Shown: positions 1-39,918 of the stretch, in pieces
Layout: the number at the start of each line of letters is the position of its first letter
Position numbering within the stretch: position 1 is the stretch's first letter
Virus genome (UHGV): UHGV-0076060
Length of the DNA stretch: 39,918 bases
Reading direction: 5' to 3' (one strand)
Origin: a virus
Program-made: the position numbers and the translations under genes
Notes under the pieces: generated by a model
Databases searched by the model: none
What the model was told of the DNA's origin: nothing
Seen by the model: only the letters and a program-made list of their open reading frames with translations

Positions 1-219
1 ATATATCAAACAAAATAACCCTGATTAATGAATTATTACGTTTATCATGTTAACTCATCATTATTACATCATCATTGTAAATAATTAAATTAACTTCCAT
101 AACATTAAAATATGTATTCACTGACGCTTTTTTACATAACGAAGAATTGACCATTTTGTCCTGTTGTGCCTTAATGTAAGTACCGTCCACGGCGTGGGAC
201 ATACTTCAAGGAACCTTTT

Positions 220-411
220 GTGAGTCAGGCAACCAGTATGCGAAAACGACACCGATTTAACAGTCGCATGACCCGTATCGTACTGCTCATCAGCTTTATC
301 TTCTTCTTTGGCCGTTTTATCTACTCGTCCGTCGGTGCCTGGCAGCACCATCAGAGCAAAAAAGAAGCTCAGCAATCCACACTCTCCGTCGAATCACCGG
401 TACAACGTTAG
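220..411 (+). CDS. yfgG: small membrane protein (63 aa), YfgG-like host gene
   Basis: ORF with one hydrophobic helix (IVLLISFIFFFGRFIY) and enterobacterial-style codon third positions; name is from recollection of the E. coli yfgG-yfgH-yfgI neighbourhood, not a search. Alternative starts at 238 or 265. Confidence 0.4.
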   Translation: MSQATSMRKRHRFNSRMTRIVLLISFIFFFGRFIYSSVGAWQHHQSKKEAQQSTLSVESPVQR

Positions 412-712
412 CGGTTACCTTCTCCACTCTCACAGAACATAACGGCACCTCGCTGTCGGATGCTTTTGCTCTTTGAGATTATCAAAGCGGCAGATATTCT
501 TTCATCTTAAATTTTACGTCTTTGTTCTGACTGCAGTTCGGCTGCGAAATAAATACATCATTAATACATATGTTGTGATGATGTATTTTTATAAATTATT
601 CCCCACATGAATTTTAATAAATTTAATCTATTCCTTTATACGCAATACATTTACTTTCCTCTTTTGATGATCTTAAATGTCTTATTTTTCGTAATGTGTA
701 TAACAAGGAATA

Positions 713-1231
713 GTGATGAAATTTAAAAAATGTCTTCTGCCTGTGGCAATGTTAGCGTCATTCACTCTGGCAGGATGCCAGTCAAATGCTGATGATCATG
801 CCGCCGATGTTTATCAAACCGATCAACTGAATACCAAACAAGAAACTAAAACCGTTAATATTATTTCCATTCTTCCCGCAAAAGTTGCCGTAGACAACGC
901 CCAAAATAAACGGAACGCACAAGCCTTCGGCGCGCTTATTGGCGCTGTCGCTGGCGGTGTTATCGGCCACAACGTCGGGTCTGGCAGCAATTCCGGAACG
1001 ACGGCAGGTGCAGTTGGCGGCGGAGCTGTAGGCGCGGCAGCGGGTTCTATGGTGAATGATAAAACCTTAGTGGAAGGTGTTTCTTTAACATATAAGGAAG
1101 GCACCAAAGTGTATACCTCCACCCAGGTGGGTAAAGAGTGCCAGTTTACGACAGGTTTAGCCGTTGTTATTACCACGACGTATAACGAAACGCGTATTCA
1201 GCCAAATACCAAATGTCCTGAAAAGAGCTAA
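713..1231 (+). CDS. yfgH: glycine-zipper outer-membrane lipoprotein (172 aa), YfgH-like
   Basis: Signal peptide with lipobox (LAGC), Gly/Ala-rich glycine-zipper segment; host flank; name from recollection. Confidence 0.6.
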   Translation: MMKFKKCLLPVAMLASFTLAGCQSNADDHAADVYQTDQLNTKQETKTVNIISILPAKVAVDNAQNKRNAQAFGALIGAVAGGVIGHNVGSGSNSGTTAGAVGGGAVGAAAGSMVNDKTLVEGVSLTYKEGTKVYTSTQVGKECQFTTGLAVVITTTYNETRIQPNTKCPEKS

Positions 1232-1246
1232 TAATCAGGAGGAGTC

Positions 1247-1786
1247 ATGAAGAAAGTTTTTCTTTGCGCCATCTTAGCCTCCTTAAGCTATCCGGCTATC
1301 GCCTCATCATTGCAGGATCAACTCTCGGCTGTCGCAGAAGCGGAACAGCAAGGTAAAAATGAAGAGCAAAGGCAGCATGACGAATGGGTCGCGGAGCGCA
1401 ACAGGGAAATCCAGCAAGAGAAGCAACGTCGCGCAAACGCCCAGGCCGCGGCTAATAAAAGAGCGGCAACGGCAGCAGCGAATAAGAAAGCTCGTCAGGA
1501 TAAACTGGACGCCGAAGCCACTGCGGACAAAAAACGCGATCAAAGTTATGAAGATGAGCTACGTAGCTTAGAGATTCAGAAACAAAAACTGGCGCTGGCG
1601 AAAGAAGAAGCCCGCGTTAAGCGCGAAAACGAATTTATCGATCAGGAACTGAAGCACAAAGCTGCGCAAACCGATGTGGTGCAATCTGAAGCTGACGCAA
1701 ACAGAAATATGACTGAAGGCGGTCGCGATCTGATGAAAAGCGTGGGTAAAGCAGAAGAGAATAAATCAGATAGCTGGTTTAACTAA
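1247..1786 (+). CDS. yfgI: secreted coiled-coil protein (179 aa), YfgI-like
   Basis: N-terminal signal peptide, charged Ala/Lys/Glu/Gln-rich coiled-coil body; RBS AGGAGG upstream; followed by terminator. Confidence 0.55.
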   Translation: MKKVFLCAILASLSYPAIASSLQDQLSAVAEAEQQGKNEEQRQHDEWVAERNREIQQEKQRRANAQAAANKRAATAAANKKARQDKLDAEATADKKRDQSYEDELRSLEIQKQKLALAKEEARVKRENEFIDQELKHKAAQTDVVQSEADANRNMTEGGRDLMKSVGKAEENKSDSWFN

Positions 1787-1824
1787 ACGATGTTAGTAAC
1801 TTCAAACCTATAATTCTTTAGGAT

Positions 1825-1857
1825 AAAAAACCCTCTGTAGTAACAGAGGGTTTTGTT
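1825..1857. terminator. bidirectional rho-independent terminator between convergent yfgI and guaA 3' end
   Basis: Hairpin CCCTCTG-tagtaa-CAGAGGG flanked by an A-tract upstream and TTTTGTT downstream. Confidence 0.65.
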
Positions 1858-1878
1858 CATTCATAGTGCAGGGTCAAA

Positions 1879-1893
1879 TCATTCCCACTCAAT
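1879..1893 (-). other. guaA: guaA 3'-terminal remnant (IEWE-stop), candidate prophage attL core
   Basis: Minus strand reads ATT GAG TGG GAA TGA, the C-terminal codons of GMP synthase as I recall them; the reading frame is closed by a stop immediately upstream and phage lysis genes begin about 90 bp away. Confidence 0.5.
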
Positions 1894-1980
1894 TATTTAC
1901 GATACACATAAACAATTGACTGATAACAACTTTCTTCCACATGATTTTCACCGTACCGTTTTATATACCGTCACCGGAAA

Positions 1981-2478
1981 TCAGTGCCACGATTTTTGCT
2001 TCTTCAGTGAATCGTATTGCTGTTCGCAGGATTCTCCTGCAATCCGATACTTTTCAGCCTCAGCTGCTGTTGCGTTGTAAACTCGGTTGCTTTCTTCAAG
2101 CATGTCGGCGAGCACACCGATGACCTTGCTGGCTGGCGTGCCAGTGGGGAAAGATCCGGTATAGTGTTCGGCGAGTCGCTTGGTTTTGTCAAGCTCGGCG
2201 CGCAGGCTGTCAGCAGCGGCATTAGCATGCTCAGCATCAACACGCGCCACATCGATACGGGATTGTGCTTCACGTTCAATTTGTGTTTTCTCCTGATCAC
2301 GTTGTGACCTGGCCTTATCATCAGCCTGTTTCTGATCTTCCTGTGCCTGCGCATACCCGGCGTCGTACTGACGACTGCCGTGTGCATTCCAGGCTACAAC
2401 TCCTGATATGACCAGAACAGCAAGCATCGCCATGATAACCAACTGTTTCCAGTATGCTTTTGCGAATGCCCAGATCAT
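1981..2478 (-). CDS. Rz-like i-spanin (165 aa)
   Basis: N-terminal TM helix then charged coiled-coil periplasmic domain; last gene of lysis cassette; start overlaps endolysin stop. Confidence 0.7.
2004..2252 (-). CDS. Rz1-like o-spanin lipoprotein embedded in Rz in the +1 frame
   Basis: Embedded ORF with signal peptide and lipobox (LLTAC) followed by Pro-rich short mature peptide; classic Rz/Rz1 embedded architecture. Confidence 0.6.
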   Translation of the reverse strand: MWRVLMLSMLMPLLTACAPSLTKPSDSPNTIPDLSPLARQPARSSVCSPTCLKKATEFTTQQQLRLKSIGLQENPANSNTIH

Positions 2479-3104
2479 ACCGCCAGCACCTTACTGGCAG
2501 TGATGTATCGCGCGCGCCGGTCATCAATGCCGTTCCGGCCACCATTGATAAGCAGAGTTACACGTGCAATATCTCCGGTATACTTCATGCAGCCTTTGCT
2601 GGAGAAGAACCAGGCCGCGCTACGAGCCGCGTATTCGTCCTGTGCCAGCAGTTCAGGATTCTCCAGCAGGTCAACTTTCAGACCGTTTCCGCAGTCACGA
2701 TAGTTATTCAAACCGGTAATCTGGATAAGCCCGCGCCCACGGTAATTCCAGCCATCGCCGGGAGCATTGTTACCCATGCGTTTGCTGTATACCAGATTTG
2801 CGATCGCGCGCTGGCGCTCAAGTGGCAATGGTGGTTCACCAGCGCGGCGCCCCAGTGCATTAGCCTGTCCCTGGGTGAGGCGTCCAGTCCGGACAAAGCT
2901 TGCCAGTCCGGTAACGCTGTAGTTGAAATTCTCCTGCAACCTAGTGAACCCCCCAGACTCATGCCCAACTTGAGCAATAAACATTGCCTGATCTTCTGCT
3001 TTGCTGATACCAAACTCTTTCATCGCAGAAGTTATATGCGAGAACCAGCGAGCGGCCAGCGCCTCGCTAATACCAGCAGCTCGCTGGAATTGTTTAATCT
3101 CCAT
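2475..3104 (-). CDS. endolysin, glycoside hydrolase family 19-like (chitinase class I-like lysozyme)
   Basis: 209 aa with motifs [12 protein letters not shown] and [12 protein letters not shown] typical of GH19-type phage endolysins; sits between holins and Rz. Confidence 0.8.
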
Positions 3105-3402
3105 GTTTAGACCTCGTTATTTTGAAAATCTGAACGACGTTACCGCGCGTTTTAATAACCGCAGCAAGCATGACAGCGTTGATAATGACCTCAGATAAAT
3201 CCACAGCCATTGGCGTGCGTAACCAGATTGCATAGACGACACGAACTGGAATACTGGCTGCAGCAACAATCAGGAAATAAGCAAGCCATCCCCCCCATCT
3301 TCGGTGTTGTGAACCGTTACGCCGGAAAGTGACAACGCGAATTGCTATGCCAGTACAAATAACTGCATTGGTGATAAGCAAAAAAAACTCATGCGTTACC
3401 AT
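3094..3402 (-). CDS. holin/antiholin-like small membrane protein (102 aa)
   Basis: Three predicted TM helices, immediately upstream of endolysin with overlapping boundaries. Confidence 0.55.
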
Positions 3403-3805
3403 CGTCTTTTCTCCCCGGAATTAACTCGCGTGGATTATCGGAACGGTGATAGAGCCAGATGCCAATTCGTACTGCGACGATTGCTGACACAAATGCGCCA
3501 GCAGAGAAAACAATCCCTTTCTCGAAAGAGTCCTGCGTGATGGTAGGTATCAGGCTGGCTATGCCGATAAGAATTGATGCTGCTGGTTTGTAGAAAAGAA
3601 GTCCGCAGAGAAAACTAAGCATCGACAAGAGTACGCGACGACGAATTGGGTACTCTACCGCAGAGGTAACAAAAATTACCGCGCCAGCCAAAGCTCCCAA
3701 AGCAACCTCAGGAGGCACTCCTGCTATCACCGCCGCCAGAGAACTCATGCTAAGCCACTGATTTAATGTTTCACTGGTTAGTTGAGCTGACATATTTTCC
3801 ACCAT
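3389..3805 (-). CDS. holin-like multi-TM protein (138 aa)
   Basis: Several hydrophobic helices, charged C-terminus, first gene of lysis cassette; start may be the internal Met (MSAQLT). Confidence 0.55.
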   Translation of the reverse strand: MVENMSAQLTSETLNQWLSMSSLAAVIAGVPPEVALGALAGAVIFVTSAVEYPIRRRVLLSMLSFLCGLLFYKPAASILIGIASLIPTITQDSFEKGIVFSAGAFVSAIVAVRIGIWLYHRSDNPRELIPGRKDDGNA

Positions 3806-4014
3806 TTATATGCATAACGACCCCCTAAATAGTAAAGCATCATGCATGATAAACCATTTATGGTTTTTTGTTACCCTGGCATCGTAAATCCCCTGCCTTT
3901 GATGTCGATAATAAGGCTCGCCTTTTACATAACTCTGAAGAGATTGCAGTACAGAAATTATTTAAAATATAGAGGCTTAGTTGAATTCCGCGCCATCAAA
4001 TGGCGCGGTAGCAG

Positions 4015-4299
4015 TCAAATATAGAAATAAACACCAAAACAAACAGTAACAGGAACAACAAAGTCAAACAGGCTTCCAACATCCCATACGCGCGGATCAA
4101 AACCTCCCCACCACGGCATATTCATACGCTTGCCATGCCCGAACATTTCAATCCAGCGATATTCTGCCTGGGTGTGTTCACGCGCAATGAAGAACGTACA
4201 ACCAGCTATCGCTCCGTAAGCCCAGTTTCCGGTAAAAAGGCCAATCAGTACCTGCGCAGCCACAGCACAAAACGCATGAAGGAAAGGTGTTATATCCAT
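4015..4299 (-). CDS. small polytopic membrane protein (94 aa) immediately downstream of tailspike
   Basis: ORF from ATG at 4299 with strong RBS AAGGAG; 2-3 hydrophobic helices; function unknown. Confidence 0.5.
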   Translation of the reverse strand: MDITPFLHAFCAVAAQVLIGLFTGNWAYGAIAGCTFFIAREHTQAEYRWIEMFGHGKRMNMPWWGGFDPRVWDVGSLFDFVVPVTVCFGVYFYI

Positions 4300-4333
4300 T
4301 ATCGCTCCTTTAACATAAGGATAAATAAACACT

Positions 4334-6649
4334 TCATAAAATAGATTTCGTCTTTGTAACAATAATATCTACAAAATCACCTGCAGATATAGCTGATGGT
4401 ACTGTATCTGCAAGAGTAATCTTTTCTGAAGAGATGTTTTGCACATCTAATAATTTATTTTCAACCCCATCCGTATATACCAATTTGACATCACTGAATG
4501 GAGGGTAATAAGTGACTGTTCCTTGGTATACATATATTTCACTGCCTGAAATTGATTTCACTACATACCTGCCCCTTACAAGATTAATTTTGAGTTCAGA
4601 TAAATCGGTTTTATAACAGGTAATTCCTGAACCAATGTTAGCCATACTAATATCAGTATCACTATAATAAGTAATTGCTTTTCCTTGTTTTAAGGTGAAG
4701 TTATCTTTGCTTTTCCTTGGCAAGGATGTGCTATTTTTGTAATATCTACCAGTTAAGCATAGCCATGAAAATGCAGTATTCGCTACATTACCACCAGAAT
4801 ACACAGCTAAACGAATTGCACTAACTGGAACCCCTTCATTATTAATCCTGATCTTAATGGAAGAAATGTTAGCAACAGTAGCATATCTATGGTTAGATGA
4901 ATCCCATTGCATAGAAGAAGTTATTGCTTCTGTTTGTGAAGTTATGACATTCCCATCTCCATCTAATGCATACAGGTAAATGCGAAACGATGCCGTATCT
5001 GCTGAGAATGTAAACATATCACCATTTCTTACTGGTACATCTCCAGATTCCCATAACAACCCAAAATTCCGCATAAAAGCAAACTTAGAAGAAACTAGGT
5101 GACGGATATTATATAAACCATCTACATCTGTTTGATATGCTAATACACCAACTTCTCCATTGTTGGCACTGGATATAAATGGGGTGTTAGCATTTAAAGA
5201 AAACAATGTTACTTCATCGGATATATTTTCCTGAACATGAAATACTGCATTCCCCTTGCCATTATCAGTTACCTCTACATAAGTGTAAGGTGATGGATTG
5301 TATGGTTCATTTGTATAGTAAGGAGAACTTAACCATGAAGCCTCAATTGAGTTATTCCACGTATATTCACCAAAGTTAATTATCAACTGTTGGTTAGTTG
5401 GGGATGATGGATATCGTTCAAAACGAAACCCGTAGAAGTAATTGTTATCACCTCTTTGAATATCAATTTTACCTGCCCCCTCCATAGTTCCACCATAAAA
5501 CTTATTGTGGTTATGATGATATGGATTATCAGCGAAAATGATATTATTCGTACGATTCAGATAAAAATAGTTTTCATTTATCCATCCGTTCTCAACTCCA
5601 AGAAAATGAATTGTATCGACCTTTTTCAGGTTAAAGGTTGAGTATGCTATTGAATAATCCGTCGATGCCACCGAAGCATTATAATTTGCATATAACTGTA
5701 AGTAGTCGCAACGCTCAATGTTTATATGCTGCCCTTTTGCCCCGATAATACGAATATCCGGTGTCGTTTCAGATGAAATACCAGAATTTCTGATAATCGT
5801 TCCGAAGTTTTGTCTTGGGTTGTTAGGGTTTGATGCATTCCCGCCAAGCAATACCCCTATTCCTGAGTGGGATATGGTAAAAACAGCATTGGTCATTTCG
5901 AGGCTGACATTACGAAGATTTAATGTCTCCGTAATAATAAAATTACCTTCCGCTCGTAATGTTCTGGATGATTCTCGTGCATATTCTGCAGCCAGGATCA
6001 ATGCAGATGTATCATCTGTTATACCATCGCCTTTTGCCCCAAAATCGCGAACACTAACGGTGTCTCTCATCTTATCCTGGAACGTTCGGTATACTGCTCC
6101 AGAACCATACTGAATAAACCAACCAAAACCACCAACAACCCCGGCGATTGCAGCATCGACATAATTACGCATTGAGCGATTATTTACAGCGTCCTGCTCA
6201 AGTGATGGATCTGCAAGGTTAGAAATTTTGTTTTGCTTTGCATCGTAATATTTTGCAAGCAAAGATGGTTTCATCAATGCACGTCTGAACCACCCAAAAC
6301 ATTGCTGGATCAGCATCGTCAGGTAGTCAAAAGCATCTTCATGCACTTCGGGGAAAAATTTTCCCTGATTGCGAAGATCTGTCTCCTGCACTACATCAAG
6401 CACACGATCTATCGTAATTCGCCAGCCAGCAGCAAGCGGAGACGGCAGAACCACTGAACCGCCACTATAAGTGCCCGCCCCAGTTACCGTATAACCGGTA
6501 TCCAGAACCAATTCTGTTACGTTCCCGTTCAGGTCAGACACCTGAACAACCAGGTCTGATTTTCTGAAAATTCGAAAAGTATACGGAAACGATGTCGTAA
6601 CGCCGTTACCTGTGTATTCGTTGTGGTCAACTTCGGTTGAGACCGTCAT
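4334..6649 (-). CDS. tailspike/tail fiber with T7-type N-terminal adaptor domain and beta-helix depolymerase-like body (771 aa)
   Basis: N-terminus (YTGNGVTTSFPYTF...DLVVQV) matches the phage T7 tail-fiber N-terminal pattern; DFGAKGDGITDDT resembles pectate-lyase/beta-helix motifs; C-terminal coding part (4334-5700) is markedly AT-rich. Confidence 0.8.
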   Translation of the reverse strand: MTVSTEVDHNEYTGNGVTTSFPYTFRIFRKSDLVVQVSDLNGNVTELVLDTGYTVTGAGTYSGGSVVLPSPLAAGWRITIDRVLDVVQETDLRNQGKFFPEVHEDAFDYLTMLIQQCFGWFRRALMKPSLLAKYYDAKQNKISNLADPSLEQDAVNNRSMRNYVDAAIAGVVGGFGWFIQYGSGAVYRTFQDKMRDTVSVRDFGAKGDGITDDTSALILAAEYARESSRTLRAEGNFIITETLNLRNVSLEMTNAVFTISHSGIGVLLGGNASNPNNPRQNFGTIIRNSGISSETTPDIRIIGAKGQHINIERCDYLQLYANYNASVASTDYSIAYSTFNLKKVDTIHFLGVENGWINENYFYLNRTNNIIFADNPYHHNHNKFYGGTMEGAGKIDIQRGDNNYFYGFRFERYPSSPTNQQLIINFGEYTWNNSIEASWLSSPYYTNEPYNPSPYTYVEVTDNGKGNAVFHVQENISDEVTLFSLNANTPFISSANNGEVGVLAYQTDVDGLYNIRHLVSSKFAFMRNFGLLWESGDVPVRNGDMFTFSADTASFRIYLYALDGDGNVITSQTEAITSSMQWDSSNHRYATVANISSIKIRINNEGVPVSAIRLAVYSGGNVANTAFSWLCLTGRYYKNSTSLPRKSKDNFTLKQGKAITYYSDTDISMANIGSGITCYKTDLSELKINLVRGRYVVKSISGSEIYVYQGTVTYYPPFSDVKLVYTDGVENKLLDVQNISSEKITLADTVPSAISAGDFVDIIVTKTKSIL

Positions 6650-6753
6650 GTTAAATCTCCAGATAGTCGCAGCACCCGTTGCGCCGCATATCTGGTTATT
6701 CTATTACCCAAAAAACCATATATGGATAGAAAGGCTGTGAATATGAATAGATA

Positions 6754-6768
6754 TTACCTTTCAGGTAA
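6754..6768. promoter_or_regulatory. ATTACC-N5-GGTAA operator-like palindrome (copy 1)
   Basis: TTACCtttcaGGTAA; 16 bp identical to the copy at 26545; about 105 bp upstream of the tailspike start. Confidence 0.5.
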
Positions 6769-6805
6769 TTTGCAAAACGTGCTGGATAGCAAACAAATTA
6801 TTTGC

Positions 6806-6825
6806 TACTGTATAAATATACAGTT
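6806..6825 (+). promoter_or_regulatory. LexA (SOS) box overlapping promoter of downstream small gene
   Basis: TACTGTATAAATATACAGTT fits the CTGT-N8-ACAG consensus with AT-rich spacer; overlaps a TATAAAT -10-like element 20-40 bp upstream of the ORF. Confidence 0.7.
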
Positions 6826-6845
6826 ATTGCATGGAGAAGATTAAG

Positions 6846-7103
6846 ATGCAGCAGTATCACTATCCACTGGAAGACGGATTTACCGAAAGGATTCACACGC
6901 CGGGAGGCGTCAGGTCACTGGTGGAGGGATCGCACTTGATGAAATTACTCCGGGATCTCGATAAGGATGGATTTAATGTCGATGGCCCACTTGCTGAACT
7001 GACTGCACTGATTAACTACGTCACCAGCTCACAGATGTCTATGCGGGATCTGCAAACACATCTCGACTATTGTGCCGAACAATTACGAAAACAAACCACA
7101 TAA
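6846..7103 (+). CDS. small SOS-controlled protein (85 aa), putative antirepressor
   Basis: RBS GGAGAAG before ATG at 6846; about 44% identity over ~45 aa to the C-terminal domain of the Bro-N protein at 8252..8947; preceded by LexA box. Confidence 0.6.
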   Translation: MQQYHYPLEDGFTERIHTPGGVRSLVEGSHLMKLLRDLDKDGFNVDGPLAELTALINYVTSSQMSMRDLQTHLDYCAEQLRKQTT

Positions 7104-7126
7104 AAAAAAAGGCCGCAAGAGCGGCC
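7102..7126. terminator. bidirectional terminator between convergent genes
   Basis: Hairpin GGCCGC-aaga-GCGGCC with A9 tract on one side and T-rich run on the other. Confidence 0.65.
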
Positions 7127-7854
7127 TATCGTTTCGCTTTGTGCTCGTCCCAGCACGTTTTGCACCATGCCATTAAGCCGTCCGCATTTTGATTATTAGA
7201 GTAAAAGCTGGTGCGTTTTCTGCGGACATTACAAATTGGGCACCACTTCATATGGCGTGTATTCTTTGGGCCATCGAGACACCTTGCACACCACTTAGTC
7301 AATCCATCTGGATTTTTTGACGATTTCCTGAATTTTTCATATGGAAGGTTTATTCTGCATCGCAAACACTGCTTACTACCACTTGAAACTCTGTTAGCTG
7401 ATTCTTCTTGTGATGGCGATACAGAAGGTATTCTTGCTGGCTCAGATACTACCTGAGGAGCTTTTTTAGGTAACTGAGACGATATGTCATCACCTGGGAA
7501 TCTGTCATGATATGCCGGACGCGTTGACACTCCAGGTGGAAGCTCTGCTGTAAATGGCTTTGGCTGAATCAGCGCCCTCTCTTTTGCTGACTCCTGTTGT
7601 TTATAATATGTCTGGATTACCGATATATCATAAGCAGGATGTACTGAAATATCCGGCGCATTACCTCCAGTTTTTTGAAACTGAGTGGAGGTGTGGTCTA
7701 TCACCTGTGTACGATTAATCGTTATTTCTCCATCTTCGGTCTTTATCGTTTTGCGATGATTAACGACTGTGCGATCAGAGACCTTAGTCCTGTTCTGGTT
7801 GATAACGTAAATAATCACCGTAACAACACCAACAACTATCCAGAAAACTTCCAT
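7126..7854 (-). CDS. membrane-anchored protein with tandem C-terminal CxxC...CxxC zinc-ribbon repeats (242 aa)
   Basis: N-terminal TM helix (VFWIVVGVVTVIIYVI), Pro/Ser-rich linker, two repeats of C-x2-C-x(17-19)-DGL-x3-WC-x2-C. Confidence 0.6.
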   Translation of the reverse strand: MEVFWIVVGVVTVIIYVINQNRTKVSDRTVVNHRKTIKTEDGEITINRTQVIDHTSTQFQKTGGNAPDISVHPAYDISVIQTYYKQQESAKERALIQPKPFTAELPPGVSTRPAYHDRFPGDDISSQLPKKAPQVVSEPARIPSVSPSQEESANRVSSGSKQCLRCRINLPYEKFRKSSKNPDGLTKWCARCLDGPKNTRHMKWCPICNVRRKRTSFYSNNQNADGLMAWCKTCWDEHKAKR

Positions 7855-7874
7855 TGCTTTTCCTCACAATAACA

Positions 7875-7889
7875 TTACCTTAAAGGTAA
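7875..7889. promoter_or_regulatory. ATTACC-N5-GGTAAT operator-like palindrome (copy 2)
   Basis: TTACCttaaaGGTAA about 20 bp upstream of the 7854 start codon. Confidence 0.5.
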
Positions 7890-7967
7890 TATCTTGCTTT
7901 CAGGTGATCAAGCGTTAAACGCAATCAACCAAATACGGTTGATTTTAATATTTCTCCGCGTTTATCA

Positions 7968-7982
7968 TTACCTTTTCGGTAA
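7968..7982. promoter_or_regulatory. ATTACC-N5-GGTAA operator-like palindrome (copy 3)
   Basis: TTACCttttcGGTAA, adjacent to a TTTACA -35-like hexamer. Confidence 0.45.
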
Positions 7983-8019
7983 ATTTACATCGCACTCATC
8001 TTGTGCCATAGTAATCGGG

Positions 8020-8096
8020 CACTGGCAAAATCCAGTGCCGGGATTGGCGTCCCGGATTACTAAAAGGCGCATTCACCGCGCAAGCGGTTTTTTTAT
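8020..8096 (+). ncRNA. candidate small RNA (about 75 nt) ending in an intrinsic terminator
   Basis: No plausible ORF; possible promoter (TTTACA...TAGTAAT) upstream; two internal hairpins (GGCACTGG/CCAGTGCC and CCGGGA/TCCCGG) and terminal hairpin ACCGC-gcaa-GCGGT plus T7 tract at 8075-8096. Confidence 0.3.
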
Positions 8097-8251
8097 GCGT
8101 ATAGCACGGCCACATTCGTATTATGGTGGGCTGTGTGGGGGCACCGAAAGGTGCGCCGGGTCCTTTTAGCCGGTTACGCCAACCCTGCACAGTTCACCAC
8201 CAACCGATTGGCGTCGGTAGTGGTGATTGACCAGACTAAAAGGTAACCACT

Positions 8252-8947
8252 ATGACAGCTACAAAAAGCACGTCCATTTTTTCTTTCGAATCCCAAGCCG
8301 ATATACGAGTAATCGTCATTAATGGTGAGCCATGGTTTATCGCTTCAGATGTTTGTCGGGCTATAGGCATAGCAAACCATCGAGATGCTGTTCGAAAACT
8401 TGATGATGATGAGAAGGGCGTCGCTTCAACCGACACCCCTGGCGGTGAGCAAGAATCGATCATCATCTCCGAGTCAGGCCTCTACACACTGATCCTCCGC
8501 TGCCGCGACGCAGTGACACCAGGCACTATCCCCTACCGCTTTCGTAAATGGGTTACAGGTGAGGTTCTTCCTCAGATCCGCCGCACCGGAAGTTACATTA
8601 AAAACTCGCTCCCGCAGGAAGAACGCATAAAGATGGTTGCCGACCAGGTTGCAAACGCCACAGCATCAGCAGTGATGCAGGCGATGAAGATAGAGAACAA
8701 AACCTACAGTGCCCCACTGAAGCCCGGCTACCGTAGCCTGATTCATTCGCCGTCTGGTGTTCTCGGCCTGACGGAGAACTCACTGCTGATGAATCTGCTG
8801 AACCAGTTACAGGAAGACGGGCACGATGTATCGGGAGCGGCGGCGGAGCTGACCACCATGTTCTGCTACATCGTCGGTGTGAGCAAATGCCTGCGTGATA
8901 TCCAGACCCACGCGGAGTACATCAACGACAAGGCAGGGTTCTTCTGA
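8252..8947 (+). CDS. Bro-N domain protein, antirepressor-like (231 aa)
   Basis: N-terminal Bro-N/KilA-N-like sequence (FESQADIRVIVINGEPWFIASDVCRAIG...FRKWVTGEVLPQIRRTG); C-terminal domain homologous to the 85-aa protein at 6846..7103. Confidence 0.75.
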   Translation: MTATKSTSIFSFESQADIRVIVINGEPWFIASDVCRAIGIANHRDAVRKLDDDEKGVASTDTPGGEQESIIISESGLYTLILRCRDAVTPGTIPYRFRKWVTGEVLPQIRRTGSYIKNSLPQEERIKMVADQVANATASAVMQAMKIENKTYSAPLKPGYRSLIHSPSGVLGLTENSLLMNLLNQLQEDGHDVSGAAAELTTMFCYIVGVSKCLRDIQTHAEYINDKAGFF

Positions 8948-9116
8948 CGGGCGGCGGCACAGGGATGTGCCTTTAAATAATTCTGTACAGATTGCAGGTG
9001 AATAGCTTACTATTACCTCACGGGTGATCCATAGCGATTAGGCACCGATACAGGAGGAGCCCACATGAGAAAATTTGACGAGTACGAAGGCGTTTAACAT
9101 TCGGATAGTTTAATGA

Positions 9117-9140
9117 CGGGGCCATTAGGCCCCGTTTTCA
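9117..9140 (+). terminator. intrinsic terminator / attenuator-like hairpin upstream of 9157 gene
   Basis: CGGGGCC-atta-GGCCCCG followed by TTTTCA; preceded by a 10-codon ORF with AGGAGG RBS (9065..9097). Confidence 0.5.
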
Positions 9141-9156
9141 TGTCTGGAGACAGTTT

Positions 9157-9696
9157 GTGTTAAGTGAAGAAATGCAATTTGCCATGGCTGTGGCTCAAAT
9201 CGTAAGTGCAGTCGCGGTTTCGCTTGGCTTGTTCATAGCTATCGCTACTATTATTTATAATGTAAATACAGCGAGAAAAGTACACACTTCAGTATTCCTT
9301 GGTGAAAGCAGGTTTGATGTAGATTATAAGAAAGGCCTATCTACTATGCGCCGCATTCACGAATCGAACAAATCATTCCGCTCTTATATGTATCCAAGCA
9401 ATGGACAGGCTGATCTTACGGATGAAGAAAAGACAGAGAAGAGAGAAATAATTTACTGTCTAGGTTTCTACGAACGCATGGCTGTGAGCGTGAAGCGGAA
9501 AACTTATGATGAGACAATGATTAAGGAAGTATTTTACAGCTCCGTTGTAAATAACTATCAGATTGCGCTACCTCTTATACAAGCCATTAGAGAAAAAGAA
9601 AACATAAACACATATTTTAAAGAATATGAATGGTTGGCCACACGATGGAAGGATTGTCCATTGAAGGATAAATCCCCGTGGTACAAGTTTTGGTAA
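9157..9696 (+). CDS. N-terminally membrane-anchored protein of unknown function (179 aa), AT-rich moron
   Basis: GTG start with GGAGA RBS (alternative ATG at 9172); one N-terminal TM helix; low GC; flanked by terminators. Confidence 0.6.
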   Translation: MLSEEMQFAMAVAQIVSAVAVSLGLFIAIATIIYNVNTARKVHTSVFLGESRFDVDYKKGLSTMRRIHESNKSFRSYMYPSNGQADLTDEEKTEKREIIYCLGFYERMAVSVKRKTYDETMIKEVFYSSVVNNYQIALPLIQAIREKENINTYFKEYEWLATRWKDCPLKDKSPWYKFW

Positions 9697-9722
9697 GCCC
9701 GCGCTGCGGGCTTTTTTGTGGA
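9697..9722 (+). terminator. intrinsic terminator
   Basis: GCCCGC-gct-GCGGGC followed by TTTTTTGT immediately after the stop codon. Confidence 0.7.
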
Positions 9723-9789
9723 CGAAACAAAAGTCAGTGCTACACTCATTGACGCCACATTGAGGTGGCTTATAGATGGAAATTTCACA

Positions 9790-9951
9790 ATGAAAAAAGC
9801 ATTTGCTGCACTGTTCGTTTTGTTGTCTCTGGTAGCTTCAACTCAGGCCTTTGCCGGTCGTTGTCAGCACGACAGCGATACTGCCGCTGACGGCTCCCGC
9901 TGCGGTGGGCGTTCTGCGGATTCCCGCCCGGGTGGCGGTGGCATTCGTTAA
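9790..9951 (+). CDS. small secreted peptide (53 aa precursor, about 31 aa mature, 2 Cys, Gly-rich)
   Basis: ATG at 9790 gives MKKAFAALFVLLSLVASTQAFA signal peptide then GRCQHDSDTAADGSRCGGRSADSRPGGGGIR; own promoter-like TTGACG upstream; weak RBS. Confidence 0.45.
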   Translation: MKKAFAALFVLLSLVASTQAFAGRCQHDSDTAADGSRCGGRSADSRPGGGGIR

Positions 9952-9957
9952 AAACAA

Positions 9958-9973
9958 GGCCGCGAAAGCGGCC
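9958..9973. terminator. GC hairpin with GAAA loop; terminator for minus-strand gene 9983..10339
   Basis: GGCCGC-gaaa-GCGGCC; on the minus strand followed by TTGTTTTTA. Confidence 0.6.
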
Positions 9974-9974
9974 T

Positions 9975-9986
9975 GTGACATGTCAC
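9975..9986. repeat. 12-bp perfect palindrome GTGACATGTCAC (copy 1 of 3)
   Basis: Exact 12-mer also at 27581..27592 and 29846..29857; overlaps stop codon of the minus-strand gene. Confidence 0.7.
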
Positions 9987-10339
9987 GTCCCTTTTCTGAA
10001 TGATAGCCATTCGAAAAATGATGACATTCCACCGCAGACAATAGCAAAGATGATCCCACCAAAGAAGAGAAGGCCAGCCTGCCACCACTCCCACCGCCAT
10101 ACATCCACAGCGCCAACCATACCAACAATCGCTCCAACAAATGGAATATAGCTCACGATGAAAGCAATGGGGGCTGCAATTATCCAGTGCAATCCCCACC
10201 ATGATTCAAGCCCAGCCATAATTGCTGCCAACTGAAAAAGACCAACGACGATATAAACAATGAATCCTATAGCTTGCATGTAGTCACCTAATTTACCCAG
10301 TAAAAATAAGAGGCCTCCCCTCAATAAGGCTTGCAACAA
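9983..10339 (-). CDS. small polytopic membrane protein (98-118 aa)
   Basis: Hydrophobic throughout (3-4 TM); TTG start at 10339 with AGGGAG RBS or ATG at 10279; Trp-rich (WRWEWWQ). Confidence 0.55.
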   Translation of the reverse strand: MLQALLRGGLLFLLGKLGDYMQAIGFIVYIVVGLFQLAAIMAGLESWWGLHWIIAAPIAFIVSYIPFVGAIVGMVGAVDVWRWEWWQAGLLFFGGIIFAIVCGGMSSFFEWLSFRKGT

Positions 10340-10475
10340 GAACTACTCCCTGCACAACAAAGATGAACCAGCAAATAGCTTGAGTCTGAGGGTTAAGAAA
10401 ATATTTGTAGCGGTCAATAAATAACAATCCACCAGAAATTATCACACTCAAAATAATTAAAAACACAACACTTCC

Positions 10476-12950
10476 TTATTGCGGAGTGACATCCTGTGGT
10501 CGCCACCAGTATGTCTGGTTAAACTCTTTCTTCGAACGTTGCTCCATTTTACGCAAATAACCTGGTGAAAAATACTCCTGCATCTGGTTAAAGATCATGT
10601 GATCGAGAGCCGCCTTTAAGTACCAGAGATTCGCACCTGGCATCAGACCTTTCCCCAGCTTAACCAGATCACCACCAGTCTGCTCATTCTTCCCTTCCAC
10701 AGCATTTAACGGTATGCCCTGAGCAATCTTCACTACGTCATCAACCAGACCAGCTACCGGGCCAAGCATCGACGCCAGCGCGCCGCTTCCGTACCTAGTG
10801 TGATCTGACAATAAAAAGTCACCGTAAAGGCCAAGACCACCACCTTTCAGTAGAGCACCAAGCCAAAATTTAGCAGCATCTTCTCCTGTCATCTCGCGAG
10901 GATTACGACCAGACGCAAGGTCGTTAAGTTGCTGCGACAAAGCGCCAAGAATGGTCGTACTGGCAATAAACGTCGCAATATATGCCGCACGCCCACCAGC
11001 CGACGGCATACCCATAGCGCGTGACCAGTGACGCATAACCACCGAGATAGGGAACGATTTAAACAGGAAAACACTTCTCGTTAATTCACCTTTCCATGTT
11101 CCACGCTGAATACCAGAACCGGTTATCAGTTGCTCACGTGCACCCGGTGTAATAACAGCCATATCAACTTCTTCAGTTACGGCACCGAGCAGTTTACGCA
11201 TTGCCTCAAATTTCACGCGTTCAGGCTCACCAAGATGTTTAACTGCTGAATCAGGGATACGCATAATGCTTTCCGGTGTCAGCATCGTATTATTACCGTT
11301 CCCCCAGTCCTCCTGTTGCGCCAGCTTCCATACGCTCCAGTCTGTGTCAGTAATCCCTTTGCTTTTCAGGATACGAAAATCAGAGTCATCGAGGCTACGA
11401 AGGTCTGGTGTCCGTGACACTACTTCTCCCAGGCTTCCCATCATGGTTACGCCATAGGCGCGCTTGTGCGCATCTGACCATGCTGTAAGCCCACTGGCAC
11501 GCATTACCGCCGTTGCCGCCCAACGAGACACAGACGGCCCCATATTATCCATCGCCCAGCGGTTAACACTGCCAAGTAGAGATTCCATCGCCAGACCAGC
11601 GCGGCGCGCCCGCGCAAGCTCAGTACGGTTCGTTGGGTCCATAGCTTCAAGCTGGTTGCGGAATAACTGGTTCATTGGAAGGTTGGTAACCTTCGCAGAC
11701 AGATACATGGTTCCAAGATCAGAGAACGATGACAGCAACGCGGATCCGAGTCTGCTGGCAACCAGCCAGTTGCGGATATTGTCAGACCATCGCGCGATGT
11801 GCGGATTCGCTACAGGCTGTGTCTTTCCGGAAATAAAGTTGTACAGATTCTCTGTGTTGTTCGCCAGCCGCTCGACTTTACCGGTTTTACTCGGGTTAGC
11901 TGTTGCCGTTTCTGCCTTCACCTGATCAAGAAGAGAGCGGAAAACATGATCGGGGTTTGGGCCATATGTTTCCACCAGTGCAATATCTTTACTGATACCT
12001 TCCAGGTGACCGACCATGATTTCCCATAGAGAGCGATCGCCATAAAGTTGCTGATATTGCAGATAGGAATCTGCATCTTTGAAATGTATCTGTCGTGATG
12101 CATTACCACGGTTAGCACGTGCTCCGGAAATTCGCATTCCGGTGTCAGTAAGCTTATTCAGCCCACCAGTAGCGATCGTGTTATAAGCCTCTCCAAGAAA
12201 TGCAGACAACTCGGCATCGTTCATCAGTTGTCCATCGGCTCGGGTATAATATTTGCGATCCAGCTTACCTATAACATCGCTAACCCATTTATCTTTTGAT
12301 ACCGCCCCAACCTTTTCCATAGAATGATGTTGAGGGATCCCCCAGTTTTCGAGATAGCCAATGTCCCCACCAGCATCATTAAACCGGCGGCGAAGTAGAT
12401 CTGTCACTTCTCTCCACGCCTTAGCACCTTTTCTTGCTTTAGCATTGCCAGTATTTTGCCCTCGCATTTCATATACCAGGTCACGCACGCCCGCTTCATC
12501 TTCAAACAGGCCAAAAAAGCGAGGATCAACTGCTTCAAATGCCTCCTGCAATTGACTCAATGCATAATCACGGGTGGCTTTTGTTCTGGATTCAACAGAG
12601 AGGAAATTCGATTTACCGTCTGCATTAAAAGCAATAGTACGGTTAAGAGCGCCAAGTTTCCCATCAGCCCCTTGATAGCTATTGATAAATTTATCCAATC
12701 TCTGACGTGCGGCTATAGTGAGGGCCACACGACGTTTCTTTAATGCCGCTTCTCGCTGTAATTCTTCAGATGCCAATTGTGCTGCACGATATAGCCGCTC
12801 TGATTCGGAAAGTTGTCTCCACGACATCGGGTCATCACGAGCAATGGAGCGCATATTTCGATAAATGCGGTCTTCAATGTTCTGTATTTCTCGCGCCGTT
12901 AACGTGCGCTGCGCCGCCTGCTGGACCGCTTGTATACATTCCTGTCTCAT
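10476..12950 (-). CDS. internal virion / DNA-ejection protein (824 aa)
   Basis: Large ORF in the run of internal-core genes between tail-tube genes and tailspike; position equivalent to T7 gp15/gp16. Confidence 0.6.
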   Translation of the reverse strand: MRQECIQAVQQAAQRTLTAREIQNIEDRIYRNMRSIARDDPMSWRQLSESERLYRAAQLASEELQREAALKKRRVALTIAARQRLDKFINSYQGADGKLGALNRTIAFNADGKSNFLSVESRTKATRDYALSQLQEAFEAVDPRFFGLFEDEAGVRDLVYEMRGQNTGNAKARKGAKAWREVTDLLRRRFNDAGGDIGYLENWGIPQHHSMEKVGAVSKDKWVSDVIGKLDRKYYTRADGQLMNDAELSAFLGEAYNTIATGGLNKLTDTGMRISGARANRGNASRQIHFKDADSYLQYQQLYGDRSLWEIMVGHLEGISKDIALVETYGPNPDHVFRSLLDQVKAETATANPSKTGKVERLANNTENLYNFISGKTQPVANPHIARWSDNIRNWLVASRLGSALLSSFSDLGTMYLSAKVTNLPMNQLFRNQLEAMDPTNRTELARARRAGLAMESLLGSVNRWAMDNMGPSVSRWAATAVMRASGLTAWSDAHKRAYGVTMMGSLGEVVSRTPDLRSLDDSDFRILKSKGITDTDWSVWKLAQQEDWGNGNNTMLTPESIMRIPDSAVKHLGEPERVKFEAMRKLLGAVTEEVDMAVITPGAREQLITGSGIQRGTWKGELTRSVFLFKSFPISVVMRHWSRAMGMPSAGGRAAYIATFIASTTILGALSQQLNDLASGRNPREMTGEDAAKFWLGALLKGGGLGLYGDFLLSDHTRYGSGALASMLGPVAGLVDDVVKIAQGIPLNAVEGKNEQTGGDLVKLGKGLMPGANLWYLKAALDHMIFNQMQEYFSPGYLRKMEQRSKKEFNQTYWWRPQDVTPQ

Positions 12951-12955
12951 TTAAT

Positions 12956-14758
12956 TTAACCTCTCAAGAAACACGCCACAGCGACATCAAACAGGCTGGA
13001 ATCCTGTATTGCCTGCTCACTTTCCCTGTTCGCTTCATCCAGTACTTCACGCGCGCTGCGCGATTGTGGATTACCATCATCATCCAGCACGGTGATTATC
13101 ATGTCAGGTGATTCAAGCAGCGAGTCTTCAGCTATGCGCAGATCAATATCTCCTGCCTGATCCGCCATCATTTTTTGTTCTGCCTGTTGCAATATTTTAT
13201 CAGGCTCAAAAGGAGCTACTTCGTCTGGCGTCCTGACCTCTGCTGTTTTATAGAATGAAACAGCCTGAGCATTAAGTTCACTTTCTGCCTGCTGTCTCCG
13301 AGCCAGTTCTGCTCGAGCTTCAAAAAACTGACCTCCAGGCTCGTGCGGTGCCAACGCGTTACGGGAAAATTCCAGGCGTTCTTGTGCCTGCCGGATTCGT
13401 TGATCAATATCGCGAAGTCTGGCCTGTTTATCTGATCGAGCACGAGATAAAGCCTTACCGCTACCGGTTGGCTCTTCTGCAAGAATTTGTGCGCGCTGTT
13501 CAGTGAGATTTTCAATAATTCGTTGGCTATTAGCGATTTCAGACTGGTAAACCTGTCTATCGCCACGCGGCAAAAGCTGCGCGGCCTGTTCTTCAAGCAA
13601 CCGATTTTCTATAGCGCGCGCCGTTACTCCATCATCTACAGATGACAGAGCCTCATTAACTGCCTGAGACAGCAGACTCTTGCGCCCAGGAATTTCACTG
13701 AAAGATGCAGACTCAACAATGCTGGCAACGTCTACAGGTCTCCCCTGGCTAACATCAGACATGGCTTTTCGCAGAGCCTGAATGTGAGAATTGCGCGAAA
13801 GCACGTTGATCGGGACGCCGGGAGCAATATCAATTTCAGCATGATGAGCGGCATTCGCCGCCAGTGCAGCATCGACATCAACTGGTGAAAAATTTGGTGC
13901 GCTTGTAGACTCGCCGCGAGAGTTAATAAATCTGCCGACACCACCAAACGCCACCCCAAGAACAGCATCAATAGCAATTGCCTGTCGATCCAACACATCA
14001 TACTGGTTAGCCATTTCGCTATAGCCACCATCACGAAGCGTTTTTGCAGTAAGCCCACGCTGTGCCATACCGAACGCAATATTTGTACCTGCGGCATAGG
14101 CAATATCTGGCGTTGCACGTACTGCTGTTGCTGCGGCGCGTCGCACTGAACTTTCACCCGTCCGCGCAAGCTGAGCCGCCACACCTTCCGCCAGCGCACC
14201 ACCAGCACGTAACCCGAGGCTCATAGGGATCAGTGTTCCGGCACCAGCAGTAATACCCTGCACTAATCCCGCTTCCTGCGCCGTCCTGAAATCAACACCC
14301 TGTGCTGTCAGCCGTTCAAACTCAGAAAAACCCTGTAGCGAAGTTACCGCCGCAGCACCTCCGACCGGACCACCGAGCGTTGTACCGATAACAGCCTGCC
14401 CGCCCATATCGAACAACCCATAAAGAACCTGCCCGGCGGTTCCGGTTGTCGCGGCATCAGGCGTCAGCCGCTTAACCTGCTGCTCTGCTAGTTTTCTCTG
14501 CTCGGCAATGTATGAAACTGAAGTGTCATTGAGCGAGGTGTTTTCGTTAACAAACTGAGCAATCGGGGATACGATTTTATCCATCCCTGCCCAGAGCAAC
14601 TGATCTGGCTTTGCCACCAGCCCGGAGTACAAACCAGACAATGCCGCTCCTACAGCATTGTCGAAAAAACCAACATCGCTGTTAAAGCCAGCTGGATTTG
14701 ATGCTGCTTCGTCAAGCTGCTGATTCTGGTTTACTGGATTAAGGCCAAAGTAACTCAT
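12956..14758 (-). CDS. internal virion / ejection protein (600 aa), Gly/Ala-rich
   Basis: Large ORF, Gly/Ala-rich central segment typical of internal core proteins; operon context. Confidence 0.55.
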   Translation of the reverse strand: MSYFGLNPVNQNQQLDEAASNPAGFNSDVGFFDNAVGAALSGLYSGLVAKPDQLLWAGMDKIVSPIAQFVNENTSLNDTSVSYIAEQRKLAEQQVKRLTPDAATTGTAGQVLYGLFDMGGQAVIGTTLGGPVGGAAAVTSLQGFSEFERLTAQGVDFRTAQEAGLVQGITAGAGTLIPMSLGLRAGGALAEGVAAQLARTGESSVRRAAATAVRATPDIAYAAGTNIAFGMAQRGLTAKTLRDGGYSEMANQYDVLDRQAIAIDAVLGVAFGGVGRFINSRGESTSAPNFSPVDVDAALAANAAHHAEIDIAPGVPINVLSRNSHIQALRKAMSDVSQGRPVDVASIVESASFSEIPGRKSLLSQAVNEALSSVDDGVTARAIENRLLEEQAAQLLPRGDRQVYQSEIANSQRIIENLTEQRAQILAEEPTGSGKALSRARSDKQARLRDIDQRIRQAQERLEFSRNALAPHEPGGQFFEARAELARRQQAESELNAQAVSFYKTAEVRTPDEVAPFEPDKILQQAEQKMMADQAGDIDLRIAEDSLLESPDMIITVLDDDGNPQSRSAREVLDEANRESEQAIQDSSLFDVAVACFLRG

Positions 14759-17268
14759 TGCGGAATATCTCCGGAGAATCTCTGACGCTTCTGTGTCAGA
14801 TCAAGAACAACGGGAGAACCATCATCTTTTAGCAGATAACCAGTACCAAGTTTCACCAGGTACTGACTATCGCCGTAACTTTGCAAACCATACTGACCAG
14901 GCGGTGTTTTTATCCCTGTGCCAACAACTTGTTCATTCCAAGCCTGATTAACCTGCTTATCGAATTGCTCTGCAGACATTCCCCACGGCAAAAGAACATT
15001 CCCCATTCCGTTATAGTCATGCACGCCACCTGTAGCTACGTTAACAGCCTGTTTCCAGATATCATTGTCAATTTCGCCTGATACCACGCCTTTTTTCGCC
15101 ATCACACCGGCGTAATAGTCCTTTGCGATCTCGTATGCCATTGATGCCCCCTGAGCATCACCAGCAAATGCATCCTTCACCATGTCAGAAAACTCAAGGC
15201 GGAGATCAGCATCTTTAGGCATCGGAATACCTTTCGCGTCATCAGTACCTTTACGAGCCGCCGCGCCAGCAAGAATTGTCTGCGCAGCGGTTTCAGGAGA
15301 CACGGAAACATCCGGATTAAACCAGTTTTTTTCTGCCAAAATACCACCTGGCTTATCCATCAGTATCCCGGCAACGGCAGCAGATGGAGCGTTGGCACTG
15401 ATCTGCTGTAGTGCTGACATATACACCTGCCCACCACCAGTGCTCTGCCTGATGGTATCGAGATATGCTGCCTGTTGGGAAACGGGCGCATCACGAAAGA
15501 AAACACCGATCTGATTGGCCTCGTCTTTGGAAAAGAACGTCAGTGGAGTGCCATATGACTTAGCAAGGTCACTGACCTGAGCAGCACGCAAGGCAACGCT
15601 CTGTCCAAAGTTATCCTTATTGCTCATGTCGATAGGCTTTGCCTGTCCGGCGGCAAGAGAGAACTGTACAGGATCAGCCTGTCGCTGCTTTATCACCTGA
15701 CTTGCAGCCGACACAACGTTGTCATAAAGAGCGGCTCGTGCCGCATAACCCTCCCCTGTCTCACCAGTATCCGGGCGTAATTGCTCAACATATGCTGTAA
15801 TGCTGCTTGTCGGCATGTTGCGGAAAGAGCCTATATACTGTCCGGCGATTTGCGTATTTCTGAACTCGGTATATCGCAGGTTTCCTTCTCTTACTCCATA
15901 AGCTGCAATAAAATCAGCCTCACCAGGTGGGTTAGGAAATTCAACGCCACGCATATACGCAGCTGTCGCATCGCGAACCTGGCTGTCAATCATCGTTTTA
16001 TATTCAGCCTGCTGCTGCCGACGCAGTTGATCCGCCTGTCGCATAAAACTTGCCTGCGCCTCAGGAGATGCCGCATCGAATGCTGCATTACCGGTATAGC
16101 GTTTGGTGTTGGTTGGAATTGTTGATAAACCAAGTGCTGCACTGACACCAGCAGTTAACTGCTGATCACTGTATGGCTGGCTACCGTTCTCATGATGGAT
16201 AATGGCTGCACAAAGCGCCTTCAGGGTATCAGGATTAGATGCATCGAGAGGCTCATCAGCAGAAACGCCAAGTTGTTCGCACACTGCTTTGATATACGAC
16301 ATAGTGTCATTTTTATCAGCAGGCGGTGCCCAGCGATTAATTATCTCGCTGACGGTATCAATACCCTGCCTCTGATACGACATCAGGTTCCGCCCTAATG
16401 CACGAATCCCGTGTTCAGGTGTTTCGAATTTAGCAAATCGACCATCATCACCGGTCTGGCCTACCCACGGATTAGTTTTGCTGTATTCGAGATTTCCTGG
16501 GTTATTGTTGCGTATGCCACGGGCACGCTCGGAAGAGTCACTATCTGCTACAGCACGGCGAGCTCCAGCAGCAGTATCACTTAACTCGCCATTACTTTGG
16601 ATGAATGCGGTCGCATTGTTTGCCGACCACTGGGACAATGCAGCATCAGCAACCTTCTCTTTAAACTCGATTTTCTTGGCCTGGATTTGCTCGTCACTCC
16701 AGCCATGTGCAATGCCGTAATCCTCAATTTGCTGGAAAGTTTGCTTATTAGCCAATACGTATGCGGCGTTGTCGCCATACAATGCTGCGGCATTTTTACC
16801 ATTGTTCAGCAGCGTAGCCTGAAACTGGCCTTCTTCGTAGGCATTTATTTGCCCTATCTCGTGCCGCCCTGCCTGCGTAGTGAACTGAATGCGCTGCTGC
16901 TGCGCCTGCTGCATGAAAGCATTACGAGCCTGTTCATCCGGCAGCGACATAGCCAGTTGTTCGACCTGAGCATCAAACTGCTGCGTATACTCCTGACCTT
17001 TTCCAATAGCATTTTTCCCTTTCAGGTTAAGCAATCCTGTTTCAGGATTATTCAGCAGATCACTGCTTATCTGACTGAGGTTAAGAGATGCCTCCTGAGC
17101 CAGAGCGATATTGGCACGCTGTTTTGCCTGCCCCAAAACATCAATTGCCTCTGTCCCTGCCCGAACAAAAGCATCACCAATACCTTGCTGAGAAAACGTC
17201 TGCAAGCCTGCTGACTGAACTCCACGACTCTCAACCTGACGTCCGGATACTGTTGGTACGACTGGCAT
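14755..17268 (-). CDS. internal virion protein with putative peptidoglycan-hydrolase domain (about 837 aa)
   Basis: Start at MPVVPT with GGAGG RBS, overlapping the upstream stop; internal motif RGIRNNNPGNLEYS...FAKFETPEHGIRA suggests a virion-associated muralytic domain. Confidence 0.6.
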   Translation of the reverse strand: MPVVPTVSGRQVESRGVQSAGLQTFSQQGIGDAFVRAGTEAIDVLGQAKQRANIALAQEASLNLSQISSDLLNNPETGLLNLKGKNAIGKGQEYTQQFDAQVEQLAMSLPDEQARNAFMQQAQQQRIQFTTQAGRHEIGQINAYEEGQFQATLLNNGKNAAALYGDNAAYVLANKQTFQQIEDYGIAHGWSDEQIQAKKIEFKEKVADAALSQWSANNATAFIQSNGELSDTAAGARRAVADSDSSERARGIRNNNPGNLEYSKTNPWVGQTGDDGRFAKFETPEHGIRALGRNLMSYQRQGIDTVSEIINRWAPPADKNDTMSYIKAVCEQLGVSADEPLDASNPDTLKALCAAIIHHENGSQPYSDQQLTAGVSAALGLSTIPTNTKRYTGNAAFDAASPEAQASFMRQADQLRRQQQAEYKTMIDSQVRDATAAYMRGVEFPNPPGEADFIAAYGVREGNLRYTEFRNTQIAGQYIGSFRNMPTSSITAYVEQLRPDTGETGEGYAARAALYDNVVSAASQVIKQRQADPVQFSLAAGQAKPIDMSNKDNFGQSVALRAAQVSDLAKSYGTPLTFFSKDEANQIGVFFRDAPVSQQAAYLDTIRQSTGGGQVYMSALQQISANAPSAAVAGILMDKPGGILAEKNWFNPDVSVSPETAAQTILAGAAARKGTDDAKGIPMPKDADLRLEFSDMVKDAFAGDAQGASMAYEIAKDYYAGVMAKKGVVSGEIDNDIWKQAVNVATGGVHDYNGMGNVLLPWGMSAEQFDKQVNQAWNEQVVGTGIKTPPGQYGLQSYGDSQYLVKLGTGYLLKDDGSPVVLDLTQKRQRFSGDIPQ

Positions 17269-17813
17269 TATAATCCTCCGGGTAATCTGGTTCCTGCTGC
17301 TGCCCCGATTGGCGCAGGAGTGCTTTGAGTAAACGGACTCCACGTCCCACCAAACATCTGGTACGCACCGTATGCCTTCAGAGGCGCAGTGAGCAATGTT
17401 GTTGCTGCTCCCACATTCCCCTGTTTACGGGCTGAACTGGCTTCTGCTTTATAGTTGGCAGCCTGAACCTGATAACCGTAAGCCTCGCGTTGCGCGTTAT
17501 TCACCGTCGTCAGCGAATCAAGAGCGCCAAACTGGGCAGTGTCGCCAAATATATCCAGCGCGTTACCTGTAGATAAATCAGCGCCGGTAGCCCCCATTGT
17601 CGCCGCCTGTGTACCAAGCCGCTGTCGGGTCTCTCTGCGCCGTTGCTCAGCTTCAGCGTTACCTCTGTTTATTGCATCATTTGCCTGAGCTGTGGCTATA
17701 TCTGCGTTCGCTTCTGCAACCTTCGAGGCATACTTTCCCTGTTGGTACTGGGTGTATGCCTGAATGCCACTCATGGCGAGCATTGCGCCACCAGCAATAA
17801 CCGGATCGCACAT
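17268..17813 (-). CDS. internal virion protein (181 aa), T7 gp14-like position
   Basis: Ala/Gln-rich small protein in conserved order between gp13-like and gp15-like genes. Confidence 0.5.
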   Translation of the reverse strand: MCDPVIAGGAMLAMSGIQAYTQYQQGKYASKVAEANADIATAQANDAINRGNAEAEQRRRETRQRLGTQAATMGATGADLSTGNALDIFGDTAQFGALDSLTTVNNAQREAYGYQVQAANYKAEASSARKQGNVGAATTLLTAPLKAYGAYQMFGGTWSPFTQSTPAPIGAAAGTRLPGGL

Positions 17814-18280
17814 TATTTTCTCTCCATGTGAAATCTGTGGAAATTAAGACCAAGAGCACCATAAGGCGCGGCTTCTTCAAGCCTGAATCCAAGCCAGTGC
17901 AGCCATGCTTTGGCAACATGGTTTCGCTCGTCGACGTAGTTTTCCAGGCGCGGATAAACTGCCAGCATCTGCTGCAATACAGGGCGGCAGTGGCGAAGAA
18001 ATGTCTTCTGATATTTTTCAATACGGCTGGTTCCTACCAGCCAGGGCGTACCATTGCCACCGATCATTGACGCCGGAGATACACCAAACATGGTTACCAG
18101 TTCTCCGTTCGCGAACCCTGACCAGGCCATAGTCGCAGTGCGAAGACCAACACGTAGCGCATCTTCGGTAGTCATCAGTGATACTGCATACAGTTCGTCA
18201 ATATCAGCCTGACGAACATCCGGCAAAATCATCTGAAGATGCTCTTCGGTAGCGGGAATAATTTTAACGTCGATCATCAA
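17813..18280 (-). CDS. virion assembly/internal protein (155 aa), T7 gp13-like position
   Basis: Operon position after tail-tube B-like gene; overlapping start/stop codons. Confidence 0.45.
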   Translation of the reverse strand: MMIDVKIIPATEEHLQMILPDVRQADIDELYAVSLMTTEDALRVGLRTATMAWSGFANGELVTMFGVSPASMIGGNGTPWLVGTSRIEKYQKTFLRHCRPVLQQMLAVYPRLENYVDERNHVAKAWLHWLGFRLEEAAPYGALGLNFHRFHMERK

Positions 18281-20748
18281 AATCCCCCAACAGTAAGGCG
18301 AGGAATAACGGCAAGAACAGACAGCGGCAACGGGTCAAGCTGACGGATTCTTACACGTCCGTTTTTGCCCCAGTTACTGTCCAGTTTCACTTCTACTTTT
18401 CCGGTAGCGTCATCAACAGGATCATCGTAGAACTCGAATTCACGCTGTGGATATTCGTACCATTTACCGCCTGGCGTAGTCGCCCAGATGCCGCGGCTGG
18501 CATTCACAACCAGAGTAACGGACGGGATCACCTGTTTTTTGTCCAGCAGCGTTTCCTGTCCGTTAATGTTGATATCCAGTGTTTCGAATTCAGCAGTTAT
18601 TGGCAGGCCGATGTGCACTACAGCCCCCGGTGATTCCAGCGTGACGGCACCTCCGGAAACCACTTTCTGTGGTTCCACGTTCGCATCAGAGAGAATGTTT
18701 ACGGTCTGGCCTTCAAGATGAGACAGGCCTCCAAATGTCCGGCGCGCCATCTGCCAGTTCATGGTGGCCGCATTCCTGAGGGATGGCGGGACGTTCCTGT
18801 TGGCACGAACCACTACAGCGGTATTGCTGGTTACAGAAATAATGTCGCAACGTAATTCTTTTGACACTTCATCGCCAGTATCAGGATCAGTTCCGGCATA
18901 AGGGAACTGTAGTTGCGCGCCGACATCACTACTGGTGAAGTACGCACCACCAGAAACACTGATTGTATATTCCGCGCGATAATCCCATTCGCCAGAACCA
19001 CCAGTGATGGTCATCGTTCTGTCAGACGTATTTCTTCCATCATAGCTAAGGCCAGAATCAACAAAGAAAGCATCTTCATCGCTGGTAAATAAACGGCTGG
19101 ACAGTCTCTCGATGTATCTCACTGTTTGCCCGTTAACGGTTCTGTTAACGACGAAATACACCGCATCTTCATTGCCTTCGCTGATACTGCATGTGCTTTC
19201 ATATTTTCCGGTACTGGATTGTGGTGCCCATGCAAAAACCTGCTGATCACGCAAGTAGGTCATCACCAGTAATTTACCATCATCACGAATGCAGAAGGCG
19301 CTGGAGTAAGGGACAATCGAGAAGCACCAGTCAACAATGCTGTGCTTCTGAAAAAGATGATTGGCAAGGATAGTAAGGTCGTTCCCCTGATATCCGTCAA
19401 CATCGAATGAGTAGGCCAGATCACGTACAACACTGCCTTTCTCCTGGACGAACAGAGCAATATTCGCCACGGCAATTGGTGGGACATTGCTCGAGCCATT
19501 TGATCCCTGAGAGCTGAATGCAAATGATGATGGGGTTAACACTTTGTTCTGGTCGCCGGTGATGACGTACTCACCTCCAGAAGTCAGTGCCACCAGCGAA
19601 CCGACATCAATCAGGTGGCGGATCTCATTAACCTGACGCCCGGCATAGGTGTAGATAATTCTGTCGTCATCCTGCGTAGGATTGCTTTTGCCAAAATCCT
19701 TATAATCCCCGGTACGGCTGGCCCAGATAGTCTGAGGGAACGCAGTCGATGCGGCGAAGTAAAGACGTTGTTGATAATAAACAACAGTGCCAGGATAACC
19801 ATTAACACTGTTCCAGGCATATTTAGCCCATTTATAGCTGGCATTATCCTCGCCAACTACCTGCGAAGGGATATAGGAAATCACCTCGGCAGTTGCAGTA
19901 GTTCCATTTGCAGCAGTGATACGGGCAATGCCAAAACCACTGTGCAGATATTCCCACTCAATGCCAGTATCATCATCACCGGATCCGCCCCAACCATCCC
20001 ATGATGTGCCTTCTGTATGCGAAGGGCGCAAAGTACCTGTTTTGCCTGCTGTAACGGCGCGATAGTAGTTACTGTCTGCACGGCGAATATCGCCAATCGA
20101 CGTACTCTTACTGGTTTCCCATACCGGCACTGAATCCACTGCAGGCTGTTCCAGATAGAACAATTTGCCTACCTGCTCCGCGCCAAAAATAGAGGCGCTT
20201 GCCGTTAACGTAATTGTCCCGGTGCTGGCGCTGGCATAAACCGTCACTGACTCGTCAATATTGATATCTTCAAATGGCCCGTTCTTCGTTACCACATCAA
20301 CCAGTTGCCAGTTGTCATGCGCATAGCGGCGCAACTCTTTCGGCGGGTATGCCGGGTGAACCAGCGTAAGCACGTCGGCGCTTTGCGTGAATTTAATTCG
20401 GAACAGATCGGCTTCAGTATATGGCGTGGCAATTTCATAAATAACATTGCTGCTGTTCAGCACCAACGCACCATCTTTGATAACGCGCATGTACTGGTGT
20501 CCGAACTCCAGAGCATAGGTCTGAACCGTCGAGAACTGGAACGGGATCAGGCGGCATTTCCGATTTGGGTATTTGGCGGCACCGACAAAACGCGTACCAG
20601 GTCGATTCTCAACGCCGCCATACTGCCGCACGATAAAGTTATCGCACTTGCGCAATGCCACCTGGTACTTCGCCATGTCGATACGCCCGTATAATGACGG
20701 GCCAATTTCACCACCAGCGAAGCTGGGTTGTATCCAACTGATAGCCAT
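18277..20748 (-). CDS. tail tube/nozzle protein, T7 gp12-like (823 aa)
   Basis: Size and position directly after the gp11-like gene; beta-rich composition; overlapping coupling with neighbours. Confidence 0.55.
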   Translation of the reverse strand: MAISWIQPSFAGGEIGPSLYGRIDMAKYQVALRKCDNFIVRQYGGVENRPGTRFVGAAKYPNRKCRLIPFQFSTVQTYALEFGHQYMRVIKDGALVLNSSNVIYEIATPYTEADLFRIKFTQSADVLTLVHPAYPPKELRRYAHDNWQLVDVVTKNGPFEDINIDESVTVYASASTGTITLTASASIFGAEQVGKLFYLEQPAVDSVPVWETSKSTSIGDIRRADSNYYRAVTAGKTGTLRPSHTEGTSWDGWGGSGDDDTGIEWEYLHSGFGIARITAANGTTATAEVISYIPSQVVGEDNASYKWAKYAWNSVNGYPGTVVYYQQRLYFAASTAFPQTIWASRTGDYKDFGKSNPTQDDDRIIYTYAGRQVNEIRHLIDVGSLVALTSGGEYVITGDQNKVLTPSSFAFSSQGSNGSSNVPPIAVANIALFVQEKGSVVRDLAYSFDVDGYQGNDLTILANHLFQKHSIVDWCFSIVPYSSAFCIRDDGKLLVMTYLRDQQVFAWAPQSSTGKYESTCSISEGNEDAVYFVVNRTVNGQTVRYIERLSSRLFTSDEDAFFVDSGLSYDGRNTSDRTMTITGGSGEWDYRAEYTISVSGGAYFTSSDVGAQLQFPYAGTDPDTGDEVSKELRCDIISVTSNTAVVVRANRNVPPSLRNAATMNWQMARRTFGGLSHLEGQTVNILSDANVEPQKVVSGGAVTLESPGAVVHIGLPITAEFETLDININGQETLLDKKQVIPSVTLVVNASRGIWATTPGGKWYEYPQREFEFYDDPVDDATGKVEVKLDSNWGKNGRVRIRQLDPLPLSVLAVIPRLTVGGF

Positions 20749-21353
20749 CAGGACAACCTCGCAACAGTAAATTCATCCACCGGCGGCTGGGGTTCCTGTG
20801 ATTCGTTCTGGCTATGGGAGCCAGCACTCAGGATCACGCGATTGTACATATTGAGGGCAAACGTACCGAGGTCTGCATTCCCAGTCAGCGCCATGTTAAT
20901 AGCTGCCGCAAGACGCCAGGCCAACGCCTCCATAAAAATGGCATCAAACATGTTCACATCTGAAACGCGAGATACATACTTGAGCCATGCCTGCGGCTGG
21001 TCTGTGTAGATCAACTTTCCTGTTCCGTTGGTGTCTGCACCAACTTCGTACTGAACGCGCATTGCTGCTGTTGGATTGCGTACACCAGGAAGCATAATTT
21101 CAGTAATGCGCAGACAATCGGACGGGTACTGATACGCATATTCCCAGTCAGGCGGTGGATTGCTCGTATCTGCAAGCGCCACGCGTTTGGTAGCAAAGTT
21201 CCAGTCAAAATCAGAAAGCACAGCATCACGGCAGGCCTCAAAGTGCAGCGAACATTCCCCCGCTTCCTTGCTGGCTTCCGTCAGGCTGTTAATGCTGCGG
21301 CTGTTGCCAATATTGGACAGCGCACGATTGCAGATCTCTACTACAGAGGCCAT
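20748..21353 (-). CDS. tail tubular protein A / adaptor, T7 gp11-like (201 aa)
   Basis: About 200 aa, N-terminus (EICNRALSNIG) reminiscent of T7 gp11; position before the 823-aa gene. Confidence 0.5.
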   Translation of the reverse strand: MASVVEICNRALSNIGNSRSINSLTEASKEAGECSLHFEACRDAVLSDFDWNFATKRVALADTSNPPPDWEYAYQYPSDCLRITEIMLPGVRNPTAAMRVQYEVGADTNGTGKLIYTDQPQAWLKYVSRVSDVNMFDAIFMEALAWRLAAAINMALTGNADLGTFALNMYNRVILSAGSHSQNESQEPQPPVDEFTVARLS

Positions 21354-21682
21354 TACTCACCCCCATTGCCGTACAGGGTTTCAGCCGCTGATTTTTCTAC
21401 ATCCCCGGAAACAGGAGCGATCGCCATATCAGTGATCTGCAGATCGGCGCTGCGATTAACACCATCGTCAGTTTCTCTGGCAGACAGGCCTCGAATAACA
21501 GCCTTTGCAGTTATCATCACTTCTGTTCCGACGCCCTGAGGTTGCGCCTTCAGCTTATTCAATGTGTCGTTATTAAGAGTGATGCACAGCCCCCACGGGT
21601 ATTCATCGCGAGTTCTGGTTTCTCCGCTCTCATCCTGGTAGCTGTCAGTGCCGGTTTTGAGGTTTACGAGTTCCATATACAC
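21353..21682 (-). CDS. hypothetical virion protein (109 aa)
   Basis: ORF coupled within the structural operon. Confidence 0.45.
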   Translation of the reverse strand: MYMELVNLKTGTDSYQDESGETRTRDEYPWGLCITLNNDTLNKLKAQPQGVGTEVMITAKAVIRGLSARETDDGVNRSADLQITDMAIAPVSGDVEKSAAETLYGNGGE

Positions 21683-21726
21683 TCCTGCAATAAAGGGGCC
21701 GAAGCCCCTTGTCTGATCCGCGAGGC

Positions 21727-22071
21727 TTACACGCCCAGTTCTTTACGCTTATCTGCGATCTTCTCGCGGAGCGTTTCAGCTTTGGCGTTATGGTGTGGCT
21801 TCTCGTTAAAGAGCAATTCGTACTCTTCACGGAGCTTATCCAGTTCACCATCATCTGACACATCGTTGATGATTTTGGTGCTGGTTGCTGCCATTGACAC
21901 CTTTACTGCAACTTTTGCTTTTGCCTGTCTGGCTGCATCGTTAACAGGTTCCAGTGCGCTACCAGGCTCACCTTCGTATTCGATTTCTGCCCCCTCCGGC
22001 CACAGAGTGTTATGGATATGAGAGAGGCGCAGAACGCGGTATCTTGGTTTCTCACCTGACATCAATATCAC
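21727..22071 (-). CDS. hypothetical protein (114 aa)
   Basis: ORF in the structural operon; charged C-terminal region. Confidence 0.4.
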   Translation of the reverse strand: MILMSGEKPRYRVLRLSHIHNTLWPEGAEIEYEGEPGSALEPVNDAARQAKAKVAVKVSMAATSTKIINDVSDDGELDKLREEYELLFNEKPHHNAKAETLREKIADKRKELGV

Positions 22072-22072
22072 C

Positions 22073-22510
22073 TTAACCAGTTACTTTTGAGCGGATCGGA
22101 TACGGCGTATTGGCATCAACATCAAGATTGATACCCGCAGTGAATTTGCCAGCCGTTAGTGGGCCAGTTGCGACGGAGTAGTTAACACGCAGATATCGCT
22201 GAACACCGGCTGGCACCTTTGCAGAAACAACTCGCTTACCTGCTGTCAGGGTGGCCTTTGCCAGTGCGCCACTATCATAAATAGTGGACCATGAGCTGTT
22301 ATTCTCACTCGTCTGCAACTGGATGTTTACAGTTGCCTCACCACTTGCCGTGGCGGCTTCGTTAACCAGCACCCAAAACTCAAGCGGATAACCCACGCCG
22401 ATATCGCGACGGTTTCCATCAATTGGACCGAGATCGATTACGTCAGTAGAAGCCGCGGTATTCGTAACCGCCTGAGCTTCGGAGAACATCAACAGTTTGT
22501 CGGTGATCAT
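22073..22510 (-). CDS. putative capsid decoration / head accessory protein (145 aa)
   Basis: Directly downstream of the major capsid gene; Thr/Ser/Ala-rich beta-type composition. Confidence 0.4.
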   Translation of the reverse strand: MITDKLLMFSEAQAVTNTAASTDVIDLGPIDGNRRDIGVGYPLEFWVLVNEAATASGEATVNIQLQTSENNSSWSTIYDSGALAKATLTAGKRVVSAKVPAGVQRYLRVNYSVATGPLTAGKFTAGINLDVDANTPYPIRSKVTG

Positions 22511-22561
22511 CTTCTTTCTCCATTAGTGGGCCTGTTGCGGCCCACAGGTTAATAACAGGCG

Positions 22562-23554
22562 TTACACCACGCGGGCTTCTGTTTCCAGAAGTGCGTCAGT
22601 TTCGCGAATCGGCACACCACGAAGTTCTGTCCACCATTCGCCTTCTGTCTCTTTCACGCTGATCGCCAGAGAACTCTTCTCCAGAGATTGCAGGTCAAGC
22701 ACTTCGTTAATGGTTCTGTTCATGTAGAAAATAGGACGTCCCATCCCACGATTTGGGATTCGATGAAGGGCACGAATCATCAGTTTTGCGATATTCGCAG
22801 CAGTAGAAGGAGCGTCAAGATTGCTGACATCGATGTTTGCAATGCGAACAACATAGCGCCAGTCACGCAATGTCAGCCCGTTGTCCCACTTATAATGGGT
22901 ACGATAACCTTCGTACTTGCCGCCATTAGCATCTTCCAGTGTCACCTGGCCTTTATCTTCCATCTGGATGCCAGCCTTCTGCCCTTTCGGGAAGATGCCA
23001 TGCACGGTGTTTTCGCCCCACACCACTAACCAGATTGAAGTGTTATCTGTACCCGTGCCACCAGCATCAATGATGTTCTGAGCATTACCCGCAGACAGGC
23101 TGGAATAGCGGGAGGACAGTCCCATAAACTGCTGAGGGTTAACGCTGGAATCACCGTAAAACAGCGTCTGCGCCATCGCCTGATTCATCGCTTCAATAAA
23201 TGCTCGGTCTTCAGACAGGCGGAATTCGGCAGTATTACCGTTCAGATCAGCCAGAGACTTATCGACTTCAGCATAGGTTTCCAGCATGCCAATGGAATCA
23301 GTGACCTGCACCGTTGTTGATTTGCTCGGTTGTACGCCATAGTTCAGCAAACGCCAGGTAGCGGAAGGCAAACCAGAACGAATGGTGGTTCGGTGTCCGG
23401 TAGGAAGGTTCCCTTCGACAAAAGGCATATCCTGAAGGATTGGGTTGGTTTGACTGAGAAGCTCGATAATCTTATCGACTTTCCCGTTTGGATCGACGCG
23501 CTTACCCCAGTCAGCCAGCGTTAGCGCAGTTAAGCCTTTAACAGCCATTGTCAT
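22562..23554 (-). CDS. major capsid protein (330 aa)
   Basis: Size, position after scaffold gene, strong expression context; composition consistent with an HK97-fold coat protein. Confidence 0.75.
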   Translation of the reverse strand: MTMAVKGLTALTLADWGKRVDPNGKVDKIIELLSQTNPILQDMPFVEGNLPTGHRTTIRSGLPSATWRLLNYGVQPSKSTTVQVTDSIGMLETYAEVDKSLADLNGNTAEFRLSEDRAFIEAMNQAMAQTLFYGDSSVNPQQFMGLSSRYSSLSAGNAQNIIDAGGTGTDNTSIWLVVWGENTVHGIFPKGQKAGIQMEDKGQVTLEDANGGKYEGYRTHYKWDNGLTLRDWRYVVRIANIDVSNLDAPSTAANIAKLMIRALHRIPNRGMGRPIFYMNRTINEVLDLQSLEKSSLAISVKETEGEWWTELRGVPIRETDALLETEARVV

Positions 23555-23562
23555 TTCCTCTC

Positions 23563-24264
23563 TTATTTGCCATAGAGCACTTCGGCCGCACTACGCTGGC
23601 CTTCATTACCACCGGTGACCATGCCATCTTCAGACATCGCCTTTCCGATTTTCACGAACGTTTTGACCAGATCAGGGTGATTACCCAGCCCGGTGGTGTT
23701 CAGATATTCTTTGAGTTCAGGTGTCCCGAACTGGTCAAGCGCACGCTGTGCGGCGCTAAGGTTAGAAATCAACTTGTCGCCACCGATTTCTTTGTCAGCT
23801 TTTACATCAGCAGCCCACTGCTCGGTTGTTTTCTGCCAGGCTTCTGCCTGGCGCTGCTGCACACCTGCCAGAATCTTCGGATAAGCATCAACCAGCTTTT
23901 GCGCTTGCTCGTTGGTCAGGTTAAGTTCTCGCGCCACCGGCTCGAACTCCTTCAACGCTTCTGTATCCAGCTCTACGCCTTCGGCAGCCTGAAACTCGTA
24001 CTTCTCAGGCGCACCCTGTGGTTTATCGCCGTCCTTTTTTTCATCCTGCTTATCGTTTTCAGGCTTTTTGTCATCAGCAGGTTTATCGCCATCAGCAACA
24101 GGTTGTGGCTTATCACCTTCCTGTTGTGATGGATCACCAACTGGAGCAGGGTTATCACCTGCAGGCGCTGACGGTTCTGACGCAGCCGGAGCTGCTCCAC
24201 CATCGACTTGTTGCTCATTGCAAAGACGGCGATACAGCAAACGCTCAAATAAACTCATGATCAC
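23563..24264 (-). CDS. scaffolding protein (233 aa)
   Basis: Low-complexity Pro/Asp/Lys/Glu-rich N-half and helical C-half, between portal and capsid genes. Confidence 0.7.
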   Translation of the reverse strand: MIMSLFERLLYRRLCNEQQVDGGAAPAASEPSAPAGDNPAPVGDPSQQEGDKPQPVADGDKPADDKKPENDKQDEKKDGDKPQGAPEKYEFQAAEGVELDTEALKEFEPVARELNLTNEQAQKLVDAYPKILAGVQQRQAEAWQKTTEQWAADVKADKEIGGDKLISNLSAAQRALDQFGTPELKEYLNTTGLGNHPDLVKTFVKIGKAMSEDGMVTGGNEGQRSAAEVLYGK

Positions 24265-24557
24265 TCCTGTTCACTGGCCTCTTTGGCCATCTTCAAATAC
24301 TGTTCAGGGCAATGCGCCATAACGCGCTGAAACAGTTCCAGCGCCAGATTGCGTTGCCCCTCATTAAATGCCATTGCCATAGCATCCATCGGAGAGATAG
24401 CGGAAAACACCCGGCCTTTCTCCAGCACCGACCAGACAACGCGACGCCCCTGTTCACTGCTCATGACAAAGCGAATGTCATCAATTTCACGCTGTGCCAT
24501 GTCACGTTGCTTACGGGCGTTTTCTTCTTTCAGTTGATCGTCTTCGTAATCTGTCAT
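24261..24557 (-). CDS. small hypothetical head-module protein (98 aa)
   Basis: ORF coupled between portal and scaffold genes. Confidence 0.45.
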   Translation of the reverse strand: MTDYEDDQLKEENARKQRDMAQREIDDIRFVMSSEQGRRVVWSVLEKGRVFSAISPMDAMAMAFNEGQRNLALELFQRVMAHCPEQYLKMAKEASEQE

Positions 24558-26233
24558 TGTGATTGCCCACCCTGACCACTAACTGCATTCGCCATAGCTG
24601 ACAAAACACTCGGATCCGAAGTTTTAGCTTCGCTTAGCGTCTTGGCACCCTGTGCCGCCGCCATCCCCATCGCCATCATTTGTTGCTGCTGTTGTTGCTG
24701 TGCCCGTTGCTGGCGAGCCTGCTCAACCTGTTCCTGCGGAACAATGACGGTTGGAGACACTCCGGACATATCAGCGAATGCATCGATCGCCTGATCAACG
24801 TTGAGTTTGTCGAGAGCTTCTGGTTTCGCTTGCGCAAGTTGACCAATGAAGTTGACCGTAGACGCCAAACTGGACAGGCCGATAGACTTCTGCGCCTGAG
24901 CCATGACGGAAATGTATTCGACCTTCAGGGGCATACCTTCCATCGCGTCAGGCGGTGGCGGCAGCATGTTTTTACGCACCATCATCGAGAAAGCGCGGTC
25001 AATGAGAGGATTAAGACATTCGTCGTTCAGACGCTCCAGAACCGGCCCCAACATCAGAAGTTTTTCTTCTTTCATTTCGATCACTGCTTCAACAGGCATC
25101 GAGCGGGTATTGATGTTCTGCAACATCATGAACAGATCGACAAAGTAGGCGCTGTTAATGATTTGACGAGTGTCCTGAATGTCTGCTACCAGATCTGCTG
25201 TACTGGGGTTAACCAGATAAGCAGGCCTGAAGCCATCCTGACCAGTAATCTGATCGATATACGTGATGTCACCAGGAAGAAGGGAGGCGCGCTGATTCTT
25301 GAGGGAAGTCGGAGCAACCATCGGCGGATTGGTGGCTTTATCAATCAACTGCGACTTGCGCTTCTGGAGAAGTTGCAATGCCTTAACAGGTCCAAGCGCC
25401 AGCATACCCGGGCATGATGATCCATAAACATCTTCGCCATTAACTTCCCAGCGCGGAGCCATAATTGGAAACTCATCAAATCCGGACTCACGCAACAACT
25501 TGTCGTTATCGCCACCAACCTCGTAATAAACCGATTTGAATGGCTTGTTCTTGCTATCCAGCTTCGATGTATCGCGGTCAATGTTCGGGTAAACCGAATG
25601 CATCACTTCAATCCACTTCTCGTAGGTTCCGCTTTCCCACATGCTTTTTACGGATTCGCTGACGTTATTTAGCCCGAACTCCTGAACAAGCTGACGAACA
25701 GTCATAGAGAACTTGCGAAAACAGGTGTCCACACTGCCACGAGGTGAGTTAGCCAGGTAGTAACTGCCTATCGGGAATGGCATTGTGCGAATGATGTCCT
25801 CGTCATCCTCCAGCACTGCCATTGCACCAGTGCTGTATGTGCCGAGGCTTCCGTATAACTGCGGCAGCGACTGATAGAGATTCGACTTATTGAACATATC
25901 GTTCATGCGGTTCTGCACCGCCTCAAGCCACAACTTAACAGGGCCATAATCCATCATTTCAGGATCTGGCGTAGCCAGGCGAAACCACGGACGCGCGGGG
26001 CTTGTGATGCCTGACATCATGCCGCTGGCGAGAGTGCGCGCCGCCATAGTCCCGGTCGAATCAATAATGCGTGTATTGCGTCGATCGTTACGGTTGACCT
26101 CAGAAGTCAGAAAGCGGGAACCACGCGGGTTGATGTAATCACTCAACTCGCGCCAGTGCGGCTCGAACGACTGACGCTCGCTTTCAAGTTGTGCGAACTG
26201 TTTGTTCAATCGCTCTTTAGTTGTTTCCGCCAT
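24554..26233 (-). CDS. portal protein (559 aa)
   Basis: Size, position upstream of scaffold/capsid, Gln/Ala-rich C-terminal tail. Confidence 0.75.
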   Translation of the reverse strand: MAETTKERLNKQFAQLESERQSFEPHWRELSDYINPRGSRFLTSEVNRNDRRNTRIIDSTGTMAARTLASGMMSGITSPARPWFRLATPDPEMMDYGPVKLWLEAVQNRMNDMFNKSNLYQSLPQLYGSLGTYSTGAMAVLEDDEDIIRTMPFPIGSYYLANSPRGSVDTCFRKFSMTVRQLVQEFGLNNVSESVKSMWESGTYEKWIEVMHSVYPNIDRDTSKLDSKNKPFKSVYYEVGGDNDKLLRESGFDEFPIMAPRWEVNGEDVYGSSCPGMLALGPVKALQLLQKRKSQLIDKATNPPMVAPTSLKNQRASLLPGDITYIDQITGQDGFRPAYLVNPSTADLVADIQDTRQIINSAYFVDLFMMLQNINTRSMPVEAVIEMKEEKLLMLGPVLERLNDECLNPLIDRAFSMMVRKNMLPPPPDAMEGMPLKVEYISVMAQAQKSIGLSSLASTVNFIGQLAQAKPEALDKLNVDQAIDAFADMSGVSPTVIVPQEQVEQARQQRAQQQQQQQMMAMGMAAAQGAKTLSEAKTSDPSVLSAMANAVSGQGGQSQ

Positions 26234-26247
26234 TTCAATGACTCCGG

Positions 26248-26454
26248 TTACTGACCAAGCAGCGTTTTACCGCTGGTATTAGCGGTTGATGTGTCACCCT
26301 GAGAACCGGTAAGCAGCGTAGAACTACGACCAGCAGCAGCGCGACGGCGACGAGTTTCTTCGTCGCGGGCATCAACAACGGCGGCATCCTGCTCCTGTGG
26401 TGCTGCCTGAACTTCTGGTGTTGCAGGCACTGACGGTGAGCTACCCATGCACAT
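26248..26454 (-). CDS. small hypothetical protein (68 aa) upstream of portal
   Basis: RBS GGAG 9 nt before ATG; chosen over the overlapping 26235..26474 frame, which has an Arg/His/Cys/Leu-rich out-of-frame-like composition. Confidence 0.35.
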   Translation of the reverse strand: MCMGSSPSVPATPEVQAAPQEQDAAVVDARDEETRRRRAAAGRSSTLLTGSQGDTSTANTSGKTLLGQ

Positions 26455-26544
26455 ATCAATGACTCCGTACGCAATTAAATTATTACCAATTTAACCACAT
26501 ATGATTTATTTATCGTAGGCAGTTGACATTTAACGCATGAATTA

Positions 26545-26559
26545 TTACCTTTCAGGTAA
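26545..26559. promoter_or_regulatory. ATTACC-N5-GGTAA operator-like palindrome (copy 4), upstream of head genes
   Basis: TTACCtttcaGGTAA, identical 16-mer to copy 1; about 90 bp upstream of the 26454 start; TTGACA hexamer nearby. Confidence 0.5.
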
Positions 26560-26881
26560 GCAAATGGTTCATTCCGGTTATTAACCTGACTGGCTTGTCG
26601 TTAAATTGAACAGGTGGAGTGAGCTTTTATTTTGAGCAGTACGGCGTATGGCACATGCGCCGATAGCGGTCTGGATACGTTTAAGGGGCACCCTCCCTTG
26701 CTCGGGCAAACGAACCAGGTAGCCGGAATGTGCAAGTCGAGCGGTTTTATTCCGCGCACGGGGATTCACCATCCCGGCGATTCGGTGTGACGCCTCGGAA
26801 GAGACGAGGGTACAACGATGAGAGCATTTATGGAGCCGCGACAAAGTGTGGCGCCTTAACAGGCTAAGTGCTCTCAGCGTT

Positions 26882-26958
26882 GTGGCATTAGCTCAGTTGG
26901 ACAGAGCAACCGCCTTCTAAGCGGTTGGTCGCAGGTTCGAATCCTGCATGCCACGCCA
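26882..26958 (+). tRNA. tRNA-Arg (anticodon UCU, reads AGA)
   Basis: Manual cloverleaf: 7-bp acceptor GTGGCAT/ATGCCAC, D-stem GCTC/GAGC, anticodon stem ACCGC/GCGGT with loop CTTCTAA, T-arm GCAGG-TTCGAAT-CCTGC, discriminator G, encoded CCA. Confidence 0.85.
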
Positions 26959-27001
26959 GAATCACGCCTAAGGACCGTGATGCCAGAAGTTCCAGGTGCT
27001 T

Positions 27002-27044
27002 GGCGGTGATGGTTTCCCTTGAAGGACTATCACCGCCCTTTTTA
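27002..27044 (+). terminator. intrinsic terminator downstream of tRNA-Arg
   Basis: GGCGGTGAT...ATCACCGCC hairpin followed by CTTTTTA. Confidence 0.6.
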
Positions 27045-27121
27045 CAGCAGGACGCCATTGCGATGACTTCATGCTGTAAACCAGTACAGCCACGGAAGGC
27101 ATAACTCATTGCTTCCAGTTC

Positions 27122-27146
27122 GCCCGGTTCGCCGGGCATTTTTTTA
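27122..27146 (+). terminator. hairpin plus T-tract immediately upstream of moron RBS
   Basis: GCCCGG-ttcg-CCGGGC then ATTTTTTTA, followed by RBS AAGGTGAG. Confidence 0.5.
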
Positions 27147-27156
27147 AGGTGAGATC

Positions 27157-27576
27157 ATGAAGACAATTGATATGTTGGCTAAGTATCTAAATGAATGGCC
27201 ATTAAAATATTCTCGTATCGTTCAGGCTGAAGACTGCATTTTTTATGGCGTTTTTGCTGGTAATGAAATGCATTACGAAGTAATTCAGAGTGAGGGACTG
27301 GCCGGGTTAACTCTTAGCGAAGACCATGGTACTAGCGTTACGTTCCATGACTGGATAACAGCACAACGTTATGAAATGGAAAAAGGCGATGTGTTTGATA
27401 TTTCTCGATCTGTTTACGCTAAAGCAAAAAGTGATAATGATTACATGAGCGAACACTTATACAACATGAAGTTACAATGCCTGCATGCGGCGCTTATTCA
27501 GAATGGGCACTTCGATAAAACAAGTGCCATCAATATTGCGGAAGCCATCAACGCTGGATTTAATGCCATTAAGTAA
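27157..27576 (+). CDS. moron protein of unknown function (139 aa), AT-rich, antisense to the late operon
   Basis: Good RBS, low GC relative to neighbours, own terminators; no recognisable motifs. Confidence 0.6.
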   Translation: MKTIDMLAKYLNEWPLKYSRIVQAEDCIFYGVFAGNEMHYEVIQSEGLAGLTLSEDHGTSVTFHDWITAQRYEMEKGDVFDISRSVYAKAKSDNDYMSEHLYNMKLQCLHAALIQNGHFDKTSAINIAEAINAGFNAIK

Positions 27577-27580
27577 CACC

Positions 27581-27592
27581 GTGACATGTCAC
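27581..27592. repeat. 12-bp perfect palindrome GTGACATGTCAC (copy 2 of 3)
   Basis: Exact copy; 5 nt after the moron stop codon. Confidence 0.7.
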
Positions 27593-27624
27593 AAACAGCC
27601 AGCCGATGAGCTGGCTTTGTTTTA
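27591..27624. terminator. bidirectional terminator between moron and large terminase gene
   Basis: AGCCAGC-cgatga-GCTGGCT with extended ACAAACA/TTGTTTT arms. Confidence 0.6.
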
Positions 27625-27666
27625 TCCTCATCAGAGGATATCAACGACATTATCCCCACCAGCGGA

Positions 27667-29142
27667 TTAAGCATAGGGATCGTAATCTGTGATGGCCTTG
27701 CCTTGCTGGTTCTGCTGCCCGGGAATTCGCAGACGCTTCGACACAGGGAACGCAAACGTCAGCAGTAGCGCATCGCCTTTACCCGGCGAACGCCCAAGCC
27801 GCTCCTTGATATCTTCCTTCGGTTCGATAACGATTTTACCGTCCACGCGAACTTTGTACTCTGCCGCCGACAGGTCGTCTGCTGTTTCCTGGTCATCCAG
27901 CATGCCGCCCAGCCTCAGCCATGTCTTGCATGAATTGAACATCTCCCCACGCTTGTTAAGCATCTGCGGGTCAGTTGACGCACCACCGAACGGAACAAGT
28001 TGCCATGTACGTCCCCAGCCATCACCGATTGACTTCAGACCGGTTCCGTAACCGAAGTCGATGAACACCGCGTCAGCCTGATACTGGTCTTCAAAGTCAG
28101 CGATACGCTTCGCCATAATCAGATCGTCAGTGGTCTTGTTGCCAGTCCATAGCACCTTACTATGCAACCCCTGCCGCAGGTATATCACCGCGTCATCAAC
28201 GCCTGAATATGCCGGGTCAACACCGATTATCACCGGAGCATGTGCCACCTGCGCAGCGGTTACCACCCGTTTCATTGCCTCATCAGTAAGACCGGTAGGG
28301 ATAAACTGCAATTCAGATGCATCAGGGAATATGCCGCGCACACGGATTTTAACGAAGTCGCTATCTTCCCCGTAGTCATCAACCCATTTCTGCAACTGCT
28401 GTTTGTTAGTGCCTTCCACCGTCCGGCTGTCAATCTGCGCAGTTTTCCAGCGGTGTTTATATTTGCGGAAACATTCGCGGAAACGCCCGGTGTTACGAGT
28501 AGGGTTTCCGAACGCCACCCAGATAATCTCAGTGTCTTCGTCCGTAAGCGCACCCTCAGCAACTTCCCACACCAGATCCGCAATGTTCGACGCTTCATCG
28601 AATACCACGACGATGCGTTTGCGCTCGTTGTGTAGTCCGGCGAATGCCTCAGTGTTGTGCTCAGACCAGGGGATTGCGTCAGCTCGCCACCGCTTGTCGT
28701 GCCCAGGATCATTGCTGTACATCGCGGTAGCGGTACAGGTAAACCAGTCTTTCGTGATAGCAAGGTTCGACCACTTGATAATTTCCGGCCAGGTCTTCGT
28801 TCGTAGCTGGTTGTCGGTGTTGGCGGTCACCACGACCTTACAATCCTCGCAAGTGGACATGCCCCAGTTGATCAGCATTGAGATGAATGCGGATTTACCA
28901 ATACCGTGACCCGAAGCACGTGCCAGCATAAGCGGCTGATAGCGCGTCTCTGGATTCTGCAGGTGATCACGTATCTCTCGGAACGCATCAGCCTGCCACT
29001 TACGTGGGCCGGTAGCATGTGCCAGTTCAGTCCCCTCTTCCCCCCACGGGAACGCATAGAGGGCATAGCCAAGCGGATCGTGAGTGAACCCTGCAATATC
29101 CTCGATCAACTGCTCTTCAGGAGATAACGCTGTATCTGTCAC
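27667..29142 (-). CDS. terminase large subunit (491 aa)
   Basis: Walker A-like motif (ARASGHGIGKS), size, and position after the small subunit gene with overlapping start/stop. Confidence 0.8.
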   Translation of the reverse strand: MTDTALSPEEQLIEDIAGFTHDPLGYALYAFPWGEEGTELAHATGPRKWQADAFREIRDHLQNPETRYQPLMLARASGHGIGKSAFISMLINWGMSTCEDCKVVVTANTDNQLRTKTWPEIIKWSNLAITKDWFTCTATAMYSNDPGHDKRWRADAIPWSEHNTEAFAGLHNERKRIVVVFDEASNIADLVWEVAEGALTDEDTEIIWVAFGNPTRNTGRFRECFRKYKHRWKTAQIDSRTVEGTNKQQLQKWVDDYGEDSDFVKIRVRGIFPDASELQFIPTGLTDEAMKRVVTAAQVAHAPVIIGVDPAYSGVDDAVIYLRQGLHSKVLWTGNKTTDDLIMAKRIADFEDQYQADAVFIDFGYGTGLKSIGDGWGRTWQLVPFGGASTDPQMLNKRGEMFNSCKTWLRLGGMLDDQETADDLSAAEYKVRVDGKIVIEPKEDIKERLGRSPGKGDALLLTFAFPVSKRLRIPGQQNQQGKAITDYDPYA

Positions 29143-29813
29143 TGATTACCATCCTGACGTTCTTTGAGTCGCTTCCTGGCTGCTGCTATGCGATCAGCAA
29201 TTGTCACATTCACATTAACATCCAGACGTTCTTTGAACGCGTTGACATCAACATGCTTACCAATCAGCTCAAGGTTCTTCACCTTGTCAGGCCATTTAAT
29301 TTTTTTGAGGATTGTCTCTATCGAATCCTCGTTCATGTTCATGATGGTCGATGACAGATCAAAGCCACTAAGCGTAGTGCGCCAGATTTTCGGCCACTCA
29401 CGGATTGGTTTAAGGCTCCCATCGTCGTTGAGGATGTCGATCACGTCCATCTGGTCGATCTCCACCAGGCGCATGAGAACGTAATCAGCACTGACGCGCA
29501 TTCGTTTGTTGCGCTCCTCCATCAACTCGGCAATCCGTTTTTGAATGCGTTCATCGCGCATCATGACGCTGGCTTTAACTGCCGCTGTATTTGGGGAGAA
29601 TCCTGCGTTAATCGCTGCCTGAGTCTGGTTTTCAGGCGTTTTGATGTATGACTGGCAATAAGCCTCCTGCATTGCTGTTAGTGGCTTAAATTGCGTTGAT
29701 TTGCGTTTATAGGTTTTAGGTTCAGCAGGCATCATAACCACCGTGGTAATAGTTACCGTTGTGGTAATAGTACCATGCAAAATAAAGCCGCCATAGTTGG
29801 CGGCAGTATCCAA
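29139..29813 (-). CDS. terminase small subunit (about 200-224 aa)
   Basis: Position upstream of large terminase, basic N-terminal region; the ORF's first in-frame codon is TTG, true start possibly the internal MMPAEP. Confidence 0.6.
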   Translation of the reverse strand: MDTAANYGGFILHGTITTTVTITTVVMMPAEPKTYKRKSTQFKPLTAMQEAYCQSYIKTPENQTQAAINAGFSPNTAAVKASVMMRDERIQKRIAELMEERNKRMRVSADYVLMRLVEIDQMDVIDILNDDGSLKPIREWPKIWRTTLSGFDLSSTIMNMNEDSIETILKKIKWPDKVKNLELIGKHVDVNAFKERLDVNVNVTIADRIAAARKRLKERQDGNQ

Positions 29814-29845
29814 AACCCGTCAAATTCATCATGCATAATCTACTC

Positions 29846-29857
29846 GTGACATGTCAC
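29846..29857. repeat. 12-bp perfect palindrome GTGACATGTCAC (copy 3 of 3)
   Basis: Exact copy overlapping the stop codon of 29854..30195, just upstream of the terminase genes. Confidence 0.7.
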
Positions 29858-30195
29858 ACTATTAATTTCGTTTCATGCCAGCCTTTAGTCACCCAGCATT
29901 GCGAGTCACCATTACACGGGCATGAATTAACGGGAACTCTCTCGCCGCACTTACCGCAAAGTTTTCTGCTGATCGATTTTATACGCCCGCGCACACGTGC
30001 ATCATCCTGGCGGATCAGCAGCGCTATATACTCACCAAATTCGTAAGGCGCACGCCCGGGGCGACGCGTGGCACAGTTACGCTCCAGCATTTCAATTTCC
30101 TGAGCATCAAGCACAATCTCCAGCTTACGCACACCAGATGCAGCTTGTCTGGCTCTCTGAGCGGCTTTGCGCTCTGCTGCTGATTTAGCCATCAA
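29854..30195 (-). CDS. hypothetical protein with Cys-rich C-terminus (113 aa), candidate regulator
   Basis: Basic/Ala-rich N-terminus, C-terminal CGKCGERVPVNSCPCNGDSQC cluster; immediately upstream of the terminase operon. Confidence 0.5.
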   Translation of the reverse strand: MMAKSAAERKAAQRARQAASGVRKLEIVLDAQEIEMLERNCATRRPGRAPYEFGEYIALLIRQDDARVRGRIKSISRKLCGKCGERVPVNSCPCNGDSQCWVTKGWHETKLIV

Positions 30196-30466
30196 TATTT
30201 ACCTTTATCGCGAACACCTTTACCGGTTTATCACCGAAGTGCGGATGTGTGATTGTCTTGATTTCATATCCGTCATACGGAATATCAATTCTGCGGCTGG
30301 AATCGTCGCGCTTAGGATATCCCTTTGTGATAATCAGGCGGTCATACTTACGATTAACGAGGCGTTTATTCCAGTAGTCATTGCACAGGCGATACTCTTC
30401 CGTTTTCTCCCCGCGAATCATGGCATCGAAGTATTCACCTTTGACGGCAAGTTGCAGGTTAGCCAC
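30185..30466 (-). CDS. ASCH/PUA-like domain protein (93 aa)
   Basis: N-terminal AVKGEYFDAMIRGEKTEEYR resembles the ASCH signature; from memory of the family. Confidence 0.45.
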   Translation of the reverse strand: MANLQLAVKGEYFDAMIRGEKTEEYRLCNDYWNKRLVNRKYDRLIITKGYPKRDDSSRRIDIPYDGYEIKTITHPHFGDKPVKVFAIKVNIDG

Positions 30467-31271
30467 GGTTAACCTCCTGCGGCGGTTCTGGTAGCGGCAT
30501 CCAGTGTGTTACCTGCTCAACACCATTACCCGACTTAATCGTTGCCTCTCCGCGCCGAAAGGTGCTTCCGGTATAGCGTGCGGAGCATATTAGCGGTTCA
30601 ACCAGAGAGCTGTCGAAATTCACCGAAATAAGCACGTTCTGGTTCTTTTCCGGCATTCGCTCACTACAGCTTATCCAACCATCCGGAGTTACCGGATAGT
30701 TGCCAGCCTGAACAGTAGGCATATCAGGACCTTTGCGAATCGCCCTGGCAAGATCGATTGGGTCGTCGTACAACCAGTCACCTGTTTGCGGATGATTGGC
30801 TTCTGCCAATTGTGCAGCCCACTCCAGGCCGTCTTTGTGTCCTTGCAGATAGTCCAGCGGTAACTCATCACTATTACTTACAGGTTCGGCCTGAAGCATG
30901 GCGGCGCGGCAGGCATTCCAGCCTCTCACCTCTGCAATAGCGGCAACAGCATCGACCGCGTACATTTTAAGAGGGTTAGGCATTGGTTTTTCTTCAGGTA
31001 CTACTGGCACTGGAGGGGCGGCATAAACAGGAATAACGTCCGATTGCTCTTTATTGCTTTCATCCGTTAAAGCCCAGAATAATTTTCCGGCCGGATGTTT
31101 GAAAATATAAGCAACTGGTTCTGCGCTATCAGCTTCGCGCCGCTTCTGTAGCTCTGCTGCCATTGCTCTCACGACTTCAACTGGTGCCCTTGCAGCAAAC
31201 TCTATGTTGGTGATTAGCTCATTAAGATATTGCTCGCCTGGATACTGTTTCTTATCGGTTATAGTGGTCAT
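30459..31271 (-). CDS. hypothetical early protein with DUF551-like C-terminus (270 aa)
   Basis: Start at MTTITDKK with AAGGAG RBS; C-terminal VTHWMPLPEPP resembles DUF551-type prophage proteins. Confidence 0.5.
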   Translation of the reverse strand: MTTITDKKQYPGEQYLNELITNIEFAARAPVEVVRAMAAELQKRREADSAEPVAYIFKHPAGKLFWALTDESNKEQSDVIPVYAAPPVPVVPEEKPMPNPLKMYAVDAVAAIAEVRGWNACRAAMLQAEPVSNSDELPLDYLQGHKDGLEWAAQLAEANHPQTGDWLYDDPIDLARAIRKGPDMPTVQAGNYPVTPDGWISCSERMPEKNQNVLISVNFDSSLVEPLICSARYTGSTFRRGEATIKSGNGVEQVTHWMPLPEPPQEVNRG

Positions 31272-31450
31272 ATCACTCTCCTTTAGTGCGCAAGTGGTTT
31301 TTCCAGCGGTTTTGCGCCGCGCTACGCTTATCTTTGACTCCCTCTCTGGCAATTCCAGAATATAAGTACAACACCACACGGCGATTGCTAACTCTCAACC
31401 ACTGGCTGGGGTAGCAAAATCTGTATACACGGGAAATAAGCATCTTTGCT

Positions 31451-31972
31451 TTACGGTTTTTCATCGTTTTGTTCTCCTGCGTCTCCTTTGATGCGAATGC
31501 CAGCGGCGCGTGGCACATTAACTTCCACGATGCGCACTGTTGGTTTGTACATCTCAATCGCTGTCAGCCAGTCAGCTCCTGTCATGCGCTTTTCCGCATC
31601 GCCATTAGTCCACTGAACCGGTACACCAATAGCCTTCATCGCGATTTCTATTTCCCCGGCAATGGCGCTTTTTCCGCAACCAGTAAAACCAGAAACAACG
31701 ACAAGAACTTCACCTTTGGCTGGTTTTATTTCCCGTGCTTCCAGTTCTGCAATGCGCTTTTTGTCTGCTTCCCGTTCATCCAGTAGTGCCAGCACGGTTT
31801 CTGGTCCGGCCAGAAATTTGAAGGCGTTGAGCGCATCAATATCCACACCGTAATCTTTAAGTTCCTGTTCACTTAACAAATCATCATCAACTGGCAACAT
31901 TAACAGGCGTTCCATTGCTGGAATTGCACGTTCCGCCGCCTCACGCAGTGCCTGGTAATTAATTTCGCTCAC
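31451..31972 (-). CDS. Ead/Ea22-like protein with C-terminal P-loop-like motif (173 aa)
   Basis: GTG start with AAGGAGG RBS; coiled-coil N-half; GFTGCGKS resembles a Walker A motif. Confidence 0.45.
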   Translation of the reverse strand: MSEINYQALREAAERAIPAMERLLMLPVDDDLLSEQELKDYGVDIDALNAFKFLAGPETVLALLDEREADKKRIAELEAREIKPAKGEVLVVVSGFTGCGKSAIAGEIEIAMKAIGVPVQWTNGDAEKRMTGADWLTAIEMYKPTVRIVEVNVPRAAGIRIKGDAGEQNDEKP

Positions 31973-32264
31973 TGGTTGCCTCCTTTGCTGGGCTTTCGAA
32001 TGTATCAAACTCAAACAACTTAACCACGTCATCAAACAGGACATAATCGCCATCAGAATCTTCAGTCATGTCAGCGCCACAATCCTGACCGAACGAGTCA
32101 CAACCATCCATATCAAGCTCGTATCGCTTGAGTTTTGCGATATTTGATAAATTCAGCGCCAGTGCAGCAAGGTCATAAACCTCTTCGGCGGTATACCCTG
32201 CGCCATGCCCATACATTTCAATGCGGGATATGATTTCTTCTACCCGTTGTTTTGTGATCGTCAT
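31959..32264 (-). CDS. small acidic hypothetical protein (101 aa)
   Basis: ORF in early operon; strongly acidic C-terminal half (DMDGCDSFGQDCGADMTEDSDGDY). Confidence 0.45.
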   Translation of the reverse strand: MTITKQRVEEIISRIEMYGHGAGYTAEEVYDLAALALNLSNIAKLKRYELDMDGCDSFGQDCGADMTEDSDGDYVLFDDVVKLFEFDTFESPAKEATSERN

Positions 32265-32740
32265 TTTTGCTCACCTCCCTGTTCTTCCAGAAAAATACGC
32301 ATAGCCTCAAGCATCTCTTCGGTGTCATACGGAGACAGCTTGTCACGCAGGATGTGTTCAATGCTGTTAATGAACTTTCGGATTGCTTTGCGTTCAATTT
32401 CAGCCAGGAAAGCATCGGTGGCTGGGGTGTCTGATTGCAGAGACTTTGCGCGATAGTCATTCCACCCTCTTGCATACATGGGATTAACTCGCACTCCATC
32501 TTTTACGCAATATGCCTGCCCTCCACGGTTGATAACCTTGATTTCGTCCATAGCGCCAGACTTCAGCCCCGCATTCTCCGCCGCCAGCGCATTAGCACGC
32601 ACCAGTTGCACTTCCAGTTGCGTTGCCAAATCGCTGATCAGCTTTGCCACACTACGCATATCAACGGCACCACATTCTGCTTTCAGTTCCGAAGCCATCT
32701 CATGCCCGGCGGCAACTAACCCTTTGATATTACTTTCCAT
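32261..32740 (-). CDS. hypothetical early protein (159 aa)
   Basis: ORF coupled in the nin-like region. Confidence 0.45.
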   Translation of the reverse strand: MESNIKGLVAAGHEMASELKAECGAVDMRSVAKLISDLATQLEVQLVRANALAAENAGLKSGAMDEIKVINRGGQAYCVKDGVRVNPMYARGWNDYRAKSLQSDTPATDAFLAEIERKAIRKFINSIEHILRDKLSPYDTEEMLEAMRIFLEEQGGEQK

Positions 32741-32801
32741 CTTTACCCTCGCTTATCCACATAACTTATTGATAACATTGATAACTAAAAAGATCGTCGA
32801 T

Positions 32802-33146
32802 TCAGAACTCTTCGATTTTCCATCCGCCACCTGCTTTCTTTGGCTTAACAGTTACCCCGATGATTCGGAACGGATATTGATCTGCGGCGACTTTGGTTTT
32901 CACCCAGGCGTCGTCGGTCCAGAAACCTTTCACTTCGTGCAGTTCCATCTCTCCGGTGGCGAGCATCACAGCGAAATCTGGCGTATAGAACGTGTTATCA
33001 GCTAACCGCAGCTTGATACCCTCGAATCGATACCAGGCGATTTCCCCTGCACGTTTACGCAGCTCAAGGTGCTGGCAATACGCAGATTCTGTTTTGTTCA
33101 TCTGGCCTGTTTTGAGTCGACCAAGAGCCTGTATCTGTTTTCTCAT
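32802..33146 (-). CDS. VRR-NUC-like PD-(D/E)XK nuclease (114 aa)
   Basis: Motif PDFAVML...ELHEVKG fits the PD...(D/E)XK pattern of small VRR-NUC nucleases. Confidence 0.5.
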   Translation of the reverse strand: MRKQIQALGRLKTGQMNKTESAYCQHLELRKRAGEIAWYRFEGIKLRLADNTFYTPDFAVMLATGEMELHEVKGFWTDDAWVKTKVAADQYPFRIIGVTVKPKKAGGGWKIEEF

Positions 33147-33149
33147 GAT

Positions 33150-33164
33150 TTACCCCTAAGGTAA
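33150..33164. promoter_or_regulatory. TTACC-N5-GGTAA operator-like palindrome (copy 5)
   Basis: TTACCcctaaGGTAA abutting the 33146 start codon. Confidence 0.45.
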
Positions 33165-33211
33165 TTAAAAACCACATAAGACACGAAATCAATAGAGTTT
33201 AGAATATTTTA

Positions 33212-33226
33212 TTACCCGACAGGTAA
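33212..33226. promoter_or_regulatory. ATTACC-N5-GGTAAT operator-like palindrome (copy 6)
   Basis: TTACCcgacaGGTAA, 62 bp from copy 5. Confidence 0.5.
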
Positions 33227-33263
33227 TTATCAAGACGTAAAAAAATGCGCTATCGCGCTGGTA

Positions 33264-34040
33264 TTACTTGATAAATCCTGCCGCCTTTCCCCGCCTGTAT
33301 TCCTCCATCAGCCACTGCGCCGGTGTTATTCCCCCCAGGGTAGCGGCGTTAGGCATACACCCGAAACTTCGCCCTGGTGGATGGTAAACGTCTCTCCCTG
33401 TGTCCGGAGGCGTACTCATGGGTTCTGGCTTTGCCTGTATGCTGATCACCGGATCGGGTATCTGCTGTCCGGAAGCCACCTTTTTCGCCCAATCATCAAG
33501 CAGCCTGCGCGCATGTTTCTCAACCTCAATCTCGCTAAGCTGGCGCTGATACATTGCACGGCGGGTATCACATACGACCCAGTACATAACCGGATGCCGC
33601 CACGGGAATCTTTCGGGACCACCAGGATATAAACTTTTTTCCTTGCTGTACCGGTGAAACTCCGCCATCACATCGTCAATGGTGACGCCAAGAACCATCT
33701 TGCTGTCTTTACACCACTTGATAAATTGCCCTGGCGACGGCCAGAACGGAGATTCACTGGCGCGGGCGTGGCGCATACCAGCGTTAACCTGTTCCATTGT
33801 AGTGATCCCATTCTCCAGAAACGCAAGCATCCATTGCTTACGGAATTCATTAAGTTTGTTCTGCTCCCTTATGGTCGAAACGCTTGCAGGAAATGCAGCC
33901 TGTAACTGGACAAATAGTTCATTGAAAATTCTAGCGACCTGCTCCTTTTTGCCATTGCTGTCACGCCGCTCTTCATGCACAGCAACACCATGCTCACGTA
34001 AGCGATCGTACTCATTGAGAAGTTCTGGAGTTGATTTCAT
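33264..34040 (-). CDS. replication protein P-like DnaB helicase loader (258 aa)
   Basis: Recalled lambda P signature [15 protein letters not shown]...PSPGQF is present nearly verbatim. Confidence 0.75.
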
Positions 34041-34842
34041 CCCACACCCCTTCTATCCAGTCAGTGTTATTCCAGTCAAGCTCATCGCTTTTCCCGGCGT
34101 TTTTTGATTTTCCCCTGATATGATTTACGTGCCTGGCGAATTTTTGTTCCCACTGAACCTGCGTGAACACTTTGCCCTCAGCCATCCAGTAATCCCGGAA
34201 TGCAGCAAGTTCAGCAGGTGTAAATTCCGGTTCCGGCAGGGCCGTTCCCCACAGCGCAGCACGCCGTCGAAAATCCGGCGATGGATGCCAGCCATCGGTC
34301 ATCGGAAATTTCCCAATAGGTTCACTCAGGCCATCCAGAAATGCAGGTTCTGCCACCTGCAACGGCGTACCGTTCGCTTCACTGGTCGGATCACTCTCGC
34401 GCGCGTGTGCTATGTGTGGGGTTTTATATATATCTTCCTCTTCCTCTTCCTCTGGTAACTCCTTTTGTAACGCTGTTGGCGTTACTTTTTGCGTTACTCG
34501 TTTTCGATGCTCTGCCACTCTTCTATTCGTAAGTGCACGTTTTTTCGATGATTCTCCATTATGTCGCTCAAAGTTTGGAAGAATTAGTTTGCCGTCATGA
34601 TAAGCAAGCCATCCGACGCTAATGAGGGCGTCAGCAAATCCTGTAATAAAAGCGAGTCTATCAAGTACTCCTTTTGTAACGCTGCCAGCGTTACCGTCTA
34701 TTGTTTGCTGGTCAGCCCATGCCCATATACGAACCAGCTTTCCAAGAACAGCATCTGGATCAATACCCAGAATTTCTGCTATCTGAAAAATTTCAGGTTT
34801 ATCAGGAGTGATAACTTCAACCTTAATCCAGCTGCTTGCCAT
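34012..34842 (-). CDS. replication initiation/replisome organizer protein with DnaT-like C-terminal domain (about 276 aa)
   Basis: Start at MASSWIKV with GAGGGG RBS; C-terminus ([32 protein letters not shown]) resembles the DnaT C-terminal region; acidic linker. Confidence 0.6.
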
Positions 34843-35017
34843 AGGTTTCCCCTCTTGCACTCTTTAGTGCACAAGCAAATTCATTACGATGGCGGTTGGC
34901 GCTATTCATTGCACATTCAACACATGTTCCGTTCAGAACATACCTTTCAGAGAGATGGCCGTGACGGCACCGCTTTCCTGTGAAATAGCGATTTAACCCG
35001 GCTTTTGCGGCCTCCAT
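34823..35017 (-). CDS. small zinc-finger-like protein (64 aa) in cII-equivalent position
   Basis: ATG start (MEAAKAGL...), motif CRHGH...CVEC; between Cro-like gene and replication genes; weak RBS. Confidence 0.4.
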
Positions 35018-35114
35018 TCTGGTTACTATCTTCAATTTTTCCGCCCCCTTTTTGTTATTGATATTGGCTATTTTGCACAATTGGAAAATTTGATCAACCA
35101 GATTTGGTTTTTTA

Positions 35115-35129
35115 TTACCTTTGAGGTAC
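35115..35129. promoter_or_regulatory. imperfect operator-like site (TTACC-N5-GGTAC)
   Basis: ATTACCtttgaGGTAC, one mismatch to the palindrome. Confidence 0.35.
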
Positions 35130-35136
35130 GAATAGA

Positions 35137-35162
35137 TATGAAAAGACCGCCGGATGGCGGTC
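35137..35162 (-). terminator. intrinsic terminator after the Cro-like gene (tR1-like)
   Basis: GACCGCC-ggat-GGCGGTC followed on the minus strand by TTTTCAT. Confidence 0.6.
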
Positions 35163-35184
35163 TACAGAGGGTTGTGGCTGGATA

Positions 35185-35415
35185 TCATGAGTAGAAGAAG
35201 TATGCCAGTTCTGCTTTTGAGCGCAGCCATTGTCTTGTTTTACAGGCTTTAAAAAGCCCATTCATCAATACCTTACCTGGCATTTTGCGCTTACCTGTTA
35301 AGTGAGTCTGGATATAGTGACTCGTCGTTCCGGCTTCCTGTGCGAAGGCTTCACGCTCATCCGGAGTAAGTGCAAGCCAGTGCTTTTTGAAATCGAAATG
35401 TCCGTTATCGCTCAT
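35185..35415 (-). CDS. Cro/YdaS-like HTH regulator (76 aa)
   Basis: Small HTH protein (ALTPDEREAFAQEAGTTSHYIQTHLTGKR), first gene of the replication operon, divergent from the cI-like gene. Confidence 0.6.
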   Translation of the reverse strand: MSDNGHFDFKKHWLALTPDEREAFAQEAGTTSHYIQTHLTGKRKMPGKVLMNGLFKACKTRQWLRSKAELAYFFYS

Positions 35416-35461
35416 AGCTATTGCCTGATATTTATTTCAGATAATAAATATTCACCCATAA

Positions 35462-35514
35462 GGTAACAAAAATCAAGGATAGTTACCTATGGGGTGCATT
35501 TACCTGTTGGGTAA
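35462..35514. promoter_or_regulatory. immunity-region operators (OR-like) between divergent Cro-like and cI-like genes
   Basis: GGTAAC-N14-GTTACC at 35462-35487 and TTACCtgttgGGTAA at 35500-35514; candidate -35 TTGTTA / -10 TATTAT for the Cro-like gene overlaps them. Confidence 0.55.
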
Positions 35515-35569
35515 TATTGCTTTAAATTGAATCATCTACTGATTCATATACGAGGCGATTTTCCAGAAA

Positions 35570-36154
35570 ATGAAAAGTATCCAGGACGTCCGCAGGCAAA
35601 ATCTCAACGACTTGATCGACCGTGAATTCAATGGTGTTCAGACGCGGATGGCAGAAAAACTTGGAACTCAGGCAAATCTGGTAAACCGCTGGGCTCTTGG
35701 CAAGAAGGTTATCGGCGACCAGGTTGCGCGAAAAATTGAAGCTGCCGCCAATAAACCCCGTAACTGGCTTGATATCGATCGCTCGCTTTCTCAGGAAGGT
35801 TTTCAGCCTGTCGGCCCAAGCGACATTGGTCAGCTGGCGGCTCACAACCTGGAACGCTGGATGAGCGAAAGCCGCGACCTTTCAACACAGGGAAAACTTC
35901 ACCGCGCATCCGGCGTCGCCCAGGTGACAATCAGCCGCCTGTTAAACAATGAGGTCAGCGTTTCCATTTCCACCCTGGAGAATGTTGCATCCGCATTCGG
36001 GCGTCACGGCTATGAATTACTGATTCACCCGCACGACCCTGCGACCATCAACTATGACCGCTCGCGCTACGCATTGTTACCCGAAACCGAGAAAGCAAAG
36101 ATCGAAAGTTACATTGAATTTGTCATCAACCAGAACGAAAAAAACAAACAATAA
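35570..36154 (+). CDS. cI-like repressor candidate with two HTH motifs and no recognisable autocleavage domain (194 aa)
   Basis: HTH-like segments (QTRMAEKLGTQANLVNRW; LHRASGVAQVTISRLL); monocistronic with own terminator; no Ala-Gly / Ser-Lys S24-type motifs seen by eye. Confidence 0.55.
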   Translation: MKSIQDVRRQNLNDLIDREFNGVQTRMAEKLGTQANLVNRWALGKKVIGDQVARKIEAAANKPRNWLDIDRSLSQEGFQPVGPSDIGQLAAHNLERWMSESRDLSTQGKLHRASGVAQVTISRLLNNEVSVSISTLENVASAFGRHGYELLIHPHDPATINYDRSRYALLPETEKAKIESYIEFVINQNEKNKQ

Positions 36155-36175
36155 AATCATATTTTTCAGTAAGTA

Positions 36176-36199
36176 AGCCGCCTTCTGGCGGCTTTTTTA
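36176..36199 (+). terminator. strong intrinsic terminator after the cI-like gene
   Basis: AGCCGCC-ttct-GGCGGCT followed by TTTTTTATT. Confidence 0.75.
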
Positions 36200-36210
36200 T
36201 TGTCTACACA

Positions 36211-36227
36211 ATTACCTTAAGGGTAAT
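36211..36227. promoter_or_regulatory. ATTACC-N5-GGTAAT operator-like palindrome (OL-like, distal)
   Basis: ATTACCttaagGGTAAT. Confidence 0.5.
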
Positions 36228-36272
36228 TTTTTTAACTCATATCTATTGACACCAAACCAAATACGCATAATT

Positions 36273-36289
36273 ATTACCTCAACGGTAAC
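36273..36289. promoter_or_regulatory. ATTACC-N5-GGTAA operator-like palindrome (OL-like, proximal), overlapping promoter
   Basis: ATTACCtcaacGGTAAC; TTGACA at 36246-36251 with -10-like ATAATT about 17 bp downstream; 62 bp from the distal copy. Confidence 0.5.
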
Positions 36290-36307
36290 AGACCGAGGTA
36301 ACAAGTT

Positions 36308-36460
36308 ATGCAGTGGAAAATCATCAACGGTTGGTACTGCGTTACTGCATGCGGATTCATGAGCTGGAAGTTCCGCACCTTACAGGAAGGCATTAAGTGG
36401 GCTTTCGTCAGCAAAGAAGCTCGCGATGTGGCCAACGATAACGAGATATGGGAGGGCTGA
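36308..36460 (+). CDS. small hypothetical protein (50 aa), first gene of the leftward-type operon
   Basis: ATG with GAGG RBS; absent from the ORF track because under 60 aa. Confidence 0.35.
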   Translation: MQWKIINGWYCVTACGFMSWKFRTLQEGIKWAFVSKEARDVANDNEIWEG

Positions 36461-36462
36461 TA

Positions 36463-36762
36463 ATGAACGTTAATCAGCAGAAAAATCTTCAAAAAATCAT
36501 GCTGGCATTCGACAAGGACTACCGCCTGTCAGAACAGCTATATGACCGACAAGTTGAACTGATCGAGAGCATCCGGCTTCATCAACTGGCCTCAACTTTT
36601 GACGCTGTAACAGGCAAAGGAGTTCGCCAGGAAGTGCTGGAGGCAGCTAAAGACAGCCCTGAGTTCGAAGAACTTATGGATGCCTACCGGCGCGAGGCAA
36701 TAGCAATTATCGCCCGCTGGGATCTGGCGGATCGGATTGATGGGCAGAGGGAAGCGGCATGA
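36463..36762 (+). CDS. hypothetical early protein (99 aa)
   Basis: ATG with GGGAGG RBS; overlaps next gene start. Confidence 0.5.
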   Translation: MNVNQQKNLQKIMLAFDKDYRLSEQLYDRQVELIESIRLHQLASTFDAVTGKGVRQEVLEAAKDSPEFEELMDAYRREAIAIIARWDLADRIDGQREAA

Positions 36763-37580
36763 AACCGGGAATTTATTTCGACATCAGCAACGAAGACTAC
36801 CACGCCGGTGACGGCGTGAGTAAGTCGCAACTGGACATGGTTGCCAAGAATCCGGCGCTTCTTAAATGGGTTCAGGCAGCACCAGAAGACGAAGAGAAAA
36901 AGTCTGCACTGGATATGGGAACCGCATTGCACTGTCTGCTTCTGGAACCTGGAGAATTCGACAAACGCTTCATCGTTTCACCGAAATTCGATCGTCGGAC
37001 AAAACAAGGTAAAGCTGACGAAGAAGCATTTCTTCGTGATGTGGCGGATATGGGTATTACGGTACTTGATGTCGAGCAGTGGCGAAAACTGGAGCTGATG
37101 CGTGATAGCACAATGGCTCACCCGGCTGCACGCTGGATGTTGGAAGCACCTGGTTACTGCGAAGCGTCAATGTACTGGAACGATGAAGAGACGGGTGAGT
37201 TGTGCCGAATTCGTCCAGACAAATGGCTGAACGAGCACAACGTGATCGTCGACGTGAAAAAGGTTGCAGATATGGACCGTTTTGCACGCCACATCGAGGA
37301 ATTCCGCTACCACGTGCAGGACGCAATGTACCGCGAAGGCGCAATGAGGGTTACTGGTCAGCCGCATGGTTTTTTCTTTCTTGCCGTGAGCGAAAGCATT
37401 GATTGTGGTCGGTATCCGGTACGCGTGTTCGAGCTGGATGCGCAGGATGTCGATGCCGGGCACGCTCTGTTCCGCCGGGATCTGAATACCTATCACGAAT
37501 GCCGCATCAATGATGAATGGGGCGGTGTGGAAATCATTAAACGCCCTGAGTGGGCACGCAAACAGGATATGTACATATGA
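36759..37580 (+). CDS. PD-(D/E)XK family exonuclease (RecE/YqaJ-like partner of RecT) (273 aa)
   Basis: Motifs IRPDKW and IVDVKK fit a PD-(D/E)XK core; translationally coupled (ATGA overlap) to the RecT-like gene. Confidence 0.6.
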   Translation: MKPGIYFDISNEDYHAGDGVSKSQLDMVAKNPALLKWVQAAPEDEEKKSALDMGTALHCLLLEPGEFDKRFIVSPKFDRRTKQGKADEEAFLRDVADMGITVLDVEQWRKLELMRDSTMAHPAARWMLEAPGYCEASMYWNDEETGELCRIRPDKWLNEHNVIVDVKKVADMDRFARHIEEFRYHVQDAMYREGAMRVTGQPHGFFFLAVSESIDCGRYPVRVFELDAQDVDAGHALFRRDLNTYHECRINDEWGGVEIIKRPEWARKQDMYI

Positions 37581-38518
37581 GCAACGACATCGCAAACATC
37601 AACGCACCAGTAGACACAGCAATCGCTGGAACTGCTGCAACTATTTTCAGCCCAGACGGCTTGAACCAACTGATGAAATTCGCCGAGGTAATGGCGCAAA
37701 GCCGCGTAACGGTACCGGCGCACCTCGCCGGGAAACCAGCTGATTGCATGGCCGTGGCAATGCAGGCTGCGCAGTGGGGAATGAACCCGTTTGCCGTGGC
37801 TCAGAAAACCCATGTTGTGAACGGCACGCTAGGTTATGAAGCCCAATTAGTAAACGCAGTTATCTCAACGATGTCGCCAACAAAAGATCGCATCAACTAC
37901 GAGTGGTTCGGGCCGTGGGAACGCGTGATCGGTAAGTTTGTTGAGAAAACATCCAAAAACGGCAATCCATATATTGCACCAGGCTGGACTCTAAAAGACG
38001 AAGAAGGCTGCGGTGTTCGCGTATGGGCAACCATGAAGGGCGAGGATCAACCTCGAGTGCTTGAGTTAATGCTATCTCAAGCACAGGTAAGAAACTCCAC
38101 ACTTTGGGCCAGTGATCCGAAACAACAACTCGCATACCTTGCGACAAAACGCTGGTCTCGCTTGCACTGTCCTGACGTAATCATGGGCGTCTACACACCA
38201 GACGAATTACAGGAAACGGCACCGCGCGTTGAGCGAGACATTACTCCGCAAACGACCACTGCTGCGGGAATGAACAGTCTGATCAACGCTAAACAAGTGA
38301 AAAAGCCTGATGAGCAAACGCGTAAAGCGGATAGCCGTGATCCAGAAGAAATGCTGATGGCCTTTACCAGCGCAGCGATGAATTACAGCACTGTCTCCGA
38401 ACTGGATAAAGCTTACAAATACATTGCACAAAAACTTTCAGATGATGACGAACTGCTGGCAAAAGCCACCGACGTTTACAGCGTTCGTCGGGAAGAATTA
38501 AACGAAACATCTATGTAA
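37577..38518 (+). CDS. RecT/Bet-family single-strand annealing protein (313 aa)
   Basis: Start MSNDIAN overlapping exonuclease stop; MKFAEVMAQS...AAQWGMNPFA resembles RecT/Bet family N-terminal regions. Confidence 0.65.
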   Translation: MSNDIANINAPVDTAIAGTAATIFSPDGLNQLMKFAEVMAQSRVTVPAHLAGKPADCMAVAMQAAQWGMNPFAVAQKTHVVNGTLGYEAQLVNAVISTMSPTKDRINYEWFGPWERVIGKFVEKTSKNGNPYIAPGWTLKDEEGCGVRVWATMKGEDQPRVLELMLSQAQVRNSTLWASDPKQQLAYLATKRWSRLHCPDVIMGVYTPDELQETAPRVERDITPQTTTAAGMNSLINAKQVKKPDEQTRKADSRDPEEMLMAFTSAAMNYSTVSELDKAYKYIAQKLSDDDELLAKATDVYSVRREELNETSM

Positions 38519-38567
38519 CCACCACCGCGGCGCCACGCGCGCCGCACTGCAACCAAGAGAGGTATTT

Positions 38568-38816
38568 ATGAAAGGTGCATTAGGTAAGAAGGAACTCCTG
38601 GCGGTGGTGCCACTGTCATGGAGCACTATCGACCGCATGGAGCGCGCAGGGGAATTTCCTAAACGCTGGTATATCACTGACAAACGCTGCGCATGGAACC
38701 GTGACGAAGTTGAGCGTTGGCTTGATGAACGTCAGGCAGCAAGCCCGGCAGAGTTCCAGGGTAAAAAGCCTCCTGTTCAGCAACGTGTATATCGTCCTGT
38801 GAGCAACGCTGCATGA
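38568..38816 (+). CDS. AlpA/Xis-like excisionase-type HTH protein (82 aa)
   Basis: LSWSTIDRMERAGEFPKRWYITDKRCAWNRDEVERWLDER matches the AlpA-family pattern. Confidence 0.65.
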   Translation: MKGALGKKELLAVVPLSWSTIDRMERAGEFPKRWYITDKRCAWNRDEVERWLDERQAASPAEFQGKKPPVQQRVYRPVSNAA

Positions 38817-38925
38817 GTGTGCTGCTAAGGCACTGGAGCAAATGGTCAGGATGGTACTTATTCCTGGCCTCTGTTTCAGCATGGCTTTATCTGCTGGCAT
38901 TAATTTTCAGAGAGGGTTGGATTAA

Positions 38926-39225
38926 GTGAGAAAGTTAAGCCGACTTGAAAAATATCACATGAACAAGGTTTCAATGCGCAGCCCTTCAAAGGTTGTTGCC
39001 GTTACTCCTGCGGCGATAGAGATCGAAAAACGCGCGATTGAAAGAGAGAAAAAAGGGCAGTTCCGCATTGCCGCCCACCTTTGGCTTCAGTGTATGGATG
39101 TTGCTTCTGGTGATGTTGAGCGTGCAAGGATCGCGGTTCGCAGGGACCAATGTATCACAAAAGGTAACGGCCTTCGCCGTGGCGACTATAGCGGCATAGG
39201 ATGTTGTGGGGTGGTTTATGACTAA
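38926..39225 (+). CDS. hypothetical protein (99 aa)
   Basis: GTG start with GAGG upstream; alternative ATG at 38959. Confidence 0.4.
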   Translation: MRKLSRLEKYHMNKVSMRSPSKVVAVTPAAIEIEKRAIEREKKGQFRIAAHLWLQCMDVASGDVERARIAVRRDQCITKGNGLRRGDYSGIGCCGVVYD

Positions 39226-39868
39226 GAAATACACACTAATCTATGCAGATCCACCCTGGGTATACCGGGACAAAGCCACAGATGGTAATCGCGGTGCCGG
39301 TTTTAAATATCCGGTTATGAGTGTGCTGGATATCTGCCGCCTTCCTGTGTGGGATTTGGCCGATGAAAACTGTCTGTTGGCCATGTGGTGGGTGCCAACA
39401 CAACCACTCGAAGCACTAAAAGTTGTTGAAGCCTGGGGATTCCGTCTGATGACCATGAAGGGCTTCACATGGATAAAATGTGGTAGTCGACAACCAGATA
39501 AACTGGTTATGGGTATGGGACACATGACTCGCGCCAATAGTGAAGATTGCCTGTTTGCAGTAAAGGGAAAACTACCTCCGCGCATTAATGCAGGGATCGT
39601 TCAGTCATTTACCGCACCGCGGCTTGAGCATTCAAGAAAACCAGATGTCGTTCGTGAAAAACTTGTGCAATTGTTAGGCGATGTTTCTCGTATTGAACTG
39701 TTCGCCCGCCAGTCGTCTCATGGCTTCGATGTTTGGGGTAATCAGTGCGAAGACCCGGCAGTGCAACTACACCCTGGATACGCATTGGATATTGCCAGAT
39801 TAACAAATGCATTCAGCAATGCTCCGCTGTCACCAACAGACAACCAGGGGCGGGAGCGTGCAGCATGA
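39206..39868 (+). CDS. MT-A70 family DNA N6-adenine methyltransferase (220 aa)
   Basis: Catalytic DPPW motif (IYADPPWVY) and overall MT-A70 pattern; no adjacent restriction endonuclease. Confidence 0.75.
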   Translation: MGWFMTKKYTLIYADPPWVYRDKATDGNRGAGFKYPVMSVLDICRLPVWDLADENCLLAMWWVPTQPLEALKVVEAWGFRLMTMKGFTWIKCGSRQPDKLVMGMGHMTRANSEDCLFAVKGKLPPRINAGIVQSFTAPRLEHSRKPDVVREKLVQLLGDVSRIELFARQSSHGFDVWGNQCEDPAVQLHPGYALDIARLTNAFSNAPLSPTDNQGRERAA

Positions 39869-39918
39869 ACCGGGCATCACCAGCAGATTTAAGGAAATGC
39901 CTTGAAACTGCAAACTTG
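39865..39918 (+). CDS. 5' end of a further gene (partial, runs off the window)
   Basis: ATG overlapping the methyltransferase stop (ATGA); only 18 codons visible. Confidence 0.25.
   Translation, partial: MNRASPADLRKCLETANL

Follow-up and report, generated by a model that had tools for sequence, protein, structure and literature searches.

Positions 1877-1893 of the window, the 39,918-nt stretch of UHGV-0076060 that was analysed, almost certainly form the crossover core of a B-O-P′ junction, at which the attP of a circular Uetakevirus genome recombined with the attB in guaA. This attB would comprise the last four sense codons of guaA, its stop codon and the two bases that follow. The left boundary of the prophage is fixed to the base by the core, while the right boundary is predicted at window-equivalent positions 41504-41520, giving a unit of 39,627 bp, and guaA is undisrupted in the lysogen. 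The junction is already known, as its site, core sequence and integrase family have been published, and it is common in E. coli. Approximately one tenth of the complete E. coli genomes carry the same junction, and no new biology is added by the present case.

The general logic is that of lambda and P4. In these systems a conserved gene holds a short core in its 3′ end, which the phage replaces so that the gene survives; recombination is carried out by a tyrosine integrase with arm-type sites and IHF. Unlike in lambda and P4, the target here consists of the last codons of a protein gene and not of a tRNA gene or an intergenic site.

The junction at the 3′ end of guaA

The features on both sides of the junction are listed below.

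220-411, plus strand: yfgG, host gene
713-1231, plus strand: yfgH, host gene, glycine-zipper lipoprotein
1247-1786, plus strand: yfgI, final host gene before the junction, stop codon at 1784-1786 (Pfam DUF5384, E = 4e-62)
1825-1857, both strands: host bidirectional hairpin terminator, between the yfgI stop and the guaA relic
1877-1893: common core (O), AATCATTCCCACTCAAT; reverse complement ATTGAGTGGGAATGATT
1879-1893, minus strand: orphan guaA 3′ end (IEWE-stop), a relic and not a gene, recognized by translation
1883-1905 and 1903-1925: two overlapping IHF-like sites, predicted by homology to the IHF protein_bind features of the epsilon15 GenBank record
1894-1980: P′ arm of the attachment site, non-coding, from the core to the Rz stop codon
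1897-1899, minus strand: phage-derived in-frame TAA, which ends the relic frame two codons 5′ of IEWE
1965-1974, plus strand: predicted integrase arm-type site ATACCGTCAC, carried over from the epsilon15 GenBank annotation

Window positions 1-1876 are E. coli chromosome, and the gene next to the junction is annotated as yfgI by RefSeq in identical loci. A megablast of positions 1600-2200 against 5,426 complete E. coli genomes gave a match in 5,417 of them. In approximately 5,200 genomes the identity stops exactly at 1893 (query base 294), where the matching genome enters guaA; in at least 184 genomes the match runs on into the Rz gene, as in the window. The same boundary is seen in the unoccupied yfgI-guaA locus of strain SK1144, which is 100% identical to window positions 1600-1893 (294 nt, E = 3e-151) and then continues with guaA and not with the window sequence. 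On the other side, the matches of positions 1860-12000 to phage records (phiV10, phiv142-3, HEMP4, ZX5, Tyrion and others) begin at query base 17-19, which is around window position 1877. The initial annotation had placed attL inside the 3′ end of guaA, and this is where host identity ends (1893) and phage identity starts (1877).

Four sequences were compared side by side, i.e., the window junction, the unoccupied locus of SK1144 (L002), the attP of phiV10 (L003) and the far junction of the lysogen AR_0086 (L004), together with the attP of epsilon15 (L006) and an attR locus (L007). These sequences have exactly 17 bases in common, AATCATTCCCACTCAAT, consisting of 15 nt of guaA and 2 nt beyond its stop codon, and the adjoining bases differ between host and phage versions. 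The relationship between the four is B-O-P′ for the window, B-O-B′ for SK1144, P-O-P′ for phiV10 and P-O-B′ for AR_0086. Because the core is the only stretch common to attL, attB, attP and attR, the crossover is placed within these 17 bp. A search of the whole window returned one copy of the core. The only other core-like match, at 19946-19962, has three mismatches, lies inside a structural gene and is considered a chance match.

The same core has been described in related phages. In ZX5, 'attgagtgggaatgatt' is the core of both attachment sites; attP lies at a distance of 190 bp from the int 5′ end and attB at the guaA 3′ end, and integration was verified by PCR and Sanger sequencing (PMC9782041). 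The same sequence is given there as the attP of phiV10 and epsilon15 (PMC9782041). Read in the minus-strand sense, window positions 1877-1893 are letter-for-letter identical to this published core. TL-2011b, a related phage, is reported to be inserted in guaA as well (PMC3293862), and the target of the epsilon15 integrase cluster has been reported to be the guaA 3′ flank (PMC8138268). An integration site of the epsilon15/phiV10 type had been named in the initial annotation, and it is corroborated by this core and by the 97-98% identity of the prophage to Uetakevirus phages (over 85-91% of positions 12000-36900).

What remains of guaA at this junction is minimal. The minus strand at 1879-1893 reads ATT GAG TGG GAA TGA, so that translation yields the I-E-W-E-stop that had been annotated there; the complete GuaA encoded on the contig beyond the right end of the window has ...PPATIEWE* as its C-terminus. 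The in-frame stop that was claimed to stand directly upstream does exist, although it is two codons away from IEWE instead of one, with a single phage-derived Ile codon in between ('...S*IIEWE*' in the minus-strand translation). The phage lysis genes said to begin beyond the junction do so with an Rz-like spanin at 1981.

The bidirectional terminator that was proposed to be shared with yfgI beside the relic is present, as illustrated by its folding and by a U-tract 3′ of the stem on either strand. Its stem pairs 1831-1838 with 1843-1850 around a loop at 1839-1842, flanked by an A-run (1825-1830) and a T-run (1851-1857). The hairpin folds with -19.3 kcal/mol on the plus strand and -17.8 kcal/mol on the minus strand (z of about -4.3), none of 200 shuffles folds as well, and it is unchanged in the unoccupied locus of SK1144. 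A consensus terminator scan of positions 1700-2100 called no terminator, this hairpin included, which we think is a limitation of the scan rules, as the flanking A/T runs were allowed into the stem. An Rfam scan of the whole window returned nothing in or near 1860-1980. The sigma-70-like match at 1916-1945 does not exceed chance level, and no role is assigned to it.

The P′ arm aligns with the right arms of the phiV10 and epsilon15 attP sites. In phiV10 the alignment runs from end to end with ATACCGTCAC kept, and the block at 1951-1988 is almost invariant between E. coli and Salmonella phages. In the epsilon15 record, ATACCGTCAC is annotated four times around attP as an 'integrase' protein_bind feature. 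Exact copies occur once in the whole 39.9-kb window, five times around attP and int of phiV10 and three to four times at the attR of lysogens. The predicted arm-type Int sites are conserved on both arms, with binding predicted from these motifs.

The far junction, the integrase and the intact guaA

The right end of the prophage lies outside the window and was located on a contig that was found by exact-sequence look-ups of the methyltransferase and tailspike proteins of the window, both of which led to ENA contig ERZ1742032 NODE_14 (201,426 bp). Two contig stretches were compared with the window, 59031-71679 (12,649 nt) for its left end and 92236-98948 (6,713 nt) for its right end, and neither has a mismatch. 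One offset holds for both end stretches (window x = contig 59030 + x), by which the window would span 59031-98948. The window breaks off within the opening codons of a DUF1382 gene, right behind that of an MT-A70 methyltransferase. On the contig, MT-A70 and DUF1382 are followed by the integrase gene on the opposite strand, the core, guaA, guaB and xseA, with DUF1382, int and attR all located within approximately 1.6 kb beyond the right end of the window.

The second core copy on this contig is found 39,627 bp to the right of the first, at window-equivalent positions 41504-41520, and is abutted by a full-length guaA encoding 525 amino acids. An intact guaA beyond the right end and a duplicated core at the other end of the prophage had both been anticipated in the initial annotation. 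Besides on the contig, the intact gene is found in the same far-junction layout in the lysogens AR_0086 and 323_BP0014 (RefSeq), and the duplicated core is also present in AR_0086. The GuaA accession WP_000138282.1 is common to both lysogens and to the non-lysogen SK1144, which indicates that the enzyme is left unchanged by integration. As guaA is an important gene of purine biosynthesis, its fate at the far junction matters; it is intact there since the phage brings along a copy of the 17 core bases. The int-attR-guaA junction occurs in 568 of the 5,426 complete E. coli genomes (approximately 10%).

The integrase on the contig is a P4-like tyrosine integrase of 416 amino acids with Arm-DNA-bind_3, Phage_int_M and Phage_integrase domains, and is 99% identical to phiV10 Int. 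Its gene begins 192 bp past the guaA stop codon and is encoded outside the window. The word left for the window junction is valid in the orientation of the window only. In lambda, attL denotes the junction next to int, and here int adjoins the far junction instead.

The prophage, its integration and alternative explanations

The prophage genes that are relevant here are the following.

1894-39918: prophage body (Uetakevirus), continuing past the right end of the window
1981-2478, minus strand: Rz-like i-spanin, DUF2514, first prophage gene (Pfam E = 2.5e-23; PHROG 'Rz-like spanin' E = 1e-52)
about 2252 to 2004, minus strand: embedded Rz1-like lipoprotein frame within Rz, ending at 2004, its start placed by the lipobox LLTAC
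2475-3104, minus strand: GH19 endolysin (Pfam)
3094-3402 and 3389-3805, minus strand: two holins (Pfam)
4334-6649, minus strand: tailspike, 771 amino acids
35570-36154: CI-like repressor
36759-38518: PDDEXK exonuclease and RecT
38568-38816, plus strand: AlpA-family protein (Pfam Phage_AlpA; PHROG 'excisionase and transcriptional regulator' E = 2e-16)

The right part of the window also encodes a PerC-like protein and the MT-A70 methylase. By nucleotide identity and gene order, the prophage is a member of Uetakevirus of the phiV10/epsilon15 type. Positions 12000-36900 are 97-98% identical over 85-91% of their length to ZX5, HEMP4, PAS61 and phiv142-3, and phiV10 covers 70% of the same stretch. 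The gene order at both ends is that of phiV10, in which an embedded rz1 is annotated too, and the unit of 39,627 bp compares with 39.1-39.9 kb for the free Uetakevirus genomes of phiV10, ZX5 and HEMP4.

With phiV10 the prophage shares an identical 17-bp core, the order int, terminator, core and Rz, and the nearly identical integrase of the contig. It differs from phiV10 in the tailspike and the adjoining accessory region, in the other cargo that the window carries at 6.6-10.4 kb and in the 3′ end of Rz. ZX5 has the same core and is 97.8% identical over 89% of positions 12000-36900; unlike the prophage, it was isolated as a free phage, and its tail fibre and accessory genes differ, with 37% of positions 1860-12000 covered. 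Epsilon15 has the same core and the same attP architecture, with arm sites for Int, sites for IHF and a terminator that separates int from the core. However, identity in the attP region is approximately 82%, the host is Salmonella and the epsilon15 hairpin has one mismatch in its stem. The guaA-3′-targeting integrases of the 'epsilon15 cluster', for example those of CMGI-3-type islands, use the same target, the conserved guaA end, but the elements concerned are mostly not Uetakevirus phages and have unrelated arm sequences and terminators.

Several observations were made in the parts of the prophage that vary. A 115-aa membrane-like ORF at 4015-4362 (minus strand), between the tailspike and the holins, has no Pfam match and belongs to PHROG 1443. 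It occupies the position at which phiV10 has the O-acetyltransferase gene oac, and may encode another function in serotype conversion or exclusion. Positions 6650-10475 form a variable accessory region that is absent from phiV10. A 242-aa ORF at 7126-7854 (minus strand; PHROG 6762) has a C-terminal stretch resembling endonuclease VII and Lar-like proteins, and the region also encodes a DUF4760 protein (9157-9696, plus strand). Rfam matches well above the gathering scores are found for an isrK Hfq-binding RNA (8019-8094) and a C4 antisense RNA (8119-8204), both on the plus strand, and a Bro-N anti-repressor ORF (8252-8947, plus strand) lies directly downstream of them. Together, 8019-8947 is a c4-ant immunity cassette of the P1/P7 style within a Uetakevirus prophage. 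A tRNA-Arg gene (anticodon TCT) is located at 26882-26958 on the plus strand between minus-strand structural and terminase genes; a tRNA-Arg is also listed for O157 typing phages 9 and 10, which are related.

From these elements a scheme for integration can be proposed. The P4-like tyrosine integrase, encoded beside the far junction, would catalyse conservative site-specific recombination between attP and attB, in which Int would bridge arm and core sites, IHF would probably bend the DNA and strands would be exchanged within the 17 bp. The phage copy of the last guaA codons would then rebuild an intact guaA at window-equivalent positions 41504-41520, and the 15-nt orphan IEWE-stop would be left at the window junction, closed by the phage TAA. 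The AlpA-family protein is likely an excisionase or a regulator of the integration module, and during excision it would direct or activate the reverse reaction between the two junctions. From homology and from the lambda and P4 systems we infer the enzymology, the roles of IHF and the arm-type sites, where exactly cleavage takes place within the 17 bp, and the ability of the prophage to excise.

That the last of these could have been lost is one alternative explanation. The junction would then be genuine but a fossil, with attL as the scar of a defective, non-excisable prophage. Prophages at the guaA site are mosaic, int lies outside the window, and the right half is matched in full by none of the complete E. 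coli genomes, the best one reaching 92% coverage at 97% identity. We nevertheless regard a fossil as unlikely, given that the 39,627 bp between the cores correspond to a full phage length in which all modules have open frames, and that both cores are perfect. The identical contig also carries arm-type sites and encodes the 416-aa integrase that matches phiV10 Int at 99% identity. Moreover, the near relative ZX5 was spontaneously induced from the guaA site (PMC9782041).

Two further explanations concern the origin of the junction, and both are extremely improbable. Taken alone, 15 nt would be weak evidence, and the IEWE-stop could have arisen by chance or remained from a duplicated or rearranged guaA, outside site-specific integration. 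However, the native yfgI-guaA intergenic region is matched at 100% identity by the 294 nt on the left side, free-phage attP sites have their break points at exactly the same bases, and a reciprocal junction exists. The insert could alternatively be a guaA-targeting genomic island or ICE of the CMGI-3 or GIsul2 type instead of a phage. Integrases of the same clade are indeed found directly past guaA in 30 of 120 listed species, and non-phage elements at the guaA site are described in the literature (PMC8138268; PMC9376610). Against an island stand the 38 kb to the right of the junction, which hold a complete podovirus set (lysis, tailspike, structural, terminase, replication, repressor and RecT genes), and their 97-98% identity to isolated Uetakevirus phages. 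Integration of a Uetakevirus at guaA is consequently the reading that is retained.

Terminators and the guaA end in other species

In the free phage, Rz, the core, a hairpin terminator and int follow each other on one strand. The phage hairpin, AACCCTCTGT-TTTT-ACAGAGGGTT, differs from the E. coli guaA/yfgI terminator, AACCCTCTGT-TACT-ACAGAGGGTT, in the loop only. The positions of these near-identical hairpins are given below.

L003 (phiV10 attP) 2933-2956: phage hairpin
L007 (attR locus) approximately 8345-8370: phage hairpin
window 1829-1852: host hairpin

In the lysogen, guaA is followed by the phage hairpin (AACCCTCTGTTTTTACAGAGGGTT) and then int, and Rz is followed by the host hairpin (AACCCTCTGTTACTACAGAGGGTT). 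With this gene order, integration swaps two near-identical terminators. The core-hairpin spacer of the host (24 nt) is unrelated to that of the phage (45 nt). Among the 120 matches listed in other species, none has a CCCTCTG...CAGAGGG hairpin with either loop downstream of guaA, which makes the terminator similarity specific to E. coli and these phages. The hairpin as a generic guaA terminator was rejected, as other Enterobacterales have hairpins of the AAGCCCGC...GCGGGCTT type instead.

The similarity of the hairpins may result from capture of the host terminator by the phage or from selection that keeps both transcription units terminated, and the host copy of the CCCTCTGT/ACAGAGGG hairpin may conversely be a relic of an old integration. 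A more elaborate scenario, in which mimicry or terminator capture was selected and some residual transcription from guaBA passes the phage hairpin and reaches the co-oriented int gene 192 bp further on, coupling int expression to guanine-nucleotide status, seems a long shot. Any regulatory role of the terminator similarity is speculation beyond the observed sequence similarity and gene geometry. If true, the terminator swap would keep both guaA and the phage late operon properly terminated.

The core sequence is not confined to E. coli. A scan of one genome per species for the exact 17-mer ATTGAGTGGGAATGATT (loci L022-L141) found it in at least 120 species, covering Enterobacterales, Pseudomonas, alpha- and betaproteobacteria, Clostridia, Streptococcus, Gordonia, cyanobacteria and archaea. 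At least 107 of the 120 matches listed lie at a genuine GuaA C-terminus (...KPPxTIEWE*), and at least 11 are orphan 'IEWE*' copies like the one in the window, which are junctions of other integrated elements. In 30 of the 120 listed species, an integrase is encoded approximately 240-390 bp past the core, with 42-67% identity to the phage Int (mostly 44-54%). Because diverse guaA genes share the 17-mer and roughly one in four of the sampled species has an integrase of this clade behind it, the guaA end is a favoured landing site, like the 3′ ends of tRNA genes.

One group of matches stands apart. In Citrobacter (L039), Tatumella punctata (L041), an Enterobacteriaceae isolate (L065) and Rosenbergiella (L087), a stretch of approximately 90 nt past the core is near-identical, tcgcgtctggcaacagcctg...aagcccgcg...gcgggctttttt. 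At least two of these four loci have an integrase or integrase fragment adjoining it, and the stretch suggests a second family of guaA-targeting elements with a replacement terminator of its own.

Follow-up and report, generated by a model that had tools for sequence, protein, structure and literature searches.

The 94-codon gene that lies directly behind the tailspike gene of an E. coli prophage (ORF94; positions 4015..4299, minus strand) is a real gene under purifying selection and a dispensable accessory ('cargo') gene, and in phages the members of its family, phrog_1443, nearly always stand immediately behind the gene for a receptor-binding protein. It is tentatively suggested here that ORF94 might be an accessory envelope-acting conversion or exclusion factor, which would be independent of the O-antigen type of the host and would act on a conserved target in the inner membrane. 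Such an envelope role is proposed because of the position of ORF94 in a slot that Uetakevirus prophages fill with variable cargo, the near-obligate linkage of the family to receptor-binding genes, and the level of its conservation.

The window, a stretch of 39,918 nucleotides (UHGV virus genome UHGV-0076060), is an E. coli prophage of the epsilon15/phiV10-like type, genus Uetakevirus; the host genes yfgH and yfgI adjoin the prophage insertion, phiv142-3 is the closest named relative, and the E. coli strain AST20 carries a sequence with 99.8% identity to this stretch. On the minus strand, the tailspike gene is followed after a 34-nt gap by ORF94 and, after a further gap of 209 nt, by the genes for Phage_holin_8, Phage_holin_3_7, a GH19 endolysin and Rz. 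The tailspike or tail fibre gene (4334..6649, 771 aa), the stop codon of which lies at 4334, matches phrog_18162 with a score of 1263 bits, and the N-terminal anchor of its product is homologous to Uetakevirus receptor-binding proteins. The lysis cassette as a whole covers 1981..3805 on the minus strand: the Phage_holin_8 gene (3389-3805), which is the first holin-like gene downstream of ORF94, the Phage_holin_3_7 gene (3094-3402), the endolysin gene (2475-3104) and Rz (1981-2478), in which an Rz1-like ORF is embedded. The matches to phrog_18162 and to the two holin models confirm the initial annotation in placing the gene between the tailspike and the holins, and its description of a small polytopic membrane protein of 94 aa with a strong ribosome-binding site also agrees with the open reading frame, the hydropathy, the predicted helices and the AAGGAG motif described below, to which the minus-strand orientation can now be added.

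The coding sequence consists of 94 codons and a stop codon, with the ATG at 4299-4297 and the TGA at 4017-4015, and the ribosome-binding site, as read from the sequence, is an AAGGAG (4305..4310, minus strand) 5 nt before the ATG. An identical 94-aa coding sequence has been called by PGAP (NCBI) in AST20 (WP_021536340.1, 'hypothetical protein'). A scan for promoter consensus sequences yielded no more sites than expected from shuffled sequence and none in the 34-nt gap between the tailspike gene and ORF94; in the simplest reading, ORF94 is probably co-transcribed with the tailspike gene.

According to structure prediction, ORF94 is a small polytopic inner-membrane protein with three helices. 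The AlphaFold2 model (pLDDT 94.2) places them at residues 4-23, 26-53 and 74-93, in agreement with the hydropathy, which delimits helix 1 to residues 5-23 (4231..4287, minus strand), the hydrophobic part of helix 2 to residues 26-39 (4183..4224, minus strand), from which the helix runs on to residue 53, and helix 3 to residues 76-94 (4018..4074, minus strand). Helix 1 contains the conserved residues H8 (0.94) and Q16 (0.80). Helix 2 leads into a polar juxtamembrane helix and loop (residues 40-72, REHTQAEYRWI...GKR.NMPWWGGFDPRVW; 4084..4182, minus strand), which stands out by its conservation and is predicted to be cytoplasmic. The family averages 5.7 lysine and arginine residues in the 36-residue segment after helix 2 (residues 40-75) versus about 0.5 at either terminus, and because of this distribution and the positive-inside rule the loop and the N-terminus are predicted to be in the cytoplasm and the C-terminus outside. 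The C-terminus, ...CFGVYFYI, lies inside helix 3, and a charged tail is absent. The predicted fold has no informative structural neighbour, and a sequence-profile search of solved structures gave no match for ORF94.

By sequence, ORF94 is a further member of a phage family that is catalogued but uncharacterised: it matches the HMM of phrog_1443 (PHROGs v4, 'unknown function') with E 6.9e-55, residues 1-94 aligning with positions 1-94 of the 97 profile positions, and is 80-89% identical to phage copies such as CPT_21_24 of phage 21 ('putative membrane protein') and Orf5 of phiv142-3, the genes for which likewise stand behind a receptor-binding gene. This is the sole family assignment; searches with ORF94 gave no Pfam or NCBIfam match, neither database has a model for the family, and the defence models of PADLOC-DB 2.0 returned 0 families at E<=1. 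When 105 diverse members were compared with Pfam (E<=5), seven gave sub-threshold matches to the N-terminus of PhoR (best E 0.0032, below the cut-off), which are regarded as compositional, reflecting a hairpin of two transmembrane helices followed by a Trp/Arg-rich segment. Homologues numbered 558 in a word-indexed search and, at E<=1e-3, 453 in a profile search that covered 1.84 billion representatives of 50% identity clusters; they are all stand-alone proteins of 63-146 aa, without fused domains.

The conservation within the family is extreme. Values of dN/dS between ORF94 and other E. coli phage copies are 0.13-0.28, and about 60% amino-acid identity is kept with the copies of Aeromonas, Comamonas and Leclercia despite saturated synonymous sites. 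In 210 aligned members from alpha-, beta- and gamma-proteobacteria and Desulfovibrio, R40, E41, Q44, A45 and E46 (REx2QAE) are invariant, and H8, G29, Y47, R48, I50, R58 (0.95), W72 (0.96) and P83 are more than 90% conserved, giving the core motif (A/G)RE(H)xQAEYRWI...G.G.R.NMPWWGGFD.R.W...S.LD..P. All invariant columns of the family signature, H8 ... REx2QAEYRW ... R.NMPWWGGFD.R.W ... P83, are present in ORF94. Neither the family motif nor the PHROG identifier was found in any paper in the literature, and the gene is not named in the lambdoid co-transfer paper or in the infant-gut coliphage paper; in the study of phiv142-3, orf6 and orf10 were deleted and orf5 was left in place, and orf5 is absent from its table of upregulated genes.

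That ORF94 is cargo is apparent from a comparison of 74 Uetakevirus loci in E. coli, all of them prophages that share this lysis cassette. Of these, 39 have an empty slot behind the tailspike gene and ahead of the holin genes, 19 contain an ORF94 homologue there and the remaining 16 contain other cargo, so that 55 loci are without ORF94; in addition to these 55, two of the 19 homologues (L177 and L178) are decayed remnants. Thus, ORF94 shows the presence/absence polymorphism between otherwise collinear genomes that is one of the marks of morons, which are accessory cassettes with a transcription unit of their own. In the window, the slot comprises 528 bp and ORF94 is the only ORF of at least 85 aa in it, and the annotation of phiv142-3 lists no other conversion gene. 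ORF94-type genes were found beside tailspikes of seven different lengths, ranging from 709 to 966 aa, so that ORF94 does not go with a single receptor specificity.

The company that ORF94 keeps in this slot is informative. A scan of ten cargo proteins revealed that nine match Acyl_transf_3, AT3+SGNH, GtrA/GT2/DUF6056 or DUF2142, and one protein of 251 aa gave no family match. The Acyl_transf_3 cargo occurs in either orientation, the GtrA/GT2/DUF6056 set resembles gtrABC, and DUF2142 is a membrane protein; in epsilon15 the slot is occupied by a Wzy-like gene together with a gene for a 66-aa inhibitor, and in phiV10 by oac. As judged from these family matches, every identifiable cargo in the slot other than ORF94 is an O-antigen modifier. 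The suggestion in the initial annotation that a gene directly after the tailspike could serve lysogenic conversion is thus upheld with respect to the logic of position (by the 74 loci, epsilon15 and phiV10), and not with respect to homology to the epsilon15 inhibitor, which is discussed below.

The association with receptor-binding genes extends far beyond Uetakevirus. In 78 of the best 80 viral contigs of IMG/VR, the family gene is preceded on the same strand by an ORF the end of which is no more than 150 bp away, and these 78 upstream ORFs include 65 Peptidase_S74 fibres of lambdoid phages and eight Uetakevirus tailspikes. Linkage to receptor-binding genes was seen in six phage architectures, one of which is the Uetakevirus tailspike of the window. 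In phage 21 the family gene closes the late operon, behind the gene for the side tail fibre (Stf), in a P2/HP1-like prophage of Leclercia it stands directly after an S74 tail fibre gene and before baseplate genes, and in Comamonas it follows the gene for a GpJ-type tail tip protein of 2520 aa. The upstream ORFs of other Comamonas and Pantoea prophages are unannotated; one of them groups with lambdoid Stf in BLAST clustering. A diversity-generating retroelement provides the setting in Comamonas nitrativorans and Pigmentiphaga, where the family gene is flanked by avd on one side and, upstream, by an ORF of about 380 aa (383 aa in one case) that is presumed to be the variable target gene.

An alignment of the DNA from four contexts showed that homology starts at the ATG; the DNA upstream of it is unrelated, and every context provides a different ribosome-binding site. 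Therefore, the mobile unit is the coding sequence by itself, and no promoter is conserved along with it. The 3' end comes in two alternative C-terminal alleles, the Uetakevirus type, represented by the copy in the window, and a lambdoid type. Family DNA is present in 1904 of 5426 complete E. coli genomes (about one-third), at a median of two and up to seven places per genome, and the carriers include Nissle 1917, ATCC 25922 and NCTC86; the annotation is 'hypothetical protein' in every E. coli match listed. It should be noted that cargo of unrelated kinds also accumulates behind receptor-binding genes in general, which counts against reading this position as a sign of conversion or exclusion.

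The family is not restricted to phages. Five species of Aeromonas share a conserved synteny in which the family gene stands between the genes for pirin and the RIO1 kinase, several sphingomonads have it directly after ligA, and a chromosomal copy in Leclercia lies upstream of urea-transporter genes. An operon-based assignment of function from these chromosomal copies was rejected, as the neighbours (pirin, RIO1, ligA, urea ABC transporter, PhyH) are unrelated to one another and mostly not co-oriented with the family gene. Because chromosomal copies occur in sphingomonads, which to our knowledge are without classical LPS, the core activity of the family cannot be O-antigen-specific, and its basic activity may be unrelated to phages.

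How could a protein of this type act on the envelope? In the mechanism considered here, the invariant basic, Trp-rich segment REx2QAEYRW...R.NMPWWGGFD.R.W would be located on the cytoplasmic side of the inner membrane, as predicted, and would bind a component that is conserved across Proteobacteria, most plausibly a lipid-carrier-linked step in the assembly or display of surface glycans, and binding would alter the receptor layer that is recognized by tailspikes and side fibres. An interfacial segment that is basic, rich in Trp and contains Glu would be a suitable partner for the phosphorylated head group of a lipid or for a conserved enzyme of the membrane. A conserved host target or a lipid ligand is favoured over a fast-evolving phage partner because the conservation is extreme across hosts. 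A bolder version, which is decidedly speculative, is that phrog_1443 might represent an unrecognised class of phage factors, independent of O-antigen type, the invariant REx2QAE/WWGGFD surface of which would bind or process, at the cytoplasmic face, a universally conserved lipid-carrier-linked intermediate, or the enzyme that handles it, and would thereby remodel glycan display. A glycan factor independent of the O-antigen would explain why the family accompanies receptor-binding genes whatever the tail type and why about one-third of E. coli genomes contain it, often in several copies. Several observations speak against an envelope role: comparisons of sequence and fold did not connect ORF94 with any known protein of conversion, exclusion or defence, and ORF94 is encoded on the strand of the late genes and has no recognisable promoter to itself, whereas the classical conversion genes in the slot mostly face the opposite way to the late genes. 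Because of this orientation and the absence of a recognisable promoter, expression of ORF94 in the lysogen is hypothetical.

The small size of ORF94, its polytopic inner-membrane character and its conserved face, predicted to point towards the cytoplasm, would also fit a superinfection-exclusion or abortive-defence protein of the inner membrane that blocks genome entry or kills the cell and leaves surface glycans untouched, a reading that we regard as unlikely. T4 Imm, P22 SieA and HK97 gp15, which are the models for such entry exclusion, and the immunity proteins against pore-forming colicins (about 100 aa, three transmembrane helices) are small polytopic inner-membrane proteins borne on mobile elements, and ORF94 is similar to them in size and helix count. 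No sequence, profile or fold link between ORF94 and these exclusion and immunity proteins was detected, and none among them is known to have a long invariant polar loop like that of ORF94. Entry exclusion would be consistent with the location of family genes in cargo hotspots behind tail fibre genes, among them a site in P2-like prophages that Rousset et al. reportedly described in 2022 as an anti-phage hotspot, with one orphan copy that lies beside toxin-antitoxin, Fic and transposase genes, and with the presence/absence pattern among sister prophages. However, the search of PADLOC models was negative, no promoter that would be active in a lysogen is evident, proteins that contact incoming phage components usually diverge fast, in contrast to the extreme conservation of this family, and the syntenic copies of Aeromonas and the sphingomonads resemble resident cellular genes.

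The chromosomal copies, in Aeromonas (five species), in sphingomonads behind ligA and in Leclercia, would instead fit a membrane factor of cellular type, for example, an enzyme or a lipid- or ion-binding protein with a function in membrane homeostasis or stress, which phages would carry as cargo that benefits the fitness of the host and that has no role in exclusion. The spread of the family across Proteobacteria, and the invariance or near-invariance of H8, R40, E41, Q44 and E46 in the manner of an active or ligand-binding site, agree with this. Nevertheless, a cellular factor is considered about as unlikely as entry exclusion; it leaves the consistent placement after receptor-binding genes in six architectures, and even in a retroelement cassette, unexplained; moreover, no conserved operon partner points to a pathway, and a match to an enzyme family or fold was not obtained.

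A role in the timing of lysis, as a third holin, an antiholin or a regulator that works with the two downstream holin-like proteins, was offered as the alternative in the initial annotation. It may be suggested by a small membrane protein that is encoded on the late strand upstream of a lysis cassette, and by one Comamonas prophage in which three tightly packed small ORFs follow the family gene, but it has become improbable, and ORF94 is unlikely to be a holin. Both neighbouring genes match holin models, whereas ORF94 has no holin match in Pfam or PHROGs and only one of the 105 family members gave a match, below threshold, to Phage_holin_8; the hydrophilic, highly charged C-terminal tail of typical holins is lacking, the family tail averaging four residues with 0.6 lysine plus arginine; and the conservation of polar motifs is far above that usual for holins. 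The cassette already contains Phage_holin_8 and Phage_holin_3_7, and 55 of the 74 sister loci with the same cassette do without intact ORF94, as do the two that have retained remnants only. Furthermore, the lambdoid family genes lie after fibre genes and far from the lysis genes, and the P2/HP1-like, retroelement-associated and chromosomal copies do not adjoin lysis genes either.

The comparison with epsilon15 requires some correction. According to the initial annotation, the gene after the tailspike in phages of this type encodes a small hydrophobic inhibitor of the O-antigen polymerase; the slot does hold serotype-conversion genes, but the gene directly after the tailspike encodes a Wzy-like protein of 392 aa and the inhibitor, a 66-aa protein with two transmembrane helices (gp22, NP_848230), comes second, and both genes (gp21 and gp22) lie on the strand opposite the tailspike gene. 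That ORF94 is a diverged homologue of gp22, the inhibitor of the O-antigen alpha-polymerase (Wzy), was rejected as extremely improbable, the two having in common only the genomic slot and a small, hydrophobic character, whereas BLASTP found no alignment at E<=100, hhalign gave a probability of 0.1, size, number of helices and strand (for ORF94, that of the late genes) differ, a Wzy partner is absent (no other ORF of at least 85 aa in the slot, and no gene of a Wzy or O-antigen-ligase family annotated in phiv142-3), and the same ORF94 sequence accompanies at least seven tailspike types, Wzy proteins being serotype-specific and highly diverse. It is possible, on positional grounds only, that ORF94 is functionally analogous to the epsilon15 inhibitor, and our best guess is that it would be an analogue by position, and not a homologue, of this inhibitor, of oac and of gtrABC.

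The likeness to these and other known systems is in each case partial. Like gp22, ORF94 is small and hydrophobic and is encoded between the tailspike and the lysis genes of the same genus; unlike gp22, with its 66 aa, two transmembrane helices, opposite strand and Wzy partner, it has 94 aa and three predicted helices, lies on the late strand, is unpaired and is not tied to one O-antigen type. Iap of the Pseudomonas phage D3 is likewise a small hydrophobic phage protein; the sequence comparison covered gp22 only. The oac/Acyl_transf_3 and gtrABC genes of Uetakevirus and Lederbergvirus prophages share with ORF94 the hypervariable cargo locus behind the receptor-binding gene that has been described for such prophages (PMC10408124), but they encode large multi-pass enzymes of known families and are mostly directed against the late genes, whereas ORF94 is tiny and co-directional. 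Small phage proteins that alter the O-antigen on their own have been published, which favours an envelope role in principle: Gnarl1-3 are stand-alone proteins of 40-90 aa from Klebsiella phage KpV79, Mu (Mup07) and Escherichia phage Mangalitsa, and Gnarl3 is reported to bind GalU (PMC12373910). What they have in common with ORF94 is the size class and the notion that conversion need not involve a large enzyme of the phage. The identity of ORF94 with a published Gnarl protein was ruled out, as the source phages differ and are absent among the tblastn matches listed for ORF94, and its motif is absent from the accessory-gene supplements of that paper (PMC12373910).

The family is among the genes that are most consistently linked to receptor-binding genes in prophages of the podovirus, siphovirus and myovirus types. 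If the tentatively proposed function in altering the envelope or excluding phages is correct, ORF94 and its relatives would be a common and overlooked determinant of host range and of serotype-independent resistance, which would bear on phage therapy and on the prediction of host range from receptor-binding genes, and ORF94 would be a compact new tool to perturb a conserved membrane process. If the positional argument is right, the family would be a new, non-homologous variation on envelope-modifying or exclusion cargo behind a receptor-binding gene, with a design that is distinct from the inhibitors of epsilon15 and D3, the oac and gtr enzymes, Gnarl and the proteins of the Imm/SieA type. If, instead, the family is a cellular membrane factor, its repeated capture beside receptor-binding genes would require an explanation of its own.

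The non-coding gap of 209 nt between ORF94 and the lysis cassette (3806..4014, minus strand) contains two further elements, a conserved inverted repeat, AACCATTTATGGTT (3852-3865), and a G+C-rich hairpin with a 9-bp stem (3988..4008, minus strand), which begins 6 nt after the ORF94 stop codon and has a fold energy of -16.6 kcal/mol (z = -3.8). The hairpin is not followed by a U run and was not scored as an intrinsic terminator; it is kept in phiv142-3 and possibly serves as a transcript-end or stability element.

The slot between the tailspike gene (4334-6649) and the Phage_holin_8 gene (3389-3805), which in the window is occupied by ORF94, the gene for a 94-aa three-helix membrane protein (4015-4299, minus strand), is hypervariable in its cargo among E. 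coli Uetakevirus prophages. When window positions 3806-4333 were compared with the 74 E. coli Uetakevirus prophage loci within the comparison set L158-L237, the slot was found to contain ORF94 in 19 of them and other cargo in 16, and to be empty in the remaining 39 (39/74). The alternative cargo comprises Acyl_transf_3 genes in both orientations, AT3 together with SGNH, a gtrABC-like set with DUF6056, and DUF2142, while one further same-strand cargo protein of 251 aa has no Pfam match. In L177 and L178, next to a tailspike of 966 aa, the slot that precedes the holin gene (about 5585-6000) holds a decayed remnant of the ORF94 gene: its central REHTQ..EYRWIEMFGHGK region is broken yet recognisable, and its 3' part has been deleted as far as the conserved stretch just before the holin gene.

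Members of the ORF94 family are also found in other phage and retroelement settings. In phage 21 (L002, 5386-8835), the homologue is followed by sitABCD, encoding an iron/manganese transporter, on the opposite strand, so that two membrane-related cargo units are adjacent after the tail-fibre genes. In Comamonas nitrativorans and Pigmentiphaga humi (L038 and L040, both 6001-6300), the homologue is preceded by an unannotated ORF of about 380 aa, which is taken to be the variable target gene, and is followed by the avd gene of a diversity-generating retroelement. Additional copies, found on chromosomes, look unlike prophage genes and have conserved local synteny: pirin, family member, RIO1 in Aeromonas (L005, L014-L016, L018); ligA, family member in sphingomonads and one Burkholderiales MAG (L067, L070, L073, L074); and family member, urea ABC transporter genes in Leclercia (L020, L023, L025, L030, L031).

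Seven of 105 family members gave sub-threshold Pfam matches to PF11808, the N-terminal membrane hairpin and charged region of PhoR (best E 0.0032, under the gathering score), corresponding to ORF94 residues 8-62 in the family alignment. The two share a topology class, and the matches are probably compositional.

Two further elements lie just before or within the lysis cassette. An inverted repeat, AACCAT-TT-ATGGTT (3852-3865), precedes the start codon of the Phage_holin_8 gene by about 47 nt and is conserved in L177 and in phiv142-3, the closest named phage relative; it could serve the cassette as a binding site for a regulator or as a site of RNA processing. Embedded out of frame within Rz is an Rz1-like outer-membrane spanin ORF (about 2004-2252, minus strand) with the lipobox LLTAC, as is likewise the case in epsilon15 and phiV10.

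At its left end the window consists of host DNA, with yfgH, which encodes an outer membrane lipoprotein (713-1231), and yfgI (DUF5384, 1247-1786). The prophage boundary, the att site, must lie somewhere from 1787 to the Rz stop at 1981. The phage itself bears a tRNA-Arg gene with anticodon TCT (26882-26958, plus strand), and phiv142-3 likewise has a tRNA-Arg(tct).

What the first reader, a model, noticed from the sequence alone, without database searches (positions are those of the whole stretch)
4334..6649. Mosaic tailspike with conserved N-terminal adaptor and AT-rich receptor-binding half
The first ~110 residues match the T7-type tail-fiber N-terminal pattern, whereas the distal coding region (4334-5700) is much more AT-rich than the rest of the structural operon. 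That is consistent with horizontal exchange of the receptor-binding or depolymerase module, which would set host range.
Basis: partly seen in the sequence, partly recalled or inferred. Interest (0 to 1): 0.5.

Follow-up and report, generated by a model that had tools for sequence, protein, structure and literature searches.

The report
Modular prophage tailspike with swapped receptor module
This is the tailspike gene of an epsilon15/phiV10-like E. coli prophage. Its virion-attachment end is conserved, and its sugar-cutting, host-recognising end is an AT-rich cassette also found on unrelated phages, which is a well-known way for phages to change host range.

Summary
The ORF at 4334-6649 (minus strand, 771 aa) is real and is the tailspike of a Uetakevirus (epsilon15/phiV10-like) prophage integrated next to yfgI.

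- **Composition.** Codons 1-203 have GC 0.46 (GC3 0.42). The rest has GC 0.36 (GC3 0.28), against 0.51 (GC3 0.50) for the virion genes. This is the lowest-GC stretch of the whole window.
- **Mosaicism.** The 5' ~610-640 nt are 96-98% identical to other Uetakeviruses, whose genes then diverge completely.
  - The 3' 1.7 kb recurs at 96-99.5% identity behind a P22-type head-binding domain.
  - It recurs at 91-94% amino-acid identity behind a PF18668 anchor on a contig with an SU10-like portal.
  - Both junctions fall in about 30 nt encoding GAKGDGITDD.
- **Fold.** The module is a confident right-handed beta-helix plus two beta-sandwich domains, like phage depolymerase tailspikes.
The anchor is about 205 residues, not about 110. 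T7-type homology is below threshold. AT-richness is also seen in an unrelated receptor module.
- **Receptor.** Unknown. Carrier genomes are O166 (enriched), O99, O1, an O1-like type and O17/O77-group.

This is a new, uncharacterised member of a well-described kind.

The parts
4334..6649 (-). Tailspike (receptor-binding protein) gene, 771 aa
   Evidence: Single intact ORF. PHROG 18162 'tail fiber protein' matches full length with E = 0. The exact protein is already in public databases as 'hypothetical protein', in a cluster of 261 members.
6041..6649 (-). N-terminal virion anchor, aa 1-203: a beta-sandwich (about aa 1-90) plus a helical neck (about aa 100-195)
   Evidence: 96-98% nt identity to Uetakeviruses phiv142-3, ZX5, HEMP4 and EC.W1-9, stopping at gene nt 582-641. 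Homologous to domains D1-D2 of Carin-1 Dpo31 (PDB 28lx/8ck1), E 4e-35 and 2.8e-39 with a profile. D1 contacts the virion (PMC13317679). GC 0.458, GC3 0.419.
6009..6040 (-). Exchange junction: about 30 nt encoding GAKGDGITDD (aa 204-213), shared by all partners
   Evidence: Five-way DNA alignment. The window follows phiv142-3 up to ...GATGATAC and follows the P22-like prophage from GGGGCAAAAGGCGATGG... onward. blastn end-points are 6009 and 6040. Protein breakpoints cluster at query residues 188-198 and 203-220.
5180..6061 (-). Right-handed parallel beta-helix (aa about 197-490), the presumed glycan-binding and cleaving domain
4334..5179 (-). C-terminal part (aa 491-771): two beta-sandwich/barrel domains. 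This is the most AT-rich and most variable part.
4015..4299 (-). Small conserved membrane-protein gene (94 aa) directly downstream: a flank of the cassette, function unknown
   Evidence: AAGGAG Shine-Dalgarno sequence before the ATG. PHROG 1443, unknown function, E 7e-55, and no Pfam match. Present after different receptor modules in Uetakeviruses (89.7-97.5% nt) and in some P22-like prophages (92-95% nt over nt 1-240), but absent from others. GC 0.467.

Best explanation
The gene encodes the single tailspike of a temperate epsilon15/phiV10-like podovirus (Uetakevirus). The prophage is integrated beside yfgI in an E. coli chromosome.

**Anchor.** Residues 1 to about 203 are the genus-specific anchor. 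It consists of a beta-sandwich that docks on the tail and a helical neck.

**Receptor module.** Residues about 204-771 are an exchangeable receptor-binding module. It has a right-handed parallel beta-helix followed by two beta-sandwich domains. It most likely binds and cleaves a surface polysaccharide of the host. The best single guess is the O166 O-antigen. This step would bring the tail to the outer membrane and set which strains can be infected.

**Exchange.** The module was acquired by recombination.
- The left crossover lies in about 30 nt encoding the beta-helix cap motif GAKGDGITDD, which many tailspike genes share.
- The right edge lies at or near the start of a small conserved downstream gene.
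- The same module circulates between at least three unrelated podovirus backbones in Escherichia.

**What is shown and what is inferred.** Shown here: the composition, the junctions, the distribution of the module and the fold. Inferred: enzymatic activity, the receptor, trimerisation and the role in host range.
For: **Genome context**
- Window 1877-25000 is about 96-97% identical to Uetakeviruses phiv142-3, HEMP4 and phiV10.
- Window 1-10500 aligns to the AST20 chromosome at 99.4% identity, with the prophage lying next to yfgI.

**Anchor**
- 96-98% nt identity to Uetakevirus tail-fibre 5' ends only.
- The Dpo31 D1-D2 homologue has a solved structure and a known position on the virion.
- Pas et al. 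2023 define the Uetakevirus anchor as the first 205 aa (PMC10408124).

**Module exchange**
- Fifteen E. coli genomes carry the 1675-nt module at 96-100% identity. Nine of these genes are annotated 'phage head-binding domain-containing protein'.
- The block shared with a P22-like prophage is window 4060-6040, at 98.9% identity.
- Pfam confirms PF09008, PF18668 and PF12571 anchors on homologues.
- Breakpoints cluster at aa 188-220, and the junction was aligned base by base.
- A PF18668 variant lies on a contig with an SU10-type portal.

**Composition**
- GC 0.363 and GC3 0.276, against 0.509 and 0.50 for virion genes. This is the global GC minimum of the window.

**Fold**
-.

**Closest tested relative**
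- Pasteurella phage PHB02 gp17 (Dep-ORF8) is 31% identical over all 577 aa. Spot tests show it to be a capsule-dependent depolymerase (PMC6090149).

**O166 link**
- Three of the 15 carrier genomes are O166, against 18 of 5426 genomes overall.
- One O166 genome has the module on two different prophages.
Against: - No enzymatic or adsorption data exist for this protein or any close relative.
- Pfam PF12708 matches only the 24-residue cap motif and falls below its cut-off (20.6 against 27 bits).
- The catalytic residues are only conserved candidates.
- Carrier genomes belong to at least five O-antigen types: O166, O99, O1, an unnamed O1-like cluster, and the O17/O44/O73/O77/O106 group. A simple one-serogroup specificity is therefore not supported.
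- AT-richness is not specific evidence for this transfer, because the unrelated phiv142-3 module is just as AT-rich.
- The N-terminal 194 residues of the model are of low confidence.
- The direction and donor of the transfer are unknown.
Confidence: 0.85

Rival explanations
1. The module does not target the O-antigen. It recognises a surface glycan shared by many E. coli serogroups, such as colanic acid, enterobacterial common antigen, LPS core or another exopolysaccharide. Alternatively it is polyspecific. Either way it would confer a serogroup-independent host range.
For: Alleles at least 96% identical occur in lysogens with O166, O99, O1, an O1-like type and an O17/O77-group O-antigen locus. 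Pas et al. describe such multi-serogroup receptor-binding subtypes, including that of Uetakevirus phiv142-3 (PMC10408124). The closest tested relative acts on a capsule, not on an O-antigen (PMC6090149).
Against: O166 is strongly over-represented among carriers: 3 of 15, against 18 of 5426 overall. O166 strains hold three different alleles on two phage backbones. O-antigen loci are themselves exchanged, so present-day serotype need not be the serotype that was infected. Only 8 of the 15 carriers were typed.
Confidence: 0.25
2. The AT-richness does not mark foreign origin. It reflects constraints common to beta-helix receptor modules, such as amino-acid composition, slow translation for folding, or a shared AT-rich gene pool. 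Composition alone therefore says nothing about transfer.
For: The unrelated module of phiv142-3 has GC 0.362 and GC3 0.257. The 20AR0300 allele has 0.368 and 0.283. The copies in P22-like prophages keep 0.36 and 0.27-0.28 on another backbone. The GC change point (window 5728) does not coincide with the homology junction at 6009-6040.
Against: GC3 drops as much as total GC, so amino-acid composition alone cannot explain it. The ZX5 module is much less AT-rich (0.444 and 0.371). Transfer itself is proven independently by homology. This rival therefore concerns only what the composition means.
Confidence: 0.4
3. The gene has a single origin, and its C-terminal part merely diverged fast under diversifying selection. 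No exchange took place.
For: Conservation declines along the protein within the family. Identity to P0005 falls gradually from 100% to 40-46%.
Against: Near-identical C-terminal modules (96-99.5% nt) sit on N-termini with no detectable similarity, carrying PF09008 or PF18668. Near-identical N-termini sit on C-termini of other Pfam families: PF12708, PF13884, PF11962, PF12218 and PF13472. The break is sharp at the base level.
Confidence: 0.02
4. The protein is a binding-only fibre with no depolymerase activity, or the prophage copy is a non-functional remnant.
Against: The ORF is intact and full length in many genomes. The acidic and histidine residues are invariant down to 31-34% identity. The best structural matches are enzymatically active tailspikes. 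A distant homologue is active.
Confidence: 0.1

Closest known systems
Receptor-binding proteins of Uetakevirus phages (phiv142-3, vB_EcoP_ZX5, HEMP4, EC.W1-9; anchor defined on phiV10 by Pas et al. 2023)
   Same: Same genus-type genome and same locus, between the antirepressor block and the lysis cassette. The N-terminal roughly 200-213 residues are 96-98% identical at the DNA level.
   Different: Their receptor modules are unrelated beyond the GAKGDGITDD cap motif. None of the 50,697 deposited phage genomes carries this module above 49% aa identity.
Tailspikes of P22-like (Lederbergvirus-type) E. coli prophages, e.g. WP_439378791.1 (PS_131_S11) and WP_276360395.1 (AST20/AST240)
   Same: Same receptor module from aa about 193-204 to the end, at 96-99.5% nt identity. 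Some also have the same small downstream gene.
   Different: The N-terminus is the P22 head-binding domain PF09008. The phage backbone and integration sites (torT, dacD) are different.
Dpo31 tailspike of marine podovirus Carin-1 (PDB 28lx, 28mg, 8ck1)
   Same: The N-terminal D1 beta-sandwich and the start of the D2 coiled coil align over residues 1-179, E 4e-35. Foldseek reports 46% identity over 123 aligned columns. D1 attaches to the tail (PMC13317679).
   Different: The catalytic and distal domains are unrelated. The host is Cobetia marina.
gp17 / Dep-ORF8 of Pasteurella phage PHB02 (Autographiviridae)
   Same: Homologous over the whole 577-aa module at 31% identity, E 3e-70. It is the annotated tail fibre. 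It is active as a capsule-type-A-specific depolymerase in spot tests (PMC6090149).
   Different: It has a T7-family anchor and a 968-aa protein. At 31% identity the substrate cannot be transferred to this protein.
Structurally solved beta-helix depolymerase tailspikes (K2-2 TSP 8iqe, DpK2 7lzj, Det7 6f7k, Depo32 7vz3, CBA120 TSP2-4)
   Different: Sequence identity is 9-14%. Neither a shared active site nor a shared substrate can be inferred.

Membership tests
Uetakevirus (epsilon15/phiV10-type) tailspike | N-terminal anchor of about 205 aa homologous to that of genus members | tested here: met
   96-98% nt identity over gene nt 1-582/641 to phiv142-3, ZX5, HEMP4 and EC.W1-9. PHROG tail families match residues 1-166/227 with E 1e-97 to 1e-145. 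The 205-aa definition comes from PMC10408124.
Uetakevirus (epsilon15/phiV10-type) tailspike | Located in a Uetakevirus genome at the conserved position upstream of the holin/endolysin cassette | tested here: met
   Window 1877-25000 is 96-97% identical to Uetakevirus genomes. Gene order matches phiv142-3 and ZX5.
T7 gp17-type tail-fibre N-terminal domain (Pfam PF03906) | Significant match to the PF03906 profile or to T7 gp17 residues 1-150 | tested here: inconclusive
   PF03906 scores 10.9 bits against a cut-off of 25.2, E 0.37, over residues 135-161 only. A profile against the PDB finds T7 gp17 chains 8dsp and 8e4g collinearly, but at E about 1. hhalign gives 26% probability over a 23-residue motif. 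A fold comparison was not possible because the N-terminal model is of low confidence.
Pectin-lyase-fold (parallel beta-helix) phage depolymerase tailspikes | Right-handed parallel beta-helix central domain | tested here: met
   [not shown]
Pectin-lyase-fold (parallel beta-helix) phage depolymerase tailspikes | Match above threshold to a curated beta-helix glycosidase or lyase family (e.g. PF12708) | tested here: not met
   PF12708 scores 20.6 bits against a cut-off of 27, and covers only residues 198-221.
Pectin-lyase-fold (parallel beta-helix) phage depolymerase tailspikes | Catalytic acidic residues in the groove, and polysaccharide cleavage | not testable with these tools
   E359, D374, E390, E411, H379 and H381 are invariant in 21 homologues down to about 33% identity. 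Activity is shown only for the 31%-identical PHB02 Dep-ORF8.
Pectin-lyase-fold (parallel beta-helix) phage depolymerase tailspikes | Homotrimeric assembly | not tested
   Only monomer models were made.
Serogroup-specific O-antigen receptor-binding subtype (sense of Pas et al. 2023) | All carriers of the subtype belong to one O serogroup | tested here: not met
   Eight carrier genomes were typed from their rfb loci. Three are O166, two are O99, and one each is O1, an unnamed O1-like cluster, and the O17/O44/O73/O77/O106 group.

The most novel reading that the evidence does not exclude
This receptor module recognises a glycan that is independent of the O serogroup, or several O-antigens. It sits at 96-100% identity in lysogens of at least five O-antigen types and on three phage backbones. 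It would then be a naturally portable, broad-range E. coli tailspike module whose only characterised relative, at 31% identity, is a capsule depolymerase.
Probability: 0.2. Interest if true: 0.5.

Novelty: new member of a known kind. Interest (0 to 1): 0.3.

Why it matters
Modular exchange of tailspike receptor modules is the accepted way podoviruses change host range, and Uetakeviruses and P22-like phages are textbook cases. The finding therefore does not change understanding.

Its practical value is narrower:
- It gives a base-level junction for a natural cassette, the GAKGDGITDD-coding 30 nt. The cassette has moved between three phage backbones, which is directly usable for engineering tailspikes or tailocins.
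- It identifies an uncharacterised module subtype that is absent from cultured phages. The module has a candidate target (O166, a diarrhoeagenic serogroup) and a puzzling spread across other serogroups.

Tried and rejected
- **T7-type anchor.** Pfam, a profile search against the PDB and hhalign all stayed below significance. The shared IxNLAxxxxxDAV motif also matches a trimeric autotransporter adhesin, 2yo3, so it is not specific to T7.
- **Serogroup assignment from lysogens.** I expected a single O type and found at least five. One look-up, strain W46, missed the rfb locus and was dropped.
- **A 'third module' replaced in strain 20AR0300.** The blastn break at window 5169 turned out to be a gradual decline to 40-46% aa identity. 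This is a divergent allele or an internal recombinant, not an unrelated domain.
- **Co-transfer of the small downstream gene with the module.** Rejected. It is 95% identical to the P22-like copy but 97.5% identical to another Uetakevirus copy, whereas the module itself is 99.5% identical to that P22-like copy.
- **Promoter scan of 3700-7200.** It found no more sites than shuffled sequence: 10 against 11.3 expected.
Full report
**What is there**

The coordinates delimit exactly one intact ORF on the minus strand, 4334..6649, encoding 771 aa. The window is a prophage.
- Positions 1877-25000 are 96-97% identical to Uetakevirus genomes: phiv142-3, HEMP4, phiV10 and the O157 typing phages.
- The first 10.5 kb align at 99.4% to the chromosome of E. 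coli AST20, where the prophage abuts yfgI, yfgH and pdeF.
- The ORF lies between an accessory and antirepressor block (6831-9696) and a small gene followed by the holin, holin, GH19 endolysin and spanin cassette. It is therefore separated from the virion operon, which runs from 10476 upward.
- PHROG 18162 ('tail fiber protein') matches it end to end.
- The exact protein is already in public databases, from E. coli and E. marmotae, named only 'hypothetical protein'.

**Composition**

| Region | GC | GC3 |
|---|---|---|
| Gene nt 1-609 | 0.458 | 0.419 |
| Gene nt 610-2316 | 0.363 | 0.276 |
| Thirteen virion ORFs | 0.509 | 0.50 (range 0.42-0.60) |

Of all 1675-nt windows in the 39.9 kb (mean 0.486, sd 0.033), the lowest is 0.355 and starts at 4276. 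The AT-richness is therefore real, extreme for this genome, and present at third codon positions.

The best single change point is at gene nt 922, which is window 5728.

The unrelated receptor module of phiv142-3 is just as AT-rich (0.362 and 0.257), whereas that of ZX5 is not (0.444 and 0.371). Low GC is thus a frequent property of these modules, not a signature of this one event.

**Mosaic structure**

*The 5' end.* Megablast of the gene against 50,697 phage genomes finds only its 5' end: nt 1-641 in phiv142-3 and EC.W1-9 (96%), 1-582 in ZX5 (98%), 1-536 in HEMP4, and shorter stretches in more distant relatives.

*The 3' end.* The 3' 1675 nt are found in 15 of 5426 complete E. coli genomes at 96-100% identity. 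Nine of those genes are annotated 'phage head-binding domain-containing protein'.
- In strain PS_131_S11 the gene sits in a P22-like prophage at torT, with DNA ejection and transfer proteins and an Arc repressor.
- That prophage shares window 4060-6040 at 98.9% identity and nothing else.
- Pfam confirms PF09008 (P22 head-binding) on such proteins.
- Pfam finds PF18668 on another set that is 91-94% identical in the module, and PF12571 on a 45%-identical Aeromonas protein.
- One PF18668 variant lies on a 59.7-kb contig with an SU10/P22-type portal and its own lysis cassette.

*The N-terminal module on other partners.* The N-terminal module (57-98% aa identity) is fused to C-termini of many families: PF12708, PF13884, PF11962, PF12218 and PF13472.

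*Breakpoints.* Partners sharing the C-module begin at query residues 188-198. Partners sharing the N-module end at 203-220, or later when they also share the start of a PF12708-type beta-helix.

*The junction, base by base.* The window follows phiv142-3 up to ...GATGATAC. It follows the P22-like gene from GGGGCAAAAGGCGATGGTATAACA... onward. The roughly 30-nt overlap at window 6009-6040 encodes GAKGDGITDD, the cap motif of many beta-helix tailspikes. I infer that this motif serves as a homologous-recombination site.

*The right-hand edge.* Similarity to other Uetakeviruses resumes at window 4296-4300, the start of a 94-aa gene.
- That gene (PHROG 1443, no Pfam match, good Shine-Dalgarno sequence) follows different receptor modules in Uetakeviruses and some P22-like prophages.
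- It is not more similar to the P22-like copy (95%) than to another Uetakevirus copy (97.5%).
- It is therefore a conserved flank and not part of the cargo.

*Within the module.* There is further recombination or divergence inside the module. The 20AR0300-type allele is 100% identical to about aa 300 and then declines to 40-46%.

**What the parts are**

*Anchor.* The N-terminal 179 residues are homologous to domains D1-D2 of Dpo31, the tailspike of marine podovirus Carin-1: E 4e-35 with the single sequence and 2.8e-39 with a profile. Foldseek reports 46% identity over 123 aligned columns to the cryo-EM chain 8ck1_B. In that structure D1 is a beta-sandwich (residues 8-87) attached to the virion, and D2 is a coiled coil (PMC13317679). 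The secondary structure predicted here (strands to about aa 82, helices at 104-170) fits this, but the model is of low confidence in that region.

*The 'T7-type' label.* It is not established.
- PF03906 is far below its cut-off.
- A profile search finds T7 gp17 N-terminal chains collinearly, but at E about 1.
- hhalign gives 26% probability over a 23-residue motif that also occurs in a trimeric autotransporter adhesin.

*Beta-helix.* Residues about 197-490 are predicted with pLDDT about 90-97 as a right-handed parallel beta-helix.
- The best Foldseek matches are phage depolymerase tailspikes: K2-2 TSP, DpK2, Det7, Depo32 and the CBA120 TSPs, at probability 1.0.
- Sequence identity to these is 9-16%, so neither substrate nor mechanism can be read off.
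- In 21 homologues down to about 33% identity, E359, D374, E390, E411, H379 and H381 are invariant. They lie in the motifs WINEN, YxHNHN, GTMEG and RFER. These are candidate catalytic or ligand-binding residues.

*Family size.* Among 1.84 billion cluster representatives, 569 match at E of 1e-3 or better and 95 at E of 1e-30 or better. Only about a dozen match over the full length.

*Presence in cultured phages.* No deposited phage carries the module above 49% identity. The nearest are Vectrevirus genomes at 49% and T7-like Pasteurella phages at 31% over the full length. One of the latter, PHB02 gp17 (Dep-ORF8), produces capsule-dependent, type-A-specific clearing as a purified protein (PMC6090149). 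It is the closest experimentally tested relative.

**Receptor**

Pas et al. (PMC10408124) show that Uetakevirus and Lederbergvirus receptor modules usually track the O serogroup of the lysogen, with exceptions.

| Strain(s) | O-antigen type |
|---|---|
| AST20, AST240, JNE070796 | O166 |
| E-1246, fS10a | O99 |
| PS_131_S11 | O17/O44/O73/O77/O106 group |
| MS14385 | O1 |
| 100117 | unnamed cluster with the O1 gene order |

- O166 is rare overall (18 of 5426 genomes) yet accounts for 3 of the 15 carriers.
- O166 strains hold three alleles (100%, 97.9% and 96.2% identity) on two backbones.
- AST20 alone has the module twice: in the Uetakevirus prophage and in a defective P22-like prophage at torT.
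- O166 O-antigen is therefore the best single guess, but a one-serogroup specificity is not supported. A shared or multiple receptor remains open, as does O-antigen replacement after lysogenisation.

**Verdict**

The interpretation, a conserved adaptor plus a horizontally exchanged depolymerase-like receptor module, is supported by direct evidence.

The phenomenon is well known (PMC10408124). What is specific here:
- an uncharacterised module subtype that is absent from cultured phages;
- its presence on three podovirus backbones;
- a precisely mapped junction;
- an unexpectedly mixed serogroup distribution.

I rate it a new member of a known kind, of modest interest.

Noticed in passing
L016:19624-21774 (NZ_AP043617.1 1,234,624-1,236,774) and L001:5360-7675: E. 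coli AST20 (O166) carries the same receptor-module subtype on two unrelated prophages. One is the Uetakevirus prophage at yfgI. The other is a P22-like prophage at torT whose portal gene is split by an IS3 element. The identical P22-like tailspike protein (WP_276360395.1) is also in AST240. Co-resident copies are an obvious substrate for the exchange.
   Followed up: partly
window 4015-4299 (-): A 94-aa hydrophobic protein (PHROG 1443, no Pfam match, strong AAGGAG ribosome-binding site) lies directly after the tailspike. Its 90% cluster has 1603 members. It follows different receptor modules in Uetakeviruses and some P22-like prophages, but is absent from ZX5 and from the AST20/AST240 P22-like prophages. 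Its position is where these phages often carry O-antigen-modifying or exclusion genes. Its function is unknown.
   Followed up: partly
window 3985-4012 (-): The GC-rich hairpin CGCGCCATTTGATGGCGCG lies just after the stop codon of the small gene. It has no T-run and was not called by the terminator scan.
   Followed up: no
window 6831-7103 (+) and 8252-8947 (+): The 90-aa ORF upstream of the tailspike belongs to the same PHROG (450/15539) as the C-terminal third of the 231-aa BRO-N/Ant antirepressor 1.2 kb away. This looks like a partial duplicate of the antirepressor C-terminal domain.
   Followed up: no
window 7126-7854 (-): A 242-aa ORF (PHROG 6762, unknown function). Its C-terminal roughly 45 residues hit endonuclease VII, HNH and Lar-like zinc-ribbon families (E 1e-10 to 1e-5). 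A strong terminator-like hairpin follows at 7110-7127.
   Followed up: no
window 1-1880: The left end of the window is host chromosome, not phage. ORF 1247-1786 maps onto the annotated yfgI of AST20, and similarity to phage genomes begins at about 1877. One prophage boundary therefore lies at about 1877-1980.
   Followed up: partly
window 4334-5750 (aa about 300-771), compared with P0005 / L005:4360-6660: The allele in strain 20AR0300 is 96-100% identical through aa about 300. Identity then falls smoothly to 40-46% in the C-terminal domains. This suggests a second, internal recombination zone within the beta-helix between related module subtypes.
   Followed up: partly
L017:777-3050 (Logan SRR6474912 contig): A PF18668-anchored protein 91% identical in the receptor module lies beside a lysis cassette and an SU10/P22-type portal on a 59.7-kb contig. 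This is a third, probably lytic, podovirus backbone for the same module.
   Followed up: partly
[not shown]
   Followed up: no

Follow-up and report, generated by a model that had tools for sequence, protein, structure and literature searches.

Organization of the locus

The window analyzed here, the whole stretch of 39,918 nucleotides of the virus genome UHGV-0076060, corresponds to an epsilon15/phiV10-like (Uetakevirus) temperate phage of E. coli. As in SPC32H, the tailspike gene is followed by the small gene ant, and 3' of ant there is an insert of ~3 kb with a 242-aa gene, isrK, C4, a Bro-N/Ant fusion, and a DUF4760 gene, which in the genome comparison was absent from SPC32H and epsilon15. 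PADLOC gave no defense-system match for the Bro-N, 242-aa, or DUF4760 proteins. The features around ant are as follows:

6754..6768, unstranded: operator-type palindrome TTACCTTTCAGGTAA, with the TTACC-N5-GGTAA motif, 5' of the ant promoter
6783..6811, plus strand: inferred ant promoter (TGGATA, 17 nt, TACTGT), read by eye from the sequence
6806..6825, unstranded: LexA box TACTGTATAAATATACAGTT, 18/20 consensus positions, orthologous to the SPC32H ant box
6846..7103, plus strand: ant, 85-aa SPC32H-type antirepressor (matches to SPC32H ant, PDB 5D50_E, and phrog_450)
7110..7127, unstranded: GC-rich hairpin (7-bp stem, T8 run on the minus strand) between the convergent ant and 242-aa genes, a predicted terminator

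The small antirepressor and its LexA box

The 85-aa reading frame listed in the first-pass annotation exists, and is preceded by a GGAGA Shine-Dalgarno sequence 9 nt upstream. Its product is 86.9% identical to the annotated SPC32H ant over 84/85 residues, and matches PDB 5D50_E ("Anti-repressor protein," E 4.6e-47) and phrog_450 (E 1e-47); the hits from Pfam, PHROGs, and PDB all belonged to the SPC32H Ant family (phrog_450, phrog_15539, phrog_1760, and 5D50_E). Residues 2–75 align with residues 150–223 of the 231-aa Bro-N protein (32/74 identical, 43%, E 2e-16), so that the paralogy of ~44% identity proposed earlier is confirmed, although over about 74 residues and not the ~45 first indicated.

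The near-consensus LexA box noticed in the first reading is real. It differs from the consensus TACTGTATATATATACAGTA at two positions and is the only site in the window within three mismatches of it, a likeness that none of 100 shuffles reproduced. The window has three copies of the core CTGT-N8-ACAG where 0.51 would be expected, and the spacers of the two others (22532 and 27074) are not AT-rich. The box aligns column for column, at the orthologous position, with that of SPC32H ant, and is kept in the E. coli, Salmonella, and Enterobacter relatives, with a one-mismatch version in the Klebsiella relatives. Its left arm coincides with the -10 hexamer of the inferred ant promoter, which we infer the box to overlap. 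The hexamers of this promoter are weak and went uncalled in a simple consensus scan. Across genera, both the CTGGATAG block and the distance separating it from the LexA box are constant.

Upstream of the inferred -35, the palindrome at 6754–6768 is probably a binding site for Rep or the Cro-like protein (see below). The GenBank record of epsilon15 annotates the orthologous 17-mer as protein_bind "repressor," and the palindrome is kept in SPC32H, Tyrion, and the Klebsiella relatives. It might serve the divergent tail-fiber gene instead of ant.

A repressor without a cleavage domain

The features around rep are as follows:

35188..35415, minus strand: Cro-like 76-aa regulator, divergent from rep (phrog_35, E 5.6e-13)
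35452..35514, unstranded: cluster of operators in the interval from the cro-like gene to rep, with TCACCCATAAGGTAA at 35452 and TTACCTGTTGGGTAA at 35500
35570..36154, plus strand: rep, SPC32H-type repressor of 194 aa, two HTH-like domains, S24 domain absent (matches to 5D50_A and 5D4Z_A)

Rep is 41.8% identical to SPC32H Rep over 98% of its length (54% in the N-terminal and 38% in the C-terminal domain), with matches to PDB 5D50_A (E 4e-42) and 5D4Z_A (E 4e-20). The only families it matched were HTH ones, YdaS-like at residues 21–61 and HTH_3 at 106–147, the latter region corresponding also to the 5D4Z domain. This structure is the solved C-terminal domain of SPC32H Rep, devoted to oligomerization and Ant binding and not a protease. 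The domain profile search found no Peptidase_S24 match in Rep even at E≤1, which upholds the early description of a cI-like repressor lacking an autocleavage domain; since the S24 domain is absent, Rep would not be cleavable via RecA. With only 38% identity between the Ant-binding C-terminal domain and its SPC32H counterpart, the Ant–Rep interface in this phage is assumed.

With up to one mismatch, TTACC-N5-GGTAA has 16 copies in the window, where 0.68 would be expected. The copies are clustered between the cro-like gene and rep, in the same operator layout as in the SPC32H immunity region, and putative operators of this type are also found at both antirepressor promoters.

A second antirepressor gene in an isrK/C4 operon

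The insert 3' of ant carries a second operon, with these features:

7968..7982, unstranded: operator-type palindrome TTACCTTTTCGGTAA, directly next to the -35 of the isrK promoter
7984..8012, plus strand: promoter of the isrK/C4/Bro-N operon (TTTACA, 17 nt, TGcCATAGT, extended -10), from the promoter scan
8019..8094, plus strand: isrK-type RNA with its own terminator (Rfam RF01394, 77.9 bits, gathering score 50)
8044-8050, plus strand: isrK decoy/target site a1, TTGGCGT (exact-motif mapping)
8060-8067, plus strand: isrK decoy/target site b1, CTAAAAGG (exact-motif mapping)
8119..8204, plus strand: C4-type antisense RNA (Rfam RF01695, 77.7 bits, gathering score 45)
8162-8169, plus strand: C4 loop b', CCTTTTAG, complementary to b1/b2 CTAAAAGG
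8176-8182, plus strand: C4 loop a', ACGCCAA, complementary to a1/a2 TTGGCGT
8208..8243, plus strand: sites targeted by C4 in the leader of the Bro-N gene, a2 TTGGCGT at 8208-8214 and b2 CTAAAAGG at 8236-8243 (motif mapping)
8252..8947, plus strand: 231-aa antirepressor, a Bro-N + Ant-domain fusion (matches to Pfam, phrog_450, 5D50_E, and ZX5 ORF4)

The -10 of the operon promoter ends 7 nt 5' of where the isrK match begins. This promoter is nearly invariant in five phages, in which the palindrome next to its -35 is also kept; both appear together in phiV10, Tyrion, and two Klebsiella phages. Both C4 loops are complementary to sites in isrK and in the leader of the fusion gene, where b2 is the Shine-Dalgarno sequence of the ATG at 8252. 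The complementarity shows compensatory covariation over four phage lineages, and in Tyrion, KpOXA245phi3.2, and Kp4865-1 base changes offset one another so that pairing at a and b is preserved. Naive prediction of RNA duplexes between C4 and candidate targets had given only long uninformative duplexes and was superseded by the exact-motif mapping and the cross-phage comparison. No icd homolog was identified in the operon, the only predicted reading frame over C4 being a GTG-initiated one of 37 codons (8133..8246) that ends 5 nt 5' of the ATG at 8252; its counterpart in the ZX5 record is annotated as "Ash family."

The 231-aa protein consists of an N-terminal Bro-N domain (PF02498, residues 17–107, E 2e-21) followed by what in this architecture, that of the domain-shuffled Bro-N (KilA-N-like) phage antirepressors, is a variable C-terminal module, here the Ant domain: phrog_450 covers residues 148–229 (E 4e-36), and the sequence match to PDB 5D50_E (E 1e-13) settles this domain as Ant-type. 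Prediction of the protein structure with AlphaFold2, based on an alignment of 18 sequences, was of poor quality (mean pLDDT 55, mostly <60 in the C-terminal domain), and the model was set aside. The Bro-N paralog is not under LexA control, and the first-pass annotation has to be corrected on this point: it belongs to a separate operon controlled by the isrK/C4 antisense RNAs.

The protein is 100% identical to ORF4 of vB_EcoP_ZX5, and the repressors of the two phages are also identical. When ORF4 was overexpressed, the prophage titer fell from 10^9 to 10^6, and both the rep transcript and the lysogenized fraction decreased (Li et al., 2022, PMC9782041). This was one experiment without mechanistic controls (PMC9782041). 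From the domain homology and that overexpression, we infer that the fusion would bind Rep through its Ant domain. A frameshift in phiV10 cuts the fused Ant domain, with loss of its C-terminal half, and at least one phage is therefore viable without the fusion protein.

Distribution of the Ant domain

The Ant domain is rare. Free or fused, it was found in 34–35 of 50,697 phage records, all of which also encode the SPC32H-type Rep family, and in the same records fused Ant domains were confined to phages with this Rep. Four types of head are joined to it, namely Bro-N, AntA, Phage_pRha, and ORF6N. These fused forms were visible only in an exhaustive profile search, a word-index search with the 85-aa Ant returning only close free-standing relatives. 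The combination of a free-standing and a Bro-N-fused domain described at first is real, but many relatives share it, and among the 5426 complete E. coli genomes it is present in 107.

Comparison with known systems

The closest system is that of SPC32H and SPC32N, whose Ant–Rep–LexA antirepression was reportedly described by Kim and Ryu in 2013, the Ant–Rep system of SPC32H (PDB 5D50 and 5D4Z) being said to have followed in 2016 from Kim et al. In these studies, Ant is said to bind the C-terminal domain of Rep and to release Rep from DNA. UHGV-0076060 shares with SPC32H the genus, an Ant 87% identical, a Rep with full-length homology, the LexA box in the same place before ant, the tailspike–ant order, and the TTACC-N5-GGTAA operators. 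Unlike SPC32H, it has E. coli as its host, a Rep only 42% identical, and the ~3-kb insert with the 242-aa gene, isrK, C4, the Bro-N/Ant fusion, and the DUF4760 gene. PMC7380047, citing Kim and Ryu 2013, mentions LexA-dependent Ant in Salmonella prophages, and according to PMC9638917 the tetrameric SPC32H Ant breaks the Rep tetramer.

Tum of coliphage 186, GfoA/GfhA of Gifsy, and AntC of N15 are also LexA-controlled antirepressors (PMC7380047, PMC3121763). The resemblance to these circuits suggested in the first-pass annotation holds for the logic, in which a LexA box precedes the gene of a small antirepressor that acts against a non-cleavable repressor, but not for the protein family, which is that of the SPC32H-type Ant. 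Membership of the 85-aa protein in the Tum, GfoA/GfhA, or AntC families was rejected because no homology to them was found in the Pfam, PHROGs, and PDB searches, and they are functional analogs only.

The operon of the fusion gene recalls other phages. The immI operon of P1/P7, with c4 antisense RNA, icd, and ant, is said to have been described by Citron and Schuster in 1990. Our operon is predicted to share with it a C4-family RNA processed from the transcript that also encodes the antirepressor, two C4 loops complementary to paired upstream and downstream sites, the downstream one over the ribosome-binding site, a putative main-repressor operator at the promoter, and specificity variants among relatives. 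It differs in its antirepressor, a Bro-N/SPC32H-Ant fusion, and in having an SPC32H-type Rep as the repressor instead of C1. In P1, Ant is controlled by C1, C4 RNA, and Icd (PMC8201110). The isrK-orf45(STnc1160)-anrP locus of Gifsy-1 has the same succession of an isrK with its own terminator, a stable C4-like RNA or short ORF, and an antirepressor-like gene, and there IsrK activates anrP translation 140-fold in trans (Hershko-Shalev et al., 2016, PMC4825925). Gifsy-1 is nevertheless a different type of phage, and no AntQ gene was identified in the window. As for ZX5, although its Bro-N protein and repressor are the same as here, the small LexA-controlled Ant, the LexA box, the C-terminal Ant domain, and the isrK/C4 RNAs went unrecognized in the paper describing it (PMC9782041).

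A proposed antirepression switch

Taken from sequence comparison, the locus very probably encodes an SPC32H-type antirepression switch together with a second, RNA-controlled antirepressor in an epsilon15/phiV10-like E. coli phage. The central proposal of the earlier annotation, a LexA-derepressed small antirepressor directed against a non-cleavable repressor, gains support from the presence in the window of orthologs of all three SPC32H parts. In the lysogen, host LexA on the box at 6806–6825 would keep the 85-aa Ant off, and Rep would hold the lytic promoters through the TTACC-N5-GGTAA operators. DNA damage would remove LexA and allow Ant to be made, and Ant, to judge from its 87% identity and the 42% identity of Rep to their SPC32H counterparts, would bind the Rep C-terminal domain and take Rep off the DNA. 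The second antirepressor gene (8252..8947) would respond differently, its promoter in the isrK–C4–antirepressor operon abutting a putative Rep-type operator and its ribosome-binding site being able to pair with a C4 RNA loop. This protein would be made if Rep is absent or inactivated and isrK outweighs C4, either early after infection (anti-immunity) or once Ant has fired (positive feedback).

We tentatively extend this to a two-input switch in which one Rep-binding module is used twice, responding to LexA in one copy and to the Rep state plus isrK/C4 in the other, with the SPC32H Ant fold acting besides as a mobile "warhead," a combined reading that we hold to be possible but less than probable. 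In such a switch, the firing of Ant would derepress the Bro-N copy, giving positive feedback and commitment; alternatively, the Bro-N copy would provide anti-immunity at the time of infection, with RNA specificity types like those of P1/P7. As to the mobile fold, phages would graft it onto Bro-N, AntA, Rha, or ORF6N heads. No earlier description of either the two-input switch or the mobile Ant fold was found in the literature searched.

Alternative explanations

One reading, which we find unlikely, is that Rep is not the target of the Bro-N protein and that the domain shared by this protein and Ant is mainly an oligomerization (tetramerization) module, by which the fusion modulates Ant or is targeted elsewhere. 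This could come about by co-assembly with free Ant, or by the Bro-N DNA-binding head being brought to another target, and we regard such schemes as improbable to the same degree. SPC32H Ant is described as a tetramer (PMC9638917), and part of the conserved Ant surface could therefore serve self-association; the Ant domain is moreover carried by four different N-terminal heads of DNA-binding type, and phiV10 tolerates the loss of half of it. Against this, overexpression of the identical ZX5 ORF4 cut lysogeny and the rep transcript, fused Ant domains keep to phages with the SPC32H-type Rep, and in P1 and Gifsy-1 the C4- or isrK-controlled genes of such operons encode repressor-inactivating proteins, all of which favors an action of the fusion on Rep.

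Two further readings concern the SOS branch. The LexA box could mainly belong to another gene, for example the divergent tail-fiber gene, which shares with ant the 196-bp intergenic region (6650–6845) where the box lies and where no strong sigma-70 promoter emerged from the consensus scan, or it could be a chance palindrome, Ant responding to another cue. This seems to us very improbable. The box is 20 nt from the ant start codon and ~157 nt from that of the tail-fiber gene, and its position is constant across four host genera. SPC32H and SPC32N, when aligned upstream of ant, differ at one position alone, a C-to-A change in the ACAG arm of the box; a chance origin was rejected in view of the shuffles (0/100) and of the conservation across genera. 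That Rep is self-cleaved with RecA stimulation through an unrecognized protease fold, Ant being only accessory, has in its favor only the general precedent of lambda-type repressors, but scarcely fits a protein with no S24 match even at E≤1 and a C-terminal region that matches HTH families and the solved SPC32H domain (5D4Z), and we consider it extremely improbable. The LexA-derepressed Ant acting on a non-cleavable Rep is the reading we retain.

Significance

The core circuit is already known, being the SPC32H mechanism in a close relative. The new details are the identity of the Bro-N protein with ZX5 ORF4, the isrK/C4 RNAs with their co-varying pairs, the putative operators at both antirepressor promoters, and the fusion of Ant to four heads. 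In practical terms the value of the finding is one of annotation, the small ant gene going unrecognized in the E. coli phage and E. coli genome records checked. Its product is called a "hypothetical protein" in the E. coli phage records, that of ZX5 included, and likewise in the RefSeq rows listed for the 107 complete genomes of E. coli with the module; given these labels and the omission in the ZX5 paper, the SOS sensor of phiV10-like prophages is therefore unannotated. These prophages include those of O157 and other pathogenic E. coli. A more modest point is that a single phage appears to have two antirepressors with the same Rep-directed domain, one under LexA control and the other under that of an antisense RNA and the repressor. 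The pair of UHGV-0076060 may thus offer a tractable system for how SOS-dependent and SOS-independent routes of induction combine.

Identity of the phage and of its antirepressor switch

Over the region 6700-9000 the window shares 96% identity with Escherichia phage TL-2011b, and for parts of this region the identity with phiV10, vB_EcoP_ZX5 and O157 typing phages is 95-98%, so that the window can be assigned to an epsilon15/phiV10-like (Uetakevirus) temperate E. coli phage. A translated search with Ant, the 85-aa product of a small gene in this region, retrieved 35 phage records, including the Salmonella phages SPC32H and its variant SPC32N, in which the gene "ant: anti-repressor protein" is 86.9% identical at the protein level; the best PDB match is 5D50 chain E, "Anti-repressor protein" (E 4.6e-47). 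The gene order of SPC32H, i.e., tailspike (-), ant (+), small membrane protein and 824-aa protein, is the same in the window, which carries extra DNA after ant. According to the passage of PMC7380047 that cites Kim and Ryu 2013, self-cleavage of LexA allows the antirepressor to be made, and the repressor is then inhibited by protein-protein contact. Judged by its sequence, the locus belongs to the SPC32H-type Ant/Rep/LexA system, all of whose sequence-level defining features are present.

The antirepressor circuit that had been proposed in the first-pass annotation is thus supported, and was already explained in the sister phage SPC32H. The likeness to Gifsy, Tum and N15 holds for the way the circuit works and does not extend to homology; membership of those families was rejected, the Pfam, PHROG and PDB searches with the 85-aa protein having returned the SPC32H Ant family only.

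The LexA box and the ant gene

The SOS-responsive end of the locus comprises the following features:

6783-6788 and 6806-6811: inferred ant promoter, -35 TGGATA, 17 nt, -10 TACTGT
6806-6825: LexA box, TACTGTATAAATATACAGTT
6846..7103, + strand: ant ORF, 85 codons, with its ATG 20 nt 3' of the LexA box and a GGAGA Shine-Dalgarno

The box, which had been described as near-consensus, differs from the E. coli LexA consensus at two positions. No other site in the 39.9-kb window comes within three mismatches, and 100 dinucleotide-preserving shuffles yielded none at that threshold. The core CTGT-N8-ACAG occurs three times in the window (0.51 expected), and the AT-rich spacer is absent in the other two copies. 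When the ant upstream regions of the window and SPC32H are aligned, the LexA boxes fall in register, and across the same region SPC32N differs from SPC32H only by a C to A change in the ACAG arm of the box. Kim and Ryu are said to have found, in 2013, that Ant is constitutive in SPC32N. The box is kept in TL-2011b, ZX5, epsilon15 and Enterobacter phage Tyrion, and two Klebsiella relatives have a version whose core departs from it at one position (ATGT-N8-ACAG).

The repressor and its putative operators

The only families matched by Rep, the 194-aa cI-like repressor, are of the helix-turn-helix kind, at about residues 21-61 and 106-147, and a profile search for Peptidase_S24 was negative even at E<=1, which bears out the claim that it lacks an autocleavage domain. 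Its best PDB match is 5D50 chain A, "Repressor" (E 4e-42), with 5D4Z matching the C-terminal half (E 4e-20). Compared with SPC32H rep, identity is 41.8% over 98% of the length, reaching 54% in the N-terminal domain, where the recognition-helix stretch NLVNRW is kept, and 38% in the C-terminal domain. Between the E. coli and Salmonella phages this C-terminal domain, the supposed target of Ant, is conserved far less than Ant itself (87%); either a small conserved interface is enough, or Ant is constrained otherwise, e.g., by its own tetramer.

The palindrome TTACC-N5-GGTAA (<=1 mismatch) occurs 16 times in the window, 0.68 being expected. It is also present in the immunity region and before ant in SPC32H, and the orthologous 17-mer of epsilon15, which precedes the Ant orthologue and adjoins an IHF site, is labelled in the GenBank record as a repressor-binding site. 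For these reasons the sites were taken as putative Rep operators, and they are probably candidate Cro-like operators as well. They include:

6754-6768: 38 bp 5' of the LexA box and also 5' of the inferred -35
7875-7889: before a 242-aa minus-strand gene
7968-7982: adjoining the -35 of the isrK promoter
9013-9027: TTACCTCACGGGTGA, before a DUF4760 gene
35452 and 35500: between rep (35570..36154, + strand) and the divergent cro-like gene (35188..35415, - strand, phrog_35)
36212 and 36274: directly 3' of rep

Another copy, at 26545-26559 (TTACCTTTCAGGTAA), is identical to the 6754 site and follows a TTGACA -35-like hexamer; after about 320 nt with short ORFs only (all below 90 aa) comes a tRNA gene (26882-26955). 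The stretch 26524-26955 may hold a Rep-controlled promoter feeding the tRNA.

A second, fused copy of the Ant domain

Ant aligns without gaps to residues 150-223 of the 231-aa Bro-N protein (8252..8947, + strand), with 32 of 74 residues identical (43%, E 2e-16). The homology proposed earlier is real; its length, put at about 45 residues, is 74, so that the paralogy covers essentially the whole small protein. Residues 150-226 match 5D50_E (E 1e-13), and the Bro-N domain occupies residues 17-107. When 1.84 billion representative proteins were searched exhaustively with a profile, only 63 Ant-domain clusters reached E<=0.001, most of them free-standing proteins of 80-95 aa. The domain is also found C-terminally behind AntA (P0121), Bro-N (P0123, P0144, P0177), Phage_pRha (P0131, P0174) and ORF6N (P0176) heads. 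Such domain shuffling in KilA-N/Bro-N-type phage regulators has reportedly long been known, from the work of Iyer, Koonin and Aravind in 2002.

Free or fused, the domain occurs in only 34-35 of 50,697 phage records, all of which encode the Rep family. At least 80% of 6700-9000 is present in 107 of 5426 complete E. coli genomes, annotated in the rows shown as "hypothetical protein (x2) | BRO-N domain-containing protein". The p23 "putative anti-immunity protein" of phiV10 (3216-3895 of L006, the phiV10 record) is the same Bro-N protein with a frameshift past residue 181, so that its Ant domain is cut short and the remaining part stands apart as p22; the fused antirepressor of this type phage is probably defective. 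The window has two copies of the domain and no third; a third Ant-like tblastn place was seen in both TL-2011b and HEMP4, and a P22-type sar antisense RNA was matched at 7368-7435 of TL-2011b (L005). Some relatives may carry a third antirepressor module.

Two further genes flank the second module:

7126..7854, - strand: 242-aa ORF, N-terminal transmembrane helix and C-terminal Cys-rich zinc-ribbon (phrog_6762)
9157..9696: 179-aa DUF4760 protein with an N-terminal transmembrane segment, downstream of the Bro-N gene

The former, with weak Stc1, endonuclease VII and Lar-like matches, forms an insertion between ant and isrK; TL-2011b shares the insertion region, annotated there only as a misc_feature, and phiV10, ZX5 and SPC32H lack it. 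The latter, without a PADLOC match, is a candidate moron or exclusion gene.

The isrK/C4 module

Two predicted RNAs lie immediately 5' of the Bro-N gene on the same strand:

7984-8012: isrK promoter (extended -10), TTTACA, 17 nt, TGcCATAGT, ending 7 nt before the isrK 5' end
8019-8094, + strand: isrK RNA (Rfam 77.9 bits, gathering score 50)
8119-8204, + strand: C4 antisense RNA (Rfam 77.7 bits, gathering score 45)

The C4 hairpin-loop CCTTTTAG (8162-8169) is the exact complement of CTAAAAGG at 8060 in isrK and at 8236 in the leader, where it forms the Shine-Dalgarno of the ATG at 8252 (b sites). Likewise ACGCCAA (8176-8182), single-stranded and adjoining the loop, is the exact complement of TTGGCGT at 8044 (isrK) and 8208 (leader) (a sites). 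In the minimum-energy fold of 8019-8260 the isrK sites are paired with C4 (z = -5.1). Among relatives the pairs co-vary and complementarity is kept, which points to separate RNA immunity specificities of the P1/P7 kind among epsilon15-like phages.

Co-varying target / C4 pairs
Window: a, TTGGCGT / ACGCCAA; b, CTAAAAGG / CCTTTTAG
Tyrion: a, TTGGTCT / AGACCAA; b, CTACAAAGG / CCTTTGTAG
Kp4865-1: a, TTGAGAC / GTCTCAA; b, CTACAAAGG / CCTTTGTAG
ST11-OXA245phi3.2: a, TTGGCGT / ACGCCAA; b, CTAAACGG / CCGTTTAG

One mismatch to the C4 loop is seen in the leader b site of ST11-OXA245phi3.2 (CTAAGCGG) and in the isrK b site of Tyrion (CTACAGAGG). Between 8044-8243 and the corresponding regions of related phages (L007, L008, L009), the a site reads GCGT/GTCT/AGAC and the b site AAAAGG/ACAAAGG/AAACGG.

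Hardly any change is seen in the isrK promoter among phiV10, Tyrion and two Klebsiella phages. TL-2011b, phiV10, Tyrion and the Klebsiella phages carry the whole isrK/C4/fused-antirepressor module, which epsilon15 and SPC32H lack. It shares its layout with the Gifsy-1 isrK-orf45/STnc1160-anrP locus, where IsrK in trans raises translation of the antirepressor-like AnrP 140-fold via a coupled upstream ORF (PMC4825925), and belongs to the C4/isrK-controlled antirepressor operons. The stretch covered by the C4 RNA and the leader also contains the whole of a 37-codon GTG ORF (8133..8246), labelled "Ash family protein" in the ZX5 record, with 5 nt separating its end from the ATG of the Bro-N gene; it may be an icd/orf45-like coupling ORF or a mis-annotated RNA gene.

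The Bro-N protein is 100% identical to ZX5 ORF4, overexpression of which lowered the prophage titre from 10^9 to 10^6 and the rep transcript by 75%, in a study that does not mention LexA, SPC32H or the small Ant gene (PMC9782041).

A possible two-input switch

In the lysogen, LexA on 6806-6825 would block ant transcription; SOS would remove it, and accumulating Ant would bind the Rep C-terminal domain, taking Rep off the TTACC-N5-GGTAA operators and turning the lytic genes on, steps that have been shown in SPC32H. For the second module, anatomy and comparison suggest that the isrK promoter would be Rep-sensitive, that C4 pairing with the Shine-Dalgarno would hold the fusion off translationally, and that isrK, bearing the same target sites, would compete for C4. 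Expression of the fusion would then follow if Rep is missing or has been inactivated and isrK is in excess over C4, either upon infection (anti-immunity, as the phiV10 annotators guessed) or after Ant has fired (positive feedback), and its Ant domain, given the co-occurrence of domain and Rep in phage records, would bind Rep.

The circuit counts as already known because both kinds of module are known and the identical Bro-N protein has already been overexpressed. Three details are not described in the literature consulted: the small SOS-controlled Ant has gone without annotation in E. coli phages and prophages; the two antirepressors of one phage share the presumed Rep-directed domain; and the fused antirepressor is under predicted C4/isrK and probable Rep control, with co-varying RNA specificity types. 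That these elements make up a coupled two-input switch in which a single domain is used twice, possibly forming mixed oligomers, is a tentative reading that we consider rather less probable than its opposite; if true, it would be of moderate interest.

Follow-up and report, generated by a model that had tools for sequence, protein, structure and literature searches.

Upstream of the Bro-N gene of the virus genome UHGV-0076060 lies a stretch (7900-8250) in which a phage-encoded small RNA had been predicted. The question is what this stretch encodes and how it bears on the gene downstream. All coordinates below refer to the window, that is, the whole stretch of 39,918 nucleotides that was analysed. 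By its sequence, the element is the IsrK small RNA followed by the C4 antisense RNA, an already known two-RNA antirepressor switch. The same switch silences the antirepressor gene in phages P1, Gifsy-1 and APSE. The region very probably is an immI-type RNA switch governing the phage's own Bro-N antirepressor.

Two RNAs upstream of the Bro-N gene

The two RNAs and the gene downstream of them are as follows.

8019-8094, plus strand: IsrK small RNA (a1b1 RNA), Rfam RF01394 isrK, 77.9 bits, model positions 1-77
8019-8038, plus strand: IsrK hairpin 1 (MFE and centroid folds)
8039-8054, plus strand: IsrK hairpin 2 (MFE and centroid folds)
8075-8088, plus strand: IsrK terminator hairpin, preceded by a single-stranded linker; U-run at 8088-8094
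8119-8204, plus strand: C4 antisense RNA element, Rfam RF01695, 77.7 bits, model positions 1-87
8252-8947, plus strand: Bro-N domain antirepressor, 231 aa (PF02498, E = 2.3e-21; phrog_130 anti-repressor Ant, E = 3.7e-63)

The terminated small RNA of about 75 nt that had been proposed at 8020-8096 is a full-length match to isrK, above the curated gathering threshold of 50 bits. Its hairpin with a T7 tract was also found, the stem ACCGC-GCAA-GCGGT at 8075-8088 being followed by seven T at 8088-8094. Three hairpins form in the predicted fold of 8019-8094 (-28.0 kcal/mol, z = -2.43 relative to shuffled sequences). This is the architecture of isrK, in which two hairpins at the 5' end are joined by a single-stranded linker to a Rho-independent terminator. 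The context is that of the isrK type locus, with a C4-like element and an antirepressor gene directly downstream. The Gifsy-1 homologue of IsrK was detected experimentally as a small RNA (PMC4825925). The model c4-a1b1 (RF03163) matches at 8006-8058 with 45.1 bits (E = 4e-10), marginally under its threshold of 46.7. The stronger isrK match spans the DNA of this sub-threshold match.

The remaining GC hairpins noted in the original prediction belong to C4, a full-length match whose score is to be compared with a gathering threshold of 45 bits. The block 8119-8204 is strongly structured (-45.6 kcal/mol, z = -4.70), and none of 200 shuffled sequences folded equally well. A long closing stem surrounds hairpin 1 (GCACC-GAAA-GGUGC) and hairpin 2 (GCCGG...CCGGU). 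The plus strand is the structured one, since the minus strand of the same region reaches only z = -1.2 and is not unusually structured. The mature C4 is predicted to be a 77-nt RNA at 8125-8201, its ends being taken from an alignment to the annotated c4 of P1 (L125 3344-3420). P1 was not among the matches of a BLAST search that used the Rfam C4 consensus.

Lack of structural conservation in related phages would have counted against an RNA. The relatives retain both folds: compensatory changes were observed in 6 of 11 IsrK pairs (6 of 7 in hairpin 1; 65 sequences) and in 19 of 27 C4 pairs. RNAalifold missed the IsrK terminator hairpin in the alignment of relatives because MAFFT misaligned the variable stem; the hairpin and the U-run were seen by eye in every sequence. 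Membership of the two RNAs in their families and both folds are thus solid computational results.

Complementary words in the RNAs and the Bro-N leader

IsrK, C4 and the leader of the Bro-N gene share two short words, a and b.

8044-8050, plus strand: a1, UUGGCGU, loop of IsrK hairpin 2; complementary to a'
8060-8067, plus strand: b1, CUAAAAGG, single-stranded IsrK linker; complementary to b'
8162-8169, plus strand: b', CCUUUUAG, loop of C4 hairpin 2; complementary to b1 and b2
8176-8182, plus strand: a', ACGCCAA, single-stranded C4 junction; complementary to a1 and a2
8208-8214, plus strand: a2, UUGGCGU, Bro-N leader, 4 nt beyond the C4 element
8236-8243, plus strand: b2, CUAAAAGG, over the Shine-Dalgarno box AAGG, ending 8 nt before the Bro-N AUG
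8217-8253, plus strand: predicted leader hairpin GUAGUGGU / ACCACUAU (MFE -9.7 kcal/mol)

The identity of the leader and IsrK extends over a 10-nt block (8206-8215 and 8042-8051) and a 9-nt block (8235-8243 and 8059-8067). The sequences GATTGGCGTC and ACTAAAAGG occur exactly in IsrK and in the leader, and their reverse complements in C4. The composite a+b pattern was found at three places only in the 39.9 kb (IsrK, the complement of C4, the leader), against 0 expected; the same pattern search of the window revealed no extra composite site that could be a further target of C4. This is the arrangement expected of a C4 RNA: a' and b' are complementary to a2 and b2 downstream, b2 lies at the ribosome-binding site, and a1 and b1 lie upstream.

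Related modules were sought by a scan of viral contigs with a 14-base pattern. About one third of the matches were chance matches (without a terminator and without C4), and these were excluded by demanding a three-way match of a. There remained 76 related modules in which a matched at all three sites over 7 nt or more. They contain 14 different a-words and 42 b-words in 52 combinations; the three copies co-vary, and the a and b words reassort independently of each other. The three-way complementarity and its covariation are, like the folds, shown by the sequences. In most relatives, some 8-14 nt separate the end of b2 from the start codon of the ORF that follows.

In the predicted leader hairpin the first two bases of the AUG are paired, and b2 and the Shine-Dalgarno box are exposed in the loop. 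An equivalent hairpin is predicted in closely related leaders of the Bro-N type. In the predicted folds of 65 non-redundant leaders, 36 pair at least four of the six nucleotides before the AUG.

Two things had been overlooked in the original prediction. Firstly, the region contains two separate RNAs, which show complementarity to one another as well as to the ribosome-binding site of Bro-N. Secondly, the element is not new, and IsrK, C4 and the Bro-N leader make up one antisense circuit.

Promoters and operator-like palindromes

Two promoter-like sites and two copies of the palindrome ATTACC-N5-GGTAA precede IsrK.

7874-7890, both strands: operator-like palindrome ATTACCTTAAAGGTAAT, exact motif match, putative function
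7939-7968, plus strand: upstream promoter-like site TTGATT-18-TATCAT, 9/12 consensus match, weak
7967-7983, both strands: operator-like palindrome ATTACC-TTTTC-GGTAAA, adjoining the -35 hexamer of the IsrK promoter
7984-8012, plus strand: IsrK sigma-70 promoter TTTACA-17-CATAGT (-35 at 7984-7989, TG at 8004-8005, -10 at 8007-8012)

The promoter-like element previously seen to overlap a palindrome, TTGATT-18-TATCAT, does overlap ATTACCTTTTCGGTAA (7967-7982), and its predicted start at about 7975 falls within the palindrome. Sites of this kind are not enriched relative to shuffled sequences. By analogy, it is possibly the counterpart of the repressor-controlled promoter P51a of P1. The promoter at 7984-8012 is better placed, as its predicted start at about 8019 is the first base of the isrK model. 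Across 69 non-redundant loci it recurs at a constant distance (T-35 in 68, A-11 in 68, T-7 in all 69, G-14 in 58), which shows that it is conserved. The annotated promoter P51b of P1 (TTGACC-17-TATAGT) has the same geometry. From the terminator onwards to the start of Bro-N, the promoter scan of the window found no further promoter-like site on the plus strand.

The palindrome is about 60-fold enriched, with 25 strand-matches at 13 sites in the whole window against 0.4 expected. The copy at 7874-7890 lies just upstream of a divergent 242-aa ORF (7126-7854, minus strand) and 93 bp from the copy at the IsrK promoter. The latter occupies positions -52 to -36 relative to the IsrK 5' end. Of the 69 non-redundant regions upstream of IsrK in the relatives, 17 have the same motif at -52, and phiV10 carries TTTACCGCAAAGGTAAA at the corresponding position. 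According to the P1 record, an operator of the C1 repressor is located at the equivalent position in P1. Because the palindrome abuts the -35 hexamer, it is plausible that the phage repressor acts on the IsrK promoter through it; a candidate to bind it is the HTH protein encoded at 35570-36154. The position of its centre, about -44, is compatible with activation as well as with repression. Matches to the lysM-TM7 and CRISPR-DR57 models at about 7848-7984 are far under threshold (E = 0.36 and 0.72), reflect the palindromes and were rejected.

Known switches and possible modes of regulation

The immI region of P1 and P7 has the same order of parts, which in P1 are the Oc4 operator, P51a/P51b, a1, b1, c4, a2, b2, icd and ant1/ant2. 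The P1 details are those of its annotated record and of citations in other papers; according to the record and a cited paper, c4 represses the synthesis of Ant. The P1 c4 is a 77-nt RNA processed from a precursor by RNase P, and the C4 here has the same predicted mature length. The distances are similar: a1 and b1 are 14 nt apart in P1 and 16 nt here, a2 begins 4 nt after the end of c4 in both, a2 and b2 are separated by 29 and 28 nt, respectively, and in either phage about 10 nt lie between b2 and a start codon. The C4 model gives 68.8 bits for P1 and 77.7 here, both above threshold. The a1b1 region of P1 scores 51.0 bits with c4-a1b1 and 35 bits with isrK (E = 7e-6), and it has a hairpin and a U-run of its own. 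In both phages the promoter has a repressor operator, here an operator-like palindrome, beside it; however, the operator sequences and the repressors are unrelated. The antirepressors also differ, P1 Ant1 having an ANT/KilAC domain and the protein here Bro-N. In P1, C4 targets the ribosome-binding site of icd, a small gene for a cell-division inhibitor to which ant is coupled, whereas here b2 lies on that of the antirepressor itself and there is no icd. Since other members of the RNA family show both arrangements, the icd-ant pair characterises P1 rather than the family. Finally, the a word is UUGACAG in P1 and UUGGCGU here, and the b words differ too; therefore the two phages would be heteroimmune.

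In APSE of Hamiltonella (LR794151, APSE-7), isrK, C4 (with a'/b') and BRO-N are annotated in tandem, in the same gene order as here. The RNAs are about 72% identical to those described here, and the Bro-N proteins 26% identical over the domain. According to Rouil et al. (2020, PMC7313666), the a'/b' regions of APSE have their match ahead of the BRO gene. A second match lies in the APSE DNA polymerase gene (PMC7313666), with no counterpart composite site in our window.

For UHGV-0076060, each of the following regulatory steps, including the processing of C4, its direct action on the Bro-N Shine-Dalgarno box and the sign of the operator control, is proposed by analogy. Experiments on Gifsy-1 are the source for the two isoforms (short and long), for the a1-a' pairing and for the activation of antirepressor translation by IsrK, all of which would carry over. 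The sigma-70 promoter would initiate at about 8019, and the majority of transcripts would end at the weak hairpin and U7 terminator, yielding the 76-nt IsrK. The read-through RNA would run across C4 into the Bro-N gene, and C4 would be excised from it, as expected from homology with P1. The hairpin-2 loop (b') and the junction (a') of C4 may then pair with b2 and a2 of the leader and mask the Shine-Dalgarno box. Translation of the antirepressor would thus be prevented in cis, and also on superinfecting genomes that share the a/b type. Since IsrK holds copies of both words, it may pair with the same segments of C4. Within the read-through transcript, such pairing would lock an inactive fold. 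Free IsrK in excess would compete for a' and b' and free the ribosome-binding site, so that the antirepressor would be made and antagonise the prophage repressor. The phage repressor would probably modulate the whole cassette via the palindrome at the -35 hexamer.

One possibility, which we put forward tentatively, is that IsrK and C4 are a dedicated decoy/antisense pair, the two exchangeable words serving as a barcode for silencing and release of antirepressors between co-resident or superinfecting phages. In the phiV10-like lineage C4 would act directly on the Shine-Dalgarno box, with no relay by Icd or orf45, and the same-frame ORF over C4 would be a by-product, its AUG being destroyed as C4 is processed. 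Some points count against the regulatory scheme of the preceding paragraph. If each initiation yields IsrK, and C4 arises from read-through transcripts alone, a simple decoy model would predict constant derepression, and therefore RNA stabilities or the cis fold must matter. In Gifsy-1, a co-expressed C4-containing segment enhanced the effect of IsrK and did not counteract it (PMC4825925).

Gifsy-1 of Salmonella is the closest characterised homologue. Its locus isrK-orf45(STnc1160)-anrP-isrJ (isrK 34316-34240, C4 34214-34131, anrP ATG 34076) gives 79.3 bits with isrK (77.9 here), 69.0 with C4 (77.7 here) and 48.1 with c4-a1b1, the last above the threshold of 46.7. In both phages a2 and b2 follow C4 and precede an antirepressor-like gene. 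The a words UUGGCGU / ACGCCAA are identical. Hershko-Shalev et al. (2016, PMC4825925) proved the a1-a' pairing in Gifsy-1 with the compensatory mutants G28/C162 and G31/C159, and these pairs map exactly onto a1-a' here (8046-8180 and 8049-8177). On the other hand, the b word is UCACCG in Gifsy-1 and CUAAAAGG here, the controlled protein is of the ORF6N type there and Bro-N here with no detectable sequence similarity, and isrJ downstream and antQ upstream are present in Gifsy-1 only. Moreover, Gifsy-1 is a lambdoid prophage, whereas the phage here is a phiV10-like podovirus.

The Gifsy-1 model involves no repression of the ribosome-binding site by C4 in trans; it rests on alternative folds of the long transcript and on coupling of orf45 and anrP (PMC4825925). 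The strict form of this model would hold for our phage if C4 were not a free antisense RNA, the read-through transcript, with its IsrK sequences paired in cis to the C4 region (structure A), stayed translationally dead until invaded by free IsrK, and translation of the ORF over C4 then opened the Bro-N start. This depends on the following ORF.

8123-8230, plus strand: 35-codon ORF, AUG at the 5' edge of C4, stop 21 nt before the Bro-N AUG; possibly translated

By its position this ORF is the counterpart of orf45. We consider the strict model rather doubtful here, even though it comes from direct experiments in the closest characterised homologue (PMC4825925), the same AUG with an open 35-codon frame is present, the a1-a' pairing is identical, and the 35-aa product matches a PHROG family (phrog_20442, of unknown function; no Pfam match), which we read as ORF calls overlying C4 DNA. 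The 45 codons of orf45 extend to a stop overlapping the anrP AUG, whereas the frame here ends well short of Bro-N. In the relatives the ORF over C4 ranges from 3 to more than 100 codons (open for at least 100 codons in 35 of 61 non-redundant modules, and stopping within 20 in 15 of the 61). On this evidence, an ORF of such variable length cannot be called a conserved gene. An RNase P-type cut, as suggested by the P1 c4 alignment, would fall inside the AUG of the ORF. Finally, the strict model leaves the co-variation of a2/b2 with a'/b' unexplained.

The authors of the Gifsy-1 study named seqA-CI-seqC of the satellite phage P4 as the structural analogue of IsrK (PMC4825925). By description the logic is the same as here: a small RNA processed from an untranslated leader pairs with two repeated complementary sites that flank it upstream and downstream on the same transcript. 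In P4 the output is premature transcription termination of the replication genes, and not a block of an antirepressor ribosome-binding site. Pairing of C4 with a2/b2 or a1/b1 might likewise cause a premature or Rho-dependent stop before Bro-N, as in P4 or in polarity of the P1 type, the output then being the abundance of the mRNA and not its translation alone. Besides the analogy, IsrK of Gifsy-1 supplied in trans raised a transcriptional fusion 8-fold and a translational fusion 139-fold (PMC4825925), and the P1 record states that icd is apparently required for ant expression. However, no icd-like ORF separates C4 from Bro-N, no terminator-like site was found at 8204-8252 on the plus strand, and the location of b2 on the Shine-Dalgarno box, 8 nt from the AUG, has the geometry of a translational block. 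Termination is therefore unlikely to be the main output.

It is very unlikely that IsrK chiefly acts in trans on host mRNAs with Hfq, its proximity to Bro-N being incidental. Rfam calls the family 'isrK Hfq binding RNA', and the layout is of the usual Hfq type, with an A/U-rich single-stranded stretch ahead of a U-tailed terminator. However, at 76 loci both exposed words of IsrK change together with the adjacent C4 and leader, a pattern to be expected only with the local RNAs as targets, and a host target could not follow 14 x 42 word variants.

The last candidates for a different reading are the mechanical ORFs of the region.

7894-8169, plus strand: 91-aa mechanical ORF with a TTG start

The others are of 64 aa and 40 aa (minus strand) and of 35 and 37 aa over C4. 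The original prediction had seen no plausible ORF; mechanical ones are present, with no meaningful Pfam match for the 91-aa, 64-aa, 37-aa and 40-aa minus-strand ORFs and no PHROG match for the 91-aa and 64-aa ORFs, and the latter two were rejected as genes. That there is no RNA gene at all, and the region is a mere terminator with a structured 5' UTR or codes for the 91-aa or the 64-aa protein, can be practically dismissed: such ORFs exist and some database records carry 'hypothetical protein' calls over this DNA, but two covariance-model matches lie far above threshold, the stems show compensatory base changes, and the 91-aa ORF would cross a promoter and the U7 terminator. A cis-antisense RNA of the P22 sar/ant type was also rejected: there is no minus-strand promoter-like site near 8200-8300, both RNA matches are on the plus strand, and the minus strand of the C4 region has a z-score of -1.2.

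The IsrK-C4 system was known before, and its description here leaves the current understanding unchanged and extends a known mechanism to one further phage lineage. In the lineage of phiV10 and TL-2011b it is unannotated. The Bro-N homologues in the phiV10 and TL-2011b records are named anti-repressor or anti-immunity protein, and the Bro-N gene is the only feature named at this locus in these records and in the RefSeq E. coli matches listed. Two regulatory RNAs with their target sites can thus be added to the annotation and spurious small ORF calls removed. The cassette would decide whether the antirepressor is produced, and so whether induction, of this prophage and possibly of neighbouring ones, proceeds with no SOS cleavage of the repressor. 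Matches at the megablast level were found in 941 of 5,426 complete E. coli genomes, with three places at most in any one genome. Many Stx-converting phages have such a match as well; thus the a/b word types could predict groups of cross-immunity and cross-induction among prophages.

Structured RNAs upstream of the Bro-N gene

We analysed the gap between a divergent 242-aa ORF (7126-7854, minus strand) and the Bro-N antirepressor gene (8252-8947, plus strand). The Rfam scan, which took in the whole window at curated thresholds, gave three matches: isrK, C4 antisense RNA, and one tRNA-Arg. The first two lie in this gap:

8019-8094, plus strand: small RNA IsrK (RF01394), 77.9 bits, threshold 50, full model
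8119-8204, plus strand: C4 antisense RNA (RF01695), 77.7 bits, threshold 45, full model

The original prediction of a small RNA, made from the raw sequence, is correct: its segment of about 75 nt (8020-8096) with a hairpin and a T7 tract matches IsrK to the base, and the other GC hairpins it noted are borne out as the second RNA, C4. Both RNAs adopt the folds expected from their own family models. The folding energy is -28.0 kcal/mol for IsrK (z = -2.43) and -45.6 kcal/mol for C4 (z = -4.70, with none of 200 shuffles equally good); the opposite strand of C4 has no notable structure (z = -1.2). The IsrK terminator is ACCGC-GCAA-GCGGU followed by U7. The structures are conserved in relatives, with compensatory changes in 6 of 11 pairs of IsrK and 19 of 27 pairs of C4 (RNAalifold). 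The c4-a1b1 motif (RF03163) scores 45.1 bits in the window, slightly below its threshold of 46.7. The C4 and c4-a1b1 motifs were both catalogued earlier (Weinberg et al. 2010, PMC2864571).

The element is already known. It corresponds to two curated RNA families; homologues have been studied experimentally, and the three-part arrangement is annotated in public phage records. The window genome is phiV10/TL-2011b-like (Uetakevirus). The region is 97-99% identical to TL-2011b and phiV10, whose records annotate only the antirepressor gene here, plus a "terminator" in phiV10. Megablast-level matches to 7960-8260 are present in 941 of 5,426 complete E. coli genomes, at up to 3 places per genome; among the best E. 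coli matches listed, the Bro-N CDS is the only annotated feature, and neither RNA is annotated. The practical value lies in improved annotation of this phage lineage.

The 242-aa ORF belongs, over its full length, to phrog_6762, a family without assigned function, and its C-terminal Cys-rich segment resembles the zinc fingers of endonuclease VII, Lar, and Stc1. This gene is absent from phiV10, where the junction upstream of the IsrK promoter differs.

Shared words and their covariation

Two exact blocks are common to IsrK and the Bro-N leader, and the reverse complements of both shared words are present in C4:

8042-8051 and 8206-8215: GATTGGCGTC, containing words a1 (IsrK) and a2 (leader)
8059-8067 and 8235-8243: ACTAAAAGG, containing words b1 (IsrK) and b2 (leader)
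8162-8169, plus strand: b' CCTTTTAG, loop of C4 hairpin 2
8176-8182, plus strand: a' ACGCCAA, single-stranded junction of C4

The composite TTGGCGT-N(5-35)-CTAAAAGG is present at only three places in 39.9 kb: IsrK, the leader, and (on the complement) C4; shuffles expect 0. The b2 word overlies the AAGG Shine-Dalgarno box and ends 8 nt upstream of the Bro-N ATG. In the predicted leader hairpin (8217-8253) the first two bases of the AUG are paired and b2 is shown in the loop.

Of the 120 loci returned by a pattern scan of viral contigs, about two thirds are true modules. A three-way match of a (a1, its reverse complement in C4, and a2) of at least 7 nt was found in 76 modules. A three-way b match is present as well in 65 of these, reaching at least 7 nt in 47. 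The modules have 14 a-words and 42 b-words in 52 combinations, a given b-word being found with different a-words and the reverse. Such covariation across three sites argues strongly, on comparative grounds, for their interaction. Family membership, complementarity, covariation, and promoter conservation are established by the present analysis. The word types may be of use in predicting prophage cross-talk.

In the modules, b2 mostly ends about 8-14 nt upstream of the start codon of the next ORF, which encodes an antirepressor-type protein of 140-240 aa or is an ORF of 57-81 aa. Size and position suggest that the latter is Icd-like. A large lambdoid/Stx-type subgroup (L010, L020, L021, L028, and many others) has a 40-90-nt insert with its own hairpin between IsrK and C4; in the same subgroup b2 precedes the 57-81-aa ORF, not the antirepressor directly. 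These loci are architectural variants of the cassette.

Candidate mode of regulation

The GenBank record of phage P1 has the same layout as the window: the C1 operator Oc4, the promoters P51a and P51b, the target sites "putative a1" and "b1", c4, the target sites a2 and b2, icd, and ant1. The c4 RNA of P1 is annotated as 77 nt; it is stated to repress Ant synthesis (PMC8546580; also the P1 record). In Rfam, P1 C4 scores 68.8 bits, and the P1 a1b1 region scores both as c4-a1b1 (RF03163, 51 bits) and as isrK (35 bits, E = 7e-6), with the hairpin and U-run present. Thus IsrK is the a1b1 segment plus its terminator.

Intervals between elements in P1 and in the window
a1 to b1: P1 14 nt, window 16 nt
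c4 end to a2: P1 4 nt, window 4 nt
a2 to b2: P1 29 nt, window 28 nt

The best-supported reading, which we consider probable, is as follows. Firstly, one promoter would give both IsrK and a read-through transcript. Secondly, C4 would be excised from the read-through RNA (predicted mature form 8125-8201, 77 nt, from alignment to P1 c4), and a' and b' would then pair with a2 and b2, blocking the Bro-N ribosome-binding site. Finally, IsrK, bearing the same words, would compete for C4, giving an inactive fold in cis and activation in trans.

The type IsrK locus, in Gifsy-1, is tandem as in the window: isrK, C4, a2 GATTGGCGTC, b2 TCACCG beside GGAGGG, then the anrP ATG. There, the short RNA and the read-through isrK-orf45-anrP mRNA both come from the isrK promoter, the long form is not translated unaided, short IsrK activates it in trans (139-fold for a translational fusion), and compensatory mutants demonstrated G28-C162 and G31-C159 pairing (Hershko-Shalev et al. 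2016, PMC4825925). Counted along the Gifsy-1 sequence, G28 and G31 lie within UUGGCGU and C162 and C159 within ACGCCAA. This is the a1-a' pair, identical in the window (equivalents 8046-8180 and 8049-8177). Experimental proof of the isoforms, of a1-a' pairing, and of IsrK activation exists for Gifsy-1 only; these features would apply here by homology. The stable "STnc1160" species of Gifsy-1 (3' of IsrK) and "orf45" both overlap the C4 element.

In the APSE-7 record, isrK, C4 with a' and b', and the BRO-N gene are annotated in the same order as in the window, and the APSE a' and b' regions match sequence upstream of the BRO gene (PMC7313666). The controlled protein is Bro-N in the window and APSE, ORF6N in Gifsy-1, and, downstream of Icd, ANT/KilAC in P1. 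As a module, the RNA cassette is portable.

The chief alternative is the Gifsy-1 model in its strict form, in which ribosomes translate an ORF whose start is the AUG on the 5' edge of C4. Such an ORF is present in the window (8123-8230, plus strand, 35 codons). However, it ends 21 nt short of the Bro-N AUG, and a P1-like processing cut would fall within its own AUG. The length of this frame also varies: among 61 non-redundant modules, it is open for at least 100 codons in 35 and closed within 20 in 15. We regard this model as doubtful. In Gifsy-1, co-expression of a C4-containing segment made the IsrK effect stronger, not blunted, which counts against a simple decoy model (PMC4825925). A termination-based output, as in P4, is unlikely. 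The three-site covariation is difficult to square with a host mRNA being the chief target of IsrK.

The claim that the stretch has no plausible ORF is supported: the mechanical ORFs scanned have no meaningful protein-family match, with one exception. The frame of 35 aa across C4 matches phrog_20442, a family without assigned function that, in our reading, consists of ORF predictions made on C4 DNA. In several phage records, long CDSs named "immunity region" or "antirepressor" are annotated across C4.

IsrK promoter, palindromes, and candidate repressor

7984-7989 (TTTACA), 8004-8005 (TG), 8007-8012 (CATAGT), plus strand: predicted IsrK promoter

In the upstream regions of 69 non-redundant modules, a sigma-70 promoter is kept at constant spacing from the 5' end of IsrK, with T at -35 in 68, A at -11 in 68, T at -7 in all 69, and G at -14 in 58. 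The geometry in the window is that of P1 P51b (TTGACC-17-TATAGT). No further promoter-like site was found on the plus strand between this promoter and the Bro-N gene, so transcription should have to pass the IsrK terminator to reach C4 and Bro-N.

The ATTACC-N5-GGTAA palindrome at 7967-7983 adjoins the -35 hexamer. There are 13 such sites in the window, all in intergenic gaps near gene starts (25 strand-matches against 0.4 expected):

Palindrome starts: 6753, 7874, 7967, 9012, 26544, 29734, 29752, 33149, 33211, 35114, 35499, 36211, 36273

Distances of 62, 62, and 93 bp between neighbouring palindromes are multiples of about 31 bp, which suggests same-helical-face binding (cooperativity or looping) by one phage repressor of many scattered promoters, similar to C1 in P1. 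Of the 69 non-redundant upstream regions, 17 have a palindrome at -52, and phiV10 has a degenerate copy at the corresponding position. The upstream promoter-like site of the original prediction (7939-7968) has its predicted transcription start within the palindrome; together with the IsrK promoter it resembles the P1 pair of repressor-controlled P51a and proximal P51b. Since the layout is similar, control of the IsrK promoter by a repressor at this putative operator is plausible. The palindrome centre, at about -44, is compatible with repression and activation alike.

An HTH_3 / Cro-C1-type protein of 194 aa (35570-36154, plus strand; Pfam E = 1e-9; phrog_8 transcriptional regulator) is the obvious candidate for the repressor that reads the palindrome, which would also make it the probable target of the Bro-N antirepressor. 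Its gene is flanked by three palindromes (35499, 36211, 36273).

An 8-bp inverted repeat, AATCAACC-N6-GGTTGATT (7923-7944, plus strand), is followed by a T-rich tail and has a terminator-like score. No plus-strand gene ends there, and the repeat's 3' arm forms the -35 hexamer of the promoter-like site at 7939-7968. The phage-borne tRNA-Arg (anticodon UCU; 26882-26958, plus strand) has the palindrome at 26544 about 320 bp upstream.

Follow-up and report, generated by a model that had tools for sequence, protein, structure and literature searches.

The DNA motif described here resembles matS, the site of the ribbon-helix-helix (RHH) protein MatP. In E. coli, matS is GTGACRNYGTCAC, with half-sites GTGAC/GTCAC (PMC6907758, PMC8669397), and the 13-bp consensus reads GTGAC-RNY-GTCAC (PMC6907758, PMC3603311, PMC8669397). 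Photorhabdus MatP prefers GTTAC-N3-GTAAC (PMC8669397), and 500 Escherichia and Salmonella prophages lack true matS, which is apparently selected against there (PMC3603311). MatP itself, a protein of ~150 residues, combines a four-helix bundle at the N-terminus, an RHH core and a C-terminal coiled-coil, and its sites are chromosomal and belong to Ter. The orders that carry MatP are the Enterobacterales and the Vibrionales.

Other described arrangements share single features with the locus. The RHH repressors (P22 Arc and Mnt, CopG, the TacA/ParD antitoxins, ParG, omega) are small proteins of mobile elements whose genes adjoin a short symmetric site, classically an operator that overlaps the promoter of their own operon. 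In lambda, the Q/qut arrangement has the regulator gene last in the early operon, and behind it come a DNA site, a terminator and the packaging/late genes. The literature on lambdoid phages also holds the concept of boundary or ‘linker’ sequences, conserved short stretches at mosaic joints with variable cargo alongside. Finally, the LacI operator O3, at the 3' end of lacI, reportedly acts as a roadblock that leads to truncated mRNA and tmRNA tagging.

Three copies of a 12-bp palindrome at operon ends

The window, that is, the whole stretch of 39,918 nt analysed, is a Uetakevirus (epsilon15/phiV10-like) prophage. As a preliminary description of this DNA had reported, it contains exact copies of GTGACATGTCAC, a perfect 12-bp palindrome of the form GTGAC-N2-GTCAC, at 9975-9986, 27581-27592 and 29846-29857. 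Under a mononucleotide model 0.0023 copies are expected (P(≥3) = 2e-9), 100 dinucleotide-preserving shuffles of the window yielded no match, and no other 12-mer reaches three copies in the window. One copy with a single mismatch, GTGCCATGTCAC, lies at 24494 within a coding region.

Site A (29846..29857) lies between the early-right operon and terS, and covers the TGA (29856-29854) of a gp49-family gene (phrog_536, 29854..30192, minus strand, 112 residues). An intrinsic terminator hairpin with a T-run (29787..29804, minus), 41 nt downstream of the site, closes the early-right operon; the epsilon15 record annotates the equivalent stem-loop at 39646-39672. The terminase small subunit gene terS follows (29139..29732, minus; Pfam PF03592, E = 1.4e-29), its start taken from the phiv142-3 annotation while the open frame reaches 29813. 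Directly upstream of the terS start codon, 29734..29768 contains two operators of the prophage-repressor type, ATTACC-N5-GGTAAT, with one mismatch each; because of their position, terS probably has a promoter of its own under repressor control. This operator motif has 15 matches in the window against 1 expected and is annotated in the epsilon15 record as repressor binding sites. The 12-mer was rejected as an operator of the epsilon15-like prophage repressor, being a different motif from ATTACC-N5-GGTAAT, whose copies lie at other positions.

Site B (27581..27592) begins 4 nt past the TAA of a variable cargo (moron) gene (phrog_4846, 27157..27576, plus) that converges on the terminase large subunit gene terL (27667..29142, minus). 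Between the site and the terL end lies a bidirectional terminator hairpin common to both genes (27597..27616, plus, with a good plus-strand T-run), whose counterpart is marked at 2238-2257 in the phiV10 record. Site C (9975..9986) covers the TGA (9985-9983, minus) of the last virion-operon gene (phrog_3075, 9983..10339, minus). Directly adjoining it, a terminator hairpin (9957..9974, minus; AGGCCGCTTTCGCGGCCT then TGTTTTT) closes the virion operon and separates it from the convergent antirepressor and accessory genes at 8252..9951; counterparts are annotated at 19505-19522 in phiV10 and 19531-19556 in epsilon15. The layout outlined in the preliminary description is borne out in each respect: the stop codons at A and C are overlapped in one register, B and A bracket the terminase module, and C marks the edge of the accessory island.

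Each window site thus lies between the stop codon of a gene and, on that gene's strand, an intrinsic terminator, with gaps to the latter of 0 nt (C), 4 nt (B) and 41 nt (A). In 13 genomes, 13 of 31 sites have a terminator-like hairpin within 45 nt, against 18% of random positions. The 12-mer was discarded as part of a terminator stem: in predicted folds it forms a separate weak 4-bp hairpin (-1.2 kcal/mol) apart from the neighbouring GC-rich stem.

The same three junctions (early operon end before terS, terL end, virion operon end) carry the 12-mer in phiV10, epsilon15, SPN1S, Tyrion and Klebsiella relatives, where it is invariant although the flanks have diverged and are largely unalignable. 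Of 80 close IMG/VR relatives, 76 have an exact site A, as do epsilon15, SPN1S, Tyrion, BUCT711, Kp4865-1 and ST11-OXA245phi3.2; site C is exact in phiV10, phiv142-3, epsilon15, SPN1S, Tyrion, BUCT711 and ST11-OXA245phi3.2. Site B is exact in 52 of the 80, with ~12 more carrying one mismatch; it is dispensable, since about a dozen have no copy there and other cargo adjoins terL. The cargo position beside it is filled by at least seven different genes in relatives. At site C, homology to TL-2011b and EC.W1-9 ends at window positions ~9976-9987, and that to PAS61 begins at 9956. Throughout ~3.9 Mb of related phage and prophage DNA, the 12-mer occurs almost only at these homologous places; in this DNA it is no common repeat unrelated to the phage, and the search of equivalent junctions proposed earlier recovers it at all three.

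Coupling of the motif to the gp49 family

Beyond the Uetakeviruses, GTGAC-N2-GTCAC accompanies one uncharacterised gene family, gp49/phrog_536, for which a literature search found no characterised member. The family comprises 231 clusters at 50% identity from podo-, sipho- and myoviruses of Enterobacterales and Vibrionales, and all hosts of its phages belong to these orders apart from Aeromonas. The stop codon of the family gene lies inside the motif at about 185 loci of three unrelated phage types (85 Uetakevirus-type, 49 N15-type, 49 Yersinia P2-like), whose gp49-family proteins share only 32-41% identity with one another. A Xenorhabdus P2-like prophage has the 12-mer 4 nt past the gp49-family stop, Vibrio and Photobacterium phages with the gene carry 2-3 motif copies per ~17-24 kb locus (~0.02 expected), and an Aeromonas phage carries the variant GTGACCGGACAC just upstream of the ATG of its gp49 homologue. 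No Uetakevirus without gp49 was found, so this group offers no negative control for the coupling of site and gene.

N15-type phages have a further copy inside repA, invariant in 26 unique sequences. Wobble positions vary in 48 of 60 columns outside this copy and in 0 of 4 inside it, a pattern that, on this alignment, is attributable to selection on the DNA itself. The 12-mer is a real motif, under selection and genetically coupled to the gp49 family.

At the sites that recur between phages, the spacing is N2 without exception. The GTGAC/GTCAC arms are invariant across clades, which indicates sequence-specific recognition, and the centre is AT, TG or GC depending on the clade. The centre co-varies with the predicted DNA-reading strand of the gp49-family protein: an xRKLEIVL-type strand accompanies AT (the Xenorhabdus P2-like case included), TTRRDWVL accompanies TG, and INEIRARL accompanies GC, a correspondence that spans about 4-5 independent clades and is partly confounded by joint inheritance of the gene-adjacent site with the gene. 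N15 (TG) and the window phage (AT) differ in centre at all sites and share the host E. coli, which points to a phage-specific reader.

Placement of the sites is not uniform. They are terminator-adjacent in Uetakeviruses and in Xenorhabdus and Photobacterium prophages, whereas in N15 and in Vibrio and Aeromonas phages they are found just upstream of ribosome-binding sites and start codons, in N15 also inside repA; one mode of action for all lineages is therefore not established.

gp49 as the candidate reader

The suggestion in the preliminary description that the copies are sites for a regulator or host factor is supported as far as binding of a protein is meant: invariance, linkage to a predicted RHH gene and co-variation of the centre argue for a protein-binding site, and a reader encoded by the phage is better supported than a host factor. 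In the structural model, the 112-residue gp49 consists of a basic N-terminal helix, an RHH core and, at the C-terminus, a Cys-rich domain, probably a zinc ribbon. Residues R8, K9, Q12 and R13 of the basic helix are invariant across the family. The family profile gives weak PDB matches to YbiI (E = 0.005) and TraR (E = 0.009), which span the C-terminal helix and Cys motif and are marginal at E = 0.005-0.01. The DksA/TraR finger is CxxC-x17-CxxC after a long helix, while the later cysteines of gp49 are spaced differently, and none of 88 family members matches Pfam PF01258 (zf-dskA_traR).

We propose, with a probability of about 0.5, that GTGACATGTCAC is the cognate operator of gp49 (29854-30192) and acts at operon boundaries. 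The protein, product of the gene that closes the early-right operon, would bind as a dimer, its basic N-terminal helices (R8, K9, Q12, R13) reading the GTGAC half-sites and its variable beta-ribbon the central dinucleotide, a layout like that of MatP on matS (alpha4 + beta1) with the half-sites one bp closer. The transcription units that end at these sites are the early-right operon (A), the cargo gene that converges on terL (B) and the virion operon (C). Bound gp49 would probably serve as a boundary element, blocking RNA polymerase or altering termination efficiency, and so insulate neighbouring or convergent transcription units. Because the gp49 stop codon lies inside site A, binding there could also limit gp49 synthesis.

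The predicted fold class and the short symmetric site near the regulator gene, here a palindrome at the gp49-family stop in about 185 loci, recall the RHH repressors. Unlike classical RHH operators, the gp49 site overlaps a stop codon in three lineages and has further copies at other operon ends, and the classical repressors have neither the Cys-rich domain nor the conserved basic N-terminal helix of gp49. RHH regulators do not usually have their operator at the 3' end of their own gene, which counts against the proposal. LacI O3 offers an analogy for this placement: a comparable roadblock at the gp49 gene would strip the stop codon from the transcript and limit synthesis, although the stop overlap is absent in the Vibrio, Aeromonas and Xenorhabdus members.

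The 12-mer equals the matS consensus GTGACATTGTCAC minus one central base, with identical half-sites. It was rejected as a true matS, having N2 spacing in place of the 13-bp RNY centre and not being confined to Ter: all copies in the window and in Uetakevirus genomes are 12-bp N2 sites, with no N3 copy of GTGAC/GTCAC among them, and they lie at phage operon ends. The gene guaA lies outside Ter. It flanks prophage ST11-OXA245phi3.2, and relatives integrate at its 3' end (PMC9782041). gp49 was likewise rejected as a protein of MatP architecture: it has 112 residues and, in the model, one basic helix, an RHH core and a Cys-rich domain in place of the four-helix bundle and coiled-coil, and none of the 150 best of the 231 family clusters contains a protein of MatP length. 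Homology of gp49 and MatP is suggestive, their sequence similarity not being statistically established. It is unlikely, though conceivable, that gp49 is a stripped-down MatP relative in a miniature MatP/matS-like system of the phage's own, with 2-4 sites per genome organising or insulating phage DNA. Such a system might loop DNA between operon boundaries, or exclude SMC complexes (MukBEF, Wadjet-type) and converging polymerases, and would be orthogonal to the host's 13-bp matS, which prophages avoid.

We consider it rather unlikely that gp49 is a lambda Q-like elongation factor, loaded at the 12-mer so that RNA polymerase reads through the neighbouring terminator (from the early operon into terS, for instance). 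The order of last early gene, site, terminator and packaging/late genes does mirror lambda Q-qut-tR', one N15 site lies ~107 nt upstream of an annotated terminator preceding the antirepressor operon, and TraR and YbiI, the weak profile matches, bind the RNA-polymerase secondary channel. However, terS need not depend on read-through given its two upstream repressor-type operators, gene 40 of N15 already encodes a Q-like protein, antisense transcripts would result from read-through at sites B and C, and the TraR match is marginal, with no family member matching zf-dskA_traR. The arrangement also differs from Q/qut in its perfectly palindromic site and the extra copies at operon ends. gp49 lacks sequence or fold similarity to Q; as a candidate Q-family protein it was rejected, with no such match in Pfam, NCBIfam or PDB sequences.

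Binding of the 12-mers by host MatP, as ectopic or decoy matS that might place phage DNA, fend off MukBEF or titrate MatP during replication, appears improbable. It would account for the identical half-sites, one central base short of matS, and for hosts that, Aeromonas excepted, belong to MatP-bearing orders. It does not fit the N2 spacing of every recurring site, never the N3 of matS; loss of one bp from a rigid dimer site usually abolishes binding. Nor does it fit the different centres of N15 (TG) and the window phage (AT) in the one host E. coli, the absence and apparent counter-selection of true matS in the 500 surveyed prophages (PMC3603311), or the retention of GTGACATGTCAC in Xenorhabdus despite the GTTAC-N3-GTAAC preference of the related Photorhabdus MatP.

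A role chiefly as a recombination linker, giving short homology for module exchange between mosaic phages, was another earlier suggestion and seems more doubtful still. Mosaic joints do occur at sites B and C, homology breakpoints coincide with site-plus-terminator cassettes, and RecE/RecT-type recombinases are encoded (phiV10 and phiv142-3 annotations); the lambdoid linkers offer a parallel in a short conserved sequence at module junctions beside variable cargo. Breakpoints are, however, expected at gene ends anyway, because selection removes recombinants with disrupted genes. A linker explains neither the exact 12-bp conservation with strict N2, nor why the motif accompanies a single gene family in unrelated phages (N15-like, P2-like, Vibrio), nor the clade-specific centres and the repA copy kept against synonymous drift. 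The 12-mer differs from lambdoid linkers in bearing the marks of a protein site (palindromy, fixed spacing, co-variation with a protein) and in recurring in unrelated architectures. The joints more plausibly follow from a conserved functional cassette having variable cargo beside it, with any linker activity at most a side effect.

That the element functions at the RNA level, forming a small hairpin or a processing site at transcript 3' ends beside terminators, is very improbable. The window copies do occupy transcribed 3' untranslated positions adjoining terminator hairpins, and a perfect palindrome gives equal RNA from either strand. Yet the hairpin has only four bp, its arms are sequence-invariant in all clades with no compensatory changes, it neither overlaps nor competes with the terminator stems in predicted folds, and no Rfam family matches at the site positions. 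The preliminary description's link to the phage methyltransferase, or a role as target of a restriction-modification system, can practically be dismissed. An adenine methylase is encoded by the phage, and CATG and ACATGT occur within the 12-mer. However, the 12-mer contains no GATC, its centre differs by clade (AT, TG, GC) with fixed outer arms, and CATG (152 copies) and GATC (150) are so abundant in the window that a methylase site of 4-6 bp cannot account for an invariant 12 bp confined to three junctions.

Implications for temperate phage regulation

Temperate phages of the epsilon15/phiV10 group serve as models of serotype conversion and find use in typing and as reporters, and their regulation is poorly understood beyond repressor and antirepressor. 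The uncharacterised gp49 family is now tied to a precise, testable DNA site, and the protein segments that would read the half-sites and the centre are predicted. The published prophage survey for matS used a 13-bp pattern and could not have seen the 12-mer. Should gp49 block polymerase or modulate terminators where operons end, synthetic biology would gain a small insulator part, and the site would exemplify an operator that overlies its own regulator's stop codon. If gp49 is a MatP relative, the finding would bear on the origin of MatP/matS and on how phages use or avoid host chromosome organisers; a miniature matS, if true, would represent a widespread, unrecognised class of phage nucleoid and transcription boundary elements in enterobacterial and Vibrio phages.

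A palindrome at three operon ends of the prophage

The window is a Uetakevirus prophage, one of the epsilon15/phiV10-like podoviruses, with segments that match phiv142-3, HEMP4, phiV10 and PAS61 at 95-99% identity. terS (29139..29732) and terL (27667..29142) head its minus-strand series of packaging and virion genes, which closes with 10476..12950 and 9983..10339. Upstream of terS, the gene 29854..30192 encodes a 112-residue homologue of epsilon15 gp49 and phiV10 p55, hereafter gp49, which belongs to phrog_536, a family whose label 'transcriptional regulator' is annotation only.

The palindrome GTGACATGTCAC, of the form GTGAC-N2-GTCAC, was described in preliminary form as present in three perfect copies, and exact matching confirms this: copies start at 29846 (site A, at the gp49 gene stop), 27581 (site B, beyond the end of a cargo gene) and 9975 (site C, at the end of the virion operon). 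A composition model predicts 0.0023 copies (P(>=3) = 2e-9), none of 100 dinucleotide-preserving shuffles gives any, and no other 12-mer reaches three or more copies in the window. The placement of all copies at gene 3' ends also held, with the minus-strand ORFs 9983..10339 and 29854..30192 having their TGA inside sites C (9975-9986) and A (29846-29857) in identical register, and site B (27581-27592) starting 4 nt beyond the TAA of the plus-strand gene 27157..27576. Read on the strand of the gene ending there, the order at every copy is stop codon, 12-mer and intrinsic terminator. The terminator hairpin follows site C without a gap (9974-9957, minus strand), site B after 4 nt (27597-27616, plus strand, common to the convergent terL) and site A after 41 nt (29804-29787, minus strand). 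Across 13 genomes, a terminator-like hairpin lies within 45 nt at 13 of 31 sites, against a background of 18%, the finder being permissive and the sites phylogenetically related. A one-mismatch copy, GTGCCATGTCAC, occurs at 24494-24505 inside a small gene (24261..24557) just downstream of the portal gene; its equivalent is GTGACATGGCAC in phiV10 and GCGCCATGTCAC in phiv142-3, and it is probably a coding coincidence, though a recurrent one.

Two readings of the 12-mer as a known type of control element were rejected. A sigma-70 promoter with GTGACA as the -35 element was set aside because the match, weak at site A in all Uetakeviruses, is unconserved at sites B and C. The epsilon15 repressor operator is a different motif, annotated in the epsilon15 record as ATTACC-N5-GGTAAT, and the 12-mer therefore represents a second, separate motif system. 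The operator motif has 15 window matches at up to two mismatches, where one is expected, including those at 6753, 7874, 7967, 9012, 26544, 29734, 29752, 33149, 33211, 35114, 35499, 36211 and 36273. Copies are located in the immunity region and upstream of the tailspike gene, the antirepressor gene, the portal operon and terS, so that every lytic operon seems to be under direct repressor control. Two operators (29734-29768) separate the site A terminator from the start of terS, which probably has its own repressor-controlled promoter.

Other elements of the prophage were also identified. Just upstream of an antirepressor-like gene (8252..8947), 8019-8094 and 8119-8204 (plus strand) match the Hfq-binding sRNA isrK and the C4 antisense RNA in Rfam with scores exceeding the gathering cutoff, an arrangement that resembles how antirepressor operons are controlled in the c4-type (P1/P7) and IsrK-type (Gifsy) systems. 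The antirepressor operon of N15 has one GTGAC-N2-GTCAC copy in its upstream intergenic region. A tRNA-Arg (anticodon TCT; 26882-26958, plus strand), also annotated in phiv142-3 and O157 typing phages, lies in the variable stretch separating terL from the portal operon. Positions 1-1877 are missing from most related phage genomes, whose homology begins at 1877, and are present in TL-2011b. This segment, with ORFs 713..1231 and 1247..1786 and, near 1830, a terminator-like hairpin, is probably cargo or DNA flanking the attachment site. The integrase gene falls outside the window, past its right end.

Conservation of the sites among Uetakeviruses

The 12-mer is a selected cis-element, kept genus-wide at three operon ends. 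The junctions marked in the preliminary description are occupied equivalently in related phages: epsilon15 (2142, 19517, 39612), SPN1S (2174, 19662, 38653), Enterobacter phage Tyrion (2702, 20377, 41755), phiv142-3 (7086, 26565, with the variant GTGACACGTCAC at site B) and phiV10 (2262, 19493, with a one-mismatch copy spanning the record ends). The Klebsiella phages BUCT711, Kp4865-1 and ST11-OXA245phi3.2 each carry site A, and not always an exact B or C. An ungapped comparison over ±40 nt shows no change in any of the 12 motif columns, with the sole exception of phiV10 site A, and the non-coding flanks are mostly dissimilar between relatives. Of 80 close IMG/VR relatives, 76 have an exact site A and 52 an exact site B; site B has one mismatch in ~12 more and is missing in ~12, where AT-rich cargo directly abuts terL. 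A search for a Uetakevirus without gp49 yielded none, all those examined having both gene and sites. The phiV10 record ends (GTGA / CATGTTAC) were considered as a physical genome end or pac site and rejected, since the record simply begins just past the last stop codon and its ends thus carry no evidential value.

Several relatives have additional features at or near such sites. In SPN1S (26722) and epsilon15 (26618), the stop codon of the spanin gene Rz falls within a degenerate copy, GTGACATGTCAT or GTGACATGGCAT, near attP; the equivalent segment is missing from the window (~1981). It may be what remains of a fourth site, one that closed the lysis operon. Klebsiella relatives have, immediately after site A, a good sigma-70-type promoter with an overlapping LexA box, TACTGTATATTTAAACAGTA (BUCT711, ~380-430; two further sequences, L284, ~12709-12760, and L285, ~30486-30535). 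The promoter drives a gene inserted before terS, UmuD-like by annotation in ST11-OXA245phi3.2, and the insert looks like an SOS-controlled moron adjoining the 12-mer. Two of these Klebsiella Uetakeviruses also have an extra exact GTGACATGTCAC within virion-operon coding sequence (BUCT711, 26462; L284, 24674), in a homologue of the small phiV10 p16/p17 genes, a copy that the window lacks.

Coupling of the motif to the gp49 gene family in unrelated phages

Beyond the genus, the motif family of the 12-mer shows genetic coupling to gp49-family genes in phages unrelated to one another. Homologues of gp49 are encoded in N15-like siphoviruses (N15 gene 46, phiKO2), Yersinia P2-like myoviruses, Vibrio phages and Aeromonas phages. 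The gene ends in GTGACTGGTCAC in N15 and in GTGACGCGTCAC in Yersinia phage vB_YenM_56.17, with the TGA in the same register as in the window. Over all loci fetched, the stop codon lies within GTGAC-NN-GTCAC at 85 of Uetakevirus type, 49 of N15 type and 49 of Yersinia type, although the proteins of these three types share a mutual identity of only 32-41%. A Xenorhabdus P2-like prophage has the order stop, 4 nt, GTGACATGTCAC, 16 nt, terminator.

N15 contains exactly three motif copies in 46 kb: one where gene 46 stops, immediately ahead of the gene 47 ribosome-binding site, one inside the 5' part of repA, and the intergenic copy near the antirepressor operon, ~107 nt before the terminator annotated there. 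The repA copy is identical in 26 of 26 unique N15-type sequences, and wobble positions vary in 48 of 60 flank columns versus 0 of 4 motif columns; selection is on the DNA itself at the 12-mer. Vibrio K308-type and Photobacterium phages carry two to three copies per ~17-24 kb locus, versus ~0.02 expected, one of them 19-22 nt ahead of the terS start codon and others adjoining terminators. In an Aeromonas phage, the variant GTGACCGGACAC precedes two start codons by ~13 nt, one of them that of the gp49 homologue itself. The N2 spacing is retained at every recurring site. The sequence following the motif is also alike in distant phages, reading GTGACTGGTCAC-ggagggttaaaaATG in N15 (9270-9305) and GTGACCGGACAC-gagaggttaaatgtATG and GTGACCGGACAC-gaagggttaaattATG in the Aeromonas phage (251 and 3032), and the conserved unit may reach into the ribosome-binding site of the next gene.

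gp49 as the candidate reader of the element

The gp49 family is phage-borne and small: in a set of 1.84 billion proteins it accounts for 231 clusters at 50% identity, almost all of 105-130 residues. gp49 has no sequence match at threshold in Pfam, NCBIfam or PDB, and Foldseek searches against PDB and BFVD returned nothing informative. The AF2 model (pLDDT 82) comprises a helix (5-19), an extended segment, helices 30-42 and 52-74, a Cys-rich knuckle and a short helix. Several family members have sub-threshold Pfam ribbon-helix-helix matches, some Vibrio members have a precomputed RepB-RCR_reg match, and the family profile matches TraR and YbiI weakly over the last helix and a CxxCG..LP motif (E = 0.005-0.01); no member matches zf-dskA_traR. 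Similarity at the level of structure is weak.

The centre of the site tracks the predicted DNA-reading strand of the protein, in a sample of few independent clades in which the gene-adjacent site is co-inherited with the gene. The strand xRKLEIVL (also GVTKIELLL and similar) is associated with AT in Uetakeviruses and the Xenorhabdus P2-like prophage, TTRRDWVL with TG in the N15 type, INEIRARL with GC in Yersinia P2-like phages, DIQELRLKV with AC, GC and CC in Vibrio, and DIKTVSVKL with AA, AG and CC in Photobacterium; the Vibrio and Photobacterium protein types therefore tolerate several centres. The centre follows protein type rather than phage backbone or host: N15 and the window phage both infect E. 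coli and have TG and AT, respectively, and P2-like prophages have AT or GC. This favours a phage-encoded reader. The invariant GTGAC arms are paired with a family-invariant basic N-terminal helix (R8, K9, Q12, R13). We estimate a probability of roughly 0.5-0.6 that gp49 binds the 12-mer, its basic helices reading the arms and a beta-ribbon the centre. Bound at operon ends beside terminators, gp49 would control polymerase traffic, whether by roadblock, insulation or modulation of termination, and occupancy of site A would limit gp49 synthesis; this functional proposal is held with less confidence than binding.

The element also resembles matS, the 13-bp site (GTGACRNYGTCAC; consensus GTGACATTGTCAC) of MatP, which organises the E. 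coli Ter macrodomain; the phage 12-mer is the matS consensus minus one central base. No 13-bp matS turned up in a survey of 500 Escherichia and Salmonella prophages, from which avoidance was inferred (PMC3603311); its 13-bp pattern would miss the N2 form. Only two isolated 13-bp N3 copies, GTGACACCGTCAC and GTGACGCCGTCAC, were seen here, both matS-consensus matches (Vibrio phage K308, 6769; sequence L194, 12938), and both phages also have a gp49-family gene. MatP is itself a ribbon-helix-helix protein whose helix alpha4 and strand beta1 enter the major groove (PMC8669397), and its element order of basic helix, strand, helix, helix is also that of gp49. Because hhalign pairs gp49 3-77 with MatP 69-140 at only P = 0.013 and 3% probability, using a MatP alignment whose sequences are all >=87% identical, homology between the two is a lead, not a result. 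Literature searches found nothing relevant on a phage MatP-like protein or matS-like site, or on how epsilon15 and phiV10 are regulated, and searching full texts for the 12-mer returned no paper.

Among the alternatives to binding by gp49, Q-like antitermination, in which the adjacent terminators would be overridden, ranks highest and binding by host MatP second. A recombination linker comes third. Mosaic joints do fall at site-plus-terminator cassettes: at site B, at least seven different cargo gene ends join the same '(T)AACACC + 12-mer + terminator', and at site C the homology of TL-2011b and EC.W1-9 ends at ~9976-9987 and that of PAS61 begins at 9956. An element acting as RNA is less probable still, and a methylase target is the least probable of all.

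Binding of the 12-mer by gp49 remains the preferred reading. The protein-site pair is portable between phages and its use may vary, as sites in other lineages lie upstream of ribosome-binding sites and inside repA.
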